Positions 1 to 33,197 of a stretch of DNA of 33,197 bases are shown piece by piece; position 1 is the stretch's first letter; the number at the start of each line of letters is the position of its first letter. Both the position numbers and the translations under genes were made by a program. The notes below the pieces were generated by a model. That model saw nothing but the letters and a program-made list of their open reading frames with translations, was not told the origin of the DNA and searched no databases. The DNA comes from Chloroflexota bacterium (GTDB lineage Bacteria > Chloroflexota > Limnocylindria > QHBO01), in contig JAPSGM010000001.1 in assembly GCA_031177555.1 (NCBI GenBank), forward strand, positions 1-33,197. Reading direction: 5' to 3'.

Positions 1-820
1 GGTTGATCTCGTCATCGGCGTGAGGGCCGTGCTCGATCGCGTACACCTCGCCCGTCTCGGGGTGGATCGCCAGGCCCTGGGAGTTCCGATGCCCGAGCGA
101 GTACACCAGCGTCGGTCCTTCGTTGCCGGGCAGGCCGGGATTGCCACTCGCCGGGGTGCCGTCGCGGTTCAGGTGCAGAACCTTCCCGTTGAACGTATCG
201 GTCTGCTGCGACTCGAGCAGGGCGTTCCGTAGGGCGTCCCCGGTGGACATCCAGAGCGTCCCGATGGAATCCATCTCGACCCCGCACCCGTCGTGCTGGC
301 GGTTGGCAACGATCAGCTCGTCGAAAACAGGCCCCTCGAACTCCAGCTGGTGCTCGGCCGTGACCCGATAGCGGAGGAGCTCGTTTCGCCACGGCGCAGG
401 CCCCGTCTCCCCGTCGGCGTCCCGGGAGGCGCAGACGTAGAGATACGGGAACGACGCGAAATCGGTATCGATCGCAACGCCCATGACACCCGCCTCGCCA
501 AACGTGCGCAGGTCGGGAACCTCGGCACTGGCCAGCAGCTCGGCCCCCTCGGTGCCACTGGCGTACACCTTGATGCCGATCCGACGCTCCGAGACGAACA
601 TCGTGCCGTCCGGCGCGAAGGCGATGTCCCACGGCGCCTCGAGATCGCGCTGGATCACGCTGACGCGCAGGTTGTCGATCACGGGGGGAGGAGTCCGGGT
701 CCCGAGTGTGCTGCCACCAGGGCTCGGCGTGGGCAACACCTGACCGCACGCCGCGAGCAGGAGTGTGGCGACGAGCACGACCGTCGGCGCGGATCGGCCG
801 ACGAGCGAGCGGGTGAACAT
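1..820 (-). CDS. PQQ-dependent sugar dehydrogenase (GSDH / soluble aldose dehydrogenase family), predicted lipoprotein; partial, C-terminus lies beyond the window start
   Basis: This gene is not in the ORF track because it runs off the edge. My translation of the minus strand from ATG 820-818 gives MFTRSLVGRSAPTVVLVATLLLAACGQ (signal peptide plus lipobox). It continues with LEAPWDIAFAPDGTMFVSE, NGKVLHLNRDGTPASGNPG and YSLGHRNSQGLAIHPETGEVYAIEHGPHADDEIN, which match conserved GSDH beta-propeller blocks. A GGGGAG Shine-Dalgarno (832-827) lies 6 nt upstream of the ATG. Confidence 0.8.
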   Translation of the reverse strand, partial: MFTRSLVGRSAPTVVLVATLLLAACGQVLPTPSPGGSTLGTRTPPPVIDNLRVSVIQRDLEAPWDIAFAPDGTMFVSERRIGIKVYASGTEGAELLASAEVPDLRTFGEAGVMGVAIDTDFASFPYLYVCASRDADGETGPAPWRNELLRYRVTAEHQLEFEGPVFDELIVANRQHDGCGVEMDSIGTLWMSTGDALRNALLESQQTDTFNGKVLHLNRDGTPASGNPGLPGNEGPTLVYSLGHRNSQGLAIHPETGEVYAIEHGPHADDEIN

Positions 821-871
821 CGGAAACTCCCCCTGCCGTGCGCGGCGGGAAGACATCAGGCGCCGGGCACT

Positions 872-1654
872 TTAGGCGTCGTTCTGAGGGGTGGGCAGCA
901 CTCCGCCGGGGCGTCGCTTGACGTAGTCGCCAAATCGGAAGTACTTCCAGTACACGCTGCGCACGGCGCGCGTCGCCTTCAGCAGCAGCTTGCTCCAGAG
1001 CGGGACCTTCACCGGTCCCCATGCGGGCGGGAACTGGTAGCCCCACTCTTCCATGTACGGGCCGAAGACCCACTTCGCGCGCCGAATGGCACGAGGTGTG
1101 AAGTACCCCGCGAAGTCCCGCTGAGCATCGCGTTCCGAGGTGGCGTTGACGACCGGCAATGGCCGAACCGGCTCGATGCCGATCCTGCGCAGTGTCTGAT
1201 CGAAGTCGGCGGCCAGCGACTCCACGCAGAGGATGGCATCCATCCGTTTGTGGTCCAACGCCGCCCAAGTGTCGTACGGCACCTTGTACCAGCGAAGCAG
1301 GAAGTCCTCGAAGCTCGCGTCGTGCTCCTGCACCCAGCGGTAGATCCGACGCTCCAGCCGGCCTGCCAGCGAGTTGCGGAGCGCGACACGCTCCGGCTCC
1401 GTAAACCGCCCGCGCCTGTCGTCCTTGAGGTGGACGAACCGCGTCACCGCGACGTCCAGCGGATTCCGGATCCCCGAAAAGGCGAAGTACGAGCGCTCGT
1501 CCTCCGACGCGATGCGCAGGAAGTCGCGATAGGTGGCGTGCTTCCTGAGGATGGGATGGCCGTCGTAGTGCTCGCGCAGCTCGCGGCTCACCGCCGTGGA
1601 CCCGGTGCGAGGCAGCTCCACGTAGACGTATCGGTACTTGTGGCTGATGATCAC
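872..1654 (-). CDS. Sulfotransferase, family-2 type (PAPS-dependent)
   Basis: This is the in-frame part of ORF 872-1882. I set the start to GTG 1654-1652, which forms a GTGA overlap with the stop of the upstream GT4 gene. VIISHKYRYVYVELPRTGSTAV carries the 5'-phosphosulfate loop and FAFSGIRNPLDVAVTRF carries the 3'-phosphate RNP block. Sequence upstream of 1654 in this frame is R/A/G/P-rich shadow. Confidence 0.85.
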   Translation of the reverse strand: MIISHKYRYVYVELPRTGSTAVSRELREHYDGHPILRKHATYRDFLRIASEDERSYFAFSGIRNPLDVAVTRFVHLKDDRRGRFTEPERVALRNSLAGRLERRIYRWVQEHDASFEDFLLRWYKVPYDTWAALDHKRMDAILCVESLAADFDQTLRRIGIEPVRPLPVVNATSERDAQRDFAGYFTPRAIRRAKWVFGPYMEEWGYQFPPAWGPVKVPLWSKLLLKATRAVRSVYWKYFRFGDYVKRRPGGVLPTPQNDA

Positions 1655-2901
1655 CGACTGGCTCCTGCGTTGCTCGGGCTGCCGCCCGGATGCCGGCCAT
1701 CGCGGGAGCGGGCCGCTCCGGACAGCTCGCGATGTAGATCGTAGACCCTGGCGAGCACCCGCCGCGCGGCCAGCGGCTCGGCAGCCCTGCGGCACTCGGC
1801 GCGCAGGCCATCGCGGGGAGTGCCCAGCAGCCACCGGATGCCCTCGGCGAGGGCATCGGCGGAGTGGTCGCGCGCCACCCATCCCGTCTTCCCGGTGCTG
1901 ACGACGGCGCTGATCTCGCCGACGGGGGTTGTGACCACCGGCAGCCCGCAGGCGAGCGCCTCGAGGCCCACGGTGGGGCCCGTCTCGAAGGCGGAGCTGA
2001 TCACCAACCCGTCGGCGGCGTTCATCAGCAGCGCCAGCTCGACGCGGGGCCGCGTGCCCAGGAAGCGAACTCGCGCCGCGCAGCCCAGCCGCTCCCCGAG
2101 CGCGTCCAGCTCGCCGCGCAGCGAGCCGTCGCCCGCGACCAGGAGCGTGGTGCCGCCGGCCTGCGTGGCACGCGCGAAGGCCTCGAGGAGCAGCTGCGGG
2201 CGCTTCTGGCCCTCAAGCCGGCCGGCGTACAGCAGGATCCGCTCCGTCGCCGGCACGCCGAGCTCGGCCTCAAGCCGTCCCCGAAGGTCGCGGCGCTGGC
2301 CCGCGTCGGTGGCCGCGAACACCTTGTCGTCGAACCAGTTCGGCAGGAACTCGATCCGGTCGGCCACCTCGCGGAACCGAGCTCGGTACCGTTCGGTGGC
2401 GATCCTGTTCACGACGTAGATGCGCTGCATGCGCCGGAATGCGACACCCTCCACCGCGTCCAGCGGCCGCCCCAGGCGGCGCCACCGGCTCTCCGATGCG
2501 GCGTCCGCGAGGTCCTCGCGGGTGAGATGCACCACCCGCCACATCGGGCCGTCATGCCCAAGCAGCGGAAGCGCGGTGGCCGGGCGGTGGAACTGGGTCA
2601 CGCGTCCGGCGGTCGGAATGCGCCGGTGGCGTGCGGCCAGGGCCGCGGTGAAGCGGAGAGCCAGCGGGACCACGCTCCGACCCGTGCCGCGGGACAGCCG
2701 GGCGATCGGCAGGAAATCCATGCGGCTCCCCTCGAAGTCGATCGCCTGCCAGCTGCCGAGCGGCCTGGTGGCGGCCATCCCGACCATGGCCACGCGAAAG
2801 TCGGATGGGGCGAACTTGACGAAGCTGCGGATGAAGGAGGCGATGCCGCCGATGCTCATGTCCTCCGGATCGGCGGGCAGGACGATGAGCGGCCGGATCA
2901 C
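1651..2901 (-). CDS. Glycosyltransferase family 4 (GT-B, Glycos_transf_1)
   Basis: 416-aa ORF. The GTG start at 2901 overlaps the stop of the Wzy-like gene (GTGA). The C-terminal half has LLYAGRLEGQKRPQLLLEAF and VISSAFETGPTVGLEALACGLPVVTT (E-x7-E). Confidence 0.9.
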   Translation of the reverse strand: MIRPLIVLPADPEDMSIGGIASFIRSFVKFAPSDFRVAMVGMAATRPLGSWQAIDFEGSRMDFLPIARLSRGTGRSVVPLALRFTAALAARHRRIPTAGRVTQFHRPATALPLLGHDGPMWRVVHLTREDLADAASESRWRRLGRPLDAVEGVAFRRMQRIYVVNRIATERYRARFREVADRIEFLPNWFDDKVFAATDAGQRRDLRGRLEAELGVPATERILLYAGRLEGQKRPQLLLEAFARATQAGGTTLLVAGDGSLRGELDALGERLGCAARVRFLGTRPRVELALLMNAADGLVISSAFETGPTVGLEALACGLPVVTTPVGEISAVVSTGKTGWVARDHSADALAEGIRWLLGTPRDGLRAECRRAAEPLAARRVLARVYDLHRELSGAARSRDGRHPGGSPSNAGASR

Positions 2902-4274
2902 GCGGTCGATGGCGATGTTTCCGGCGCCTCCGCCTGGTGCTCCGCGCCCGTCGTCGGGGGTGCGAGCAGGAAAGCCCCGACGAAGATGGCCGCCATGACG
3001 CTCGTGACCCCGACGGTGAAGAGGTTGTTCACGACCGCCTGGGCCTCGAAGGCGAGCACCGCGATGGCCCCGGCGATGTGGATCGCGGATCTGGCGTGGC
3101 GAGCCCGGAACAGCACCAGCAGCGCGAGGGCCGCGAGGCTGAGGTGCAGCAGCAGGGCGCCGGCCGCGCCGAGCACGCCCAGCTCAGCGCCGGCCAGGAG
3201 CACCGAGTTGTGCGCGCTGGCACCGGCACGACCCAGCGGCGTGTCGATGTAGCGCTCCGGCCAGTCGCGCATGGTCGCCAGCATCTCGCCGGTGCCGACG
3301 CCGGTCAGCGGGTGGTCGATCATGAGCAGGACGGCGGCATACCAGAGCGCCAGCCGGTTGGTGGCGTCGCTCACGAACCGCTCACCCAGCGGCGTCAGCA
3401 GCGTGATCACGATGCCGGCACCGATGATCGGGACGGCGAGGACCGGCCGCCTGGCCAGGAGCACGACGGCGACCACCCCCACCGCGGCCAGCCCGATCGG
3501 CGCGCGCGAGAAGGTCAACGTCAGCCCGATGATCTGCACGACCGCGCACGCCAGCCACACCAGCCGGGCGCGCCGCGTCCTGGCCTCGATGGCGAGCCCC
3601 ACGGTCAGGAGCAGCGAGACCATCAGGATCGCTCCGAGGAAGTTGGCCCCCACGCCGAGCGTGCCGGTGATGCGGCCGGGCACCTCGCCGAACAGCGCCG
3701 ACCTTGGCCCCTTCTCGCTGCCGAGGCCGATGTCGCCGGGCAGCGGCACCAGGAAGGCCACGATGCCGAAGACGGCCTCGAACGTCCCGACCACCGCGAC
3801 GGCGCTTGCCACGAACTCGGCGGCACCCTCGCGGCGGCTCACCGCCCAGGCCACCGCCACGGCGATAACGGCCAGCATGGCGAGCCGGCCGGAGCTGCGC
3901 ATCACCATCCGGAAGAAGTCGAAGGGTGACTCGGCCACCAGCAAACTGGAGATGACGCCGGCGACGAACAGGACCGCCAGGCCGATGGCGAGGCCGATCA
4001 GGACCTGCCGCTTGACCGCCAGCCGCGGAAAGTCCTCGAACGGAGCGAGGGCCAGCAGCAGCCCGACGAGGCCCACGATTGCCGGGATGTCGTCGAGGCT
4101 GAAGCCGAGCGTGATGTGCACGTTGGGCACCAGCGGTGTCATGGCCAGGACCAGCAGCGATCCCGCGAAGCGCCAGCCGAACCGGCGGGTGGTGATGATC
4201 GTCACGGCGACCGCCACCAGGGAGATGGCGATCGCGACTCCGGTGAGCGCCAGGAGCTCCCAGCTGAGGGTCAT
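2898..4274 (-). CDS. O-antigen ligase/polymerase-like membrane protein (Wzy_C domain), copy 1
   Basis: 458-aa polytopic ORF. TFSRAPIGLAAVG, IDHPLTGVGTGEM and SAHNSVLLAGAELGVLG match Wzy_C blocks. The ATG at 4274 lies 4 nt after the upstream stop. Confidence 0.85.
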   Translation of the reverse strand: MTLSWELLALTGVAIAISLVAVAVTIITTRRFGWRFAGSLLVLAMTPLVPNVHITLGFSLDDIPAIVGLVGLLLALAPFEDFPRLAVKRQVLIGLAIGLAVLFVAGVISSLLVAESPFDFFRMVMRSSGRLAMLAVIAVAVAWAVSRREGAAEFVASAVAVVGTFEAVFGIVAFLVPLPGDIGLGSEKGPRSALFGEVPGRITGTLGVGANFLGAILMVSLLLTVGLAIEARTRRARLVWLACAVVQIIGLTLTFSRAPIGLAAVGVVAVVLLARRPVLAVPIIGAGIVITLLTPLGERFVSDATNRLALWYAAVLLMIDHPLTGVGTGEMLATMRDWPERYIDTPLGRAGASAHNSVLLAGAELGVLGAAGALLLHLSLAALALLVLFRARHARSAIHIAGAIAVLAFEAQAVVNNLFTVGVTSVMAAIFVGAFLLAPPTTGAEHQAEAPETSPSTA

Positions 4275-4278
4275 CGGC

Positions 4279-5229
4279 TCATGCCGACCACGCGGCGAGG
4301 TCTCGGTCGATCAGCGTCTCCAGCCGGGCGACGTCATCGGCCAGTTCCGCGACGAGGCGAGCGCGGAGGTCCGGATCGATCGGCGGTCGCTGCTGATACC
4401 TGATGTTGGCACGCTTCATGAGACGCCAGGCGGCGTGGTGGAGCGGGCCCGGCAGCGCGTTCACGACGGTGCCCACGGCGCGGCCCTTGCGGACGCGCTG
4501 CAGCAGCGAGCTGCGAGCCACCTTGTTCTGGTTGACGACCGCGAAGTCCGGCTCGAAGCCGGTGCTCACCTCGAGGAATGACAGGACGTCGCGGTATGCG
4601 GTGCGGGCATCGGCGCTGAAGTCGTCGTAGAGGAGGACCTTCACGGCGTCGCGGCCGAAGGTCTCCAGGTAGCGCTCGACGTGTGCCGCATAGCGGGCGC
4701 AGGCGCGGTACTGCAGTCCCTCCGGCCTCCGAACGTCCGGCGGCAGGCGCCGTCCCTGCCGCCGGTCCTCCTCGGCATCGAGCGCCTGGGCGAAGTCCTC
4801 GACGTCCTCGTTGCCGGTGAAGAGCCAATGGCTGTGCAGCGAGTGGATCATCTCCACCGGATCGCGCAGCATGATGATGATCCGGGCGTCGGGGTCGAAG
4901 CGCCTGATCTCGGCGGCCGCGGTCCGCGAGTACAGGTACCACACCGTCGCCTCGCCCAGCCGCCGCTTCCCCCGTCCGGGCCCGAAGAGCTTCAGGTAGC
5001 TCGGCTCGTCGAGGAGCGGTGGCCGCTTGGTCAGGTCCGCCCCGAAGTACACCGGCTCCTTGCGATAGGGCATGAACACGTCCGGATGCTGTCGCAGGTA
5101 CTCGTACATGGCCGTGGTGCCGGATCGCGGCGCCCCGACGATGAAGAAGTTCGGCCTCGGATCCGCCACGTCCGTGGAGGCGAGGCCCAGGCCGCCTCGC
5201 GGCAGGCTCGATGCCTGGTCAGGATTCAT
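4279..5229 (-). CDS. Sulfotransferase-domain protein (heparan-sulfate-sulfotransferase-like fold)
   Basis: 316 aa. FFIVGAPRSGTTAMYEYL is the 5'-PSB P-loop and IIMLRDPVEMIHSLHSHW is the 3'-PB block. There is an ATGA overlap with the upstream stop (5226-5229). No TM helix or signal peptide. It is a paralogue of 9899-10828. Confidence 0.9.
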   Translation of the reverse strand: MNPDQASSLPRGGLGLASTDVADPRPNFFIVGAPRSGTTAMYEYLRQHPDVFMPYRKEPVYFGADLTKRPPLLDEPSYLKLFGPGRGKRRLGEATVWYLYSRTAAAEIRRFDPDARIIIMLRDPVEMIHSLHSHWLFTGNEDVEDFAQALDAEEDRRQGRRLPPDVRRPEGLQYRACARYAAHVERYLETFGRDAVKVLLYDDFSADARTAYRDVLSFLEVSTGFEPDFAVVNQNKVARSSLLQRVRKGRAVGTVVNALPGPLHHAAWRLMKRANIRYQQRPPIDPDLRARLVAELADDVARLETLIDRDLAAWSA

Positions 5230-5972
5230 CGGTCCGCCAGGAGCTGCACCAGGCCCGCGTAGTCCTCTGGCGTATCGATCTCATGCCACCACGTCTCCCC
5301 GATCTCGCAGCCCGTCAACGATCCGGTCGTCGCGGCCAGCTCGCTCACCAGATCGTGCCAGATGGCGCGCCCTGCGGATTTCGCCTCGCGCTCCACGAAG
5401 TCGGTCAGCAGCCCGTCGAACATGGCGCGCGCTTCCTCGCCGCAGGCCAGGAACAGGCCGGCGGACACGCCGTGGGTTCGTTCGTCGGCCAGCCCCTTGC
5501 CGACCGCGGCGACCGTGCCATCGCCGCGAAGCGAGACCCGCACGTCATCGGTCTCGGCCACCCGCCTCGAGAAGCCCAGGCGGAACCCGCCGGCGTCGAC
5601 CGACCCGACCGCGCGAAAGGCTTCCGGCCGGTAGTAGGTGTCGCCGTTGCCGATCATGATGTCGGCTGACGTGATGACGTCCCGCGCGGCCCACAGCGAC
5701 CAGATCGGGCCGTGCGAGGCGAAGTCGGGGTTGTAGCGCGTCTCGACCGCGCCCGCCCTGGCATGCCGCGCGACCTCCTGCTCAATCGCGTCGGAACAAT
5801 ACCCGGTGACGACCACGACGCGGCGCACGGCGCCCGACAGGTGCGCGTTGCGAAGGTTCTCGCCGAGCAGCGATCCGCCATCGGGCGTGGGGACCAGGGC
5901 CTTGGGGATCGGGCCCGTGACCGACGCCAGGCGGGTGCCCTGGCCGGCGGCGAGCAGAATGAGGTCCGTCAT
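5226..5972 (-). CDS. Sugar/alcohol-phosphate nucleotidyltransferase, LicC-like (probable cytidylyltransferase)
   Basis: 248 aa. LILLAAGQGTRL...PKALV is the nucleotide-binding signature. The YNPDFASHGPIWSLW block resembles phosphocholine-type cytidylyltransferases. There is an ATGA overlap with the stop of the TagF-like gene. Confidence 0.75.
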   Translation of the reverse strand: MTDLILLAAGQGTRLASVTGPIPKALVPTPDGGSLLGENLRNAHLSGAVRRVVVVTGYCSDAIEQEVARHARAGAVETRYNPDFASHGPIWSLWAARDVITSADIMIGNGDTYYRPEAFRAVGSVDAGGFRLGFSRRVAETDDVRVSLRGDGTVAAVGKGLADERTHGVSAGLFLACGEEARAMFDGLLTDFVEREAKSAGRAIWHDLVSELAATTGSLTGCEIGETWWHEIDTPEDYAGLVQLLADR

Positions 5973-7324
5973 CGGTTCGACGCCGATGCGGCTTTGCCGG
6001 CAGCGGCGCCGGTGACCGCCCCGACCCCGGCCCCGACCTCGGCCCCGACCGCAAGGACGATGCGCTCGCAGCTGCCCGGCGAGTCCGCGTAGCCGCTTCG
6101 CTCCCTGATCAGCGCGGGCAATGCCAGGTCCGCGGCGTCGTCACCGTCCGCGGCGCTCCGGATCGCGTCGAGCAGCGAGGGCCACTCGACGTGATGCTGG
6201 CCCCGGGTCCAGCTCTCGAGTGGCTCGTAGAGATCGCGGCTCTGGCCGTGCTCGGCGATGTCGGGGGCGAAGACGTGGATGGGTCGGGCGAGGATCGCGT
6301 AGTCGAATGCAGCGCTCGAGTAATCGGTGACGAGGGCATCGGCGATGCGCAGCAGGCAGTTCACGTCGGCGATCTCGTCGCCGAGCATGCGCACGTGGCC
6401 ATCCAGCGCGAGGCGGTCGCGAAAGACGCCGGGATCGTTGTTGGGATGCGGCTTCACGACGAGCCTGACCCTGGACCCGCCGAGCGCCCGCTCCACCTCC
6501 GCTGCGTCGAGGGCCGGCAACCAGGCCTCGTCCCCCTCCTCGCGCCAGGTCGGCAGCCACAGGACGACGTGGTCATCGGGCGCCAGCCCCAGGCGAGCGC
6601 GGAGGTCGCCGCGGACGACGCGGTCGTACGCGGGGCCGCCCAGGATGACGTCGAACCGTGGCGTTCCGAGGACCCGGATCCGGTCGGGCGGGCCACCGAA
6701 GGCGCTCAGGTACCACGTCTTCGCCAGCTCACCGGGAGCGACCACCATGTCGACCTGTCCCAGCCGGCGGGACATGAACCAGCGGTACGCGCGCGCGGCC
6801 ACGCCGCCGACGGCGGAGCCGCCCATCAGGCGCGACTGGTCCACGTCGAGCAGCACGCGCTTGAGCCCCTTTCCGTGCCGAAGGTGGACGAGGAAGGCGC
6901 CGCTCAGGTTCGCGGTCTCGAGATCCTCGAAGCCGGTGCAGATGAACGCCGCGCCGGCGCGGCGATGGACGTCGGCGGACTCCCGCGTGCCGTGGATGGC
7001 GGAGCGCAGGCCGGCGTCGTGTGCCTGGCGAGCGTCGCGCTCGTTCGCCGCGATCCACCACGTCTCGATCTGGGGGTGGGCGTGCAGGAGGTGCTCGGCA
7101 AGATATCGCGTGTTGTCGCGGAATCCTCGCCGGTTCCCCAGGATCCAGGTGCGGGCCTCGCGGCGGCCGAAGCGGCTCAGGACGCGTCCAGGCAGGCCGG
7201 CCGCACGCCTGCCGGCCTTGTGCAGCATCCCTGCCCGTGAGCCAGCCCTGCCTCGCGGCTCGTCATGCCCGCGTTCGGCGATCCCGCCGTCCTCCCGAGC
7301 GTCGCTCGGCGGTCCGATGGCCAC
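5969..7324 (-). CDS. CDP-alcohol phosphotransferase of the TagB/TagF family (Glyphos_transf; CDP-glycerol glycerophosphotransferase-like)
   Basis: This is the 3' part of ORF 5969-7852. It carries LGTPRFD, LWLPTWRE, VVKPHPNN and LVTDYSSAAFDYAIL. I set the start at GTG 7324 because AGGAGA (7335-7330) lies 5 nt upstream. ATG 7228 is an alternative start. The rest of the track ORF overlaps sulfotransferase 7342-8241 and looks like shadow sequence. Confidence 0.85.
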   Translation of the reverse strand: MAIGPPSDAREDGGIAERGHDEPRGRAGSRAGMLHKAGRRAAGLPGRVLSRFGRREARTWILGNRRGFRDNTRYLAEHLLHAHPQIETWWIAANERDARQAHDAGLRSAIHGTRESADVHRRAGAAFICTGFEDLETANLSGAFLVHLRHGKGLKRVLLDVDQSRLMGGSAVGGVAARAYRWFMSRRLGQVDMVVAPGELAKTWYLSAFGGPPDRIRVLGTPRFDVILGGPAYDRVVRGDLRARLGLAPDDHVVLWLPTWREEGDEAWLPALDAAEVERALGGSRVRLVVKPHPNNDPGVFRDRLALDGHVRMLGDEIADVNCLLRIADALVTDYSSAAFDYAILARPIHVFAPDIAEHGQSRDLYEPLESWTRGQHHVEWPSLLDAIRSAADGDDAADLALPALIRERSGYADSPGSCERIVLAVGAEVGAGVGAVTGAAAGKAASASNR

Positions 7325-7341
7325 GTCCGTCTCCTGGCCGT

Positions 7342-8241
7342 CTAGCCCGATGCCGCCACGGGCATGCGCCAGCCGGGCAGCGGTCGCGTGAGGGTCTCGA
7401 CGTAGGCGATGTCCCGCTCGAAATGGGCCAGGAGCCGCTCCTGCAGCTGGGCGGGCATCGCAGGATACGCGGCCCTCTTCATGTTGCGCGCCTCGAGCGC
7501 ATTCCGCAGCCGGTGAGCGGGTCGTCGAACGAACCGCGGCAGGAAGCTCCAGCTGCGGTAGCGCGTGCCGGCGATGGCCCGATGCAGGAGTCGGCTGCTG
7601 GGGACGGCATGCGGGTTGTACTCCGCGTCGAACGACGGCAGGAACCCGTCGTCGACGCCCACGAAGCGGCAGATCCTGCGGTAGGTCTCGGGCGGATCGC
7701 TCCGCAGGTCGTCGTACAGGACGAGGTGCACGCGCTCGGGCCCCAGGGCATCGAGGTAACGGCGCACGTGGCGCTCGTAGCTGCTCATGTACAGCAGGTA
7801 GCGAAGGTCCGGGTGGTCCTCGACGACCTCCGAGAAGGGCGGCATCGGCCACCCGCGCTTCCAGTTGTGCCAGTAATGCGAGTACGCCCGCTCGACCGGC
7901 TGACGCAGCACGAAGATGACCTTGAGCCCGGGGACGTGCTTCTCCATCAGCTCGGGGCCGTCCAAGGCGCCGAGGTAGTGCGTGCTGGCTTCGCCACGCG
8001 CCAGGCAGTCCTCTCCCCCCTCGAACAGGCTCTCGTACCAGGCGATGCCCTGGCTGTACGTGTCCTCGCGCAACGGACCGATGATGCGCACGCCCGGCTC
8101 CGGAACATTAGCGTCGCGCGTGAGGAAGTGGGGTTCCTTCACGGGGCTCATCCAGACCTGCGGGTGAGCGTCGAGGAGGCGCCAGAGGGCCGTGGTCCCT
8201 GACTTCGGTGCTCCTCCGATCACGAAGGTCGGCAGGGTCAA
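7342..8241 (-). CDS. Sulfotransferase-domain protein
   Basis: 299 aa with a TTG start. FVIGGAPKSGTTALWRLL is the 5'-PSB block and IFVLRQPVERAYSHYWHN is the 3'-PB block. No TM helix or signal peptide. Confidence 0.88.
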   Translation of the reverse strand: MTLPTFVIGGAPKSGTTALWRLLDAHPQVWMSPVKEPHFLTRDANVPEPGVRIIGPLREDTYSQGIAWYESLFEGGEDCLARGEASTHYLGALDGPELMEKHVPGLKVIFVLRQPVERAYSHYWHNWKRGWPMPPFSEVVEDHPDLRYLLYMSSYERHVRRYLDALGPERVHLVLYDDLRSDPPETYRRICRFVGVDDGFLPSFDAEYNPHAVPSSRLLHRAIAGTRYRSWSFLPRFVRRPAHRLRNALEARNMKRAAYPAMPAQLQERLLAHFERDIAYVETLTRPLPGWRMPVAASG

Positions 8242-8353
8242 GGGTCGTGGTCAGCCGCGCGCGCGAAGGGCGCGGCGGTCCTGTGGGTCGGGATCACGGG
8301 GCGGAATGATAGCCGGTTGCGTACGGGAGCGCGGGTGGAGCATCCAGCCCCGG

Positions 8354-9865
8354 CTACCGGGCACCCACCGGCGGCGGTCGGGACACCGCACGTCGCCCGA
8401 CGCCGAGGATCTCGCGGACGAGGTCTCGCTCCACCAGCAGCATGGCCAGGACGAACACCATGGCGCCGGCCAGCACCTCCGCGGCCAGCAGCATGGCCGG
8501 GCTCGCAGGGGCCACCGCCTTGACTGCCGCCACCGCCACGGCCATGGCTGCGGTGGCCAGGGCGGTCCCTCGCAGCTGGGCCAGCATCGCCCCGGCCGGA
8601 ACGCCCGCGTACCTCGAGACCCACGCGAGGTTGAGCGGGATCAAGAGGTATCCGCGTGCGACGAACGCGGCGGCGACGGCGAGGATCCCGATCTGGACCG
8701 CGATCAGGAACCCGACCACGTTCACCACCGTGGTGATGAGCCTGAATCGAAAGACGACGCCGGGGTGCCCGGCGGCGTTCAGCAGGGCGCCGCTGAAGGC
8801 CTGCAGCGTGAGGACCGGACCGATGAGGAACAGGATGCCGGCCACCGGGCCGCTCGGCGCCCAGCGGTCCCCGAAGAGCGTGACGGTGAGCTCGGTCGAG
8901 ACCAGGGCGAGCCCGATGTAGCCGGGCAGGATGATCGCGCCCGCGGCGCGCGTGACGCGAAGGTAGGCGCGACGCATCCGTTCCGGGTCCGACTGGAGGC
9001 GAGAGAAGGCCGGAAAGGTGACCTTGCGCGCCACGTTGACCAGCATCACCTCGGTCACGTCCAGGATGCGGTAGCCGACCGAGTAGAAGCCGAGCGGCGT
9101 GGTGCCGAGGAATGAGCCGATGAGCAGGTTGTCGACGTTCCGGCTCGCGAAGTTCAGGATGTCCGAGCCCAGGATGTTCACCCCGAAGCGGAAGAGCTCC
9201 CGGAACGTGTCCCACGAGTAGTCTCGACCTGGACGCCATGGGCTGACCGCCCATAACAGGACCATCGACACGAATGCGCCGGCCACCTGCTGCCCGACGA
9301 GGGACCACACGCCGAATCCGAGGAAGGCCATGGCGATGCCCACCGCCCCGCCGGCCGCGATCCCGCCGAGGGCCCGCATGGCCAGCGCCCGGAAGTTCAG
9401 GCTGCGCCGCAGGAGCGCAATCTGGATGCTGCCGAGCGCGGACAGCAGGAACGTGCCGGAGAGGACCTGCAGGATCGGCTGCAGGTCGGGCTCCCCCAAC
9501 AGGAAGGCGATGGGGATGGCGAGAAGGATGCCGGCCAGCGCCAGCAGCCCGCCCGTGCTGAGCGCGACCCAGAACGCGGTGTCGATATGCCGCCGGGTGA
9601 GAACTGGTCGCTGGATGAGCGCATCGCCCAGGCCCTGGTCCACGACCAGCTGGGCCAGGTTGACGAACACCGCGGCCAGCGCCACCAGGCCGAAGTCGTC
9701 CGGGACGAGCAGCCGGGCGAGAACGACGAAGATCGTCAGGTTGAGAAGCTGACGACCCCACGTGTGGATGAAGGTCCACGTCAGGCCGCGGGCTATCTGA
9801 CCCCCAAGCCCGGACTCTCCCGGCTCGCCCGGAGCCGGCCCGAGGCCCTCCGCACGGTCAGGCAA
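8354..9865 (-). CDS. wzx: Wzx-type polysaccharide flippase (MOP superfamily)
   Basis: 503 aa with a TTG start and about 14 hydrophobic helices. The N-terminal block LNLTIFVVLARLLVPDDFGLVALAAVF...GLGDALIQR is typical of polysaccharide-biosynthesis flippases. Confidence 0.85.
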   Translation of the reverse strand: MPDRAEGLGPAPGEPGESGLGGQIARGLTWTFIHTWGRQLLNLTIFVVLARLLVPDDFGLVALAAVFVNLAQLVVDQGLGDALIQRPVLTRRHIDTAFWVALSTGGLLALAGILLAIPIAFLLGEPDLQPILQVLSGTFLLSALGSIQIALLRRSLNFRALAMRALGGIAAGGAVGIAMAFLGFGVWSLVGQQVAGAFVSMVLLWAVSPWRPGRDYSWDTFRELFRFGVNILGSDILNFASRNVDNLLIGSFLGTTPLGFYSVGYRILDVTEVMLVNVARKVTFPAFSRLQSDPERMRRAYLRVTRAAGAIILPGYIGLALVSTELTVTLFGDRWAPSGPVAGILFLIGPVLTLQAFSGALLNAAGHPGVVFRFRLITTVVNVVGFLIAVQIGILAVAAAFVARGYLLIPLNLAWVSRYAGVPAGAMLAQLRGTALATAAMAVAVAAVKAVAPASPAMLLAAEVLAGAMVFVLAMLLVERDLVREILGVGRRAVSRPPPVGAR

Positions 9866-9898
9866 GGAGGTGCCGGCACGTGGCGGCGCCCGATCCGG

Positions 9899-10828
9899 TC
9901 ATGGCGACACCCAGTGCGTCAGGTCGCGGTCGACCATCTCCGACAGGCGCGCGACCTCGGGCCTGAGCTCGTCCGCCAGCCGGGCCCTAAGCTCCGGATC
10001 GACACCGTCGCGCGGGACGCGGGTGCTGTTGAGCCGCAGCAGCGCATCGCGGGCGCGGTGCACGATGGCGTAGCGCCGAAGGCGAGGGATGAGCGGCCGC
10101 AGAAGCGGCGGATTCCAGATCAGCCGCTGGAACCAGCCGGCGCGCACCCGCTTGTTCTCGTTCCGTGGACCCAGGTCGACCGGCACGCCCGGGTCGACCC
10201 CCAGGAACTCGAGCAGCCGGCGGTACACGCCGGCGGTGTCGTCCCGGAAGTCATCGAAGATGATCACGTGCACGCGATCCCGTCCGAAGACCGACAGGTA
10301 TCGGTCGAGCTGCTCCGAGAAGCGGACCATGCGCCGGTAGAGGAGGTTCTCGGGACGGATCGGTCCCGGCGGCAGCCGCCGGCCGGCGGCCCGTTCCGGT
10401 TCGGCGGCGAGCGCGTCCCCGAAATCGCGCAGCGTTTCCTGGCGGTTGAACAGCAGCTGGCTGTGCTGGGCATGCATCACGTCGATGGGGTTGCGCAGCA
10501 TCACGACGATGCGCGCGCCGGGGATCGCCGCGTGGATCTCCTCGGCCGCGCAGGCTGAGTACAGGTACCACGCCGACGCCTCTCCCTTCAGGGCGCCGAT
10601 GGGCGCGTCGTCGAAGAGTGCGCGATACTCCTCCTCGGTCATCGGGCCGTATCGTGAGGTCAGGTCGGAGCCGAAGAACAGCGGCTCCTTGATGAACGGC
10701 ATGAACACGTCCGGGTGCTGCCGAAGGTAGTCGTACATGGCGGTCGTGCCACATTTCGGGGCGCCGACGATGAGGAAGTCGGGCAGATCGCCACCCGGGC
10801 GTCGAGTCATCGGGCACGAGTATGCCAC
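9899..10828 (-). CDS. Sulfotransferase-domain protein (paralogue of 4279-5229)
   Basis: 309 aa from GTG 10828; ATG 10810 is an alternative start. It carries FLIVGAPKCGTTAMYDYLRQHPDVFMP and VVMLRNPIDVMHAQHSQ. It aligns with 4279-5229 along the whole length, including the C-terminal DPELRARLADEL...RDL.HW. Confidence 0.9.
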   Translation of the reverse strand: MAYSCPMTRRPGGDLPDFLIVGAPKCGTTAMYDYLRQHPDVFMPFIKEPLFFGSDLTSRYGPMTEEEYRALFDDAPIGALKGEASAWYLYSACAAEEIHAAIPGARIVVMLRNPIDVMHAQHSQLLFNRQETLRDFGDALAAEPERAAGRRLPPGPIRPENLLYRRMVRFSEQLDRYLSVFGRDRVHVIIFDDFRDDTAGVYRRLLEFLGVDPGVPVDLGPRNENKRVRAGWFQRLIWNPPLLRPLIPRLRRYAIVHRARDALLRLNSTRVPRDGVDPELRARLADELRPEVARLSEMVDRDLTHWVSP

Positions 10829-10892
10829 CGTGCCAGCCCGGGGGCTGTCAGACTAGCGCCGCCATTGGCGACGCGTGCGGAGGAACGTTTCG

Positions 10893-12203
10893 TTGAAGAT
10901 CGCGATCATCGGGCTGGGGTATGTGGGCGCCGTCACCGCGGCGTGCCTCGCGGACCTGGGCCGGGCCGTCATCGGCGTCGACCAGGACGCGACGAAGGCC
11001 GATGCGATTGCGGGCGGCCGCTCCCCGATCGCCGAGCCGGGCCTGGACGAGCTGCTGGCGGCCGGCGTTGCCGCGGGCTCCATCGAGGTGGGGTCGGTCG
11101 CGACCGCCGTGCCGGCCGCGGACGTGATCATGATCACGGTCGGCACGCCATCGGCTCGAACCGGGGCGCTCGACCTCACCGCCGTCCTTCGCGTCGCCGA
11201 GGAGATCGGTGCGGCGCTGCCGCGCGACGGTCGCATCCGCACCGTCGTGGTCCGCAGCACCGTGCTCCCGACGACCACCGAGGAGCTCGTCGGACCGGCT
11301 ATCGAGCGCGCTTCGGGCATGGCGGCCGGCAGCGACTTCGGGTTGGCCATGAATCCCGAGTTCCTGCGCGAGGGTTCGAGCATCCGCGACTTCTACGAGG
11401 CGTCGCGGACGATCATCGGCGCCGGCGACGAGCGCTCGGCGCAGCAGGTGCGTGCCGCCTACGAGGGGCTCGCGGCGCCGGTCGAGGTCGTTTCCATCCG
11501 GACCGCCGAGATGGTCAAGTACACCGACAACGCCTTCCACGCCACGAAGATCGCGTTCGCGAACGAGATCGCCAGCTTCGCCCGGGCCTTCGGGCTGGAT
11601 GGGCGCGAGACGATGCGCCTGATGGTCTCCGACGAGCGCCTGAACATCTCGCCGGCCTACCTGCGCCCCGGCTACGCGTTCGGTGGCTCGTGCCTCCCCA
11701 AGGACCTGCGCGCGCTCACCGACCGCGCGCGCAAATCGGACGTCGACCTTCCGCTGCTCGATGCCGCGCTTGCGAGCAACGCGGCCCACTTCGAACGCGG
11801 GGTCCGGCTCGTCGAGGACGCTGGCCACCGCGACGTCGCGCTGCTCGGCCTGAGCTTCAAGGCCGGCACCGATGATCTCCGCGAGTCGCCGGCCGTGGCG
11901 CTGGCCGAGCGGCTGCTGGGGCGCGGCTACTCGCTGGCCATCTACGACCCCGACGTCTCGCCGGCGACGCTGCGCGGTGCCAACCTGACCTTCATCCAGC
12001 AGCACCTGCCCCATCTCGTGCAGCTCCTGACCGACGACGTCGAGGCCGCGGTGGCCGGCGCCGACACGGTCGTGATCGCGAAGGGATCGGTCGCCGTCGA
12101 TCGGCTCGCCGCGCTCCTCCGCCCCGAGCAGACCGTCGTGGACCTGGTCGGCTGCGACGAGGTCGCGGTCGGCCCGGCCCGCTACCTCGGGATCGGCTGG
12201 TGA
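10893..12203 (+). CDS. Nucleotide-sugar 6-dehydrogenase, most like GDP-mannose 6-dehydrogenase (AlgD type)
   Basis: Track ORF 10875-12203. I moved the start to TTG 10893, with GGAGGA at 10879-10884 and an 8-nt spacer. This gives MKIAIIGLGYVGAV and 436 aa. It carries the catalytic GYAFGGSCLPKDLRAL plus VVVRSTVLP, NPEFLREG and LLGLSFKAGTDDLRESP. From memory these blocks fit AlgD better than Ugd, so the substrate call is tentative. Confidence 0.9.
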   Translation: MKIAIIGLGYVGAVTAACLADLGRAVIGVDQDATKADAIAGGRSPIAEPGLDELLAAGVAAGSIEVGSVATAVPAADVIMITVGTPSARTGALDLTAVLRVAEEIGAALPRDGRIRTVVVRSTVLPTTTEELVGPAIERASGMAAGSDFGLAMNPEFLREGSSIRDFYEASRTIIGAGDERSAQQVRAAYEGLAAPVEVVSIRTAEMVKYTDNAFHATKIAFANEIASFARAFGLDGRETMRLMVSDERLNISPAYLRPGYAFGGSCLPKDLRALTDRARKSDVDLPLLDAALASNAAHFERGVRLVEDAGHRDVALLGLSFKAGTDDLRESPAVALAERLLGRGYSLAIYDPDVSPATLRGANLTFIQQHLPHLVQLLTDDVEAAVAGADTVVIAKGSVAVDRLAALLRPEQTVVDLVGCDEVAVGPARYLGIGW

Positions 12204-12219
12204 CCGGCCGCAGCCCGAC

Positions 12220-14370
12220 ATGTACCCCGGAGCCAGCGCGCGCCCAGCGCATTCCCACGGCGTGAGATCCGCCCAGTCCCCACCGGACTCGCTGCGCCCT
12301 GCCCCTCCGGGATCGGGTCCCGGCGAGGAGTCGGCCTGGGACACCGCGGTCTCGACGACCGGGCCCGCCCATTTCCGGCCGGACATCGAGGGCCTGCGGG
12401 CCGTCGCCATCCTGGCCGTGCTGGCGTACCACGCTCGACTGCCATGGATCACCGGCGGCTTCGTGGGCGTCGACGTCTTCTTCGTGATCTCCGGCTTCCT
12501 CATCACCGGGCTGCTCCTGCGGGAGTTCAGCGCCAGCGGCCGCATCGACCTGCCGGCGTTCTACGCCCGCCGGGCGCGGCGGCTCCTTCCGGCGGCCCTG
12601 GTCGTCATCGCCGTAACGGTGCTCGCGTCGGCCCTGATCGTCTCGCCGGTGATCTTCCCGTCCATCGCCGGTGACGGGGCGGCGGCGGCGCTGTACGTCT
12701 CGAACTACCGCTTCGCCCTGAGCGCGACGGACTATTTCGCCGCAGAGGGCGCTCCGTCACCGCTGCTGCACTACTGGTCGCTGGCGGTGGAGGAGCAGTT
12801 CTACCTCTTCTGGCCGCTGCTGATCCTGGTGGGTGCCCGCTACCTGTCGGTCCGCCGGCTGTGGATCCTGGTGGCCGCAGTGGGCCTCGCCTCGTTGGTC
12901 GCATCGGTGGTCATGACGAACGTGGAGGCGCCATGGGCGTTCTATTCGCTGCCGACGAGGGCGTGGCAGCTCGCCCTCGGGGGCCTGGTGGCGCTCGGCG
13001 TCCTGGCGCTCCCGGAACGCTGGCCGGCGCACGCGGCCTCGGCGCTGGGCGCGGTCGGCATGCTGGTGATCGTCGCTTCCGTGGTGCTGATCAACGACAC
13101 GACGCCCTTCCCCGGCCTGGCGGCGCTGGCGCCGGCCATCGGCACCGCGTCGCTGATCGTCGCCGGTGAGAAGGCCTCGGCCGTGCCCGCCAGGCTGCTG
13201 GCCATGTCGATACCGCGCTGGTTCGGCCGCATCTCGTATTCGCTGTACCTGTGGCACTGGCCCCTGCTGATCCTCGTTCCAGTCGCGTTGAGCCGCGATG
13301 GACCCCGGCTGCGGATCGCCCTGGCCGTGGCGGCCATCGTGCTGGCGGCGCTCAGCACGCGCTTCATCGAGCGGCCGTTTCGCACCGGATGGGCGGCTCG
13401 GCACACCAGCCGCTGGACGCTGGCGGGGGCCGGGGCGATGTCGGTGCTCGTGGCCGTGTCGGCGGTGACCGCCGGCGGGAACCTGGCGACCCCCAGCGAC
13501 GGCGAACCGCTTCCCTCGCTGCCACCGGCCGACACCCGCCCCGAGCTGCCCCGGGGCCTCTTCTCGGGACCCGTGCCCGCCGACCTGCAGCCGCCGTTGC
13601 TGGGAGCGCTGGACGACAAGGCGAGCGTGATGGTGGACGGTTGCCGCGCCGGCTTCCCGCAATCGGAGCCCAGGGACTGCGTCTATGGCAATCCCGACTC
13701 GCCCACCACGGTCGTCCTGTTCGGTGACTCGCACGCCGCCATGTGGCAGCCCGCCATCGAGCGCATCGCGCTCGACCGTGACTGGCGGATCGTGGCGCTC
13801 ATCAAGCCCGCCTGCCCACCGGTCGACGTCGTGTCGTGGTCCAGGCGCCTGAAGCGTGAGTTCACCGAGTGCCACGAATGGCGCGACCTGGCCATCCAGC
13901 GGATCGCATCCATTCGCCCGAGCATCACCTTCGTGGCATCGGCGAAGGACCACGCCATCCTTAGCGCGCGTGGCAAGCGCGTGATCGGGACGGACAAGCG
14001 CGCTTGGAAGGAGGGCCTGGAAGCGGTGCTGGTACGGCTGCGCGAGGCGAGCGAGCGGGTCGTCCTCATCGGTGAAGTGCCGCATCTCGAGATCGACGCG
14101 CTCGATTGCCTGGCCGAGCATCGCACGCTCGACCCGTGCGTGGTGATGGGCGCCGATGTCATCGACGAGCCGTACGAGCGGGTCGAGCGCCGCGCCGCCC
14201 GGCGGGCCGGCGTGCAGTGGATGAGGACGACGCGGTGGATCTGCCCCGGTCAGCGCTGCCCGATGGTGAGGGGCAACTACCTGGTGTATCGCGATCGCGA
14301 CCACCTCACCGCGACGTTCGCCGGCGTGCTGGCCGCCAACGTCCGCTGGGCACTGGATCATCCGCAGTGA
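12220..14370 (+). CDS. OafA/YrhL-type membrane acyltransferase (Acyl_transf_3) fused to a C-terminal SGNH domain
   Basis: 716 aa. RPDIEGLRAVAILAVLAYHA...GFVGVDVFFVISGFLITG is followed by about 10 TM helices. The C-terminal domain has VVLFGDSHAAMW (SGNH block I). The start is uncertain: ATG 12220 has no SD, and GTG 12262 is an alternative. Confidence 0.85.
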   Translation: MYPGASARPAHSHGVRSAQSPPDSLRPAPPGSGPGEESAWDTAVSTTGPAHFRPDIEGLRAVAILAVLAYHARLPWITGGFVGVDVFFVISGFLITGLLLREFSASGRIDLPAFYARRARRLLPAALVVIAVTVLASALIVSPVIFPSIAGDGAAAALYVSNYRFALSATDYFAAEGAPSPLLHYWSLAVEEQFYLFWPLLILVGARYLSVRRLWILVAAVGLASLVASVVMTNVEAPWAFYSLPTRAWQLALGGLVALGVLALPERWPAHAASALGAVGMLVIVASVVLINDTTPFPGLAALAPAIGTASLIVAGEKASAVPARLLAMSIPRWFGRISYSLYLWHWPLLILVPVALSRDGPRLRIALAVAAIVLAALSTRFIERPFRTGWAARHTSRWTLAGAGAMSVLVAVSAVTAGGNLATPSDGEPLPSLPPADTRPELPRGLFSGPVPADLQPPLLGALDDKASVMVDGCRAGFPQSEPRDCVYGNPDSPTTVVLFGDSHAAMWQPAIERIALDRDWRIVALIKPACPPVDVVSWSRRLKREFTECHEWRDLAIQRIASIRPSITFVASAKDHAILSARGKRVIGTDKRAWKEGLEAVLVRLREASERVVLIGEVPHLEIDALDCLAEHRTLDPCVVMGADVIDEPYERVERRAARRAGVQWMRTTRWICPGQRCPMVRGNYLVYRDRDHLTATFAGVLAANVRWALDHPQ

Positions 14371-15635
14371 GGCGTCGAGCGCTGATCCTGGTCGAGGACC
14401 TCCCGGTGCCGTTCGACCGACGCGTGTGGGCCGAGGCCGGCACGCTGCGGGATGCGGGCTGGCGGGTCACCGTCGTCTGCCCGCGAGGCGCGGGCGCCCG
14501 CCGCTGGCATGAGCGCATCGACGGCATCGAGGTCTTCCGCTACCCGCTGCCCACCACCGCCGCGGGGCTGCTGAACCACGTCATCGAGTACGCGGTGGCC
14601 GTTCCGGCCACGCTGCTGCTTTCGCTGCTTGCCTGGCGCGGCCGGCGGTTCGACGTGGTGCATGCCTGCAACCCGCCCGACTTCCTGTTCCCCATCGGCT
14701 GGGTCTTCCGGCGGCTCGGCTCCGCCTTCGTCTTCGATCAGCACGACCTGGCCCCTGAGGTGTACGTGGCGCAGGGTGGCCGCAGGGGAGGGCCGGTCCA
14801 TCGGTTCCTGCTGTGGTGCGAGGGACGCACCTACCGTCTTGCCGATGCGGTGATCGCCACCAACGAGACCTATCGGCGCTTCGCCCTGGAGCGGGGCGGG
14901 GTGGCGCCGGACCGCATCTTCGTGGTCCGATCGTCCCCCGACCCGCGACGGATCTTCCGCGAGGAGCCCAGCCCGGCGCTGAAGCGTGGCCGCCCATTCC
15001 TGGTGACCTACCTGGGCACGATGGGACCGCAGGACGGCGCGGACCTGTTCGTGCACGCCGCGCGGGCAGTGCTGGACGCCCGGCCGGGAGCCGTTCGCTT
15101 CTTGGCCATGGGCGGCGGCAACCAGCTCGACGCGCTGCAGGCCCTCGCGACCGAGCTGGGCCTCTCCGCCGGGGATCTCCACTTCACCGGCAGGATCCCG
15201 GACGCCGAGGTGCGTCGCGTGCTGTCGTCCGCGGACGTCGCCATCAGCCCGGACCCTGCCAACGGGTTCAACGAGTTCTGCACCATGAACAAGACGCTGG
15301 AGTACATGGCCCTGGGCGTGCCGGTCGTGGCCTTCGACCTGGAGGAGACGCGGGTCAGTGCGGACGGCGCCGCGGCCTACGCGGCCCCCAACGACCCGCG
15401 CGGCCTCGCCGAGCTGGTGGTCGAGCTCCTCGACGATCCCCGGCGCCGCGCGGAGATGGGCCGCATCGGCCTGGAACGGCTCGCCGGCCCGCTGGCCTGG
15501 GATCGGTCGGCCGAGAACCTGAGAATCGCCTACGACGCGGCGCTGTCCCTGCGAGCCGGCGGCCAGCCCGTCCGGCCGGACGAGGAGGGCGTCGTGGCCG
15601 ACGACAGGCTGTCAGCGGCTAGGATGCGCCGGTGA
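14367..15635 (+). CDS. Glycosyltransferase family 4 (GT-B)
   Basis: This is the in-frame 3' part of ORF 14106-15635. I set the start to GTG 14367, which overlaps the acyltransferase stop (GTGA). It carries ALILVEDLPVPFDRR, FVFDQHDL, LGTMGPQDGADL and NEFCTMNKTLEYMALGVPVVAF. Confidence 0.88.
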   Translation: MRRRALILVEDLPVPFDRRVWAEAGTLRDAGWRVTVVCPRGAGARRWHERIDGIEVFRYPLPTTAAGLLNHVIEYAVAVPATLLLSLLAWRGRRFDVVHACNPPDFLFPIGWVFRRLGSAFVFDQHDLAPEVYVAQGGRRGGPVHRFLLWCEGRTYRLADAVIATNETYRRFALERGGVAPDRIFVVRSSPDPRRIFREEPSPALKRGRPFLVTYLGTMGPQDGADLFVHAARAVLDARPGAVRFLAMGGGNQLDALQALATELGLSAGDLHFTGRIPDAEVRRVLSSADVAISPDPANGFNEFCTMNKTLEYMALGVPVVAFDLEETRVSADGAAAYAAPNDPRGLAELVVELLDDPRRRAEMGRIGLERLAGPLAWDRSAENLRIAYDAALSLRAGGQPVRPDEEGVVADDRLSAARMRR

Positions 15636-16636
15636 GCTTCCTGGAGCGGCTGCGCGACAATCCCCCGGCTCTCGTCGCGGCGGTGGCGCTGCCGGTGCTG
15701 GTCGTGGTCGGATTCGTCGGCTGGTCCCTGGTGTCGGGGAGCCCTGCCCCGTCACCATCGGTCGTCACGACCGCCTCGCCCACCACGGTCCCAACGCCCA
15801 CGCCGACCCCGGAACCGACGGAGCGCCCCACGCCCACGCCGACCCCGGAACCGACGCCGACGCCTCGGCCCGAGGGGCTCGACGACGGGCGCCTGACGGT
15901 CCTCGTGCTCGGCAGCGACAACGACTCGGTTCGCAACGTCCGCCGAGGCGGCGACTACCTGACCGATGCCATCACCGTCGTCAGCGTCACCGAGAACGGA
16001 CGGCGGCTGGCCCTCTTCTCCCTGCCGCGCGACACCGCGGAGCTGCCCTTGCCGGACGGCGGCACTTGGACCGGCAAGATCAACTCGCTCGCGTTCTTCC
16101 GCGGGCCGGCGGTTACGCGGGACGTGATGAGCCTGCTGCTTGGCATCCGGATCGATCACTACGTCATGATCGATATGGATGACTTCCGCAGCGTGGTGAA
16201 GGCGGTGGGCGGCGTGAAAGTCCGCGTCCCGTACCTGCTCGTCGACAAGCGCTGCGCCATCTCCCCCGGGAAGCAGCATCTCAACCCGCGGGCGGCCCTG
16301 TGCTACGCGCGCCATCGAACCGTCGACAGCGACTACGCCCGCGGCGGTCGGCACCAGCAGCTGCTTGTCCAGCTCATGCGCCGGTTCGCCTCCAGGCAGG
16401 TGGAGCTCGCCCCGCTGGCTCGCAGCCTCGACTCCCTCCGGACCGACATGCCGATGTCCGACCTGCGGGCGTATTCCGACCTGTTGCGGCGCGCGCGACG
16501 CGCCGACGTCAGGCGCGTGGTGCTTGCGCCACCGGCCTACACCACCTTTGCCGGGATTGCCGGCGAGCGCGGCTGGATATCGATCCCGAACATCCCGGCC
16601 ATCCGGGCCACGGTCGCCGACCTGCTCGGTCGCTGA
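15632..16636 (+). CDS. LytR/CpsA/Psr (LCP) family glycopolymer-peptidoglycan ligase, copy 1
   Basis: The GTG start overlaps the GT4 stop (GTGA). The protein has an N-terminal TM helix and a Pro/Thr-rich linker. The catalytic region carries LVLGSDN, TDAITVVSV, LFSLPRDT, GIRIDHYVMIDMDDFRSVVKAVGGV and ALCYARHR. Confidence 0.9.
   Translation: MSFLERLRDNPPALVAAVALPVLVVVGFVGWSLVSGSPAPSPSVVTTASPTTVPTPTPTPEPTERPTPTPTPEPTPTPRPEGLDDGRLTVLVLGSDNDSVRNVRRGGDYLTDAITVVSVTENGRRLALFSLPRDTAELPLPDGGTWTGKINSLAFFRGPAVTRDVMSLLLGIRIDHYVMIDMDDFRSVVKAVGGVKVRVPYLLVDKRCAISPGKQHLNPRAALCYARHRTVDSDYARGGRHQQLLVQLMRRFASRQVELAPLARSLDSLRTDMPMSDLRAYSDLLRRARRADVRRVVLAPPAYTTFAGIAGERGWISIPNIPAIRATVADLLGR
15794..15856 (+). repeat. 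Direct 27-nt repeat (two perfect copies, 36-nt period) encoding the TPTPTPEPT linker of LCP copy 1
   Basis: ACGCCCACGCCGACCCCGGAACCGACG occurs at 15794-15820 and again at 15830-15856, with 9 nt between the copies. Confidence 0.9.
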
Positions 16637-16661
16637 TCCGGCGCCGGCGCATACTCGGGCC

Positions 16662-17186
16662 ATGGACGCAGCGGCGCGGCGGCCCATCGAGGTGACCGTC
16701 GAGATCCCCACGGGCAGCCGCGACAAGTACGAGTACGACCACGTCCGCGGGCGATACGTGGTCGACCACGTGCTCTACTCGAGCGTGCACTACCCGTGCG
16801 ACTACGGCTTCATCGAGGGCAGCCTTGCCGAGGATGGCGATCCGCTGGACGTGCTGATCGTGATCGAGCCCACCTTTCCCGGCTGCGTGGTGCGCGCCCG
16901 GCCCATCGGCGTGCTGGACATGAAGGACGACAAGGGCCACGACTACAAGATCCTGGCGGTGGCGCACGACGACCCGCCCTGGGAGATGGTCGCGGGGCTC
17001 GACGACATCTCGCCGCACCGCCTGCGCGAGATCGAGAACTTCTTCGGAACCTACAAGACCCTCGAAGGCCGGGAGACCGATGTCTCCGGCTGGCTGGGAG
17101 TCGACGAGGCGTGGCGAATCATCGATGCCGCCATGGCCGCCCACGGAGACGAGAGCATCGAGGCCGAGCCGGGGACCTGGCGCTAG
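16662..17186 (+). CDS. ppa: Inorganic pyrophosphatase, family I
   Basis: Starts at ATG 16662 inside track ORF 16365-17186 and encodes 174 aa. It carries EIPTGSRDKYEYD, YPCDYGFI, EDGDPLDVLIV and YKILAV. Confidence 0.93.
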   Translation: MDAAARRPIEVTVEIPTGSRDKYEYDHVRGRYVVDHVLYSSVHYPCDYGFIEGSLAEDGDPLDVLIVIEPTFPGCVVRARPIGVLDMKDDKGHDYKILAVAHDDPPWEMVAGLDDISPHRLREIENFFGTYKTLEGRETDVSGWLGVDEAWRIIDAAMAAHGDESIEAEPGTWR

Positions 17187-18253
17187 CCCGCCAGCGGGGG
17201 GTCGAGGTCGCCCAAGCGCAGGGGCGTGCGCGGCACGAGGTCACGCGCCGCCCGCCGCCCGATCACGTCGTCCAGGCGCAGCGGCGAGATGCCGCCCTCC
17301 GGCCGCATCGCGTCCAGGTCCGCCGCCGCGATCCGCTCGCCCGCGCGGATGGCGCGCGTGACAACCAGCGAGCGGCGGGCCACCCGCCTCGCGTCCTCCT
17401 CTGCCACGCGGGGCTGCTTGAGGCCGTCGCCCAGCGCGACGTGGGCCTCGCGCACCGCGGCGGCCATGGCGGCGAAGGCATCGGGCTCGAGCGAGGCCGC
17501 GTGGTCCGGCCCGGGCATGGCGCGGTCCAGGGTCAGGTGCTTCTCGATCAGGGCCGCGCCCAGGGACGCCGCCGCGACCGCCACCGCGGTGCCGGGAGTG
17601 TGGTCGCTGTAGCCGACCGGCACACCGAAGCGCTCGCGCAGGGTGGCCATCGCCCGCAGGTTCGCATCGCCGGTGGCGGCCGGGTACGCGCTGGTGCAGT
17701 GCAGCAGCACCAGCGGCGGGTCGCCATGCGCGCGCAGGTCGTCCACCACGGTCGCGACCTCGTCGAGCGTGGCCATGCCCGTCGACAGCAGGACCGGCCT
17801 GCCGTGGGCGGCGACGGCCCGCAGCAGGACGAGGTTGGTCAGGTCCCCCGAGCCGACCTTGAAGGCGGGCACGCCCATCTCGGCCAGCACCTCCACCGAT
17901 GCCAGGTCGAAGGGCGTCGAGAGGAGGACCATGCCCAGCTCGGCGGTGCGCGCGGAGCACGCCCGCAGCGCGTCGGCCGACAGCTCCACGGCCCGCAGCA
18001 TCTCGACCTGGGATGCGGCGGCCGCGCGCGCCTGCTGGTAGGCGGCCTGGGGAGCGTTGGGCGTCGCCACCGCATCGGCCGAGAAGGTCTGGAACTTCAC
18101 CGCGTCGGCGCCCGAGGCGGCCGCCGCCTCCACCAGCCGCATGGCGAGCTCGGCGGAGCCGTTGTGGTTGACGCCGGCCTCGGCGACGACGAGCGGCGGC
18201 TCTCCCGCGCCGATGCGACGGCCGGCGATCTCGACCGTGCGCGCCGTGGACAC
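17183..18253 (-). CDS. neuB: Nonulosonic acid synthase (NeuB/LegI/PseI family) with C-terminal SAF domain
   Basis: 356 aa. The GTG start lies 3 nt after the upstream stop. It carries VVAEAGVNHNGS and AVKFQTF, plus a C-terminal SAF-like region RSLVVTRAIRAGERIAAADLDAMRP. Confidence 0.9.
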   Translation of the reverse strand: MSTARTVEIAGRRIGAGEPPLVVAEAGVNHNGSAELAMRLVEAAAASGADAVKFQTFSADAVATPNAPQAAYQQARAAAASQVEMLRAVELSADALRACSARTAELGMVLLSTPFDLASVEVLAEMGVPAFKVGSGDLTNLVLLRAVAAHGRPVLLSTGMATLDEVATVVDDLRAHGDPPLVLLHCTSAYPAATGDANLRAMATLRERFGVPVGYSDHTPGTAVAVAAASLGAALIEKHLTLDRAMPGPDHAASLEPDAFAAMAAAVREAHVALGDGLKQPRVAEEDARRVARRSLVVTRAIRAGERIAAADLDAMRPEGGISPLRLDDVIGRRAARDLVPRTPLRLGDLDPPLAG

Positions 18254-18256
18254 GCC

Positions 18257-19282
18257 TCAGCCCAGCGTCGGCAGCTGCTCGGGGCGCAGCCAGCCGGCTG
18301 CGTCCAGCAGGTCGCGCAGCTGCGACCGGTCCAGCAGCGGCTCGTCGGCGCGGCCCCCGCTCACCGTCCGGCCCGGCGCGCGCGGCTCCCGGCCGGGCCG
18401 CAGCACGTACATGTCGTCCACCTCGTCGGCGACGAGCGCCTCGGTTTCGGTCAGGAGCGTCTCGTGCCACTTCTCGCCCGGTCGGGCGCCGATGGTCTCG
18501 ACCGCGATCGCATCGGCGCGATAGCCGAAGAGCGGCGCATAGGCCTCGACCAGCACCTCGACCAGGTCGCCGACCCGGATGCGCGGCATCTTGAGGATGA
18601 AGACCTCGCCGCCCTCCATGCGCGACATCGCGGCGAAGCAGAGCCGCACGGCATCGGCGAGCGGCATCATGTAGCGGCTCATCTCCGGGTCGGTGACCGT
18701 CACCGGGCCCCCGCGGGCCACCTGGCCGCGGATGAGCGGCACCAGCGACCCGCGCGAGCCGATGACGTTGCCGAAGCGGACCGATGCGAAGCGCGTCGCA
18801 ACCGGCCCCTTGTAGTGCTCGGCCGCCGAGAACAGGCGCTCCTGCAGGAGCTTGGTGGCGCCCATCACGTTGGTCGGGTCGACCGCCTTGTCGGTGCCGA
18901 TGGCCAGCACCCGCTCGACGCCGGCGTCGATCGCCGCCTCGACCACGTTCTGGGTGCCGCGCACGTTCGTCTCGGTCGCCTCGAACGGGTTGAACTCGCT
19001 GGCCGGCACATGCTTCATGGCCGCCGCGTGGAAGACCAGCTCGACGCCGGACATGGCCCGATCCATCCGCCGCCGGTCGCGCACGTCGCCGATGAGCATC
19101 CGCAGCCGCGGCTCGTCGCGGTGCCGCTGCGCCAGCTCGAACTGCTTGGAATCGTCGCGCGAGATGACGCGTACCACCTGCGGCGTATCGGCCAGCAGCG
19201 CCTCGACGATGGCGCCGCCGATCGACCCGGTCCCGCCGGTCACCAGCACGCGACGGTCGGCGAAGAAGGAGGCCGCGCTCAT
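18257..19282 (-). CDS. UDP-N-acetylglucosamine 4,6-dehydratase (Polysacc_synt_2; PseB/FlaA1/PglF-type SDR)
   Basis: Starts at ATG 19282 inside ORF 18257-19753, with an ATGA overlap with the aminotransferase stop. It carries VLVTGGTGSIGGAIV, FHAAAMKHVP and TDKAVDPTNVMGATK. Confidence 0.88.
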   Translation of the reverse strand: MSAASFFADRRVLVTGGTGSIGGAIVEALLADTPQVVRVISRDDSKQFELAQRHRDEPRLRMLIGDVRDRRRMDRAMSGVELVFHAAAMKHVPASEFNPFEATETNVRGTQNVVEAAIDAGVERVLAIGTDKAVDPTNVMGATKLLQERLFSAAEHYKGPVATRFASVRFGNVIGSRGSLVPLIRGQVARGGPVTVTDPEMSRYMMPLADAVRLCFAAMSRMEGGEVFILKMPRIRVGDLVEVLVEAYAPLFGYRADAIAVETIGARPGEKWHETLLTETEALVADEVDDMYVLRPGREPRAPGRTVSGGRADEPLLDRSQLRDLLDAAGWLRPEQLPTLG

Positions 19283-20421
19283 GCCGCGCCCTGCTCGCGG
19301 ACGGCCGAGACCAGCGCCTCGCAGACGCGGTCGAGCTGCTCGTCGGTGAGCCGCGAGGAGAAGGGGAGCGCCAGCGTGGACGTGGCCACCCGCTCGGTCA
19401 CCGGGAAGTCGCCCGGCCGGAAGCCGAAGTGCTCGCGATAGAACGGCTGCAGGTGGATCGGGCTGAAGTAGGGTCTCGCCTGGACGCCGCGCTCGGCCAG
19501 CTGGCCGATGAGCCGGTCCCGGTCGATGCGCTGGTCCAGGCGGAGCACGTGGACGAACCAGTCGACCTTCGCACCGGGCGCCGCCTCCGGCAGCCGCAGC
19601 CAGTCGTGGCCGGACAGCCGCTCGCGATAGCCCGCGACGACCCGCCGGCGGCCGGCCCCCAGCTCGTCGCGACGCCGCAGCTGGGCCACCCCCAGGGCGG
19701 CGGACATCTCGTCGAGGCGGTAGTTGAACCCCAGGCGCACGTGCCGCAGCCACGTGCCGTCCTGGTCGCGCCCCTGGTTGCGCATGCTGCGGATCGCATC
19801 GGCGAGCTCGTCGTCATCGGTCACTACCATGCCGCCCTCCCCGGTGGTGATCTGCTTGTTCGGGTAGAAGGCGAAGGTGCCGATGCGGCCCCAGCCGCCC
19901 ATCGGGCGTCCGTCCAGCGTGGAGCCGAGCGCCTCGCACGCATCCTCGATGAGCGGCACGCCGGCGCGCTCCGCAAGCGCCGCGAGGTCGCGCAGCCGGC
20001 ACGGGTTGCCGAAGACGTCCACCGGCAGGACGGCGCGCGTCGCGCCGCTGATCGCCGCTTCGGCGCGCTCCGGGTCGAGGCCCAGCGTCTCCTCCTCGAC
20101 GTCGGCGAAGGCTGGCGTCGCCCCCTCGTACAGCACGCAGTTGCTGCTGGCCACGAAGCTGAAGGGAGTCGTGACCACCTCGTCTCCGGGACCGATGCCC
20201 AGGGCTCGCACGGCGAGGTGCAGGGCGGCCGTGCCGCTGCTCACCGCGACGGCGTGCCGCGTCCGGGCGAGCGCCGCCACGCCACGCTCGAACTCCTCGG
20301 TGAACGGGCCCATGGCCAGCGTGTCGCCGGCGAGCACCTGGCCCACCAGCTCGCGCTCCAGCGTCCCGATGTCCGGCTGCGCCAGCGGGACGCGGGTCAC
20401 CGTGCGGGCCACGTTCGTCAT
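19279..20421 (-). CDS. DegT/DnrJ/EryC1-family PLP aminotransferase (sugar-nucleotide 4-aminotransferase, LegC/PglE/PseC-like)
   Basis: 380 aa. It carries LAQPDIG...E, AVSSGTAALHLA and FAFYPNKQITTGEGGMVVT (the PLP-lysine block). Confidence 0.9.
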   Translation of the reverse strand: MTNVARTVTRVPLAQPDIGTLERELVGQVLAGDTLAMGPFTEEFERGVAALARTRHAVAVSSGTAALHLAVRALGIGPGDEVVTTPFSFVASSNCVLYEGATPAFADVEEETLGLDPERAEAAISGATRAVLPVDVFGNPCRLRDLAALAERAGVPLIEDACEALGSTLDGRPMGGWGRIGTFAFYPNKQITTGEGGMVVTDDDELADAIRSMRNQGRDQDGTWLRHVRLGFNYRLDEMSAALGVAQLRRRDELGAGRRRVVAGYRERLSGHDWLRLPEAAPGAKVDWFVHVLRLDQRIDRDRLIGQLAERGVQARPYFSPIHLQPFYREHFGFRPGDFPVTERVATSTLALPFSSRLTDEQLDRVCEALVSAVREQGAA

Positions 20422-20430
20422 CGGCCCGCC

Positions 20431-20436
20431 ATTCTA
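20431..20436 (-). promoter_or_regulatory. Putative internal -10 hexamer TAGAAT ahead of the aminotransferase gene
   Basis: The minus strand reads TGA (neuC stop), TGGCCGG, TAGAAT, GGCGGGCCG (9 nt), then ATG at 20421. Confidence 0.3.
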
Positions 20437-20443
20437 CCGGCCA

Positions 20444-21601
20444 TCAGGCGGCCGACCCCGGCGGCCGCTTGGCGCGGAGGCGCTCGTCGAGCGGCATGCC
20501 CGCCAGCAGGTCCAGGATGCGAGGGGCGGCACGGCCGTCGCCGTACGGCGACGTGCGTGACAGGCCGTCGCGGAATCGCGGCTCGATGGCGCGCCGGATG
20601 GCGTCGGCGACGGCGGCGGCGTCCGGCGGCGCGTCGATGACGTTGTCGCCGCGCGTGCGTCCCTCCTGCCGCCGCCCGACGTTCACCGCCGGGAGCCCCA
20701 GCAGCGGCGCCTCGATGATCGCGCTGGACGAGTTGCCGACCAGCGCCGCCGCCCCGCCCAGCAGGGTCGCGAACTCGGCGCGCGGCAGCGACGCCACCGC
20801 CCGGAGCGGCAGGTCGGCGCGCCGCAGGCGATCGATCATGGCGCGGCCGCCGGCATCGGCGTTGGGGAAGATGACCAGCGCCGGGAGCCCGACCGCGCGC
20901 ACGCCGTCCAGGGTAGCGTCGAGGTCCTGCGCGGCCCGCTCCGCGCCGACCGTCTCGGGGTGCTGCATCACCAGCAGGTACGCGCCGGCCGCCGGGAGGC
21001 CGTGCCGCGTGCGCAGCGCCCCGCGGTCGCCGCTCGCCTCCTCGCGCAGCCGGTCGAGTCCCGGCGCCCCGACGCGCCGGATGCGCCACGCCTCCTCGCC
21101 CATCGCCTCCAGGCGTCGAGCGGCGTCCTCGGTGGCCACCAGGTGCAGGTTCGCGATGCGCGTGACGAGATCCCGCACGGTGTCGTCCACGGCGCCGCGC
21201 GTCACCTCGCCGCCGTGCAGGTGCGCCACGGCGACGCCGGCGTGCAGGGCGGCGAGGCCGGCGGCCAGCTGCTCCCCGCGGTCGCCGAGCAGCAGCAGCC
21301 AGTCCGGGCGCTCCCCGGCGACGACCGGCGCCATGCCCATGACCGCCTGCCCGATGGCCGCGGCCATCTCGACCCGGCTGTCGCCGGCCGGCGTGCAGGG
21401 CACCTCGGCGGCGATCGCGTGGCCGGAGCGGCGCACCTCCTCGACCGTGCGGCCGAAACGGGGGTCGAGGTGCATCGCCGTCACCAGCAGGCTTGCGTCG
21501 AACCCTGGAGCGCGGCGGCGTGCCTCGTCCAGGACCGGCAGCCACACGCCGAAGTCGGCGCGGGAGCCCGTCACCGCCATGAGACGCAGCGTGGCGGTCA
21601 T
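20444..21601 (-). CDS. neuC: Hydrolysing UDP-sugar 2-epimerase (NeuC/LegG family)
   Basis: 385 aa. It carries LMAVTGSRADFG, VAHLHGGEVTRGAVDD and LVGNSSSAIIEAPLLGLPAVNVGRRQEGR. The ATG overlaps the upstream stop (ATGA). Confidence 0.88.
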   Translation of the reverse strand: MTATLRLMAVTGSRADFGVWLPVLDEARRRAPGFDASLLVTAMHLDPRFGRTVEEVRRSGHAIAAEVPCTPAGDSRVEMAAAIGQAVMGMAPVVAGERPDWLLLLGDRGEQLAAGLAALHAGVAVAHLHGGEVTRGAVDDTVRDLVTRIANLHLVATEDAARRLEAMGEEAWRIRRVGAPGLDRLREEASGDRGALRTRHGLPAAGAYLLVMQHPETVGAERAAQDLDATLDGVRAVGLPALVIFPNADAGGRAMIDRLRRADLPLRAVASLPRAEFATLLGGAAALVGNSSSAIIEAPLLGLPAVNVGRRQEGRTRGDNVIDAPPDAAAVADAIRRAIEPRFRDGLSRTSPYGDGRAAPRILDLLAGMPLDERLRAKRPPGSAA

Positions 21602-23067
21602 GCCGCCGAGCGCCGCGGGTTCCCGCGCGCCAGCGAGAGCATCAGCCGCGCCGCGCGCTCCGAGGCGCGTCCGTCCAGCGCTCCCAGCCGCTCCGCCGCG
21701 ACCCGGCGCGCGCGCTCGACGGCCCTCCGCCTCGCAGCCTCGGCCCGCAGCTCGGATGCGGCTCGGGCGGCCGACGCCTCGTCCGATGCAGCCACGGCCA
21801 GGCCGTCCGCCGCGAAGTCGACCGGCGCCACGCCGCCCGGGTTGACGGCAATGGCCGGGATGCCGGCCACGGCCGCCTCGAACACCGCGTTCGACCAGCC
21901 GGTCACCAGCAGCGCCGCGCCGGCGATCTCGCCATGCAGGCCCGTCCCGGCGGCCAGCCTCACCGGCACTTCGGTCCCTGGCATGCCGGCGACGAGGCCG
22001 GCTGCCGTGCCGGACCGCTCCGCCGGGTGGGGCGCCACCACCAGCTCGCCGGCCCCGAACGCACCGGCCGCCGCGACCGCCGCGCGGAAGCAGGCCGCCA
22101 GGACGCCGTGGGTCATGGCGCCGGTGGGATACTGGGCGGCGAACACCACGCGCCGCTCGCCCAGCGAGGCCGCGGCGCCGACGGCGCCGAGCCGAACCAG
22201 CGGGTCGAAGCGCGGCGCGCCGATCTCGACGATCCGCTCCGGCGGAATCCCCGCGGCGCGCAGCACGGCCGTGGCGCGAGGCCCGTAGGTCGCCATGCAG
22301 TCGTACGCCGCCCCCTCGATGGCCGTCGCGTCGGCCGCCTCGGCGTGCGGCAAGTCCAGGCTGGGAATGCCGCGGCGACGCGCCACCTCGGGCAGCAGGC
22401 GCGCCCAGGTCCCGATCTCGTCGAGCCCCGCCAGCAGGCCGGGGCCCCAGCGGCGGGCGACCGAGAGCAGCGCCGCCGCGCCGAGCTCGATCCGTCCCGC
22501 CTCGTCGGCGGCGACCTGGCGCAGCTCGGCGGCCCGCGCCTCCCCGACCCGGCGCGCCCAGGCGCCGCCGGCCGCGGCCAGGGCCCGCGCGACGATCGGC
22601 CCATGCGCCATGGCGCGCAACGCGAGCGACGGTTCCATGAGCTCGACCAGCCGCGGCGCCACCGCGTGCGCCGGCGCGACCGCCGCGGCCCGACCGACAC
22701 GAATCAGCGCCAGCGACTCGCCGGCGGTCGACTGGAGCTCCGCCTCGACCTGGGCGAGGACCGGGTAGTGGGTCGGCTCGCGCACCAGCACGACCAGCGG
22801 CGCGCCACCGGTCCGCGGCAGCCGCCAGGCCATCAGCCCCACGCCCGCGGCGGCGGCGGGCCGCAGGACGGCGGCCGCTCCGGAGGCGAGCCGGCCGAGC
22901 GAGCCCTTCTCGGCACGGCGCTCGTCCCGGATCGCGAAGAACAGCTGCTGCTCCAGCGCCCCGCCGAGCTCCACGCCCTCGAACCGGATCGCGCCCGGGG
23001 ATGCCCGCCGCAGGTCCGTCACGAGCTCGCGCGCCTGGTCCCGCGCGGCGGCGGGATCGGGGCTCAC
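21598..23067 (-). CDS. Unclassified GT-B-like protein; candidate CMP-nonulosonate (legionaminic-acid) transferase
   Basis: Only the C-terminal 489 codons of the 855-aa track ORF are free of overlap with better-supported genes. I set the start to GTG 23067, which forms a GTGA overlap with the stop of the neuD-like gene. The stop overlaps the neuC start. I cannot name a family. IGAPRFDPL, VVAPHPAERS and LVTGWSNAVFEAAVAGIPAI resemble the HP-motif and nucleotide-binding blocks of cytidine-nucleotide-dependent GT-B enzymes (TagF, KpsS/KpsC, bacterial sialyltransferases). Confidence 0.6.
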   Translation of the reverse strand: MSPDPAAARDQARELVTDLRRASPGAIRFEGVELGGALEQQLFFAIRDERRAEKGSLGRLASGAAAVLRPAAAAGVGLMAWRLPRTGGAPLVVLVREPTHYPVLAQVEAELQSTAGESLALIRVGRAAAVAPAHAVAPRLVELMEPSLALRAMAHGPIVARALAAAGGAWARRVGEARAAELRQVAADEAGRIELGAAALLSVARRWGPGLLAGLDEIGTWARLLPEVARRRGIPSLDLPHAEAADATAIEGAAYDCMATYGPRATAVLRAAGIPPERIVEIGAPRFDPLVRLGAVGAAASLGERRVVFAAQYPTGAMTHGVLAACFRAAVAAAGAFGAGELVVAPHPAERSGTAAGLVAGMPGTEVPVRLAAGTGLHGEIAGAALLVTGWSNAVFEAAVAGIPAIAVNPGGVAPVDFAADGLAVAASDEASAARAASELRAEAARRRAVERARRVAAERLGALDGRASERAARLMLSLARGNPRRSAA

Positions 23068-23696
23068 GTCGCCATCTGGCGCGCCGGGACGCCGGCCACC
23101 CGCGCGCCGGCCGGCACGTCGTCGACGACCATGGCGCCCCCGGCTACGACCGCCCACTCGCCGATGCGGCAGCCCTCCCGGACGGCGGCGCCGATGCCGA
23201 CGAAGGCGCCCTCGCCCAAGGTCACGCGCCCGGCCAGGTGCGCGCCGGGTGCCACCGTGGCGTGCGGGCCGACCACGTCGTCGTGGTCCACGCTGGCCCC
23301 CGTGTTGACGACCGCATCGGCGCCAACCCTGGCCGCAAGACCGATGACGGCGCCGGCGCAGACCATCGCGCCCGGCTCGACGGACGCGCCGGCCAGCAGG
23401 TGGGCGGTGGGATGGACGGCGGCGACCGGCGTCAGGCCCAGGGCCAGGCAGCGCTCGAACGCCTCGCGGCGGGCGTGGTTGTCGCCCAGCGCCACGACGA
23501 AGCGCGTATCGCCCGACGCCCACTCCGGCTGGCCGGCCAGGGAGCCGAGGACCGGCAGCCCCTCGACCTCGCGCGCGACCGACGCCGGAACTGGGCCGGC
23601 TTCCACGAAGCCGCCCGGCGCCTCTCCGGCGGCGCGCAGGATCTCCAGGACGACGCGCCCGTGGTCGCCCGCCCCGACGATGACGAGGGGGCTCAT
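23064..23696 (-). CDS. neuD: Hexapeptide-repeat sugar N-acetyltransferase (NeuD/PglD/LegH family)
   Basis: 210 aa, starting at ATG 23696 with an ATGA overlap with the neuA-like stop. LVIVGAGDHGRVVLE forms the N-terminal domain. It is followed by left-handed beta-helix repeats (GASVEPGAMVCAGAVIG, VGADAVVNTGASVDHD, GAFVGIGAAV). Confidence 0.85.
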   Translation of the reverse strand: MSPLVIVGAGDHGRVVLEILRAAGEAPGGFVEAGPVPASVAREVEGLPVLGSLAGQPEWASGDTRFVVALGDNHARREAFERCLALGLTPVAAVHPTAHLLAGASVEPGAMVCAGAVIGLAARVGADAVVNTGASVDHDDVVGPHATVAPGAHLAGRVTLGEGAFVGIGAAVREGCRIGEWAVVAGGAMVVDDVPAGARVAGVPARQMAT

Positions 23697-24352
23697 CGGC
23701 GGCCGGCCCGCCAGGCGCGCCGCGCCGCCTGCAGGTCCGCCTCCGAGTCCACGTCGATTGCCGCGGGGCCGCCGGTGACGTGGGCCGCGGGGCACTCGTC
23801 GAGCAGCCGTCCCTCGGCGAGCAGATGTCGGCGCGTCGCGTACACGCCGCCGGTGATGCGGACCGCCTCGGCGTCCGGCGCGGCGGTACGCGTGAACCGT
23901 CCGGCCGACAGCCAGCCGGCGGCGCCGGCCGGGAGGTCGAGCGGCGCGACGCTGACCGCCGAGCGCACCGCCGGGTCGTCGAGCAGGGCGACGACGGCGT
24001 CGATCTCGGCGCCGGGCCGCAGGGGCGTGGTGGCCTGCAGCGTGAGGACGACGTCCACCGGCTCGCCGCGCTCCTCCAGCCACGAGACCGCGTGCCGGAT
24101 GACGGGCAGCGTGGGGGTGTCGTCCGCGGCGAGCTCGGCCGGTCGCAGGAACGGGGCTTCGGCACCGGCCCGGGCGGCGGCGCGGGCGATCGCCGGATCG
24201 TCGGTGGAGACGATGACCCTGTCGACCCGCCGTGCCTCGCGCGCCGCGCGGATCGTGTGCGCGATCAGCGGCTGCCCGCCGAGCAGCCGCAGGTGCTTCC
24301 GCGGCAGCCGCTTCGAGCCGCCCCGGGCCGGGATGATCGCCACCGTCGCCAT
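23693..24352 (-). CDS. neuA: Acylneuraminate/nonulosonate cytidylyltransferase (CMP-sugar synthetase, NeuA/LegF family)
   Basis: Starts at ATG 24352 inside ORF 23693-24637 and encodes 219 aa. It carries MATVAIIPARGGSKRLPRKHLRLLGGQPLIAHTI and VIVSTDD. Confidence 0.88.
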   Translation of the reverse strand: MATVAIIPARGGSKRLPRKHLRLLGGQPLIAHTIRAAREARRVDRVIVSTDDPAIARAAARAGAEAPFLRPAELAADDTPTLPVIRHAVSWLEERGEPVDVVLTLQATTPLRPGAEIDAVVALLDDPAVRSAVSVAPLDLPAGAAGWLSAGRFTRTAAPDAEAVRITGGVYATRRHLLAEGRLLDECPAAHVTGGPAAIDVDSEADLQAARRAWRAGRR

Positions 24353-24360
24353 CGGGCTGC

Positions 24361-24366
24361 ATTCTA
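24361..24366 (-). promoter_or_regulatory. Putative -10 hexamer TAGAAT for the neuA-led nonulosonate operon (leaderless-type spacing)
   Basis: On the minus strand the sequence reads TAGAAT, then 8 nt (GCAGCCCG), then ATG at 24352. There is no Shine-Dalgarno in between. Confidence 0.4.
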
Positions 24367-24400
24367 GGGCCGCCCCCCGCCCCGCCCCGCCGCGGGCCGA

Positions 24401-24406
24401 TAGAAT
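24401..24406 (+). promoter_or_regulatory. Putative -10 hexamer TAGAAT for Wzy-like copy 2 (leaderless-type spacing)
   Basis: On the plus strand the sequence reads TAGAAT, then 7 nt (CCGGCCG), then GTG at 24414. It mirrors the hexamer at 24361-24366. Confidence 0.4.
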
Positions 24407-24413
24407 CCGGCCG

Positions 24414-25946
24414 GTGAGCAGCCCCTCCCCCGCCGGCCGGCCGTGCCGACGCGGCGCGACGGTGTCGGCCGGCACGCTCATCGCCCTCGGCGTCCTGGCA
24501 GCGCTGCTGCTCGTGCTGGTCGTCGGCGCGCGGGTCGCGACGCCGCTGTTCCTCGCGTCCGGCGCCGGGATCCTCCTGGTGGTCGCCTTTCTGGGCCACC
24601 GCCATCCACGGTCCGCCCTGGTCGCCGTCGTGCTCATGCCGATCGTCGACCGCTACCTCGTGGGCCTGCTGGTCCCGGCGTCGCTGCGCACGACCACCGG
24701 CTTCCTCTCGGAGGCGCTACTGGTGGTGGTCGCGGCGAGCATCGGGCTCAGGGCATGGCGGCAGGGATCGCTCCTCCCGGCGCTCCGGCATCCGGCCGTC
24801 GTCCTCGTGGCGGCCTTCGCCCTGGTCGCCGCGGCGTCGGCGGCGCTGAACGGCGTGCCGCCGCCGATCGCGGTGGCCGGCATCGGCTTCACCATCGAGG
24901 CCGTCGCGCTGTTCGTGCTGCCGCGCATGATCGGCTTCGACATCGGGCAGGCCAGGCTGGCCTTCATGGGCTTCACGGGCATGGCCCTGCTGGCGGCGGG
25001 GCTGGCGCTGGCGCAGGTGCTCCTGGACGCCGACGTCCTCGGCCTGCAGTCGTTCACCGGGCGCTTCAGCGAGGGCCATCGCGTGGCCGCCTTCCTGGTC
25101 AACCCGAACATGCTGGGGGCCGTGCTGGCGATGGCCATCCCGATGCCGCTGCTGGCCGCGGTCCGCACCGACGCCCGCCGGCGGCGGGTGCTGTATGGCG
25201 CCGTGACCTTCGTGCTGGCGCTGGCGCTGCTGTACACCTTCTCGCGGGGAGCCTGGCTCGGGCTGGCGCTGTCCGCTGCGGTCCTGGCGGTCGCGGTGGA
25301 CCGGCGCGCGCTGGCCGGGCTGGCCCTGGTGGGGGTCCTCGTCATCGCCACCGCCCTGGTGCTCCCGCGCCACGTCCTGGACCCCGATGCCGGCGACGTC
25401 GAGTTCGACCTGGCGGCGGCCATCCTCGGCCGGCTGGACACCCTCGCGGAGGGGACCGACCTGCGGCTCCAGTTCGTGAGCAACGCGTCGCCGATCATCG
25501 CCGATCACCCGATCGTGGGCGCGGGGCCGGGACGCTACGGCGGCGCGGTGGCCTGGCGCTTCGGGAGCCCCCTCTACGACGACTACACCGATGGGTCGGT
25601 CCCCGAGGGCCGAACCGTCGACAACTTCTGGCTCCACCTGCTCGTCGAGGTCGGCGTGATCGGCACGCTGCTCTTCGCCGCGGCCTTGGCGGCCGCCACC
25701 TGGGGCGCGCTCGCCGCCGCACGGGCGGCTGACGGCTGGGGGCGGGTCCTGCCCGCGGCCGCCGCCGCGATCGCCATCGTCATCGCCATCGACTCGCTGG
25801 CCGAGATGCTGCTGGAGGGCAACACGACGTCGTTCGCGGTGTGGTTCTTCCTGGGGTTGACCTCGGCCCTCGTGGCCCGATCGGCCGAGGGCGGGGCGGC
25901 AGGCGCCGCCGGGGATCTCGCGGCTAGTACGCTCCGCGCCCGCTGA
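24414..25946 (+). CDS. O-antigen ligase/polymerase-like membrane protein (Wzy_C domain), copy 2
   Basis: This is the 3' part of the 981-aa track ORF. I set the start at GTG 24414, upstream of the first TM helix GTLIALGVLAALLLVLVV. GTG 24462 is an alternative start. It carries LLYTFSRGAWLGLA, ADHPIVGAGPGRYG and VDNFWLHLLVEVGVIG. Confidence 0.82.
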   Translation: MSSPSPAGRPCRRGATVSAGTLIALGVLAALLLVLVVGARVATPLFLASGAGILLVVAFLGHRHPRSALVAVVLMPIVDRYLVGLLVPASLRTTTGFLSEALLVVVAASIGLRAWRQGSLLPALRHPAVVLVAAFALVAAASAALNGVPPPIAVAGIGFTIEAVALFVLPRMIGFDIGQARLAFMGFTGMALLAAGLALAQVLLDADVLGLQSFTGRFSEGHRVAAFLVNPNMLGAVLAMAIPMPLLAAVRTDARRRRVLYGAVTFVLALALLYTFSRGAWLGLALSAAVLAVAVDRRALAGLALVGVLVIATALVLPRHVLDPDAGDVEFDLAAAILGRLDTLAEGTDLRLQFVSNASPIIADHPIVGAGPGRYGGAVAWRFGSPLYDDYTDGSVPEGRTVDNFWLHLLVEVGVIGTLLFAAALAAATWGALAAARAADGWGRVLPAAAAAIAIVIAIDSLAEMLLEGNTTSFAVWFFLGLTSALVARSAEGGAAGAAGDLAASTLRAR

Positions 25947-26595
25947 GCACCGCACCCACCGTGCGGGCCAGGATGCCCGCATCCATGGCCAGGCTCCGCT
26001 CGTTGACGTAGCGGACGTCGAACTGGACGCGCTCCTCGAAGGTGCGGTCCGCCCGACCGTTCACCTGCCACAGCCCGGTGATGCCGGGGCGAACGCGCAG
26101 GATGAGCTCCGCCTCCGGGCGGCCTTCTAGCTCGCCGGGGAAGTACGGCCGCGGCCCGATCAGGCTCATCTCGCCGGTCAGCACGTTGACCAGCTGGGGC
26201 AGCTCGTCGAGCGACATGCGGCGCAGGATGGCGCCCACCCGCGTGCGGCGCGGATCGTCGCGCAGCTTGCGGCGCTCGCCGTACTCCAGCGCCCACTCCT
26301 CGTCGACGGTCAGGAGCTCCTCGAGGTGGTGGTGGCTCCCGTCGCGCATCGTGCGGAACTTCAGGACGACGATGGGCTTGCCGAAGCGGCCCATGCGGTG
26401 GCACTTGTAGATGATCGGCAGGCCCGTGTCGATCCAGATCGCCACCGCGATGATCACGAAGAACGGCAACAGGATCGCGAGCAGGACAGCCGACCCGACA
26501 ATGTCAACGAGGCGCTTGGTGAACCAGTAGAGGAGCTCTCCGAGCGAGGCCGGGCGCGTCGAGGCAACGGCTTGTTGCTGCGAGATCTGCTCCAA
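25924..26595 (-). CDS. Small monotopic undecaprenyl-phosphate sugar-phosphotransferase (Bac_transf, PglC-like initiating PGT)
   Basis: 223 aa. The TTG start at 26595 has AGGAG 6 nt upstream. There is one N-terminal hydrophobic helix, LLAILLPFFVIIAVAIWI. It also carries KFRTM and DELPQLVNVLTGEMSLIGPRP. Confidence 0.9.
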   Translation of the reverse strand: MEQISQQQAVASTRPASLGELLYWFTKRLVDIVGSAVLLAILLPFFVIIAVAIWIDTGLPIIYKCHRMGRFGKPIVVLKFRTMRDGSHHHLEELLTVDEEWALEYGERRKLRDDPRRTRVGAILRRMSLDELPQLVNVLTGEMSLIGPRPYFPGELEGRPEAELILRVRPGITGLWQVNGRADRTFEERVQFDVRYVNERSLAMDAGILARTVGAVLSGRGAY

Positions 26596-26620
26596 GTCGG
26601 TCTCCTACGTGTCCTGCATG

Positions 26621-26647
26621 GCGTGGGCGACCGGCGGGTGCCCACGC
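26621..26647 (-). other. Predicted 5'-leader hairpin (8-bp GC stem, 11-nt loop) upstream of the PGT Shine-Dalgarno
   Basis: GCGTGGGC (26621-26628) and GCCCACGC (26640-26647) are exact reverse complements. On the minus-strand transcript the T-run precedes the stem, so it is not a canonical terminator. Confidence 0.35.
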
Positions 26648-26659
26648 AAAACCCCGGGC

Positions 26660-26665
26660 AGTATA
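26660..26665 (-). promoter_or_regulatory. Putative -10 hexamer TATACT for the initiating phosphoglycosyltransferase gene
   Basis: On the minus strand TATACT lies about 65 nt upstream of TTG 26595. It is one of very few AT-rich hexamers in the 200-nt gap. Confidence 0.3.
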
Positions 26666-26795
26666 GCCCGCTGTCAACAGGGCGTTAATCGGCGCCCGCC
26701 ATAGCCCAACCTACAGCAAGCGTCGCGCCAATGAGGGTCCGCCCGATGTACGGTGCCGGGACGCCTACCGGCGCCGCATCGGCGGACTCATCGGC

Positions 26796-28160
26796 TCAGA
26801 AGGCCTCCAGGTACCGGTCCACCTCCCACGCGGTGACCTGCATCCGGTACTCGTCCCACTCCTCGCCCTTGGCCTCCACGAAGCGCTCGAACACGTGCTC
26901 GCCCAGCGCGTCGGCGATGACGCGGTCGGACTGCAGCTCGTCAAGGGCCTCGCGCAGCGTGCCGGGCAGCTGCCTGATCTTGCGGCTGGCCAGCTTGGCG
27001 GCATCGAGGTGATAGAGGTTCTCCTCCACCGGCTCGGGCGGTGTCAGCTTGCGATCGATGCCGTCCAGCCCGGCGGCGAGCATGGCGGCGAAGGACAGGT
27101 AGGGATTCGACGAGGGATCCGGGCAGCGCAGCTCGATCCGCGTCGAGTTCAGCTGGCCGTGGCTGATCTGCGGGATGCGGACCAGGGCCGACCGGTTGAT
27201 GCGGGCCCAGCCGATGTACACCGGCGCCTCGTAGCCCGGAACCAGGCGCTTGTAGCTGTTCACCAGCGGCGCCAGCACGGCGATCATGCCGCGGGCGTGC
27301 TCCAGGATGCCGGCGATGTAGCTGCGTGCGATCTCGGACAGCCCGTAGGCGTCCCTCTCATCGGCGAACGCGTTGCGATTGCGCTTGATGTCCCACAGGC
27401 TCTGGTGGGTGTGCATGCCATTGCCGTTCATGCCGAAGAACGGCTTGGGCATGAAGGTGGCGTACAGGCCGTGCCGGGCGGCGACGGCCTTGAGCGTGGT
27501 CTTGAAGGTCACCGCATTGTCGGCGGTGCGCAGGGCATCGGCATACTCGAAGTCGATCTCGTGCTGCCCGGTGGCGACCTCGTGGTGCGCCGTCTCGACC
27601 TTGATGCCGAAGGCCTCGAGGTCGTTCATCATCTCCTTGCGGACCTCGGTGCCAAGGTCCTCGGAGAGGTCGAAGTAACCCGCCGCGTCGTGCGGCAGCG
27701 TCTCCACGCCGTCGCCCGAACGGCGCAGCAGGAAGAACTCCAGCTCCGGCCCGGTGTTCAGGATGAAGCCCATCTTCTTCGCCCGATCCAGCTGCCGGCG
27801 CAGGACCCAGCGCGGGTCGCCGGGGAACGGGTCGCCGTTCGGGGTGAACACGTCGCAGATCACGCGGGCGGCACCGGTCGTCAGCTCCGCGCCGTCGGAC
27901 CGGGTGCCGCGCTCCCAGGGGATGGGAGCGAAGGTGGCAAGGTCGGGGACCAGGAACATGTCCGACTCGGCGATGCGCGCGAAGCCCTCGATGCTGCTGC
28001 CGTCGAACCACTTCCCGTGCTCGGCGGCCTCCTCCAGCTGGTGCATCGGCACCTGAACCGATTTGACCTGCCCCACGATGTCGGTGAACTGCAGGCTCAC
28101 GAAGCGGAGGTTGCGCTCCTCGGCGAGCTTGAGGGCGGTGGTGAGGTCCTTGGACGGCAT
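26796..28160 (-). CDS. glnA: Glutamine synthetase, type I
   Basis: 454 aa. It carries FVSLQFTDIVGQVKSV, FFGMNGNGMHTHQSLW and RIELRCPDPSSNPYL. GAGGAG lies 10 nt upstream of ATG 28160. Confidence 0.93.
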   Translation of the reverse strand: MPSKDLTTALKLAEERNLRFVSLQFTDIVGQVKSVQVPMHQLEEAAEHGKWFDGSSIEGFARIAESDMFLVPDLATFAPIPWERGTRSDGAELTTGAARVICDVFTPNGDPFPGDPRWVLRRQLDRAKKMGFILNTGPELEFFLLRRSGDGVETLPHDAAGYFDLSEDLGTEVRKEMMNDLEAFGIKVETAHHEVATGQHEIDFEYADALRTADNAVTFKTTLKAVAARHGLYATFMPKPFFGMNGNGMHTHQSLWDIKRNRNAFADERDAYGLSEIARSYIAGILEHARGMIAVLAPLVNSYKRLVPGYEAPVYIGWARINRSALVRIPQISHGQLNSTRIELRCPDPSSNPYLSFAAMLAAGLDGIDRKLTPPEPVEENLYHLDAAKLASRKIRQLPGTLREALDELQSDRVIADALGEHVFERFVEAKGEEWDEYRMQVTAWEVDRYLEAF

Positions 28161-28204
28161 CGTCGATCGACTCCTCGCGCAGCGGGAATGGGGTGGACGG
28201 CATG

Positions 28205-28210
28205 ACTCTA
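28205..28210 (-). promoter_or_regulatory. Putative -10 hexamer TAGAGT of glnA
   Basis: On the minus strand TAGAGT lies 44 nt upstream of the glnA ATG, and a GAGGAG SD sits inside that leader. No convincing -35 element is present. Confidence 0.3.
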
Positions 28211-28263
28211 GGAGCGCCCGGGCCCGATGCGCACGCCGGGCGCCCAGCGTCCGGCCACGAGTT

Positions 28264-28282
28264 GTTGTGCACCCTGCACAAC
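28264..28282. promoter_or_regulatory. Perfect 8-bp inverted repeat GTTGTGCA-ccc-TGCACAAC between the PucR-like gene and glnA (candidate operator or terminator stem)
   Basis: Read directly from the sequence. It lies 16 nt downstream of the PucR-like stop and about 55-75 bp upstream of the putative glnA -10 hexamer. Confidence 0.4.
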
Positions 28283-28298
28283 GCGCGATCCGCGAGCC

Positions 28299-29312
28299 TC
28301 AGCGGCGGTGGGCCGTCCCCCACTCGGCGAGGATGCGCAGCGCGTCGGCCGGCCGGCGCGGGTCGAGGCCGCGCTCCGCGGCGGCCCGGCGGAGGCGGTA
28401 AAGGACCGTGTTGCGATGCACCCCCAGCTCACGGGCGGCGGGCGCGACGCGCCCGTTGGCCCGCGCGACCGCCAGCAGCGTGGCCGCCAGGGCGTCGGGC
28501 GGCTGGGGCGCCGGTGGCTCGGCGCGCCGCATCGGCGCCGGCGGGGACGCGGGCACGGCGGGCCGCCGTAGCAGGGCGCGCAGGGTGGAGGCGACCGCGT
28601 CGGCCGCGACCTCGTCGACCGCCGCGAAGGGAAGGTCGTCGAACAGCCAGGCCGTGGCGCCGGGACGCACGCGGCGTTCCAGCAGCCACAGCCCCTCCCG
28701 GCTGTGCCGCCGTCCATCGGCTCGCTCGCTCACCGGCGCGGCGAGCAGGCGCGCGTGGATCGCCGCGAACCGGGCCGCCAGGGCCCGCCCCGCGCGGCGC
28801 GCGTGGAGCGAGCGCAGCTCGCCGTCGACGGAGACGGCCACCCCGCGGTGGACGCGAGCGGCCACCAGGCCGGCCGGCGTGCCGATCTCCGGCTCGGCCA
28901 GGGCCGCCTCGGCGCACAGCAGTCGCAGCTCGGCCGCGGCCCGCGCCAGCCAGGCTCCCTCGTCTGCGAGATATGCCTGGGCCGAATGGGCCAGCTCCGC
29001 AGCCGGCCGCAGGCTGGCCAGGACAGGCGTGGGATCGGAGCCGCCCTCGAGATGAGCCGCGCGGGCGCCGGCCAGGAGGACCGCCACGGGCCGCAGCTCC
29101 GTGGCGGTCAGCGCGGCCATGAAGGCGTCGAGCGGCATGACGGCGCCGGCATCGGCCACCAGGAGGGTCCCCTCCACCGATGCGGGCAGGTGCGGCGGCG
29201 CCACGCGGGTGCGTGCCACGCCGCGCACCGGCTGGCCCAGGCTCGCGGTCGAGCCGCACAGGAGGCCGGCATCGGGGTCGACCGCTCGCCAGACATCGAC
29301 CACGCTCGTCAT
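28299..29312 (-). CDS. PucR-family transcriptional regulator (C-terminal HTH_30)
   Basis: 337 aa. The C-terminus LLAVARANGRVAPAARELGVHRNTVLYRLRRAAAERGLD matches the PucR-type helix-turn-helix. I do not recognise the N-terminal domain. Confidence 0.6.
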   Translation of the reverse strand: MTSVVDVWRAVDPDAGLLCGSTASLGQPVRGVARTRVAPPHLPASVEGTLLVADAGAVMPLDAFMAALTATELRPVAVLLAGARAAHLEGGSDPTPVLASLRPAAELAHSAQAYLADEGAWLARAAAELRLLCAEAALAEPEIGTPAGLVAARVHRGVAVSVDGELRSLHARRAGRALAARFAAIHARLLAAPVSERADGRRHSREGLWLLERRVRPGATAWLFDDLPFAAVDEVAADAVASTLRALLRRPAVPASPPAPMRRAEPPAPQPPDALAATLLAVARANGRVAPAARELGVHRNTVLYRLRRAAAERGLDPRRPADALRILAEWGTAHRR

Positions 29313-29334
29313 CGGCGAGGGGCCGGCGGCGGGC

Positions 29335-30513
29335 TCATCGACCGCCGATCGCCGCCGTGAGGTCCGCCGCCAGGTCGTCCGGATCCTCGAGCCCGATCGA
29401 GACGCGGACCATCCCCGGCGTCATGCCGGCCAGCGCCAGCGCCTCGTCATCGAGCTGCCGGTGCGAGGAGGAGGCCGGGTGGCTGCACAGCGTCTCGGCG
29501 CTGCCCAGGCTGGTCGCGTGCACCGCGACGCGCAGCCGGCCGAGGAACGCCTCGCCCGCCGCGCGGCCGCCGGAGAGGTCGACCGACAGCATGCCGCCGG
29601 CCATGCCTCCGCGCAGCACCCGCTTCGCCATCTCGTGCTGCGGGTGCGACGCCAGCCCCGGGTACAGCACGCGCACGACGCCGGGCGCACCCTCCAGGGC
29701 GCAGGCCACGGCATACGCGTTGGATGAATGCCGCTCCATGCGAAGGGCCAGGGTCTTGAGGCCGCGGAGCGCCAGGAAGGCCTCCAGCGGGGCGGCGTTG
29801 CCGCCGGCGTTGATGAGCACCTGCCGCGCAGCCGCCACCTGGTCGGCGCGGCCCAGCAGCGCCCCGCCGCTGATGTCCGAGTGCCCGCCGATGTACTTGG
29901 TGGTGGAGTGGACGACCAGGTCCGCGCCCAGCGCCAGCGGGTTGGCCAGGTACGGTGAGGCGAAAGTGTTGTCGACGCCCACCAGCGCCCCGCGCTCGTG
30001 GGCCAGCGCGGCGATGGCCCGCACGTCGACCACCGCGGTGGTCGGGTTGCTGATCGTCTCGAGCCATACCAGTCGCGTGGTGCCGTCGATCGCCGCCGCC
30101 ACCGCCTCGAGGTCGGTGGTGTCGACGCTCCGGGTCGCGATGCCGGAGCGGTCTAGGACAGCCCGCGCCAGCCCGACGACGCCGCCGTACACGGCGCGCG
30201 GGATCACCAGCGACTCACCGCTGCGCAGGGTGGACAGGACCGCGGCATGGATGGCCGCCATGCCAGAGCCGGTCACCAGGCAGGCCTCCGCTCCCTCGAG
30301 CTCCGCCAGCGCCTCCTCCAGCGCGGCGTGGGTCGGGTTGGAGTAGCGCGTGTAGGAGTGCCCGGGGCGCGAGAACTCCAGCAGCTCGGCCAGCTCCTCG
30401 GCGTCGGCCACCTCGAAGGTGCTGGTCTGGTATATCGGGACGTTGACCGGCGCCTGCGGCGCCGGCGGCACGCGGCTGGCGGCCTTGATCGCCCGCGTGG
30501 AGAAGCCGGGCAT
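29335..30513 (-). CDS. Cys/Met-metabolism PLP enzyme (cystathionine gamma-synthase / gamma-lyase / sulfhydrylase family)
   Basis: 392 aa. It carries YTRYSNPTHAALEEALAELEG, VTGSGMAAI, VDNTFASPY and VVHSTTKYIGGHSD (the PLP lysine). Confidence 0.88.
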   Translation of the reverse strand: MPGFSTRAIKAASRVPPAPQAPVNVPIYQTSTFEVADAEELAELLEFSRPGHSYTRYSNPTHAALEEALAELEGAEACLVTGSGMAAIHAAVLSTLRSGESLVIPRAVYGGVVGLARAVLDRSGIATRSVDTTDLEAVAAAIDGTTRLVWLETISNPTTAVVDVRAIAALAHERGALVGVDNTFASPYLANPLALGADLVVHSTTKYIGGHSDISGGALLGRADQVAAARQVLINAGGNAAPLEAFLALRGLKTLALRMERHSSNAYAVACALEGAPGVVRVLYPGLASHPQHEMAKRVLRGGMAGGMLSVDLSGGRAAGEAFLGRLRVAVHATSLGSAETLCSHPASSSHRQLDDEALALAGMTPGMVRVSIGLEDPDDLAADLTAAIGGR

Positions 30514-30522
30514 GACCGCCGG

Positions 30523-30528
30523 AGTCTA
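30523..30528 (-). promoter_or_regulatory. Putative -10 hexamer TAGACT ahead of the trans-sulfuration gene
   Basis: The minus strand reads TAGACT, then CCGGCGGTC (9 nt), then ATG at 30513. The hexamer lies inside the 32-nt gap after the LCP copy 2 stop. Confidence 0.3.
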
Positions 30529-30545
30529 GCAGCGCCCGCGGCGGC

Positions 30546-31940
30546 TCAGGAATCGGCCTGGTCGTCACTCCCGGCGGTGCTCCGCTCGCCGATCATCTCG
30601 GCCACGACATCGCGGATGGCGGGCAGGTTGGGGATCAGGATGTAGCCGGCGGCCGAGGAGGAGTCCGCGGTCATGTACTCCGGCGGCTGCAGCACGATCC
30701 GCTCGAGCCTGTCGACCTCCGACTCCTGGATCGCCACGGCCAGCGCCGGGAAGCGAGCCTCCGGGACGTCGGTGGAGATCGTGTTCTTGACCGCGTCCAG
30801 CAGACTGGGCAACGACAGGAGCAGGTTCTGGGCGGTCAGCTTGTCACGCACTGCGGCGAGCAGCTGCTGCTGCCGCTCGGCGCGCGTGAAGTCGTTGTCG
30901 CCCTCGCCCTTGCGCGAGCGCACGTAGGCCAGCGCCCGGCTCCCGTCCAGGTGGTGCGGACCGGGCGGGAGGTAGAAGCCGACCAGGTCGCCGTCCTCGT
31001 TGAAGTACCGGTCGTCGCTGATCTGGCGCCGATTGACGATGTCCACTCCGCCGATGGCGTCCACCGCCTGCTTGAAGCCCAGCAGGTTGATGGCGGCGAA
31101 GTAGTGGATCCGGATCCCGAGCAGCTCGCCGATGGCGCCCTTCAGCGCGGCCACGCCGCCATCGGGAAACTCCTCGGGCCGCTCGGACGCGTACGTCATC
31201 AGCGAGTTCAGCTTGGCGTTGTAGACCCGCCCGTCGGGAAGCGGCGCGCCGTACAGGTCCCGCGGGACGGAGATCATGGCCGAACGGCCGTCGGGGTCGA
31301 GGCTTACCACCAGCATGGTGTCGGTCAGGCGCTGCTCGCGGCGCGGCGAGGAGTCGATGCCGACCAGCAGGACGTTGACCCGTTCCCCGAGGCGCAGGTC
31401 CGGCTGATCCGACGGTTCGGGCAGCGGCGTCGTGCCCGGGATGCGGCCAAAGCCGCCGTCGGGCCTGCCGCCCGACCCTTCGCGCGCCACCGCGCCGAGC
31501 GTGTCGATGGCCTTGACCGCCCAGTAGGCCGGCAGCACGTGCATGCCGAGCGTCGCGACCAGGAGCAGGCTGGTCACCCAGCCCGTCCAGTGCCGGAGCG
31601 ACAGCGGCGCCCGCCAGCCATGCGCCTGCAGGATGGCAAGCGCGCGCCACCCCAGCAGCGCGACGTCCAGCACGATGAGCCCGACCAGGAATCCGCTGTC
31701 CAGCAGGCGCGAGAGCACGCCCGAGCGCGCCGCGACGAACGCCAGCACGGCGATGCCCACCAGCAGCACGACGGGAAGCGCCAGCACCCACGCCAGCTGC
31801 CGCTGGCCGTTGTACGCCTGCCCCAGCCCCGGAAAGACGAACGACAGGAACGCGGCCACAGACGAGCGGGGATCCAGCCGATGCCCGGCCTCGTGCGTGA
31901 CGGCGGTCACCTGGACATCCCCATCACCAAATGGTGCCAT
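30546..31940 (-). CDS. LCP (LytR/CpsA/Psr) family protein with multi-TM N-terminal domain, copy 2
   Basis: 464 aa. The N-terminus has about 4 TM helices (FLSFVFPGLGQAYNG...). The LCP region carries NVLLVGIDS, TDTMLVVSL, MISVPRDL, GIRIHYFAAINLLGFKQAVDAIGGV and ALAYVRSRKG...DFTRAERQQ. The start is uncertain: ATG 31940 has no SD. Confidence 0.88.
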   Translation of the reverse strand: MAPFGDGDVQVTAVTHEAGHRLDPRSSVAAFLSFVFPGLGQAYNGQRQLAWVLALPVVLLVGIAVLAFVAARSGVLSRLLDSGFLVGLIVLDVALLGWRALAILQAHGWRAPLSLRHWTGWVTSLLLVATLGMHVLPAYWAVKAIDTLGAVAREGSGGRPDGGFGRIPGTTPLPEPSDQPDLRLGERVNVLLVGIDSSPRREQRLTDTMLVVSLDPDGRSAMISVPRDLYGAPLPDGRVYNAKLNSLMTYASERPEEFPDGGVAALKGAIGELLGIRIHYFAAINLLGFKQAVDAIGGVDIVNRRQISDDRYFNEDGDLVGFYLPPGPHHLDGSRALAYVRSRKGEGDNDFTRAERQQQLLAAVRDKLTAQNLLLSLPSLLDAVKNTISTDVPEARFPALAVAIQESEVDRLERIVLQPPEYMTADSSSAAGYILIPNLPAIRDVVAEMIGERSTAGSDDQADS

Positions 31941-31991
31941 AGGCCGCAGGACGTCGAATCAGGGCCATCCGGTTTCGCGGGCGGCGGCGCC

Positions 31992-33188
31992 TCAGTCGCC
32001 GTTGGCGCGGGTCGGCGACAGGAAGGCGTCCATCGCGCGGCGGATCTGGTGGTCCGGATCCAGGTTGCGCTGCGCCGCCGCGATGTGCCTGCGGACCTCG
32101 CTCGGATCGGACTCCTCCTCCTCGATGGCAGCATCGGCATGGCTGGCGGCCGGCCGGCGGGCGCCGGCCGGGATGCGCACGTCCGCCAGCGGCACCACGA
32201 CCGGCGGCTGCAGGGAGAACGCGGACGCGACCGCGACCTCCGGCTCGACCTCGATCGGGACCGCGGTGATCTTGGGGGGCGGTGGCGTGGCGGGCTCCTC
32301 GGCGGCTCGGTAGAGCAGGCGGCGTGGCCGCGGGTTGCCCGAAACCTGGTTCTTCCCGAGCGACTTGGCCTGGTACATCGCCCGGTCGGCGGCGATCATC
32401 AGCTCGTCGGCGCTGGTCCCGTCCTCAGGACAGCTCACCAGCCCGATGCTGACGCTGGTCAGCATCTCCACCGTCCCGGCCAATCCCACCTCCTCGGCAC
32501 CGACGCGCACCTTCTCGGCAACCACGAACGCGCCGGCGAAATCGGTCTCCGGGAGGAGGACCATGAACTCGTCGCCGTGGAGCCGGTAGGCAGTGTCCAG
32601 GTTCCGGATCGAACCGCGGATGACGCCCCCCAGCGCGCGCAGCACCTCGTCGCCGCGATGGTGCCCGTAGGAGTCGTTCACCGCCTTGAGCCCATCGAGG
32701 TCGATCATCAGCAGGCAGAAGCCGCGTTCGCTGCGCCGGGTGCGCTGCACCTCCTGCTCGAGCATCGGGTACAGCTGGCTGCTGTTGAACAGGCCGGTCA
32801 GCAGGTCGATCCGCGACATGCGCTCGACCGCGCCGCGCATGGCGCGCTCGGCCGATGCAAAGACACCGGCCAGGTAGGCCAGCAGCCAGATGGACCCGAC
32901 CATCAGGCCGAACCCGAGCAGGTCGTCGCTGCCATACCCGTCGCGCGCGGGGTCGATCCACACCACGCCCAGGAAACAGAGGGTCGCCGCGGCGGCCACC
33001 GCCAGCGCGCTGGCACGCCCGCTGGCCAGGGCCACGGCCACGGCAACCAGCGCGTACGCGTAGGCGAAGGGCGAGGCGGCATACCCGGTCAGCGTCAGCA
33101 GGACGGTGATGATCGCCAGGGCGGCCAGAACCTCCAGCGCGGCCACCGGCCTGGTCCGCATTCGCGACGGCAGCAGGTCGTGGCGCAC
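31992..33188 (-). CDS. Membrane-anchored GGDEF-domain protein (diguanylate cyclase-like) with variant HGDEF motif
   Basis: 398 aa from GTG 33188; ATG 33161 is an alternative start. About 5 TM helices are followed by DLLTGLFN, LLMIDLDGLKAVNDSYGHHRGD, RNLDTAYRLHGDEFMVLL and ADRAMYQAK. A Pro-rich tail of about 110 aa follows. Confidence 0.85.
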   Translation of the reverse strand: MRHDLLPSRMRTRPVAALEVLAALAIITVLLTLTGYAASPFAYAYALVAVAVALASGRASALAVAAAATLCFLGVVWIDPARDGYGSDDLLGFGLMVGSIWLLAYLAGVFASAERAMRGAVERMSRIDLLTGLFNSSQLYPMLEQEVQRTRRSERGFCLLMIDLDGLKAVNDSYGHHRGDEVLRALGGVIRGSIRNLDTAYRLHGDEFMVLLPETDFAGAFVVAEKVRVGAEEVGLAGTVEMLTSVSIGLVSCPEDGTSADELMIAADRAMYQAKSLGKNQVSGNPRPRRLLYRAAEEPATPPPPKITAVPIEVEPEVAVASAFSLQPPVVVPLADVRIPAGARRPAASHADAAIEEEESDPSEVRRHIAAAQRNLDPDHQIRRAMDAFLSPTRANGD

Positions 33189-33197
33189 GACCTGCTG

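Follow-up and report, generated by a model that had tools for sequence, protein, structure and literature searches.

Analysis of a 33,197-nucleotide stretch of Chloroflexota DNA (hereafter the window) revealed a gene cluster whose product is most likely a sugar polymer of the cell surface with several sulfate groups. GC3-based gene calling and Pfam searches placed nine genes in an operon-like array on the minus strand between positions 872 and 10828, encoding four soluble sulfotransferases (STA to STD), a flippase, a polymerase-like protein, a GT4 glycosyltransferase, a TagF-like phosphotransferase and a nucleotidyltransferase. An earlier note on this DNA had read the array as co-expressed cytoplasmic, PAPS-dependent tailoring of one Wzx/Wzy glycan, and this core reading is supported by protein families, motifs, conservation and a linked sulfate module. 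Judged from the sequence, the lipid-linked repeat unit is probably sulfated at multiple sites in the cytoplasm at the expense of PAPS, with Wzx/Wzy export and plausible LCP anchoring of the product. The array comprises the following genes:

872..1654, minus strand: STA, divergent Sulfotransfer_2-like sulfotransferase, 260 aa (motifs, homologues, weak fold match)
1651..2901, minus strand: GT4a, GT4 glycosyltransferase (Pfam Glycos_transf_1, 112 bits)
2898..4274, minus strand: Wzy1, Wzy_C-domain polymerase or ligase-like membrane protein (Pfam Wzy_C, 44 bits)
4279..5229, minus strand: STB, heparan-sulfate-type (Sulfotransfer_1/_3) sulfotransferase, STD paralogue (Pfam, PDB sequence matches)
5226..5972, minus strand: NTP_transferase/MobA-like nucleotidyltransferase (Pfam)
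5969..7324, minus strand: TagF-like (Glyphos_transf) phosphotransferase, 451 aa (Pfam PF04464, 149 bits)
7342..8241, minus strand: STC, heparan-sulfate-type sulfotransferase (Pfam, PDB sequence matches)
8354..9865, minus strand: Wzx/MOP-family flippase (Pfam Polysacc_synt_3, 298 bits; NCBIfam MOP flippase)
9899..10828, minus strand: STD, heparan-sulfate-type sulfotransferase (Pfam, HS-like family alignment)

The gene map of the earlier note was thereby reproduced, and all genes it had listed belong to the array; however, its list omitted the nucleotidyltransferase gene, which is also a member. Many junctions had been said to be 4-nt start/stop overlaps, and this holds for four of the eight (STA/GT4 and GT4/Wzy, both GTGA; STB/NTP and NTP/TagF, both ATGA), the other four being gaps of 4, 17, 33 and 112 nt. 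The GT4a stop overlaps the STA start, and many related loci have a GT4 gene as the immediate upstream neighbour of STA. For the TagF-like gene, the start codon is GTG 7324, upstream of which lies AGGAG. STC needs a TTG start at 8241 for inclusion of its PSB loop; STC homologues of 295–318 aa span 97–99% of this long form. The public gene call for STD begins at 10810. Wzy1 has about 14 hydrophobic segments. The nucleotidyltransferase, which has a weak PDB match (4JD0) and whose gene adjoins the TagF-like gene also in three related loci (L050, L052 and L053), presumably provides the TagF-like enzyme with its activated donor.

Three of the sulfotransferases had been described as heparan-sulfate-sulfotransferase-like, and indeed all three exceed the curated Pfam cut-offs of 27 and 22 bits for Sulfotransfer_3 (PF13469) and Sulfotransfer_1 (PF00685), with scores of 57.6 and 53.1 for STB, 71.7 and 61.9 for STC, and 63.5 and 39.3 for STD. 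The motifs quoted for them are present (GAPRSGTT, GAPKSGTT and GAPKCGTT; LRDPVE, LRQPVE and LRNPID). PDB sequence searches with STB and STC matched the bacterial sulfotransferase 3RNL (E 8e-51 and 1.5e-35, respectively) and heparan sulfate 3-O-sulfotransferases (E 1e-6 to 5e-9), STB being about 45% identical to the Alicyclobacillus protein 3RNL over its full length. STB and STD are full-length paralogues, as proposed (45% identity across 293 residues), and STC shares about 30% identity with either. Their PSB loop is kept in 38 of 39 locus homologues and aligns with RKGGTR of 3-OST-1, while KEPVYF, KEPHFL and KEPLFF align through their Glu, and in STC also through His, with NEVHFF of the same enzyme; we take the Glu of this K/N-E-x-H/x-F-F motif to be the catalytic base, as in 3-OST-1. 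The R-x-P-x(5)-S motif is complete in STB (LRDPVEMIHS) and STC (LRQPVERAYS). STC matches 3-OST-1 at the lysine of the PSB loop, at the catalytic Glu-x-His and at the R-x-P...S motif. In STD and its whole orthogroup, Ala replaces the 3'-phosphate-binding Ser (LRNPIDVMHA); Pfam and the HS-like family alignment assign STD to the heparan-sulfate-type family. The likeness does not extend to the acceptors, which are unrelated between the array enzymes and heparan sulfate 3-O-sulfotransferases, and 3RNL has no known substrate. Moreover, in animals these enzymes are type II membrane proteins of the Golgi lumen, in contrast to the array enzymes, which are predicted to be soluble and cytoplasmic. In agreement with the earlier note, none of the four contains a hydrophobic 19-residue segment with a Kyte-Doolittle value above 1.2, as compared to 12–15 such segments in Wzx and Wzy.

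STA, previously assigned to family 2, is divergent, and its placement is not borne out by direct searches but derives from homologues, motifs and a weak fold match. In Pfam it reaches 17.2 bits against Sulfotransfer_3, which is under the cut-off, with no PF03567 match at E≤0.01, and NCBIfam and PDB sequence searches yielded no match either. However, 28 of 42 diverse homologues (28–53% identical) match PF03567 at E≤1e-3 (best 3.8e-12). STA itself carries a PSB loop (PRTGST, 14–19) and the motif RNPLDVAVT (62–70, with RNPLD at 62–66); across 43 diverse family members H38, R62 and P64 never vary, and T16 hardly does. Alignment with the HS-like family by hhalign brought both motifs into register (E 0.006). 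A Foldseek search of the PDB with the AF2 model (pLDDT 91) returned sulfotransferases for all of the top 18 hits at probabilities up to 0.97, but with E≥7e-3 and TM of 0.3–0.4. By this transitive evidence, STA appears to be a remote Sulfotransfer_2 relative. Its scores below all curated thresholds and weak Foldseek values, as well as the Ala at the 3'-phosphate-binding Ser position of the STD orthogroup, would also fit a scenario in which only part of the four enzymes acts on carbohydrate, with STA and/or STD being inactive, catalysing other chemistry or using a lipid or small-metabolite acceptor. We regard this as improbable: across 231 50%-identity clusters (E≤1e-30), the STA family has retained its PSB loop, R-x-P motif and invariant His, the majority of its diverse members match Sulfotransfer_2, and STA is always found in glycan loci, directly after a GT4 gene and close to PAPS genes. 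No sulfotransferase of the locus is more conserved than STD (dN/dS 0.15), which represents a core orthogroup adjoining Wzx in 11 related species.

The earlier note had found no PAPS-synthesis genes inside the window, which is correct; a sulfate module lies just beyond its edge instead. The contig L047, which overlaps positions 1–1709 at 99.88% identity and extends about 4 kb leftward, encodes past the edge, in this order, a phosphoesterase of the DHH/DHHA1 (NrnA-like) type, an anion transporter of the DASS type and the N-terminal 200 aa of an ATP sulfurylase, within whose gene the contig ends. The 5' part of a GSDH-type dehydrogenase gene (1..682, minus strand; profile match) bridges the window to this module. 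In three relatives (L005, L006, L049), an APS kinase gene directly follows ATP sulfurylase, and Pfam searches detected APS kinase, together with either ATP sulfurylase or the transporter, next to the cluster in L003, L005, L006, L012 and L049. Altogether, the sulfate module is linked to the cluster in eight loci, that is in the own population and seven related ones. Because L047 carries the sulfate module and APS kinase follows ATP sulfurylase in relatives, the absence of any PAPS route, which would have spoken against the reading, is not borne out: the linked ATP sulfurylase is seen directly, while we infer the APS kinase of the source genome from its relatives.

Related genomes were surveyed for co-occurrence of the gene set, as the earlier note had suggested, and carry three to seven sulfotransferases at the same locus. 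The window is not of actinobacterial origin; synteny and GlnA, at about 90% identity, assign it to Candidatus Limnocylindria (Chloroflexota). The host is a metagenome-assembled Chloroflexota genome of a soil bacterium from this uncultured class, rather than one of the classical Gram-positives whose wall chemistry is known. Shared synteny comprises GlnA-PPase-GT4b-UGDH and, on the array side, Wzx-STD ... GT4a-STA. Gene order is the same in L052 and L053 at 75–88% amino-acid identity, and L050 has orthologs of STB, STC and STD at 63–71% (for STB, 86% in L052 and 63% in L050). Values of dN/dS range from 0.15 to 0.24, and the array is kept under purifying selection in related species.

Further genes of presumptive function in the same pathway flank the array:

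10875..12203, plus strand: UDP-glucose 6-dehydrogenase-type nucleotide-sugar dehydrogenase, divergently transcribed, putative uronic acid supply (profile match, conserved synteny)
12220..14370, plus strand: AT3 + SGNH acyltransferase, putative extracytoplasmic O-acylation (profile match)
14367..15635, plus strand: GT4b, second GT4 glycosyltransferase (profile match; orthologs in related loci at 65–81%)
15632..16636, plus strand: LCP (LytR-CpsA-Psr) phosphotransferase, candidate polymer-to-wall ligase (profile match)
25924..26595, minus strand: small polyprenyl-phosphate glycosylphosphotransferase (Bac_transf), candidate initiating enzyme (profile match)

The repeat unit would be assembled on undecaprenyl phosphate at the cytoplasmic face by the small phosphoglycosyltransferase, the two GT4 enzymes and the TagF-like phosphotransferase with its own nucleotidyltransferase, the dehydrogenase providing uronic acid. 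STA, STB, STC and STD would then sulfate the lipid-linked unit at different hydroxyls, using PAPS supplied through the adjoining anion transporter of the DASS type together with ATP sulfurylase and APS kinase, and the by-product pAp would be cleared by the co-located DHH/DHHA1 (NrnA-like) phosphoesterase. After Wzx has flipped the sulfated unit, a Wzy_C protein would polymerise it and the AT3-SGNH enzyme would add O-acyl groups outside the membrane; the LCP enzyme would probably attach the polymer to the wall. Whereas gene content, protein families, motifs, conservation and linkage to sulfate-activation genes are shown by the sequences, we infer the use of PAPS, the identity of the acceptor, the stage at which sulfation takes place, anchoring by LCP and the action of the phosphoesterase on pAp. 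Nonulosonic-acid genes are also present in the window; together with the second of its two Wzy_C proteins, they may be part of a separate glycan.

One locus unites Wzx and Wzy with sulfotransferases, glycosyltransferases and a priming phosphoglycosyltransferase, and the PF04464 match at 149 bits and two LCP (PF03816) proteins represent both a TagF/TarL-family enzyme and an LCP ligase. Among the window genes, Pfam and NCBIfam equivalogs gave no match to TagO, TagA, TagB, TagD, TarI or TagGH, the NCBIfam models for TarL, TarF and TarB scoring 25–59 bits as compared to cut-offs of 500–1000. Likewise, Pfam searches of the 30 called window genes detected no PCP (Wzz), OPX (Wza) or XssQ/R/S regulators. 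As these searches yielded neither PCP/OPX nor linkage enzymes of the TagO/TagA type, export and anchoring would not follow a textbook route. LCP attachment of the polymer to the wall is plausible in view of the two nearby LCP genes. Alternatively, the same sulfated glycan might be released as EPS or capsule, or decorate an S-layer or other protein as an O-glycan, rather than being anchored to peptidoglycan, one Wzy_C protein being O-antigen-ligase or O-oligosaccharyltransferase-like. Nonulosonic acids are typical of protein glycans, which speaks for this possibility, as do the Wzy_C domain, common to polymerases, ligases and PglL-type transferases and present in two copies in the window, and the flippase, which reaches 213 bits against the NCBIfam model 'O-glycosylation flippase', below the model cut-off. 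In several relatives (L015, L041), moreover, no LCP gene is adjacent to the conserved block, and the sulfated polymers known from bacteria belong to the EPS or capsule type (PMC8205485, PMC11766843). However, we consider such a released or protein-bound product rather unlikely: besides the two LCP genes in the window, an LCP gene adjoins the locus in L008 and L050, TagF-like enzymes are typical of wall polymers and capsules, and no S-layer or target protein gene was identified.

With wall teichoic acid pathways (TagF/TarL, LCP ligases), the locus shares a Glyphos_transf-family enzyme, an adjacent nucleotidyltransferase and LCP ligase genes; however, it has a Wzx flippase rather than TagGH and no equivalogs of TagO, TagA, TagB, TagD or TarI. 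We know of no characterised teichoic acid with sulfate, and a literature search found none. Nor did the literature searched contain an earlier report of glycan multi-sulfation in Chloroflexota. The earlier note had called such sulfation rare in bacteria; documented cases are indeed few, but the claim is tempered by three systems, namely Cobetia, where a sulfated capsule is structurally documented and PAPS genes are co-located (PMC11766843), and Synechocystis (PMC8205485) and Actinoplanes (PMC13390465), where two sulfotransferases of two families share one cluster.

The synechan (xss) locus of Synechocystis sp. PCC 6803, like Limnocylindria a member of the Terrabacteria, is also Wzx/Wzy-dependent, with sulfotransferases of distinct subfamilies interleaved with glycosyltransferases, and its model places modification at the cytoplasmic face on the lipid-linked unit (PMC8205485). 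Whereas xss has two sulfotransferases, PCP and OPX (diderm envelope) and XssQ/R/S regulators (PMC8205485), the array locus has four sulfotransferases (up to seven in relatives), no PCP/OPX, and additional LCP genes, a TagF-like enzyme and a sulfate-activation module. Sulfation of synechan is backed by composition analysis (PMC8205485), while the Limnocylindria locus is known from its genes. In Cobetia marina KMM 1449, NMR established a capsule repeat unit with a sulfate ester and glycerophosphate, and the cluster, much as proposed here, combines sulfotransferase genes with those for making PAPS, for a pAp phosphatase and for sulfate transport (PMC11766843). This gammaproteobacterium, however, uses ABC-transporter (kps) export and a Kdo-lipid primer, has one sulfate per repeat unit in the structure determined and encodes cysNC/cysD/cysQ (PMC11766843) in place of Sat/CysC and a DHH-family enzyme. 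Finally, the wps-1 cluster of Actinoplanes missouriensis, a monoderm Terrabacterium, is likewise of the Wzx/Wzy type and encodes one Gal/GlcNAc-type (Sulfotransfer_2-like) and one heparan-sulfate-type sulfotransferase, both needed for a phenotype; it differs by having two sulfotransferases, no TagF-like enzyme and no reported linked PAPS module, and sulfation is putative there too (PMC13390465).

It is tempting to speculate, albeit tentatively, that the product is a wall-anchored, LCP-ligated, teichoic-acid-like heteropolymer that is joined by phosphodiesters, contains uronic acid and perhaps also nonulosonic acid, is sulfated at several positions and is served by a dedicated sulfate-import, PAPS and pAp-recycling module, in which the species-specific sets of three to seven sulfotransferases create a serotype-like 'sulfation code'. 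If true, the polymer would be the first LCP-attached glycopolymer of the wall to carry sulfate and would extend heavy glycan sulfation in Terrabacteria beyond cyanobacteria. Such a coat would then cover the cells of an abundant uncultured class of Chloroflexota.

Gene calling by third-position GC combined with Pfam searches revealed an unbroken array on the minus strand, in which four predicted sulfotransferases (STA to STD) alternate with other genes:

STD, 9899-10828, minus strand: sulfotransferase, first in transcription order
Wzx, 8354-9865, minus strand: flippase
STC, 7342-8241, minus strand: sulfotransferase
TagF-like, 5969-7324, minus strand: phosphotransferase
NTP, 5226-5972, minus strand: nucleotidyltransferase
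STB, 4279-5229, minus strand: sulfotransferase
Wzy1, 2898-4274, minus strand: Wzy_C protein
GT4a, 1651-2901, minus strand: GT4 glycosyltransferase
STA, 872-1654, minus strand: divergent sulfotransferase, last in transcription order

The sulfotransferase array proposed in the earlier note is thus confirmed by gene calling and Pfam with small corrections: its content stands, but the TagF-like gene starts at GTG 7324 with AGGAG upstream (7345 is CTA and not a start codon), and the nucleotidyltransferase gene also belongs to the array. Four junctions are 4-nt start/stop overlaps. The widest and only sizeable gap, 112 non-coding nt that separate the flippase stop codon from the start of STC (8242-8353), matches no Rfam family and contains neither a promoter nor a terminator consensus; promoter/terminator, Rfam and tRNA scans yielded nothing informative. 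No further sulfotransferase-like ORF was found in the window beyond STA to STD. The G+C content of the window is 68-79%: it lies at 0.68-0.72 in the sulfotransferase array, climbs to 0.76-0.79 over the nonulosonic-acid genes (20000-25000) and returns to 0.68 at glnA.

STB, STC and STD each exceed the curated Pfam thresholds for Sulfotransfer_3 and Sulfotransfer_1. A PDB search, which covered STB and STC, identified the Alicyclobacillus sulfotransferase structure 3RNL (E 8e-51 and 1.5e-35, respectively) as well as heparan sulfate 3-O- and N-sulfotransferases (1e-6 to 5e-9). In an alignment of STC with the heparan sulfate 3-O-sulfotransferase 3-OST-1, GAPKSGTT of the phosphosulfate-binding (PSB) loop falls opposite GVRKGGTR and LRQPVERAYS of the 3'-phosphate motif opposite LRDPSERVLS, and the Glu-x-His of the catalytic motif coincides in KEPHF and NEVHF. 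Three features are near-universal in a set of 39 homologues taken from the window and from the loci of relatives: the Lys/Arg-x-Gly-Thr-Thr loop, the Lys-Glu dipeptide and Arg-x-Pro. In STD and its entire orthogroup, Ala replaces the canonical 3'-phosphate-binding Ser of R-x-P-x(5)-S; this orthogroup is nevertheless the most conserved sulfotransferase of the locus and under purifying selection. STB and STD, previously taken for paralogues, indeed share 45% identity from end to end, and STC is ~30% identical to either. The public gene call for STC (269 aa, start 8151) was rejected because it removes the PSB loop; homologues 295-318 aa long support TTG 8241 as the start. Two STC relatives, P0242 (83% identical) and P0243 (80%), are shortened likewise, to 269 and 268 aa. 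A simple hydropathy scan, with no dedicated predictor, detected no hydrophobic segment fitting a signal peptide or transmembrane helix in any of the four sulfotransferases, in agreement with the earlier reading.

STA had been assigned to sulfotransferase family 2, a claim to which direct searches lend no support: no significant match was obtained with Pfam, NCBIfam, phmmer against the PDB or hmmsearch of the PDB with profiles A1 and A2, and the score against Sulfotransfer_3 is 17 bits. However, Pfam Sulfotransfer_2 is matched by 28 of 42 diverse STA-family members (28-53% identical to STA) at E<=1e-3, the best reaching 3.8e-12. Across diverse members, His38, Arg62 and Pro64 are invariant and Thr16 is nearly so; by sequence, His38 is assigned as a catalytic-type His, Arg62 and Pro64 to the Arg-x-Pro motif and Thr16 to the PSB loop. 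Both motifs are in register when the STA family is aligned with the heparan-sulfate-like family by hhalign (E 0.006). In a Foldseek search with the AlphaFold model of STA (pLDDT 91), the top 18 PDB matches are all sulfotransferases, although these matches are weak (E>=7e-3, TM 0.3-0.4). Judging from the transitive Pfam matches, the motifs and the Foldseek ranking, STA is very probably a divergent Sulfotransfer_2-like enzyme. Its family is large, with 611 close matches and every member labelled hypothetical; the full search returned 231, 968 and 7016 clusters (50% identity) at E<=1e-30, 1e-10 and 1e-3, respectively.

As the earlier note had stated, Pfam searches of the called genes detected no gene of the PAPS route inside the window. 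A near-identical Logan contig, L047, which encodes the exact STA protein, overlaps window positions 1-1709 with 2 mismatches and continues ~4 kb beyond the left edge. It carries, in order:

First: GSDH gene, full
Second: DHH/DHHA1 phosphoesterase; best NCBIfam model NrnA (oligoribonuclease / pAp phosphatase), 84 bits, below cut-off
Third: 589-aa DASS / Na-sulfate-symporter-like anion transporter, CitMHS-TrkA_C
Fourth: ATP sulfurylase, first 200 residues

The latter three genes span positions 2167-5761 of L047. No exact full-length counterpart of its ATP sulfurylase was present in the protein collection searched. In the related loci L005, L006 and L049, ATP sulfurylase is followed directly by APS kinase beside the sulfotransferase cluster, and in L003 and L012 the transporter is followed by APS kinase; L003 additionally has a CysD-like protein. 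Sulfate activation is part of the conserved locus, and we infer that an APS kinase gene also follows ATP sulfurylase in the window's own genome. The finding that the earlier note had named as speaking against sulfation, namely a genome devoid of a PAPS route, most likely does not apply, since the module is found on L047 and beside the clusters of relatives. In eight related loci the sulfate module has the DHH/DHHA1 gene at its head, a position that suggests a dedicated pAp phosphatase in place of CysQ.

When the STA alignment was used to scan GTDB genomes, one for each species, 44 loci were obtained, and almost all of them come from MAGs named Candidatus Limnocylindria, Chloroflexia or Chloroflexota. 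The window is syntenic with a related-locus block of the order GlnA-PPase-(LCP)-GT4b-UGDH / Wzx-STD ... GT4a-STA, with identities of 89-91% for GlnA and up to 87% for PPase. On these grounds the host is placed in the Chloroflexota class Limnocylindria, and an actinobacterial origin, which the G+C content and the LCP and TagF-like genes might suggest, was rejected. Relatives carry between 3 and 7 sulfotransferases per locus (seven in L007, six in L004, five each in L006, L008 and L009). According to clustering, STD forms a core orthogroup adjoining Wzx in 11 species, and the remaining orthogroups differ by species. L052 and L053 keep the order STD-Wzx-STC-TagF-NTP-STB, with 75-88% identity at the amino-acid level. 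L050, which is more distant, retains orthologs of STD (71%), STC (64%) and STB (63%), the STC ortholog being joined to a TagF-like gene again; a nucleotidyltransferase gene adjoins the latter, here on the opposite strand and with 29% identity to that of the window. For STD, STC, Wzx, TagF-like and NTP, dN/dS between the window and L052 is 0.15-0.24, and the locus is under purifying selection. A second STA subgroup, 39-57% identical to STA, occurs among L013-L044 (e.g. L025, L028, L029 and L030). In ~10 of these loci it is preceded by a UGDH-like gene and by one or two GT4 genes, and a heparan-sulfate-type sulfotransferase is missing within 10 kb in most second-subgroup loci. Both subgroups occur together in some genomes (contig CAVRFT010000006.1: L009 and L017).

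Divergent from the array lie genes for a UDP-glucose-dehydrogenase-type enzyme, an AT3-SGNH acyltransferase, another GT4 and an LCP protein; farther right are a nonulosonic-acid pathway, glnA, genes for a small phosphoglycosyltransferase and a GGDEF protein, and second Wzy_C and LCP genes. In the best-supported account, imported sulfate would be converted to APS and PAPS, and the phosphoglycosyltransferase, together with the GT4 enzymes and the TagF-like phosphotransferase, would assemble a repeat unit on undecaprenyl diphosphate. The four soluble sulfotransferases would each modify distinct positions of this lipid-linked unit, and the DHH-family enzyme would hydrolyse the resulting pAp. The completed unit would then be flipped by Wzx, polymerised by a Wzy_C protein, O-acylated outside the membrane and probably ligated to the wall by LCP. 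Judging from the recurrent pairs GT4a-STA and STC-TagF-like-NTP, the GT4a product may be the acceptor of STA, and STC may act on or beside the phosphodiester-linked unit. PAPS is a cytoplasmic metabolite, and the enzymes lack export signals. Gene and sequence evidence thus supports the earlier proposal that PAPS-dependent sulfation would take place at the cytoplasmic face before flipping, and the synechan model follows the same logic (PMC8205485). A canonical wall teichoic acid pathway was rejected, because Pfam and NCBIfam searches gave no equivalents of TagO/A/B/D and TagGH and export would rely on Wzx. Rather than being anchored to the wall, the polymer may be released or transferred to protein. 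The presence of two Wzy_C proteins and of the nonulosonic-acid pathway leaves room for a protein-glycan as the product, or for a second glycan made alongside.

Two recent papers regard bacterial sulfated polysaccharides as essentially limited to cyanobacteria (PMC8205485, PMC13390465), and according to a review Pfam bias conceals bacterial polysaccharide sulfotransferases (PMC11625862). The principle of sulfation itself is already established in other systems: the Synechocystis Wzx/Wzy cluster has two sulfotransferases, and sulfate was shown by composition (PMC8205485); for the Actinoplanes Wzx/Wzy cluster two sulfotransferases are predicted, which belong to the same two families as those of the window (PMC13390465); and the solved Cobetia marina capsule contains both sulfate and glycerophosphate, its cluster encoding sulfotransferases, PAPS genes, CysQ and a sulfate permease (PMC11766843). 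Compared with these three, what differs is the phylum, the number of sulfotransferases and their turnover between species in Limnocylindria, the TagF-like and LCP genes within a Wzx/Wzy system, the linked Sat/CysC and DHH-type recycling module, and the unannotated Sulfotransfer_2-like clade of STA. Our literature search retrieved no paper naming both Limnocylindria and sulfotransferase, and no sulfated teichoic acid; a Shark Bay study describes Chloroflexi MAGs without sulfotransferases. We consider the find, which is a prediction from genes, computationally solid. The locus contradicts the view of bacterial sulfated polysaccharides as a cyanobacterial speciality. As a conserved locus combining 3-7 sulfotransferases with transporter, ATP sulfurylase, APS kinase and pAp phosphoesterase, it argues for heavily sulfated envelopes in more lineages than PMC8205485 and PMC13390465 recognise. 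Its carriers are a widespread, uncultured class of soil and freshwater Chloroflexota, in which sulfated envelopes could influence sulfur in the soil, the binding of cations, tolerance of desiccation and recognition by phages. The STA family, with its 231 hypothetical clusters at the strictest threshold, is a candidate new clade of carbohydrate sulfotransferases, and the whole set of soluble predicted enzymes represents a resource for making defined sulfated glycans.

The nonulosonic-acid pathway (17183-24352, minus strand) appears complete and of the 5,7-diamino, legionaminic-acid type. NeuB, a NeuC-type hydrolysing 2-epimerase and a NeuD/PglB-family acetyltransferase score above NCBIfam cut-offs, and a PseB-like dehydratase and a PseC/LegC-like aminotransferase score below; for the CMP-sugar synthetase, ATG 24352 is the most likely start. 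Within the pathway, an ORF of ~489 aa (21598-23067, minus strand) belongs to no Pfam family and has no homologue among 46 loci (L001-L046); the sole model it matches, and that faintly (E 1e-3), is TIGR04396, 'surface carbohydrate biosynthesis protein'. The ORF could encode a nonulosonic-acid transferase. In L003, too, the sulfotransferase cluster is flanked by homologues of PseB and NeuB. The second LCP gene is flanked by genes for a cystathionine gamma-synthase-like PLP enzyme of Cys/Met metabolism (29335-30513, minus strand) and, on the other side, a membrane GGDEF diguanylate cyclase (31992-33188, minus strand).

Follow-up and report, generated by a model that had tools for sequence, protein, structure and literature searches.

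A mosaic locus from an uncultured soil Chloroflexota bacterium encodes enzymes for a predicted very acidic surface polymer

We analysed a 25.7 kb interval (positions 872–26595) of an uncultured member of Ca. Limnocylindria (Chloroflexota) from soil, lying in a 33-kb window, that is, the whole stretch of 33,197 nucleotides. Because the DNA has a GC content of 68–79%, genes were called by third-position GC, giving 23 tightly packed genes (g02–g24), whose outer limits are the g02 stop (872) and the g24 (PGT) start (26595). Family assignment of all 23 genes used Pfam, NCBIfam and PDB searches (Table 1). All of the functions listed in an earlier note on this DNA were recovered where it had placed them, except that its fourth sulfotransferase (g02) scored below curated cut-offs. 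The same note had seen no unrelated genes in between, which was incorrect: the inorganic pyrophosphatase g15, missing from its list, sits between the LCP and NeuB genes. The genes form three co-directional packed blocks (g10–g02, g11–g15 and g22–g16), and at nine junctions between co-directional neighbours start and stop overlap by 4 nt, suggesting an operon-like organization. A GGDEF protein is encoded nearby.

Table 1. Genes of the interval and a neighbouring LCP gene, with predicted products
Gene	Positions	Strand	Predicted product
g02	872–1654	-	Probable Sulfotransfer_2-like fourth sulfotransferase; 260 aa, soluble, GTG start
g03	1651–2901	-	GT4 glycosyltransferase
g04	2898–4274	-	Wzy_C polytopic membrane protein (Wzy1), candidate polymerase
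g05	4279–5229	-	PAPS-type sulfotransferase
g06	5226–5972	-	Candidate sugar- or polyol-phosphate nucleotidylyltransferase; 4-nt overlap with g07
g07	5969–7228	-	TagF-like CDP-alcohol phosphotransferase
g08	7342–8241	-	PAPS-type sulfotransferase, heparan-sulfate-sulfotransferase-like
g09	8354–9865	-	Wzx, MOP flippase
g10	9899–10810	-	PAPS-type sulfotransferase
g11	10875–12203	+	AlgD-like NDP-sugar 6-dehydrogenase
g12	12220–14370	+	AT3-SGNH (OafA-type) O-acyltransferase
g13	14406–15635	+	GT4 glycosyltransferase; start uncertain (14367, 14406 or 14424)
g14	15632–16636	+	LCP (LytR-CpsA-Psr) glycopolymer phosphotransferase
g15	16662–17186	+	Inorganic pyrophosphatase
g16	17183–18253	-	NeuB/LegI-type nonulosonate synthase
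g17	18257–19291	-	Soluble UDP-GlcNAc 4,6-dehydratase
g18	19279–20421	-	DegT-type 4-aminotransferase
g19	20444–21601	-	NeuC-type hydrolysing 2-epimerase
g20	21598–23067	-	Unclassified GT-B protein, candidate CMP-nonulosonate transferase
g21	23064–23696	-	PglD/NeuD-type N-acetyltransferase
g22	23693–24481	-	CMP-nonulosonate synthetase; start 24481 or 24352
g23	24513–25946	+	Second Wzy_C membrane protein (Wzy2)
g24	25924–26595	-	Small PglC/WbaP-C-type polyprenyl-phosphate hexose-1-phosphate transferase
g28	30546–31940	-	Second LCP protein, outside 872–26595

Three of the four sulfotransferases counted by the earlier note (g05, g08 and g10) were over the Pfam cut-off. g05 matched Sulfotransfer_3 (57.6 bits) and Sulfotransfer_1 (53 bits), carries the motifs GAPRSGTT and RDPVEMIHS, and is 45% identical with its paralogue g10 (Sulfotransfer_3, 63.5 bits), whose 60–66% identical homologues adjoin Wzx/DH in the related contigs L084, L087 and L166. 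For g08 (Sulfotransfer_3, 71.7 bits) the first PDB match was 3rnl (126 bits), followed by heparan sulfate 3-OST and NDST. The fourth, g02, scored 17 bits in Pfam, under every curated cut-off. A weak Sulfotransfer_2 match was found in 26 of the 34 members of its family, its sequence contains PRTGST and RNPLDVAVT motifs, and in L165 and L166 its homologues have PAPS genes and sulfotransferases as neighbours. The best 17 Foldseek matches of its AF2 model (pLDDT 86) in the PDB were all sulfotransferases, each of them weak (best E 2e-3, TM 0.3–0.4). Fold, family, motifs and neighbourhood thus suggest that g02 is probably a Sulfotransfer_2-like fourth sulfotransferase. The predicted TagF-like phosphotransferase with its own nucleotidyltransferase was borne out, as g07 matched Glyphos_transf (149 bits) and, in the PDB, TagF (3l7i), TarL (8va1) and Cps3D (8qoy), and its stop overlaps the start of g06. 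The latter matched NTP_transf_3 and NTP_transferase (top PDB match 4jd0, E 6e-9), making it a candidate sugar- or polyol-phosphate nucleotidylyltransferase by family, which does not fix the substrate.

The two expected GT4 enzymes are g03 (Glycos_transf_1, 112 bits; 72% identical in L163/L164 with gene order unchanged) and g13 (Glyco_trans_4_4 and Glyco_trans_1_4), the best-conserved glycosyltransferase of the locus (73–84% identical across nine related contigs). Also confirmed were the PglC-like initiating PGT, g24 (Bac_transf, 203 bits), a 223-residue protein with a single N-terminal hydrophobic hairpin, and Wzx with two Wzy-like proteins: g09 (Polysacc_synt_3, 298 bits; NCBIfam MOP flippase, 244 bits; 12 hydrophobic segments), g04 (Wzy_C, 44 bits; 79% identical in L163/L164) and g23 (Wzy_C, 60.6 bits), the last two each with at least ten hydrophobic segments. 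In L001, L082 and the P0005 contig, g23 is always flanked by GlnA and the Leg block. g11 carries all three UDPG_MGDP_dh domains and, in agreement with its earlier description as AlgD-like, had AlgD as its top PDB match (1mfz, 389 bits, compared with 232 for the nearest UDP-glucose dehydrogenase); it probably converts GDP-mannose into GDP-ManA. The OafA-SGNH acyltransferase g12 indeed has both domains (Acyl_transf_3, 104 bits; SGNH, 113 bits).

All six genes of the proposed legionaminic-type pathway were recovered, with NeuB, NeuC and NeuD/PglD over NCBIfam cut-offs. g16 matched NeuB (297 bits) and TIGR03569 (402.6; cut-off 399.65), with PseI under its cut-off at 289; g17 matched Polysacc_synt_2 (324 bits), with the PseB model at 312 against a cut-off of 408. 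The remaining matches were DegT_DnrJ_EryC1 for g18 (390 bits), TIGR03568 for g19 (338; cut-off 236), PglD_N, Hexapep and TIGR03570 for g21 (189; cut-off 161) and CTP_transf_3 for g22 (83 bits), whose L081 counterpart is called as 262 aa. The nonulosonate is probably of the legionaminic-type 5,7-diacetamido class, the exact epimer not being fixed by sequence. g20 gave no Pfam, NCBIfam or PDB sequence match, solved sialyltransferase structures included, but its high-confidence AF2 model (pLDDT 93.3) has a GT-B fold (TM 0.5–0.65), as the note's unclassified GT-B would. It adjoins NeuB-type genes in all seven contexts, and by gene neighbourhood only we regard it as a candidate nonulosonate transferase.

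The LCP ligase gene was verified as g14 (LytR_cpsA_psr, 101 bits), which has a single N-terminal TM segment and matches TagV, TagU, MsrR and Cps2A in the PDB, aligning with them at the PRD and YARxR..D..R..RQQ motifs. The adjacent g15 (Pyrophosphatase, 173 bits) is a conserved anchor gene among relatives. A second LCP protein, g28 (LytR_cpsA_psr, 109 bits), whose 57% identical homologue adjoins a dehydrogenase in L089, possibly acts on the same polymer as g14. GlnA homologues 84–90% identical are labelled Limnocylindria, Limnocylindrales or Chloroflexota, and the named close relatives of GlnA, g02 and g20 are from Ca. Limnocylindria/Limnocylindrales, Chloroflexota or soil metagenomes, with the one exception of a Nocardioidaceae MAG in which g20 has a homologue. 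Among genomes the best match was a Chloroflexota MAG sharing the gene order, and L001 is syntenic. This placement agrees with the monoderm host supposed in the note, and an LPS O-antigen is unlikely because the literature describes the phylum as monoderm, lacking LPS genes and possessing LCP proteins.

Synteny searches, a check that the earlier note had proposed, showed that modules recur repeatedly among relatives. The kept backbone is Wzx-DH-GT4-PPase...GlnA, with variable sulfotransferase/TagF and Leg cassettes; Wzx/DH-(OafA)-GT4-(LCP)-PPase is conserved in at least ten contigs, and TagF-NTP-ST-Wzy-GT4-g02 forms a conserved block of 65–80% identity in L163/L164. Judged from sequence, related clusters recur in relatives and the locus is a mosaic. 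Sulfotransferase clusters adjoin CysD, CysN and APS kinase in L165, L166 and L169, with sulfate permease and DHH phosphoesterase in the first two. In L165 and L169 a single locus also includes Leg genes along with Wzx and sulfotransferases, together with a g02-like gene (L165) or a g20-like gene (L169). Sulfation is thus credible, since sulfotransferase clusters adjoin PAPS-synthesis genes in three relatives, two of them with Leg genes.

Taken together, the operon-like packing and the recurring modules favour reading the interval as a mosaic cell-surface glycan locus with a Gram-positive-type Wzx/Wzy capsule or secondary-wall-polymer pathway, to which we give about an even chance. The encoded enzymes are predicted to make a very acidic surface polymer that combines sulfate and phosphate with uronic acid and a sialic-acid-like sugar. 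Against this reading, neither a PCP/Wzz chain-length regulator or tyrosine-kinase gene nor PAPS-synthesis genes were found in the window. For the pathway, the gene families are those described above, and we infer the order of steps and the substrates. The small PGT g24 would place a sugar-1-phosphate on undecaprenyl phosphate, and the GT4 enzymes g13 and g03 would lengthen the repeat unit on the cytoplasmic face, one of them probably adding mannuronic acid from GDP-ManA made by g11. The next addition to the unit, by g20, would probably be a legionaminic-type 5,7-diacetamido nonulosonate, which g17, g18, g21, g19 and g16 would make from UDP-GlcNAc and g22 would activate. The TagF-like g07 would then attach a phospho-alcohol from an NDP-alcohol donor supplied by g06, and soluble g05, g08, g10 and probably g02 would sulfate the lipid-linked unit with PAPS. 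After flipping by Wzx g09, a Wzy_C protein would polymerize the unit, g12 would O-acylate it outside the membrane, and g14 and/or g28 would take the polymer off undecaprenyl pyrophosphate and attach it to peptidoglycan. The sulfotransferases, glycosyltransferases and Leg enzymes lack a clear TM segment, which fits this proposal, as do the hydrophobic segments of Wzx and the Wzy proteins and the single TM segment of the LCP.

We infer that all of these functions meet on a single polymer. The earlier note had likewise assigned five functions to one polymer; the genes are present, but a single polymer is only a proposal, as the locus is a mosaic and its cassettes also occur apart. The locus may instead make two or more glycans, the GlnA-proximal cassette (PGT g24, Wzy2 g23, Leg genes and g20) giving a nonulosonate glycan and the left cassette (Wzx, Wzy1, sulfotransferases, TagF-like and GT4 genes, with a PGT encoded elsewhere) a sulfated, phosphorylated mannuronate polymer, or one may be grafted on the other, for which the lactococcal rhamnan/PSP wall polysaccharide offers a comparison. 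We consider this rather unlikely, although several observations point to it. There is one Wzy_C gene per cassette; the two are only 29% identical over 156 aa, and each moves with its own cassette in relatives. The cassettes are found separately: L001 has the Leg block with no sulfotransferases within 9 kb, L090/L091 have DH-GT4-LCP-PPase without the Leg block and with a replacement cassette that brings its own flippase, and L166 has sulfotransferases without Leg genes. The GC content rises to 76–79% at the Leg block, compared with 65–73% in the remainder. A large second PGT of the WbaP type lies beside the PAPS genes in L165, L166 and L169, and therefore a second PGT may lie off this contig. 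However, the 33-kb contig holds a single Wzx and a single PGT, in L165 and L169 the Leg genes are contiguous with Wzx and the sulfotransferases, with one PGT each within the ~21 kb recovered, and single-polymer O-antigen or capsule loci are also expected to shuffle modules.

On the single-polymer reading, the product would be peptidoglycan-linked rather than a capsule/EPS or protein glycan. g14 retains the motifs of TagT/U/V-type peptidoglycan ligases and overlaps the preceding GT4 gene by 4 nt, an LCP gene is kept at its position in L090 and L091, and g28 lies close to the locus. These points make it improbable that the product is an EPS/capsule, either released or bound only loosely, or an O-glycan on an S-layer or surface protein, with a Wzy_C protein or an LcpA-like LCP as ligase/oligosaccharyltransferase. 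Such a product would be in keeping with the Wzy_C family including O-antigen ligases and O-oligosaccharyltransferases, the weak match of g23 to the NCBIfam 'O-glycosylation ligase' model, the nearby GGDEF gene, the sulfated bacterial polymers so far described being EPS or CPS, and the ability of an LCP enzyme, Actinomyces oris LcpA, to glycosylate protein (PMC6381275). Although known bacterial sulfotransferase targets include glycolipids, Nod factors and glycopeptide antibiotics, and Teg12 and Teg14 are among the weak fold matches of g02, it is highly improbable that the sulfotransferases act on a lipid, peptide or small molecule and merely adjoin the glycan locus, as their genes are interspersed among those for Wzx, Wzy, GT4 and TagF, where stops overlap starts, this arrangement recurs in L084, L087, L163–L166 and L169, and the solved structures closest to them are of carbohydrate (heparan sulfate) sulfotransferases.

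The earlier statement that no equivalent has been described was too strong, since streptococcal capsules, synechan xss and Actinoplanes wps-1 each match part of the locus, and each feature has a described precedent. The cps loci of Streptococcus agalactiae and S. suis contain neuABCD, the LCP gene cpsA and the PGT CpsE, which starts synthesis on undecaprenyl phosphate. As in those monoderm hosts, synthesis here is predicted to begin with a PGT acting on undecaprenyl phosphate and to proceed by flipping through Wzx and polymerization by Wzy, and nonulosonate synthesis and LCP genes lie inside the locus; the sialylated, Wzy-built streptococcal capsules are anchored to peptidoglycan by LCP (PMC10148854, PMC7831098). 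Unlike them, it belongs to a Chloroflexota host, lacks the CpsBCD tyrosine-kinase/chain-length module, is predicted to use a Leg-route sugar rather than Neu5Ac, and has a candidate transferase (g20) without a sequence match to solved sialyltransferases; its TagF-like phosphotransferase, its AlgD-like dehydrogenase and its three or four sulfotransferases are additions.

Synechan xss of Synechocystis PCC 6803 is likewise a Wzx/Wzy-type locus, with two sulfotransferases of different families interleaved with glycosyltransferases, and sulfation of the repeat unit was inferred to precede export (PMC8205485). Its host, however, is a cyanobacterium with a diderm envelope that exports through PCP/OPX and releases the EPS, and xss lacks the LCP, nonulosonate, TagF-like and uronate dehydrogenase genes present here, where there are three or four sulfotransferases per about four or five transferases. 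Actinoplanes missouriensis wps-1 is a Wzx/Wzy cluster of a monoderm host, with one heparan-sulfate-type and one Gal/GlcNAc-type sulfotransferase, paralleling g05/g08/g10 and the Sulfotransfer_2-like g02, and its sulfated product is, as here, a prediction (PMC13390465). The terms 'LytR' and 'LCP' occur nowhere in that paper, and its accessible text mentions no nonulosonate or TagF-like genes, all of which have counterparts here, and ties wps-1 to the sporangium matrix, unlike this locus (PMC13390465).

Wzy-dependent pneumococcal/Cps3D-type capsules share the pairing of Glyphos_transf with a dedicated nucleotidyltransferase, giving phospho-polyol on or within a non-teichoic polysaccharide, and Cps3D is a PDB match of g07; unlike them, this window has no polyol-phosphate synthesis gene. 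OafA/WcjE-type O-acetylation is also common to pneumococcal capsules and this locus. Classical wall teichoic acid shares the TagF-family phosphotransferase and the LCP ligase and is likewise an anionic polymer of the wall (predicted here), whereas the window lacks a TagO-type (MraY-family) PGT, TagA, the TagB primase and the TagGH ABC exporter, and export here would be by Wzx/Wzy rather than TagGH. By analogy, the polymer may work like wall teichoic acid in its charge role, outside that pathway.

Genes were called from third-position GC, followed by translation and Pfam/NCBIfam scans; the window has a GC content of 68–79%, because of which spurious frames swamp ORF lists. The interval of interest carries 23 genes (g02–g24) in five transcription blocks. 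Nine junctions between adjacent co-directional genes of the interval are 4-nt stop/start overlaps, and the widest gap between neighbours is 113 nt. A sigma-70 promoter and terminator scan of the window performed no better than shuffled sequence, with one promoter-like site upstream of g24 against 0.4 expected, and the operon structure is therefore read from gene spacing only. Separate scans for Rfam families and tRNAs gave no matches.

Coordinates of the features discussed, on the window or on the relative's contig named
Feature	Contig	Position (nt)	Strand
Interval with g02–g24	window	872-26595	
Block g10 to g02	window	10810 to 872	minus
Block g11 to g15	window	10875 to 17186	plus
Block g22 to g16	window	24481 to 17183	minus
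Single-gene block g23	window		plus
Single-gene block g24	window		minus
GTG start of g02	window	1654	
g05 (sulfotransferase)	window	4279-5229	
g10 (sulfotransferase)	window	9899-10810	
127-nt stretch shared by g05 and g10	window	5029-5155 and 10658-10784	
Linker repeat of g14	window	15790-15856	
g15 (inorganic pyrophosphatase)	window	16662-17186	
PucR-type HTH gene by GlnA	window	28299-29312	
g28 (second LCP) and g29 (GGDEF)	window	30546-33188	
Sulfotransferase cluster with adjoining PAPS genes	L165	10801-17918	
Sulfotransferase cluster with adjoining PAPS genes	L166	10804-20334	
Sulfotransferase cluster with adjoining PAPS genes	L169	167-7437	
Cassette neighbouring the shared genes	L001	12537-21044	
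g20-family gene	L168	4032-5465	

The earlier note had listed a set of polymer-building functions for this interval, with no unrelated genes in between. All of the listed functions were found, the fourth sulfotransferase (g02) being the one that scored below every curated cut-off, but the continuity is broken by g15, an inorganic pyrophosphatase gene (173 bits) lying between the LCP gene g14 and the NeuB gene g16. This gene is a conserved anchor, 70–87% identical and at the same junction on the contigs of eight relatives (L001, L082, L088, L090–L092, L095 and L166). It is probably a housekeeping gene, and PPi removal by its product would favour nucleotide-sugar synthesis.

For the assembly functions, g24 encodes a polyprenyl-phosphate sugar-1-phosphate transferase (PGT; Bac_transf, 203 bits) that matched WbaP_sugtrans (257 bits, C-terminal part only), and g09 a Wzx of the MOP family (Polysacc_synt_3, 298 bits) with 12 hydrophobic segments. 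Both g04 (Wzy1, 44 bits) and g23 (Wzy2, 61 bits) contain Wzy_C, a domain that does not tell a polymerase from a ligase or O-oligosaccharyltransferase. The GT4 genes are g03 and g13, and g12 encodes an AT3-SGNH protein. Neither a PCP/Wzz chain-length regulator nor a CpsCD tyrosine kinase was detected among the 29 window genes by Pfam family, though such a gene may lie outside the contig, and no GDP-mannose synthesis gene lies in the window. Comparison of the dehydrogenase g11 with the PDB gave 389 bits to AlgD (1mfz) and 232 bits to the nearest UDP-glucose dehydrogenase, bearing out its description as AlgD-like. The UDP-glucose dehydrogenase models that ranked top in NCBIfam all scored below their cut-offs, and with AlgD by far the best solved relative this assignment was rejected.

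The product of g07 matched Glyphos_transf (149 bits) and, in the PDB, TagF, TarL and Cps3D, and its gene is overlapped by 4 nt by that of the nucleotidyltransferase g06, whose best PDB match (4jd0) was weak. Pfam and NCBIfam scans of the 29 window genes found no TagO-type PGT, TagA, TagB primase or TagGH ABC exporter; a classical wall teichoic acid was rejected on their absence.

The LytR_cpsA_psr domain was recognized in g14 (101 bits) and in g28 (109 bits). Alignment of g14 with TagV, TagU, MsrR and Cps2A showed that the PRD and YARxR..D..R..RQQ motifs are conserved, and the protein has one hydrophobic segment (residues 13–31) followed by a Pro/Thr-rich linker, as expected of an N-terminal membrane anchor that places the catalytic domain outside the cytoplasm. 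The DNA for this linker contains a 31-nt direct repeat with a 36-nt period, 97% identical. The closest homologues of GlnA, encoded to the right of the interval, were 84–94% identical, and the named ones (84–90%) all belonged to Ca. Limnocylindrales, Ca. Limnocylindria, Chloroflexota or soil metagenome. The named homologues of g02 came from the same taxa, as did those of g20 except for one Nocardioidaceae MAG. The best genome match (L001), a MAG deposited as 'uncultured Chloroflexia bacterium', has a GlnA of 83% identity and shares with the window the order PucR-GlnA-Wzy-g20-Leg genes-PPase-PGT, where Leg genes stands for the nonulosonate genes g16–g19, g21 and g22 and PPase for g15. The class has a mean GC content of 68.9% (PMC10608941). 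Chloroflexota, including the founder group of Limnocylindria, are without genes for LPS and outer-membrane machinery and have been inferred to be monoderm (PMC6169038), and LCP proteins are found across the phylum, Dehalococcoides excepted (PMC2632651). The lineage placement together with this literature therefore argues against a diderm with a WaaL-dependent O-antigen, the alternative that the earlier note had set against its own reading; an LPS O-antigen was rejected in view of a lineage free of LPS and the presence of LCP genes. A monoderm host is thus supported from lineage and literature; the envelope genes of this genome lie off the contig.

Just to the right of the interval lie the second LCP gene g28 and the GGDEF diguanylate cyclase gene g29, and LCP and GGDEF genes also adjoin CysMet-PucR-GlnA in L082. 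These neighbours hint at control of the locus by c-di-GMP. The codon-position GC signal of the PucR-type gene is blurred, its limits are uncertain and ORFs of similar length overlap it on the other strand.

Three sulfotransferases, g05, g08 and g10, scored 57.6, 71.7 and 63.5 bits respectively against a curated Pfam cut-off of 27, and carry the motifs GAP(K/R)xGTT (5'-PSB) and R(D/Q/N)Pxx (3'-PB). The one compared with the PDB, g08, was nearest to the bacterial enzyme 3rnl and to heparan sulfate 3-OST/NDST. g05 and g10 are paralogues with 45% amino-acid identity, and a 127-nt stretch of the two genes is 80% identical in DNA; a repeat search of the window returned only this paralogy and the g14 linker duplication. 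The 260-residue product of g02, the start of which was set by comparison with two homologues (P0114 and P0115), reached 17 bits against the Pfam cut-off of 27 and gave no NCBIfam match and nothing usable in a PDB sequence search. Its family comprises more than 385 unannotated proteins; of 34 members, 26 matched Sulfotransfer_2 weakly. Its predicted structure (pLDDT 86) had sulfotransferases as all 17 best PDB fold matches, weak ones (E at best 2e-3, TM 0.3–0.4), and it carries PRTGST and RNPLDxxxT motifs; these and its neighbouring genes agree with such a function. We consider it likely that g02 is a fourth sulfotransferase.

A Pfam scan found no PAPS-synthesis genes in the window. In three relatives (L165, L166 and L169), sulfate adenylyltransferase (CysD and CysN) and APS kinase genes adjoin sulfotransferase clusters, accompanied by a sulfate permease gene in L165, a sulfatase gene in L169 and, in both L165 and L166, a DHH/DHHA1 phosphoesterase gene that may encode a pAp phosphatase. 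All three relatives also have a large WbaP-type PGT, and L165 and L169 have Leg genes in addition. Glycan sulfation is strongly supported at the level of the lineage, and at least three independent loci combine genes for sulfate with those for nonulosonate.

Among the nonulosonate genes, the NeuB/LegI-type synthase (TIGR03569, 402.6 against a cut-off of 399.65), the NeuC-type hydrolysing 2-epimerase (TIGR03568, 338 against 236) and the PglD/NeuD N-acetyltransferase (TIGR03570, 189 against 161) all passed their models. The soluble 4,6-dehydratase (Polysacc_synt_2, 324 bits), the 4-aminotransferase (DegT, 390 bits) and the CMP-sugar synthetase (CTP_transf_3, 83 bits) did not reach the equivalog thresholds set for the PseB, PseC/LegC and PseF models, PseB being the best-scoring model for the dehydratase. 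From established knowledge of the pathway, we take these six genes to be the set for legionaminic acid by the UDP-GlcNAc route. A pseudaminic acid pathway was rejected, as NeuC and NeuD stand in place of PseG and PseH and the score for the PseI model was below its cut-off; sequence does not tell apart the epimers that the product might be (Leg, 4eLeg, 8eLeg, Aci or Pse). The GC content of g16 and g19–g22 is 76–79%, that of g17 and g18 is 72–73%, and the other genes have 65–73%, with g02 at only 65%; this step at the Leg block is consistent with cassette exchange. A 6.1-kb Logan contig (L081, DRR783046) encodes proteins identical to those of g18–g24.

The 489-residue protein g20 has 113 homologues. 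It gave no sequence match in Pfam, NCBIfam or the PDB, and a profile search of the PDB with its alignment returned only marginal 2-epimerase matches. Its AlphaFold model, built from an alignment of 44 homologues (pLDDT 93.3, pTM 0.92), showed a GT-B fold in Foldseek, with TM scores of 0.5–0.65 to UDP-GlcNAc 2-epimerases and MGD1, and 2-epimerases and generic GT-B proteins made up the top 50. In agreement with the earlier description of g20 as an unclassified GT-B protein, it has this fold in the model and no match to a curated family, and members of its family matched Epimerase_2 and DUF6716 ('putative glycosyltransferase') weakly. Neither the sequence searches nor the Foldseek top 50 gave a close match to a characterised nonulosonate transferase. 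In all seven contexts examined (the window, L001, L082, the P0005 contig, L168, L169 and L170), g20 genes lie within or beside a NeuB-type set, which, from gene neighbourhood only, makes g20 the leading candidate for a transferase of the CMP-nonulosonate. Its invariant D-E-x-G and H-P residues resemble the D/E-D/E-G and HP motifs of sialyltransferases, and we treat this as a lead only. The homologue in L168, the actinobacterial (Nocardioidaceae) MAG GCA_013696065.1, is 41% identical and adjoins NeuB, GT2, Wzx and GT4 genes; the family thus reaches beyond Chloroflexota.

To compare the locus with its relatives, all window proteins were searched by tblastn against the fetched loci, and gene tables were examined. 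A backbone with Wzx divergent from DH-(AT3-SGNH)-GT4-(LCP)-PPase, DH being g11, and with GlnA-PucR-CysMet-...-LCP-GGDEF on the far side, is 69–92% identical across more than ten soil-metagenome contigs. The left cassette (TagF-NTP-ST-Wzy1-GT4-g02-GSDH, ST being sulfotransferase) is found as one block with 65–80% identity in L163 and L164; among the remaining relatives, L084 and L087 carry fewer sulfotransferases and L166 a pyruvyltransferase instead. The GlnA-proximal cassette of Wzy2, Leg genes and g20 occurs in L001, L082 and the P0005 contig, and is replaced in L090 and L091 by GT4, Wzy_C and flippase genes without Leg genes. In these last two contigs an LCP gene lies between GT4 and PPase as in the window, and in L089 an LCP2-like gene abuts the dehydrogenase gene. 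The neighbouring cassette of L001 holds RmlA-, RmlB- and RmlD-like genes, NTP_transf_3, an Fe-ADH_2 (glycerol-1-phosphate-dehydrogenase-like) gene, two CDP-alcohol phosphatidyltransferase-family genes and one GT4 gene; it is a different route to phosphodiester groups on a Leg-containing glycan.

The best-supported model for the locus is a Gram-positive-type Wzx/Wzy pathway. The PGT g24 would start the unit, and the GT4 enzymes g13 and g03, g20 and the TagF-like g07 would build a repeat unit of roughly four or five residues, with ManA, a Leg-type sugar and a phospho-alcohol among its components. The sulfotransferases, which are soluble and have no TM segments, would sulfate the unit in the cytoplasm; Wzx would flip it and Wzy polymerise it, the AT3-SGNH protein would O-acylate the polymer outside the membrane, and LCP would transfer it to peptidoglycan. 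Gene families, topologies, packing and recurrence were observed. The order in which the steps occur is inferred, as are the sugars that serve as acceptors, which NDP-alcohol is used, what g20 does, where the polymer is attached and, most of all, that a single polymer carries every group.

The main rival is that the locus makes two glycans, or a single product composed of two: the two Wzy_C genes are divergent and each travels with its own cassette, the cassettes also exist separately, and in relatives a second PGT stands beside the sulfation genes. We regard this as a real possibility, yet a doubtful one. An EPS or a protein glycan in place of a wall polymer appears improbable, and it is very improbable indeed that the sulfotransferases act on non-glycan substrates. 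As for the overall interpretation in the earlier note, the monoderm host, the Wzx/Wzy-plus-LCP logic and sulfation gained support from taxonomy and synteny, and a single polymer with all five functions and its linkage to peptidoglycan remain predictions.

Among bacteria other than cyanobacteria, sulfated polysaccharides still count as rare in the literature (PMC8205485, PMC13390465). The locus and its relatives offer candidate genes for sulfated and sialylated glycoconjugates in an abundant uncultured soil lineage, namely heparan-sulfate-type and g02-type sulfotransferases in Wzx/Wzy loci beside PAPS genes, and a nonulosonate transferase family. We propose tentatively, and would not expect to hold in every part, that Limnocylindria, which are widespread uncultured monoderms of soil and freshwater, as a rule cover their peptidoglycan with a heavily sulfated polymer that has a Leg-type cap, mannuronate and phosphodiester, and in which a repeat of some four or five residues bears as many as four sulfates. 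Such a polymer would be a bacterial analogue of the sulfated and sialylated glycans of animals, with g02 representing a new clade of carbohydrate sulfotransferases and g20 a new GT-B family of CMP-nonulosonate transferases found also in some Actinomycetota. If true, the envelopes of Chloroflexota would include sulfate esters bound to the wall, which would also contribute to the organic sulfur of soil, and the enzymes could serve in making sulfated glycans. The basis is metagenomic sequence, and loci for polysaccharides are well known to bring genes together in many combinations. Three features merit follow-up by a glycobiologist: the dense set of sulfotransferases, their repeated association with PAPS genes in Limnocylindria, and two enzyme families that lack annotation.

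Sulfotransferases inside a Wzx/Wzy locus are known from the xss cluster for synechan (PMC8205485), and the sulfated CPS loci of Vibrio and Cobetia also have them. They are likewise predicted for the actinomycete Wzx/Wzy cluster wps-1 (PMC13390465). Sialylation and sulfation have been measured together in environmental EPS, in glycoconjugates of biofilm matrices, and the sulfotransferase pathways responsible were stated to be a gap (PMC10483923); a search of the literature on sulfated or teichulosonic polymers of monoderm walls gave mainly algal papers. Non-teichoic capsules with TagF-like enzymes have a precedent in Cps3D, and the locus differs from that of classical wall teichoic acid in missing TagO, TagA, TagB and TagGH. 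The functionally closest system is the sialylated, Wzy-built and LCP-anchored capsule of S. agalactiae and S. suis. In comparison, the present locus is without a CpsBCD module, uses a Leg-route sugar and an unclassified transferase, and adds sulfation, a phospho-alcohol and ManA. The combination and its host are new, whereas the kind of system is already known.

Follow-up and report, generated by a model that had tools for sequence, protein, structure and literature searches.

A candidate CMP-nonulosonate transferase of the GT-B fold encoded in a Chloroflexota nonulosonic-acid operon

The window, a 33,197-nucleotide stretch of DNA from an uncultured Chloroflexota bacterium, contains a nonulosonic-acid (NulO) operon of seven genes, one of which (the target) encodes a GT-B protein that on balance appears somewhat likely to be a CMP-NulO (legionaminic-type) transferase. 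The first-pass annotation had singled out the target as the only operon gene without a pathway role, and all the other genes indeed match clear NulO-pathway families. The operon and the other genes of the window considered here are as follows.

23693..24352, minus strand: NulO cytidylyltransferase, first operon gene (CTP_transf_3; best NCBIfam match PseF, below threshold)
23064..23696, minus strand: PglD/NeuD-type N-acetyltransferase (TIGR03570 above cut-off); start overlaps the upstream stop (ATGA), stop overlaps the target start (GTGA)
21598..23067, minus strand: target CDS, unclassified GT-B protein of 489 aa; 490 codons from the GTG start to the TGA stop, which is counted
20444..21601, minus strand: NeuC/LegG-type hydrolysing 2-epimerase (TIGR03568, 338 bits versus a cut-off of 236); start overlaps the target stop (ATGA)
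19279..20421, minus strand: DegT-family aminotransferase, PseC/LegC-like, by family match
18257..19282, minus strand: PseB/PglF-type UDP-GlcNAc 4,6-dehydratase (Polysacc_synt_2)
17183..18253, minus strand: NeuB-family nonulosonate synthase, last operon gene (TIGR03569 above cut-off)
24414..25946, plus strand: Wzy_C (O-antigen polymerase/ligase-like) membrane protein, divergently transcribed; start uncertain, 24333 or 24414
25924..26595, minus strand: Bac_transf initiating polyprenyl-phosphate sugar-phosphate transferase, by family match
5969..7852, minus strand: TagF-like gene, carrying LGTPRFD, VVKPHPNN and LVTDYSS

The target ORF is a genuine gene, conserved and well folded. Its codon-position GC (~0.83/0.60/0.94) shows the pattern of the neighbouring genes, and the GC frame switches at ~23000 and ~21550, the proposed ends of the gene. 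Alignment of 40 homologues places their N-termini no more than a few residues from the GTG, and at least 90% of them keep R9; therefore the start is not far downstream, and the ORF is not the largely non-coding stretch that had been considered as a refutation. Translational coupling, described previously at both ends, is borne out by the overlap with the upstream stop (GTGA, 23064-23067) and with the downstream start (ATGA, 21598-21601). The encoded protein has a pI of ~10.2, contains 25% Ala and is without a transmembrane segment.

All six legionaminic-type pathway enzymes (dehydratase, aminotransferase, PglD-type acetyltransferase, NeuC-type hydrolysing epimerase, NeuB and cytidylyltransferase) are encoded in the operon, and sugar synthesis therefore has no need of the target. 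The upstream neighbour, initially taken for one long gene, is in fact two, the acetyltransferase and the cytidylyltransferase. The legionaminic identity of the product is read from gene content (NeuC-type and PglD-type enzymes, not PseG and PseH), and we infer the stereochemistry of the sugar here. The Bac_transf protein probably primes the glycan on which the target would act.

All Pfam and NCBIfam models fall below cut-off for the target, in line with the earlier failure to assign it to a family, and a PDB sequence search gave no match. Its AlphaFold (AF2) model (pLDDT 93.1, pTM 0.91) confidently adopts a GT-B fold, with two Rossmann-like domains and an inter-domain cleft. In this respect the first-pass annotation was right; however, the closest solved structures found by Foldseek are epimerases, not transferases, so that the refutation it had set out for structure comparison is touched in part. 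The search returned 176 PDB matches at E<=1e-3, and the 50 matches listed are all GT-B proteins. The following elements were located in the target.

22813..23067, minus strand: helical module at the N-terminus (residues 1-85) that contains the conserved block ALEQQLFFALRD; E39 invariant, Q40, F43 and R47 at least 90% conserved
22447..22695, minus strand: long helical insertion, residues 125-207, between strands 2 and 3 of the N-terminal Rossmann domain (DSSP of both models)
22411..22422, minus strand: D216-E217-I-G219, end of an N-domain strand; E217 invariant, D216 and G219 at least 90%; D/E-D/E-G-like with one extra residue
22336..22350, minus strand: P240-H241-A242-E243-A244 (PHAEA block); H241, A242 and E243 invariant in the family
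22300..22305, minus strand: Y255-D256; D256 invariant in the family and at least 90% across the superfamily
22204..22221, minus strand: G283-A-P-R-F-D288, inter-domain GxPRxD motif; G283 invariant across the superfamily, D288 at least 90%; aligned to LGTPRFD of the TagF-like protein
22024..22029, minus strand: H347-P348, HP motif in the nucleotide-binding C-terminal domain; lies opposite HP of the TagF-like protein in the alignment
21874..21903, minus strand: T389-G-W-S392-N-A-V-F-E397-A398, loop and helix that bind phosphate/ribose, as is typical of GT-B C-domains; S392 invariant superfamily-wide

The three motifs on which the first description relied (IGAPRFDPL, VVAPHPAERS and LVTGWSNAVFEAAVAGIPAI) are all present, and the conservation check it proposed for the His-Pro pair found HP without exception in the family and with at least 90% conservation over the wider superfamily. 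HP does not identify a CMP donor, because some epimerases also carry it (VHPRT in 8sxw). The likeness noted between the target and the TagF-like protein of the window is better than chance (BLASTP E=1e-4 in a single pairwise comparison), and the family profile aligns with the latter at a probability of 94% (E=1.4e-7), HP on HP; GxPRxD and T..S..EA are likewise matched by their counterparts there. In the wider superfamily, the residue opposite H241 is the His of the QHG/LQHG motif. Parts of the N-terminal helical module are matched also in distant superfamily members; no structural relative of the module appeared in the Foldseek search.

The proposal of a new family holds in that no curated family claims the protein, but the protein is not isolated: it is part of a superfamily with little curation, in which its branch is divergent and lineage-restricted. 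The superfamily comprises proteins of 500-650 aa, and the family profile matches them across both Rossmann domains with E-values from 1e-27 to 1e-53. Their best NCBIfam match is consistently NF046086 (BFO_1060 family, 22-101 bits) or TIGR04396, all below threshold, with scores that exceed those to wecB/NeuC. NF046086 does not match the target at E<=10 and directly matches 6 of 41 family members (best E=5.8e-8); its cut-off of 200 bits was reached by none of the scanned proteins, whether of the family or its wider relatives. TIGR04396 scores 18.3 bits with the target (E=1.1e-3, below the cut-off of 125 bits) and matches 14 of the 41 members (best 1e-10), while TIGR04326 matches 28 and DUF6716 14. 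Glyphos_transf (gathering score 22.1 bits) does not match the target; it matches two of the 41 members at E<0.01, below threshold, and also superfamily members. Epimerase_2 gives 10.9 bits with the target (E=0.2; gathering score 30.6 bits) and below-threshold matches (E<0.01) in 13 of the 41 members, about as many as DUF6716 and more than Glyphos_transf. Capsule_synth is matched weakly, and in distant superfamily members only. As judged from these profiles, the target is shown to be remotely homologous to the BFO_1060/TIGR04396/TagB-like group; the link to BFO_1060 is transitive and runs mainly via the C-terminal nucleotide-binding domain. The target is the only BFO_1060-related candidate in the window, because the TagF-like protein matches TarL/TarF models only. 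Three of the four distant superfamily members with informative contigs lie in NulO loci, as does a Bacillus thuringiensis plasmid relative; one distant member, P0176, has no NulO genes nearby.

The family consists of ~100 "hypothetical proteins", nearly all in Limnocylindria (Chloroflexota) MAGs of uncultured organisms, and 96 homologues of the target were found. On the question of co-occurrence with neuA/neuB, raised by the first-pass annotation, a NeuB gene lies within 10 kb in 23 of the 25 fetched loci; the other two are truncated contigs with Wzy_C directly downstream. The family lies almost always in or next to NulO loci in which the six-enzyme pathway is already complete; a separate NeuC/LegG occurs in every locus with long enough flanks, and it is full-length in the fully annotated loci. 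The upstream routes differ: a PtmE-like CBS-nucleotidyltransferase is found in 10 loci, and a PseB/PglF-type dehydratase without PtmE in the window and 13 other loci. This occurrence with two routes fits an enzyme that acts after their convergence on the CMP-sugar. The position of the family gene is shuffled among loci, and Wzy_C is its frequent direct neighbour across genomes (adjoining or overlapping in L009, L011 and L016, nearby in L004 and L013); one MAG has two family paralogues with Wzy_C after each. Bac_transf is also near the family in L002, L012, L014, L018, L023 and L024. In L001 and L003, no glycosyltransferase-like gene other than the family member lies within 10 kb of the NulO and Wzy_C genes.

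For a CMP-NulO transferase, we infer the donor, the acceptor and the catalytic residues, taking the mechanism from TagF/TagB and bacterial sialyltransferases. The target would be a soluble or peripheral cytoplasmic GT-B enzyme, whose donor would be the end product of the operon, a CMP-activated 5,7-diacetamido nonulosonic acid of the legionaminic-acid type. CMP may be bound in the C-terminal Rossmann domain by H347-P348 (phosphate), E397 (ribose) and the T389/S392 loop. The acceptor hydroxyl would be activated by a general base of the N-domain, for which H241 of the PHAEA block is the candidate by alignment, or else D216/E217. The NulO would thus be moved onto a lipid-linked glycan that may be primed by the adjacent Bac_transf enzyme, next handled by the adjacent Wzy_C protein, before the LCP enzymes of the window would join it to the wall.

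An unlikely alternative is that the target is a TagB/TagF-like glycosyl- or phospho-transferase that acts on the same NulO glycan with a different donor (another sugar or an alditol-phosphate, the NulO possibly being the acceptor), the NulO itself being transferred by another enzyme. Such an activity would suit the C-domain likeness to the TagF-like protein of the window, the Glyphos_transf matches among superfamily members and the P0176 locus. Moreover, it has a precedent in Bacillus subtilis SpsB, a TagB-like protein with DEG and HP motifs that adjoins legionaminic-acid genes and affects the spore surface, but is dispensable for legionaminic-acid transfer (PMC7439481). Nevertheless, CMP-NulO is the only locally made CMP-/CDP-activated donor in most loci, and no TagD-like or other CDP-alditol gene was found beside the family in L001-L006. 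The linkage with neuB is also very tight (the 23 of 25 loci above), and L001 and L003 have no other nearby glycosyltransferase to move the NulO.

A slightly lower probability is given to a non-transferase related to Epimerase_2, namely a second hydrolysing epimerase, a PseG-like NDP-sugar hydrolase or a CMP-NulO hydrolase, which would provide an extra step or control point in NulO biosynthesis. UDP-GlcNAc 2-epimerases, hydrolysing and non-hydrolysing (NeuC/LegG/WecB), are the closest solved structures to the target, with 1v4v (E=3.7e-10, TM 0.51/0.64) ahead of MGD1 and TarL; these epimerases have a GT-B fold, and their matches to the target are modest (~14% identity, TM 0.5-0.65). With the N-terminal half alone, NeuC (5xvs) and other epimerases again rank first, weakly (best E=4e-3). 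The below-threshold Epimerase_2 matches of the 13 members point in the same direction, and the family profile aligns with LegG at a probability of 95%; however, this confident alignment, like the profile similarity to these epimerases in general, is limited to the C-domain. In a low-confidence alignment, E217, E243 and D246 fall within 1-2 positions of the carboxylates that hydrolysing epimerases have in GDR, GGE and DD, but E243 is subfamily-specific and variable across the superfamily, and the GTRPE loop is not conserved, the first loop of the target reading VREPTH. The genomic context also argues against an epimerase: full-length NeuC/LegG is always alongside and the pathway is complete without the target, the family is found with both PtmE-type and PseB/PglF-type routes, and its coupling partner is often Wzy_C instead of a biosynthetic gene. 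Superfamily scores to BFO_1060 and TIGR04396 are likewise higher than those to wecB/NeuC. A catalytically inactive GT-B protein serving as an organising scaffold for the NulO enzymes or for the Wzy_C machinery, to which the helical module and insertion without known counterpart and the tight translational coupling might be attributed, is very improbable, since the invariant polar residues (E217, H241, E243, D256, D288, H347, T389 and S392) cluster in GT-B active-site motifs, as is typical of an active enzyme.

Known transferases of legionaminic or pseudaminic acid are, to our knowledge, very few. The examples are Maf and FlmG for flagellins, KpsS1 (GT118), and a Tannerella forsythia pair supported by genetics only. 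NulO transferases are wanted for bacterial sialic-acid mimics, glycoconjugate vaccines and probes. If the target performs legionaminic-type transfer, it offers a distinct, compact and soluble candidate with ~100 natural variants, ties the TIGR04396, TIGR04326 and DUF6716 groups to a function, and implies that the walls of soil and freshwater Chloroflexota bear NulO sugars; if it is epimerase-like instead, an unrecognised step of NulO biosynthesis would be revealed. More tentatively, the target may found a new glycosyltransferase family with its own CAZy number. This proposal, which we consider possible but doubtful, is of a legionaminic-type NulO transferase specific to monoderm Chloroflexota (Limnocylindria), distinguished by P-H-A-E as its invariant catalytic block, by a novel helical module at the N-terminus and by a helical insertion. 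With only a Bac_transf primer and a Wzy_C polymerase/ligase, it would amount to a minimal route to a NulO-rich wall glycopolymer, and in loci such as L001 and L003, where it is the sole glycosyltransferase, it might build a poly-NulO chain.

Several known systems can be compared with the target. TagF/TagB/TarL share its GT-B fold, their GxPRxD, (K)xHP and TxxSS/TGWSN..(F)(E/D)A motifs align with those of the target without a change of order, and TarL 8va1 is a Foldseek match of the target (E=2.2e-7). No homology was detected between the N-domain of the target and those of TagF/TagB/TarL. In TagF, the HP histidine of the C-domain is H584 and the catalytic histidine of the N-domain is H444, in an xHG motif. 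TIGR04396 and TIGR04326 ("surface carbohydrate biosynthesis proteins") and DUF6716 ("putative glycosyltransferase") are the models most often matched by the family, all far below their cut-offs and themselves uncharacterised, and a literature search found no papers mentioning them. Bacterial sialyl- and ulosonic-acid transferases (GT38, GT52, GT80, KpsC/KpsS of GT107 and KpsS1 of GT118) use CMP-activated donors, and several have HP and D/E-D/E-G motifs (PMC5420450, PMC12887879). Solved structures of these five families were not matched by the target in single-sequence or profile PDB searches and are absent among the 50 Foldseek matches listed per model. SpsB resembles the target in motifs and context, and serves as a warning rather than a model; the related B. 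thuringiensis plasmid protein aligns with the family and has LQHG opposite PHAE.

The deletion of BFO_1060 (TFUB4_00887) in T. forsythia results in an O-glycan that has lost its legionaminic-acid derivative while the CMP-sugar pool persists; BFO_1060 members are TagB-like transferases of legionaminic- or pseudaminic-acid derivatives, and Tanf_01245 of T. forsythia transfers a pseudaminic-acid derivative (PMC5420450). The target (489 aa, Chloroflexota) differs from these transferases (~442-445 aa, Bacteroidota) by its additional N-terminal helical module and helical insertion, its likeness to them lies mostly in the C-domain, and its PHAEA block stands in place of the QHG of the superfamily. 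Set against the published description of the T. forsythia motifs, HP is invariant in the family, and D216-E217-I-G219 resembles D/E-D/E-G but has one extra residue. TFUB4_00887, Tanf_01245 and the target are alike in being GT-B/TagB-like proteins encoded beside CMP-NulO genes, with an HP motif and, in the target, this possible counterpart of D/E-D/E-G.

The 489-aa target protein is best read as a cytoplasmic GT-B transferase that would take the CMP-activated nonulosonic acid (CMP-NulO) of its own operon as donor; this reading draws on fold, motifs, homology and genomic linkage, from which we infer the rest. The NulO operon contains seven genes and runs from 24352 to 17183 on the minus strand:

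23693..24352, minus strand, gene 1, cytidylyltransferase (CTP_transf_3)
23064..23696, minus strand, gene 2, PglD/NeuD-type acetyltransferase (TIGR03570 above cut-off)
21598..23067, minus strand, gene 3, target (490 codons including the stop, GTG start, TGA stop)
minus strand, gene 4, NeuC/LegG-type hydrolysing 2-epimerase (TIGR03568, 338 bits against a cut-off of 236)
minus strand, gene 5, DegT aminotransferase
minus strand, gene 6, PseB/PglF-type 4,6-dehydratase
minus strand, gene 7 (last), NeuB-family synthase (TIGR03569 above cut-off)

The junctions, in order, are ATGA, GTGA, ATGA, a 22-nt gap, ATGA and a 3-nt gap. The coupling of the target at both ends that the first-pass annotation had described was found: its GTG at 23067 shares bases with the upstream stop codon (GTGA), and its TGA (21598-21600) with the downstream ATG (ATGA). 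That annotation had taken the upstream neighbor for one long gene, which it is not; the acetyltransferase and the cytidylyltransferase form a pair (23064-24352, minus strand) coupled translationally by an ATGA overlap in place of one ORF of ~513 aa, and the long ORFs around it are artefacts of 78% G+C. Since the G+C content of the window is 68-79% and long ORFs occur in every frame, ORF length alone is uninformative. The codon-position GC of the target frame is ~0.83/0.60/0.94 from ~21600 to ~22900, a signature shared by the neighboring genes, and the signal switches frame at both proposed ends. The N-termini of 40 homologues fall within a few residues of the target start and share a conserved Arg at position 9, so the start is sound. 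A spurious high-GC ORF and a late true start were both rejected on the frame-specific GC, these N-termini and the confidence of the structural model, and the ORF stands as originally read.

The six biosynthetic enzymes are said to suffice for a CMP-5,7-diacetamido-nonulosonate, as in the legionaminic acid pathway of C. jejuni reportedly described by Schoenhofen et al. in 2009. The presence of a NeuC-type and PglD-type pair, rather than PseG and PseH, points to the legionaminic series. The stereochemistry of the sugar is not fixed by these matches, because the dehydratase, aminotransferase and cytidylyltransferase all score below their equivalog thresholds. An inorganic pyrophosphatase gene (16365-17186, plus strand) adjoins the operon and is also found in 17 of 25 family loci; it would fit a role in pulling CTP-dependent activation forward by removing pyrophosphate. 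The G+C content is 76-79% across 20000-25000, the region of the NulO operon, versus 68-73% elsewhere in the window, which may mean a different origin or just proteins rich in Ala, Arg and Gly.

A Wzy_C gene is divergent from the operon, and after it comes a Bac_transf initiating transferase. The remainder of the window is, by its predicted gene content, a large wall-glycopolymer locus:

two GT4 genes and a second Wzy_C gene
three sulfotransferases (4279-5229, 7342-8241 and 9899-10828, all minus strand)
a TarL-like gene with its own nucleotidyltransferase
a flippase and a UDP-glucose dehydrogenase
an AT3-SGNH acyltransferase
two LCP ligases

The sulfotransferases are interleaved with the TarL/TagF-like gene (5969..~7340), the nucleotidyltransferase (5226..5972) and the flippase (8354..9865), which suggests that this Chloroflexota bacterium makes a sulfated wall polymer resembling teichoic acid. 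A 336-aa ORF (872-1882, minus strand), located between glucose/sorbosone-dehydrogenase-like and GT4 genes, has no Pfam match and a mixed GC3. The TagF-like gene (5969..7852, minus strand) was rejected as a NulO transferase: it matches only TarL/TarF models and is accompanied by its own nucleotidyltransferase. The peptide blocks quoted in the first-pass annotation are present in both this gene and the target.

The absence of a known family for the target, also noted from the sequence at the outset, was upheld: searches of Pfam and NCBIfam gave no model at cut-off, and a PDB sequence search gave no match. The best sub-threshold matches were TIGR04396 (18 bits, cut-off 125), Glyco_trans_1_4 (15 bits) and Epimerase_2 (11 bits). 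A word-indexed search retrieved 96 homologue clusters (E 1e-289 to 6e-45, identity 34-74%), nearly all named "hypothetical protein", and when 50%-identity representatives were searched exhaustively, 567 proteins scored E<=1e-3, 67 of them E<=1e-30. Scanning one genome per species revealed 19 loci, 18 of them in Chloroflexota/Limnocylindria MAGs and one in a Nocardioidaceae MAG; tblastn of the target against plasmids returned no match. Among 41 family members, matches were obtained to TIGR04326 (28), TIGR04396 (14, best 1e-10) and NF046086 (6, best 5.8e-8) in NCBIfam, and to DUF6716 (14) and Epimerase_2 (13, best 1e-8) in Pfam. The family alignment contains the following conserved residues, which fall in blocks predicted to line GT-B clefts:

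E217, invariant, in the D-E-I-G block
H241-A242-E243, invariant, in the L-D-L-P-H-A-E-A block
D256, invariant
G283 and D288, invariant, in the G-A-P-R-F-D block
H347-P348, invariant
T389 and S392, invariant, in the T-G-W-S-N block
A398, invariant, after T-G-W-S-N, with E397 conserved in at least 90%

Past E ~1e-20, search matches were 500-650-aa proteins covering target residues 200-480 and often 80-485. The family profile scores these superfamily proteins at E=1e-27 to 1e-53, which makes their homology secure. They carry (L/V)QHG, QDG or similar in place of the PHAEA block, together with K-x-H-P-x-E, G-x-P-R-(F/Y/W)-D and T-x-x-S-T-x-x-x-E-A motifs. G283 and S392 do not vary across 48 diverse superfamily sequences; D256, D288 and the His-Pro pair, whose conservation the first-pass annotation had proposed as a check, are conserved in at least 90%. 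Their Pfam matches are Glyphos_transf, Epimerase_2, Capsule_synth, Glycos_transf_1 and DUF6716, and for 15 of the 17 wider relatives scanned NCBIfam ranked first either NF046086 ("BFO_1060 family glycosyltransferase"), at up to 101 bits (E=5e-29), or TIGR04396, at up to 85 bits; the scores exceed those of wecB/NeuC, yet fall below the curated cut-offs. The link between the target and BFO_1060 is transitive, passing through NCBIfam HMM matches. A word-indexed search with the superfamily alignment (A2) returned the same family and a single new protein, P0236, and a further search with the distant superfamily member P0176 returned eight unnamed proteins. The target also resembles the TagF-like protein of the window better than by chance: a single pairwise BLASTP comparison gave E=1e-4, and the family profile matched it with a probability of 94% (E=1.4e-7), the GxPRxD, HP and T..S loop motifs being in register.

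In strain FDC 92A2, the counterpart of TFUB4_00887 is BFO_1060. Tomek et al. showed that deletion of TFUB4_00887 strips the terminal legionaminic acid derivative from the T. forsythia O-glycan, and that deletion of Tanf_01245 strips the terminal pseudaminic acid derivative (PMC5420450). In both mutants the CMP-activated sugar persists; this evidence is genetic, with no in vitro assay reported (PMC5420450). TagB-like homology and D/E-D/E-G and HP motifs were noted as well (PMC5420450).

Genomic context was surveyed in 25 loci carrying family members. A NeuB homologue lies within 10 kb in 23 of them, and the other two are short contigs with a Wzy_C gene immediately after the family gene. Every fully annotated locus also encodes a full-length NeuC/LegG, which the target therefore does not replace. 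The position of the family gene varies: between acetyltransferase and epimerase (the window, L014), after the cytidylyltransferase (L006, L007, L012) or before it (L015, L018, L023), after NeuB (L019, L022, L025), or away from the biosynthetic genes, adjoining or overlapping Wzy_C (L009, L011, L016) or near it (L004, L013). Ten loci encode a PtmE-like CBS-nucleotidyltransferase and a different dehydratase, an arrangement that in C. jejuni marks the GDP-GlcNAc route, and the window and 13 other loci encode a PseB/PglF-type dehydratase without PtmE. As the family gene accompanies both upstream routes, it fits best after their convergence, at the CMP-sugar.

More distant superfamily members occur in NulO loci in three of the four cases with informative contigs (P0190, P0236 and P0179; P0176 does not). 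A relative on a B. thuringiensis plasmid, 1.4 kb from a NeuB-family gene, matches NF046086 at 75 bits; when it is aligned with the family, LQHG takes the place of PHAE. P0236 (L027, 6774-9341), which lies between cytidylyltransferase and NeuB, has 855 aa, nearly twice the target length, and its extra region has no Pfam match; a 1740-aa ORF, also lacking a Pfam match, is found in the NulO/glycan locus of another distant relative (L026, 1166-6388). The Limnocylindrales MAG DAIOXD01 contains two target paralogues (L009, 2832-4253; L013, 1970-3406) with 45-46% identity to the target, each followed by its own Wzy_C gene, directly in L009 and ~1.2 kb downstream in L013, an arrangement that looks like duplicated transferase-polymerase pairs. 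In several NulO loci a D-3-phosphoglycerate-dehydrogenase-like gene (2-Hacid_dh, PGDH_inter and ACT; L001 8396-9999, L003 8428-10032, L002 20636-21455) is positioned directly upstream of the target homologue, with GFO_IDH_MocA and short-chain dehydrogenase genes close by; it may supply an N-acyl group, for example glyceroyl as on T. forsythia pseudaminic acid.

A transferase that acts on the same glycan with another donor is unlikely, albeit with a precedent: B. subtilis SpsB, a TagB-like protein with DEG and HP motifs, is encoded beside a legionaminic acid pathway, yet deletion of spsB left surface legionaminic acid unchanged (PMC7439481). Against this, the target family is not accompanied by any further pathway to a CMP- or CDP-donor, and some loci have no alternative NulO transferase; in L001 and L003 no glycosyltransferase-like gene besides the target homologue lies within 10 kb of the NulO and Wzy_C genes.

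The target is basic (pI 10.2) and contains 25% alanine; a membrane protein was rejected, as no hydrophobic segment remains after discounting Ala-rich stretches. The AlphaFold2 model (41-sequence alignment; pLDDT 93.1, pTM 0.91) comprises:

residues 1-85, N-terminal three-helix module
Rossmann-like N-domain, split by a long insertion of helices (residues 125-207)
canonical Rossmann C-domain

A Foldseek search of the PDB gave 176 matches to the whole model at E<=1e-3, the best 50 of which are all GT-B proteins; the predicted fold is thus GT-B, as first proposed. UDP-GlcNAc 2-epimerases rank top among the matches listed (1v4v, E=3.7e-10, TM 0.51/0.64, 14% identity), followed by MGD1 (3.7e-8) and the ribitol-phosphate polymerase TarL (2.2e-7). 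Among these matches the epimerases are the nearest solved relatives, but the resemblance is no more than that shared by GT-B proteins in general. When residues 1-282, the N-terminal half, were modelled by themselves (pLDDT 94), nothing matched at E<=1e-3, a TagF-type N-domain included (best NeuC 5xvs, 4e-3, TM 0.40), and its predicted helical modules found no known counterpart in the PDB by Foldseek.

This structural ranking also speaks for an Epimerase_2-like hydrolase or epimerase, which we regard as quite improbable. HP is not unique to CMP enzymes (8sxw reads VHPRT), and E217, E243 and D246 fall near the epimerase carboxylates in a low-confidence alignment. However, the confident alignment is confined to the C-domain: a global profile alignment to LegG forced an obviously wrong N-domain match, and the low-threshold local one, which places these three residues, is suggestive only. 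Moreover, the target lacks the GTRPE loop, E243 is not conserved across the superfamily, and the separate NeuC/LegG, the shuffled gene position near Wzy_C and the two upstream routes also argue against it. The invariant polar residues of the cleft make an inactive scaffold very unlikely.

For a CMP-NulO transferase, the CMP phosphate would be held by H347-P348 and the T389/S392 loop and the ribose by E397, and the acceptor hydroxyl would be deprotonated by H241, or by D216/E217. We assume these roles by analogy with TagF and bacterial sialyltransferases, together with the discussion in PMC5420450. The adjacent Bac_transf enzyme probably supplies the acceptor, in the form of a polyprenyl-diphosphate-linked sugar; the product would be polymerised or ligated by Wzy_C, and the LCP enzymes would fix the glycan to the wall.

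The target is a solid genome-mining candidate, not a surprise. A literature search for DUF6716, TIGR04396, TIGR04326 and NF046086 found no papers. New GT families keep being defined for ulosonic acid transferases, such as GT118 (KpsS1) and GT140 (KrkA) (PMC12887879), so it would be plausible for the target to receive a family number of its own should activity be demonstrated. In kind, the target is like the BFO_1060-type NulO transferases of T. forsythia and, more distantly, TagB/TagF. It scores below every curated membership threshold tested (NF046086, TIGR04396, Glyphos_transf and Epimerase_2), and has features of its own: the PHAEA block, the N-terminal helical module, the helical insertion and restriction to Limnocylindria.
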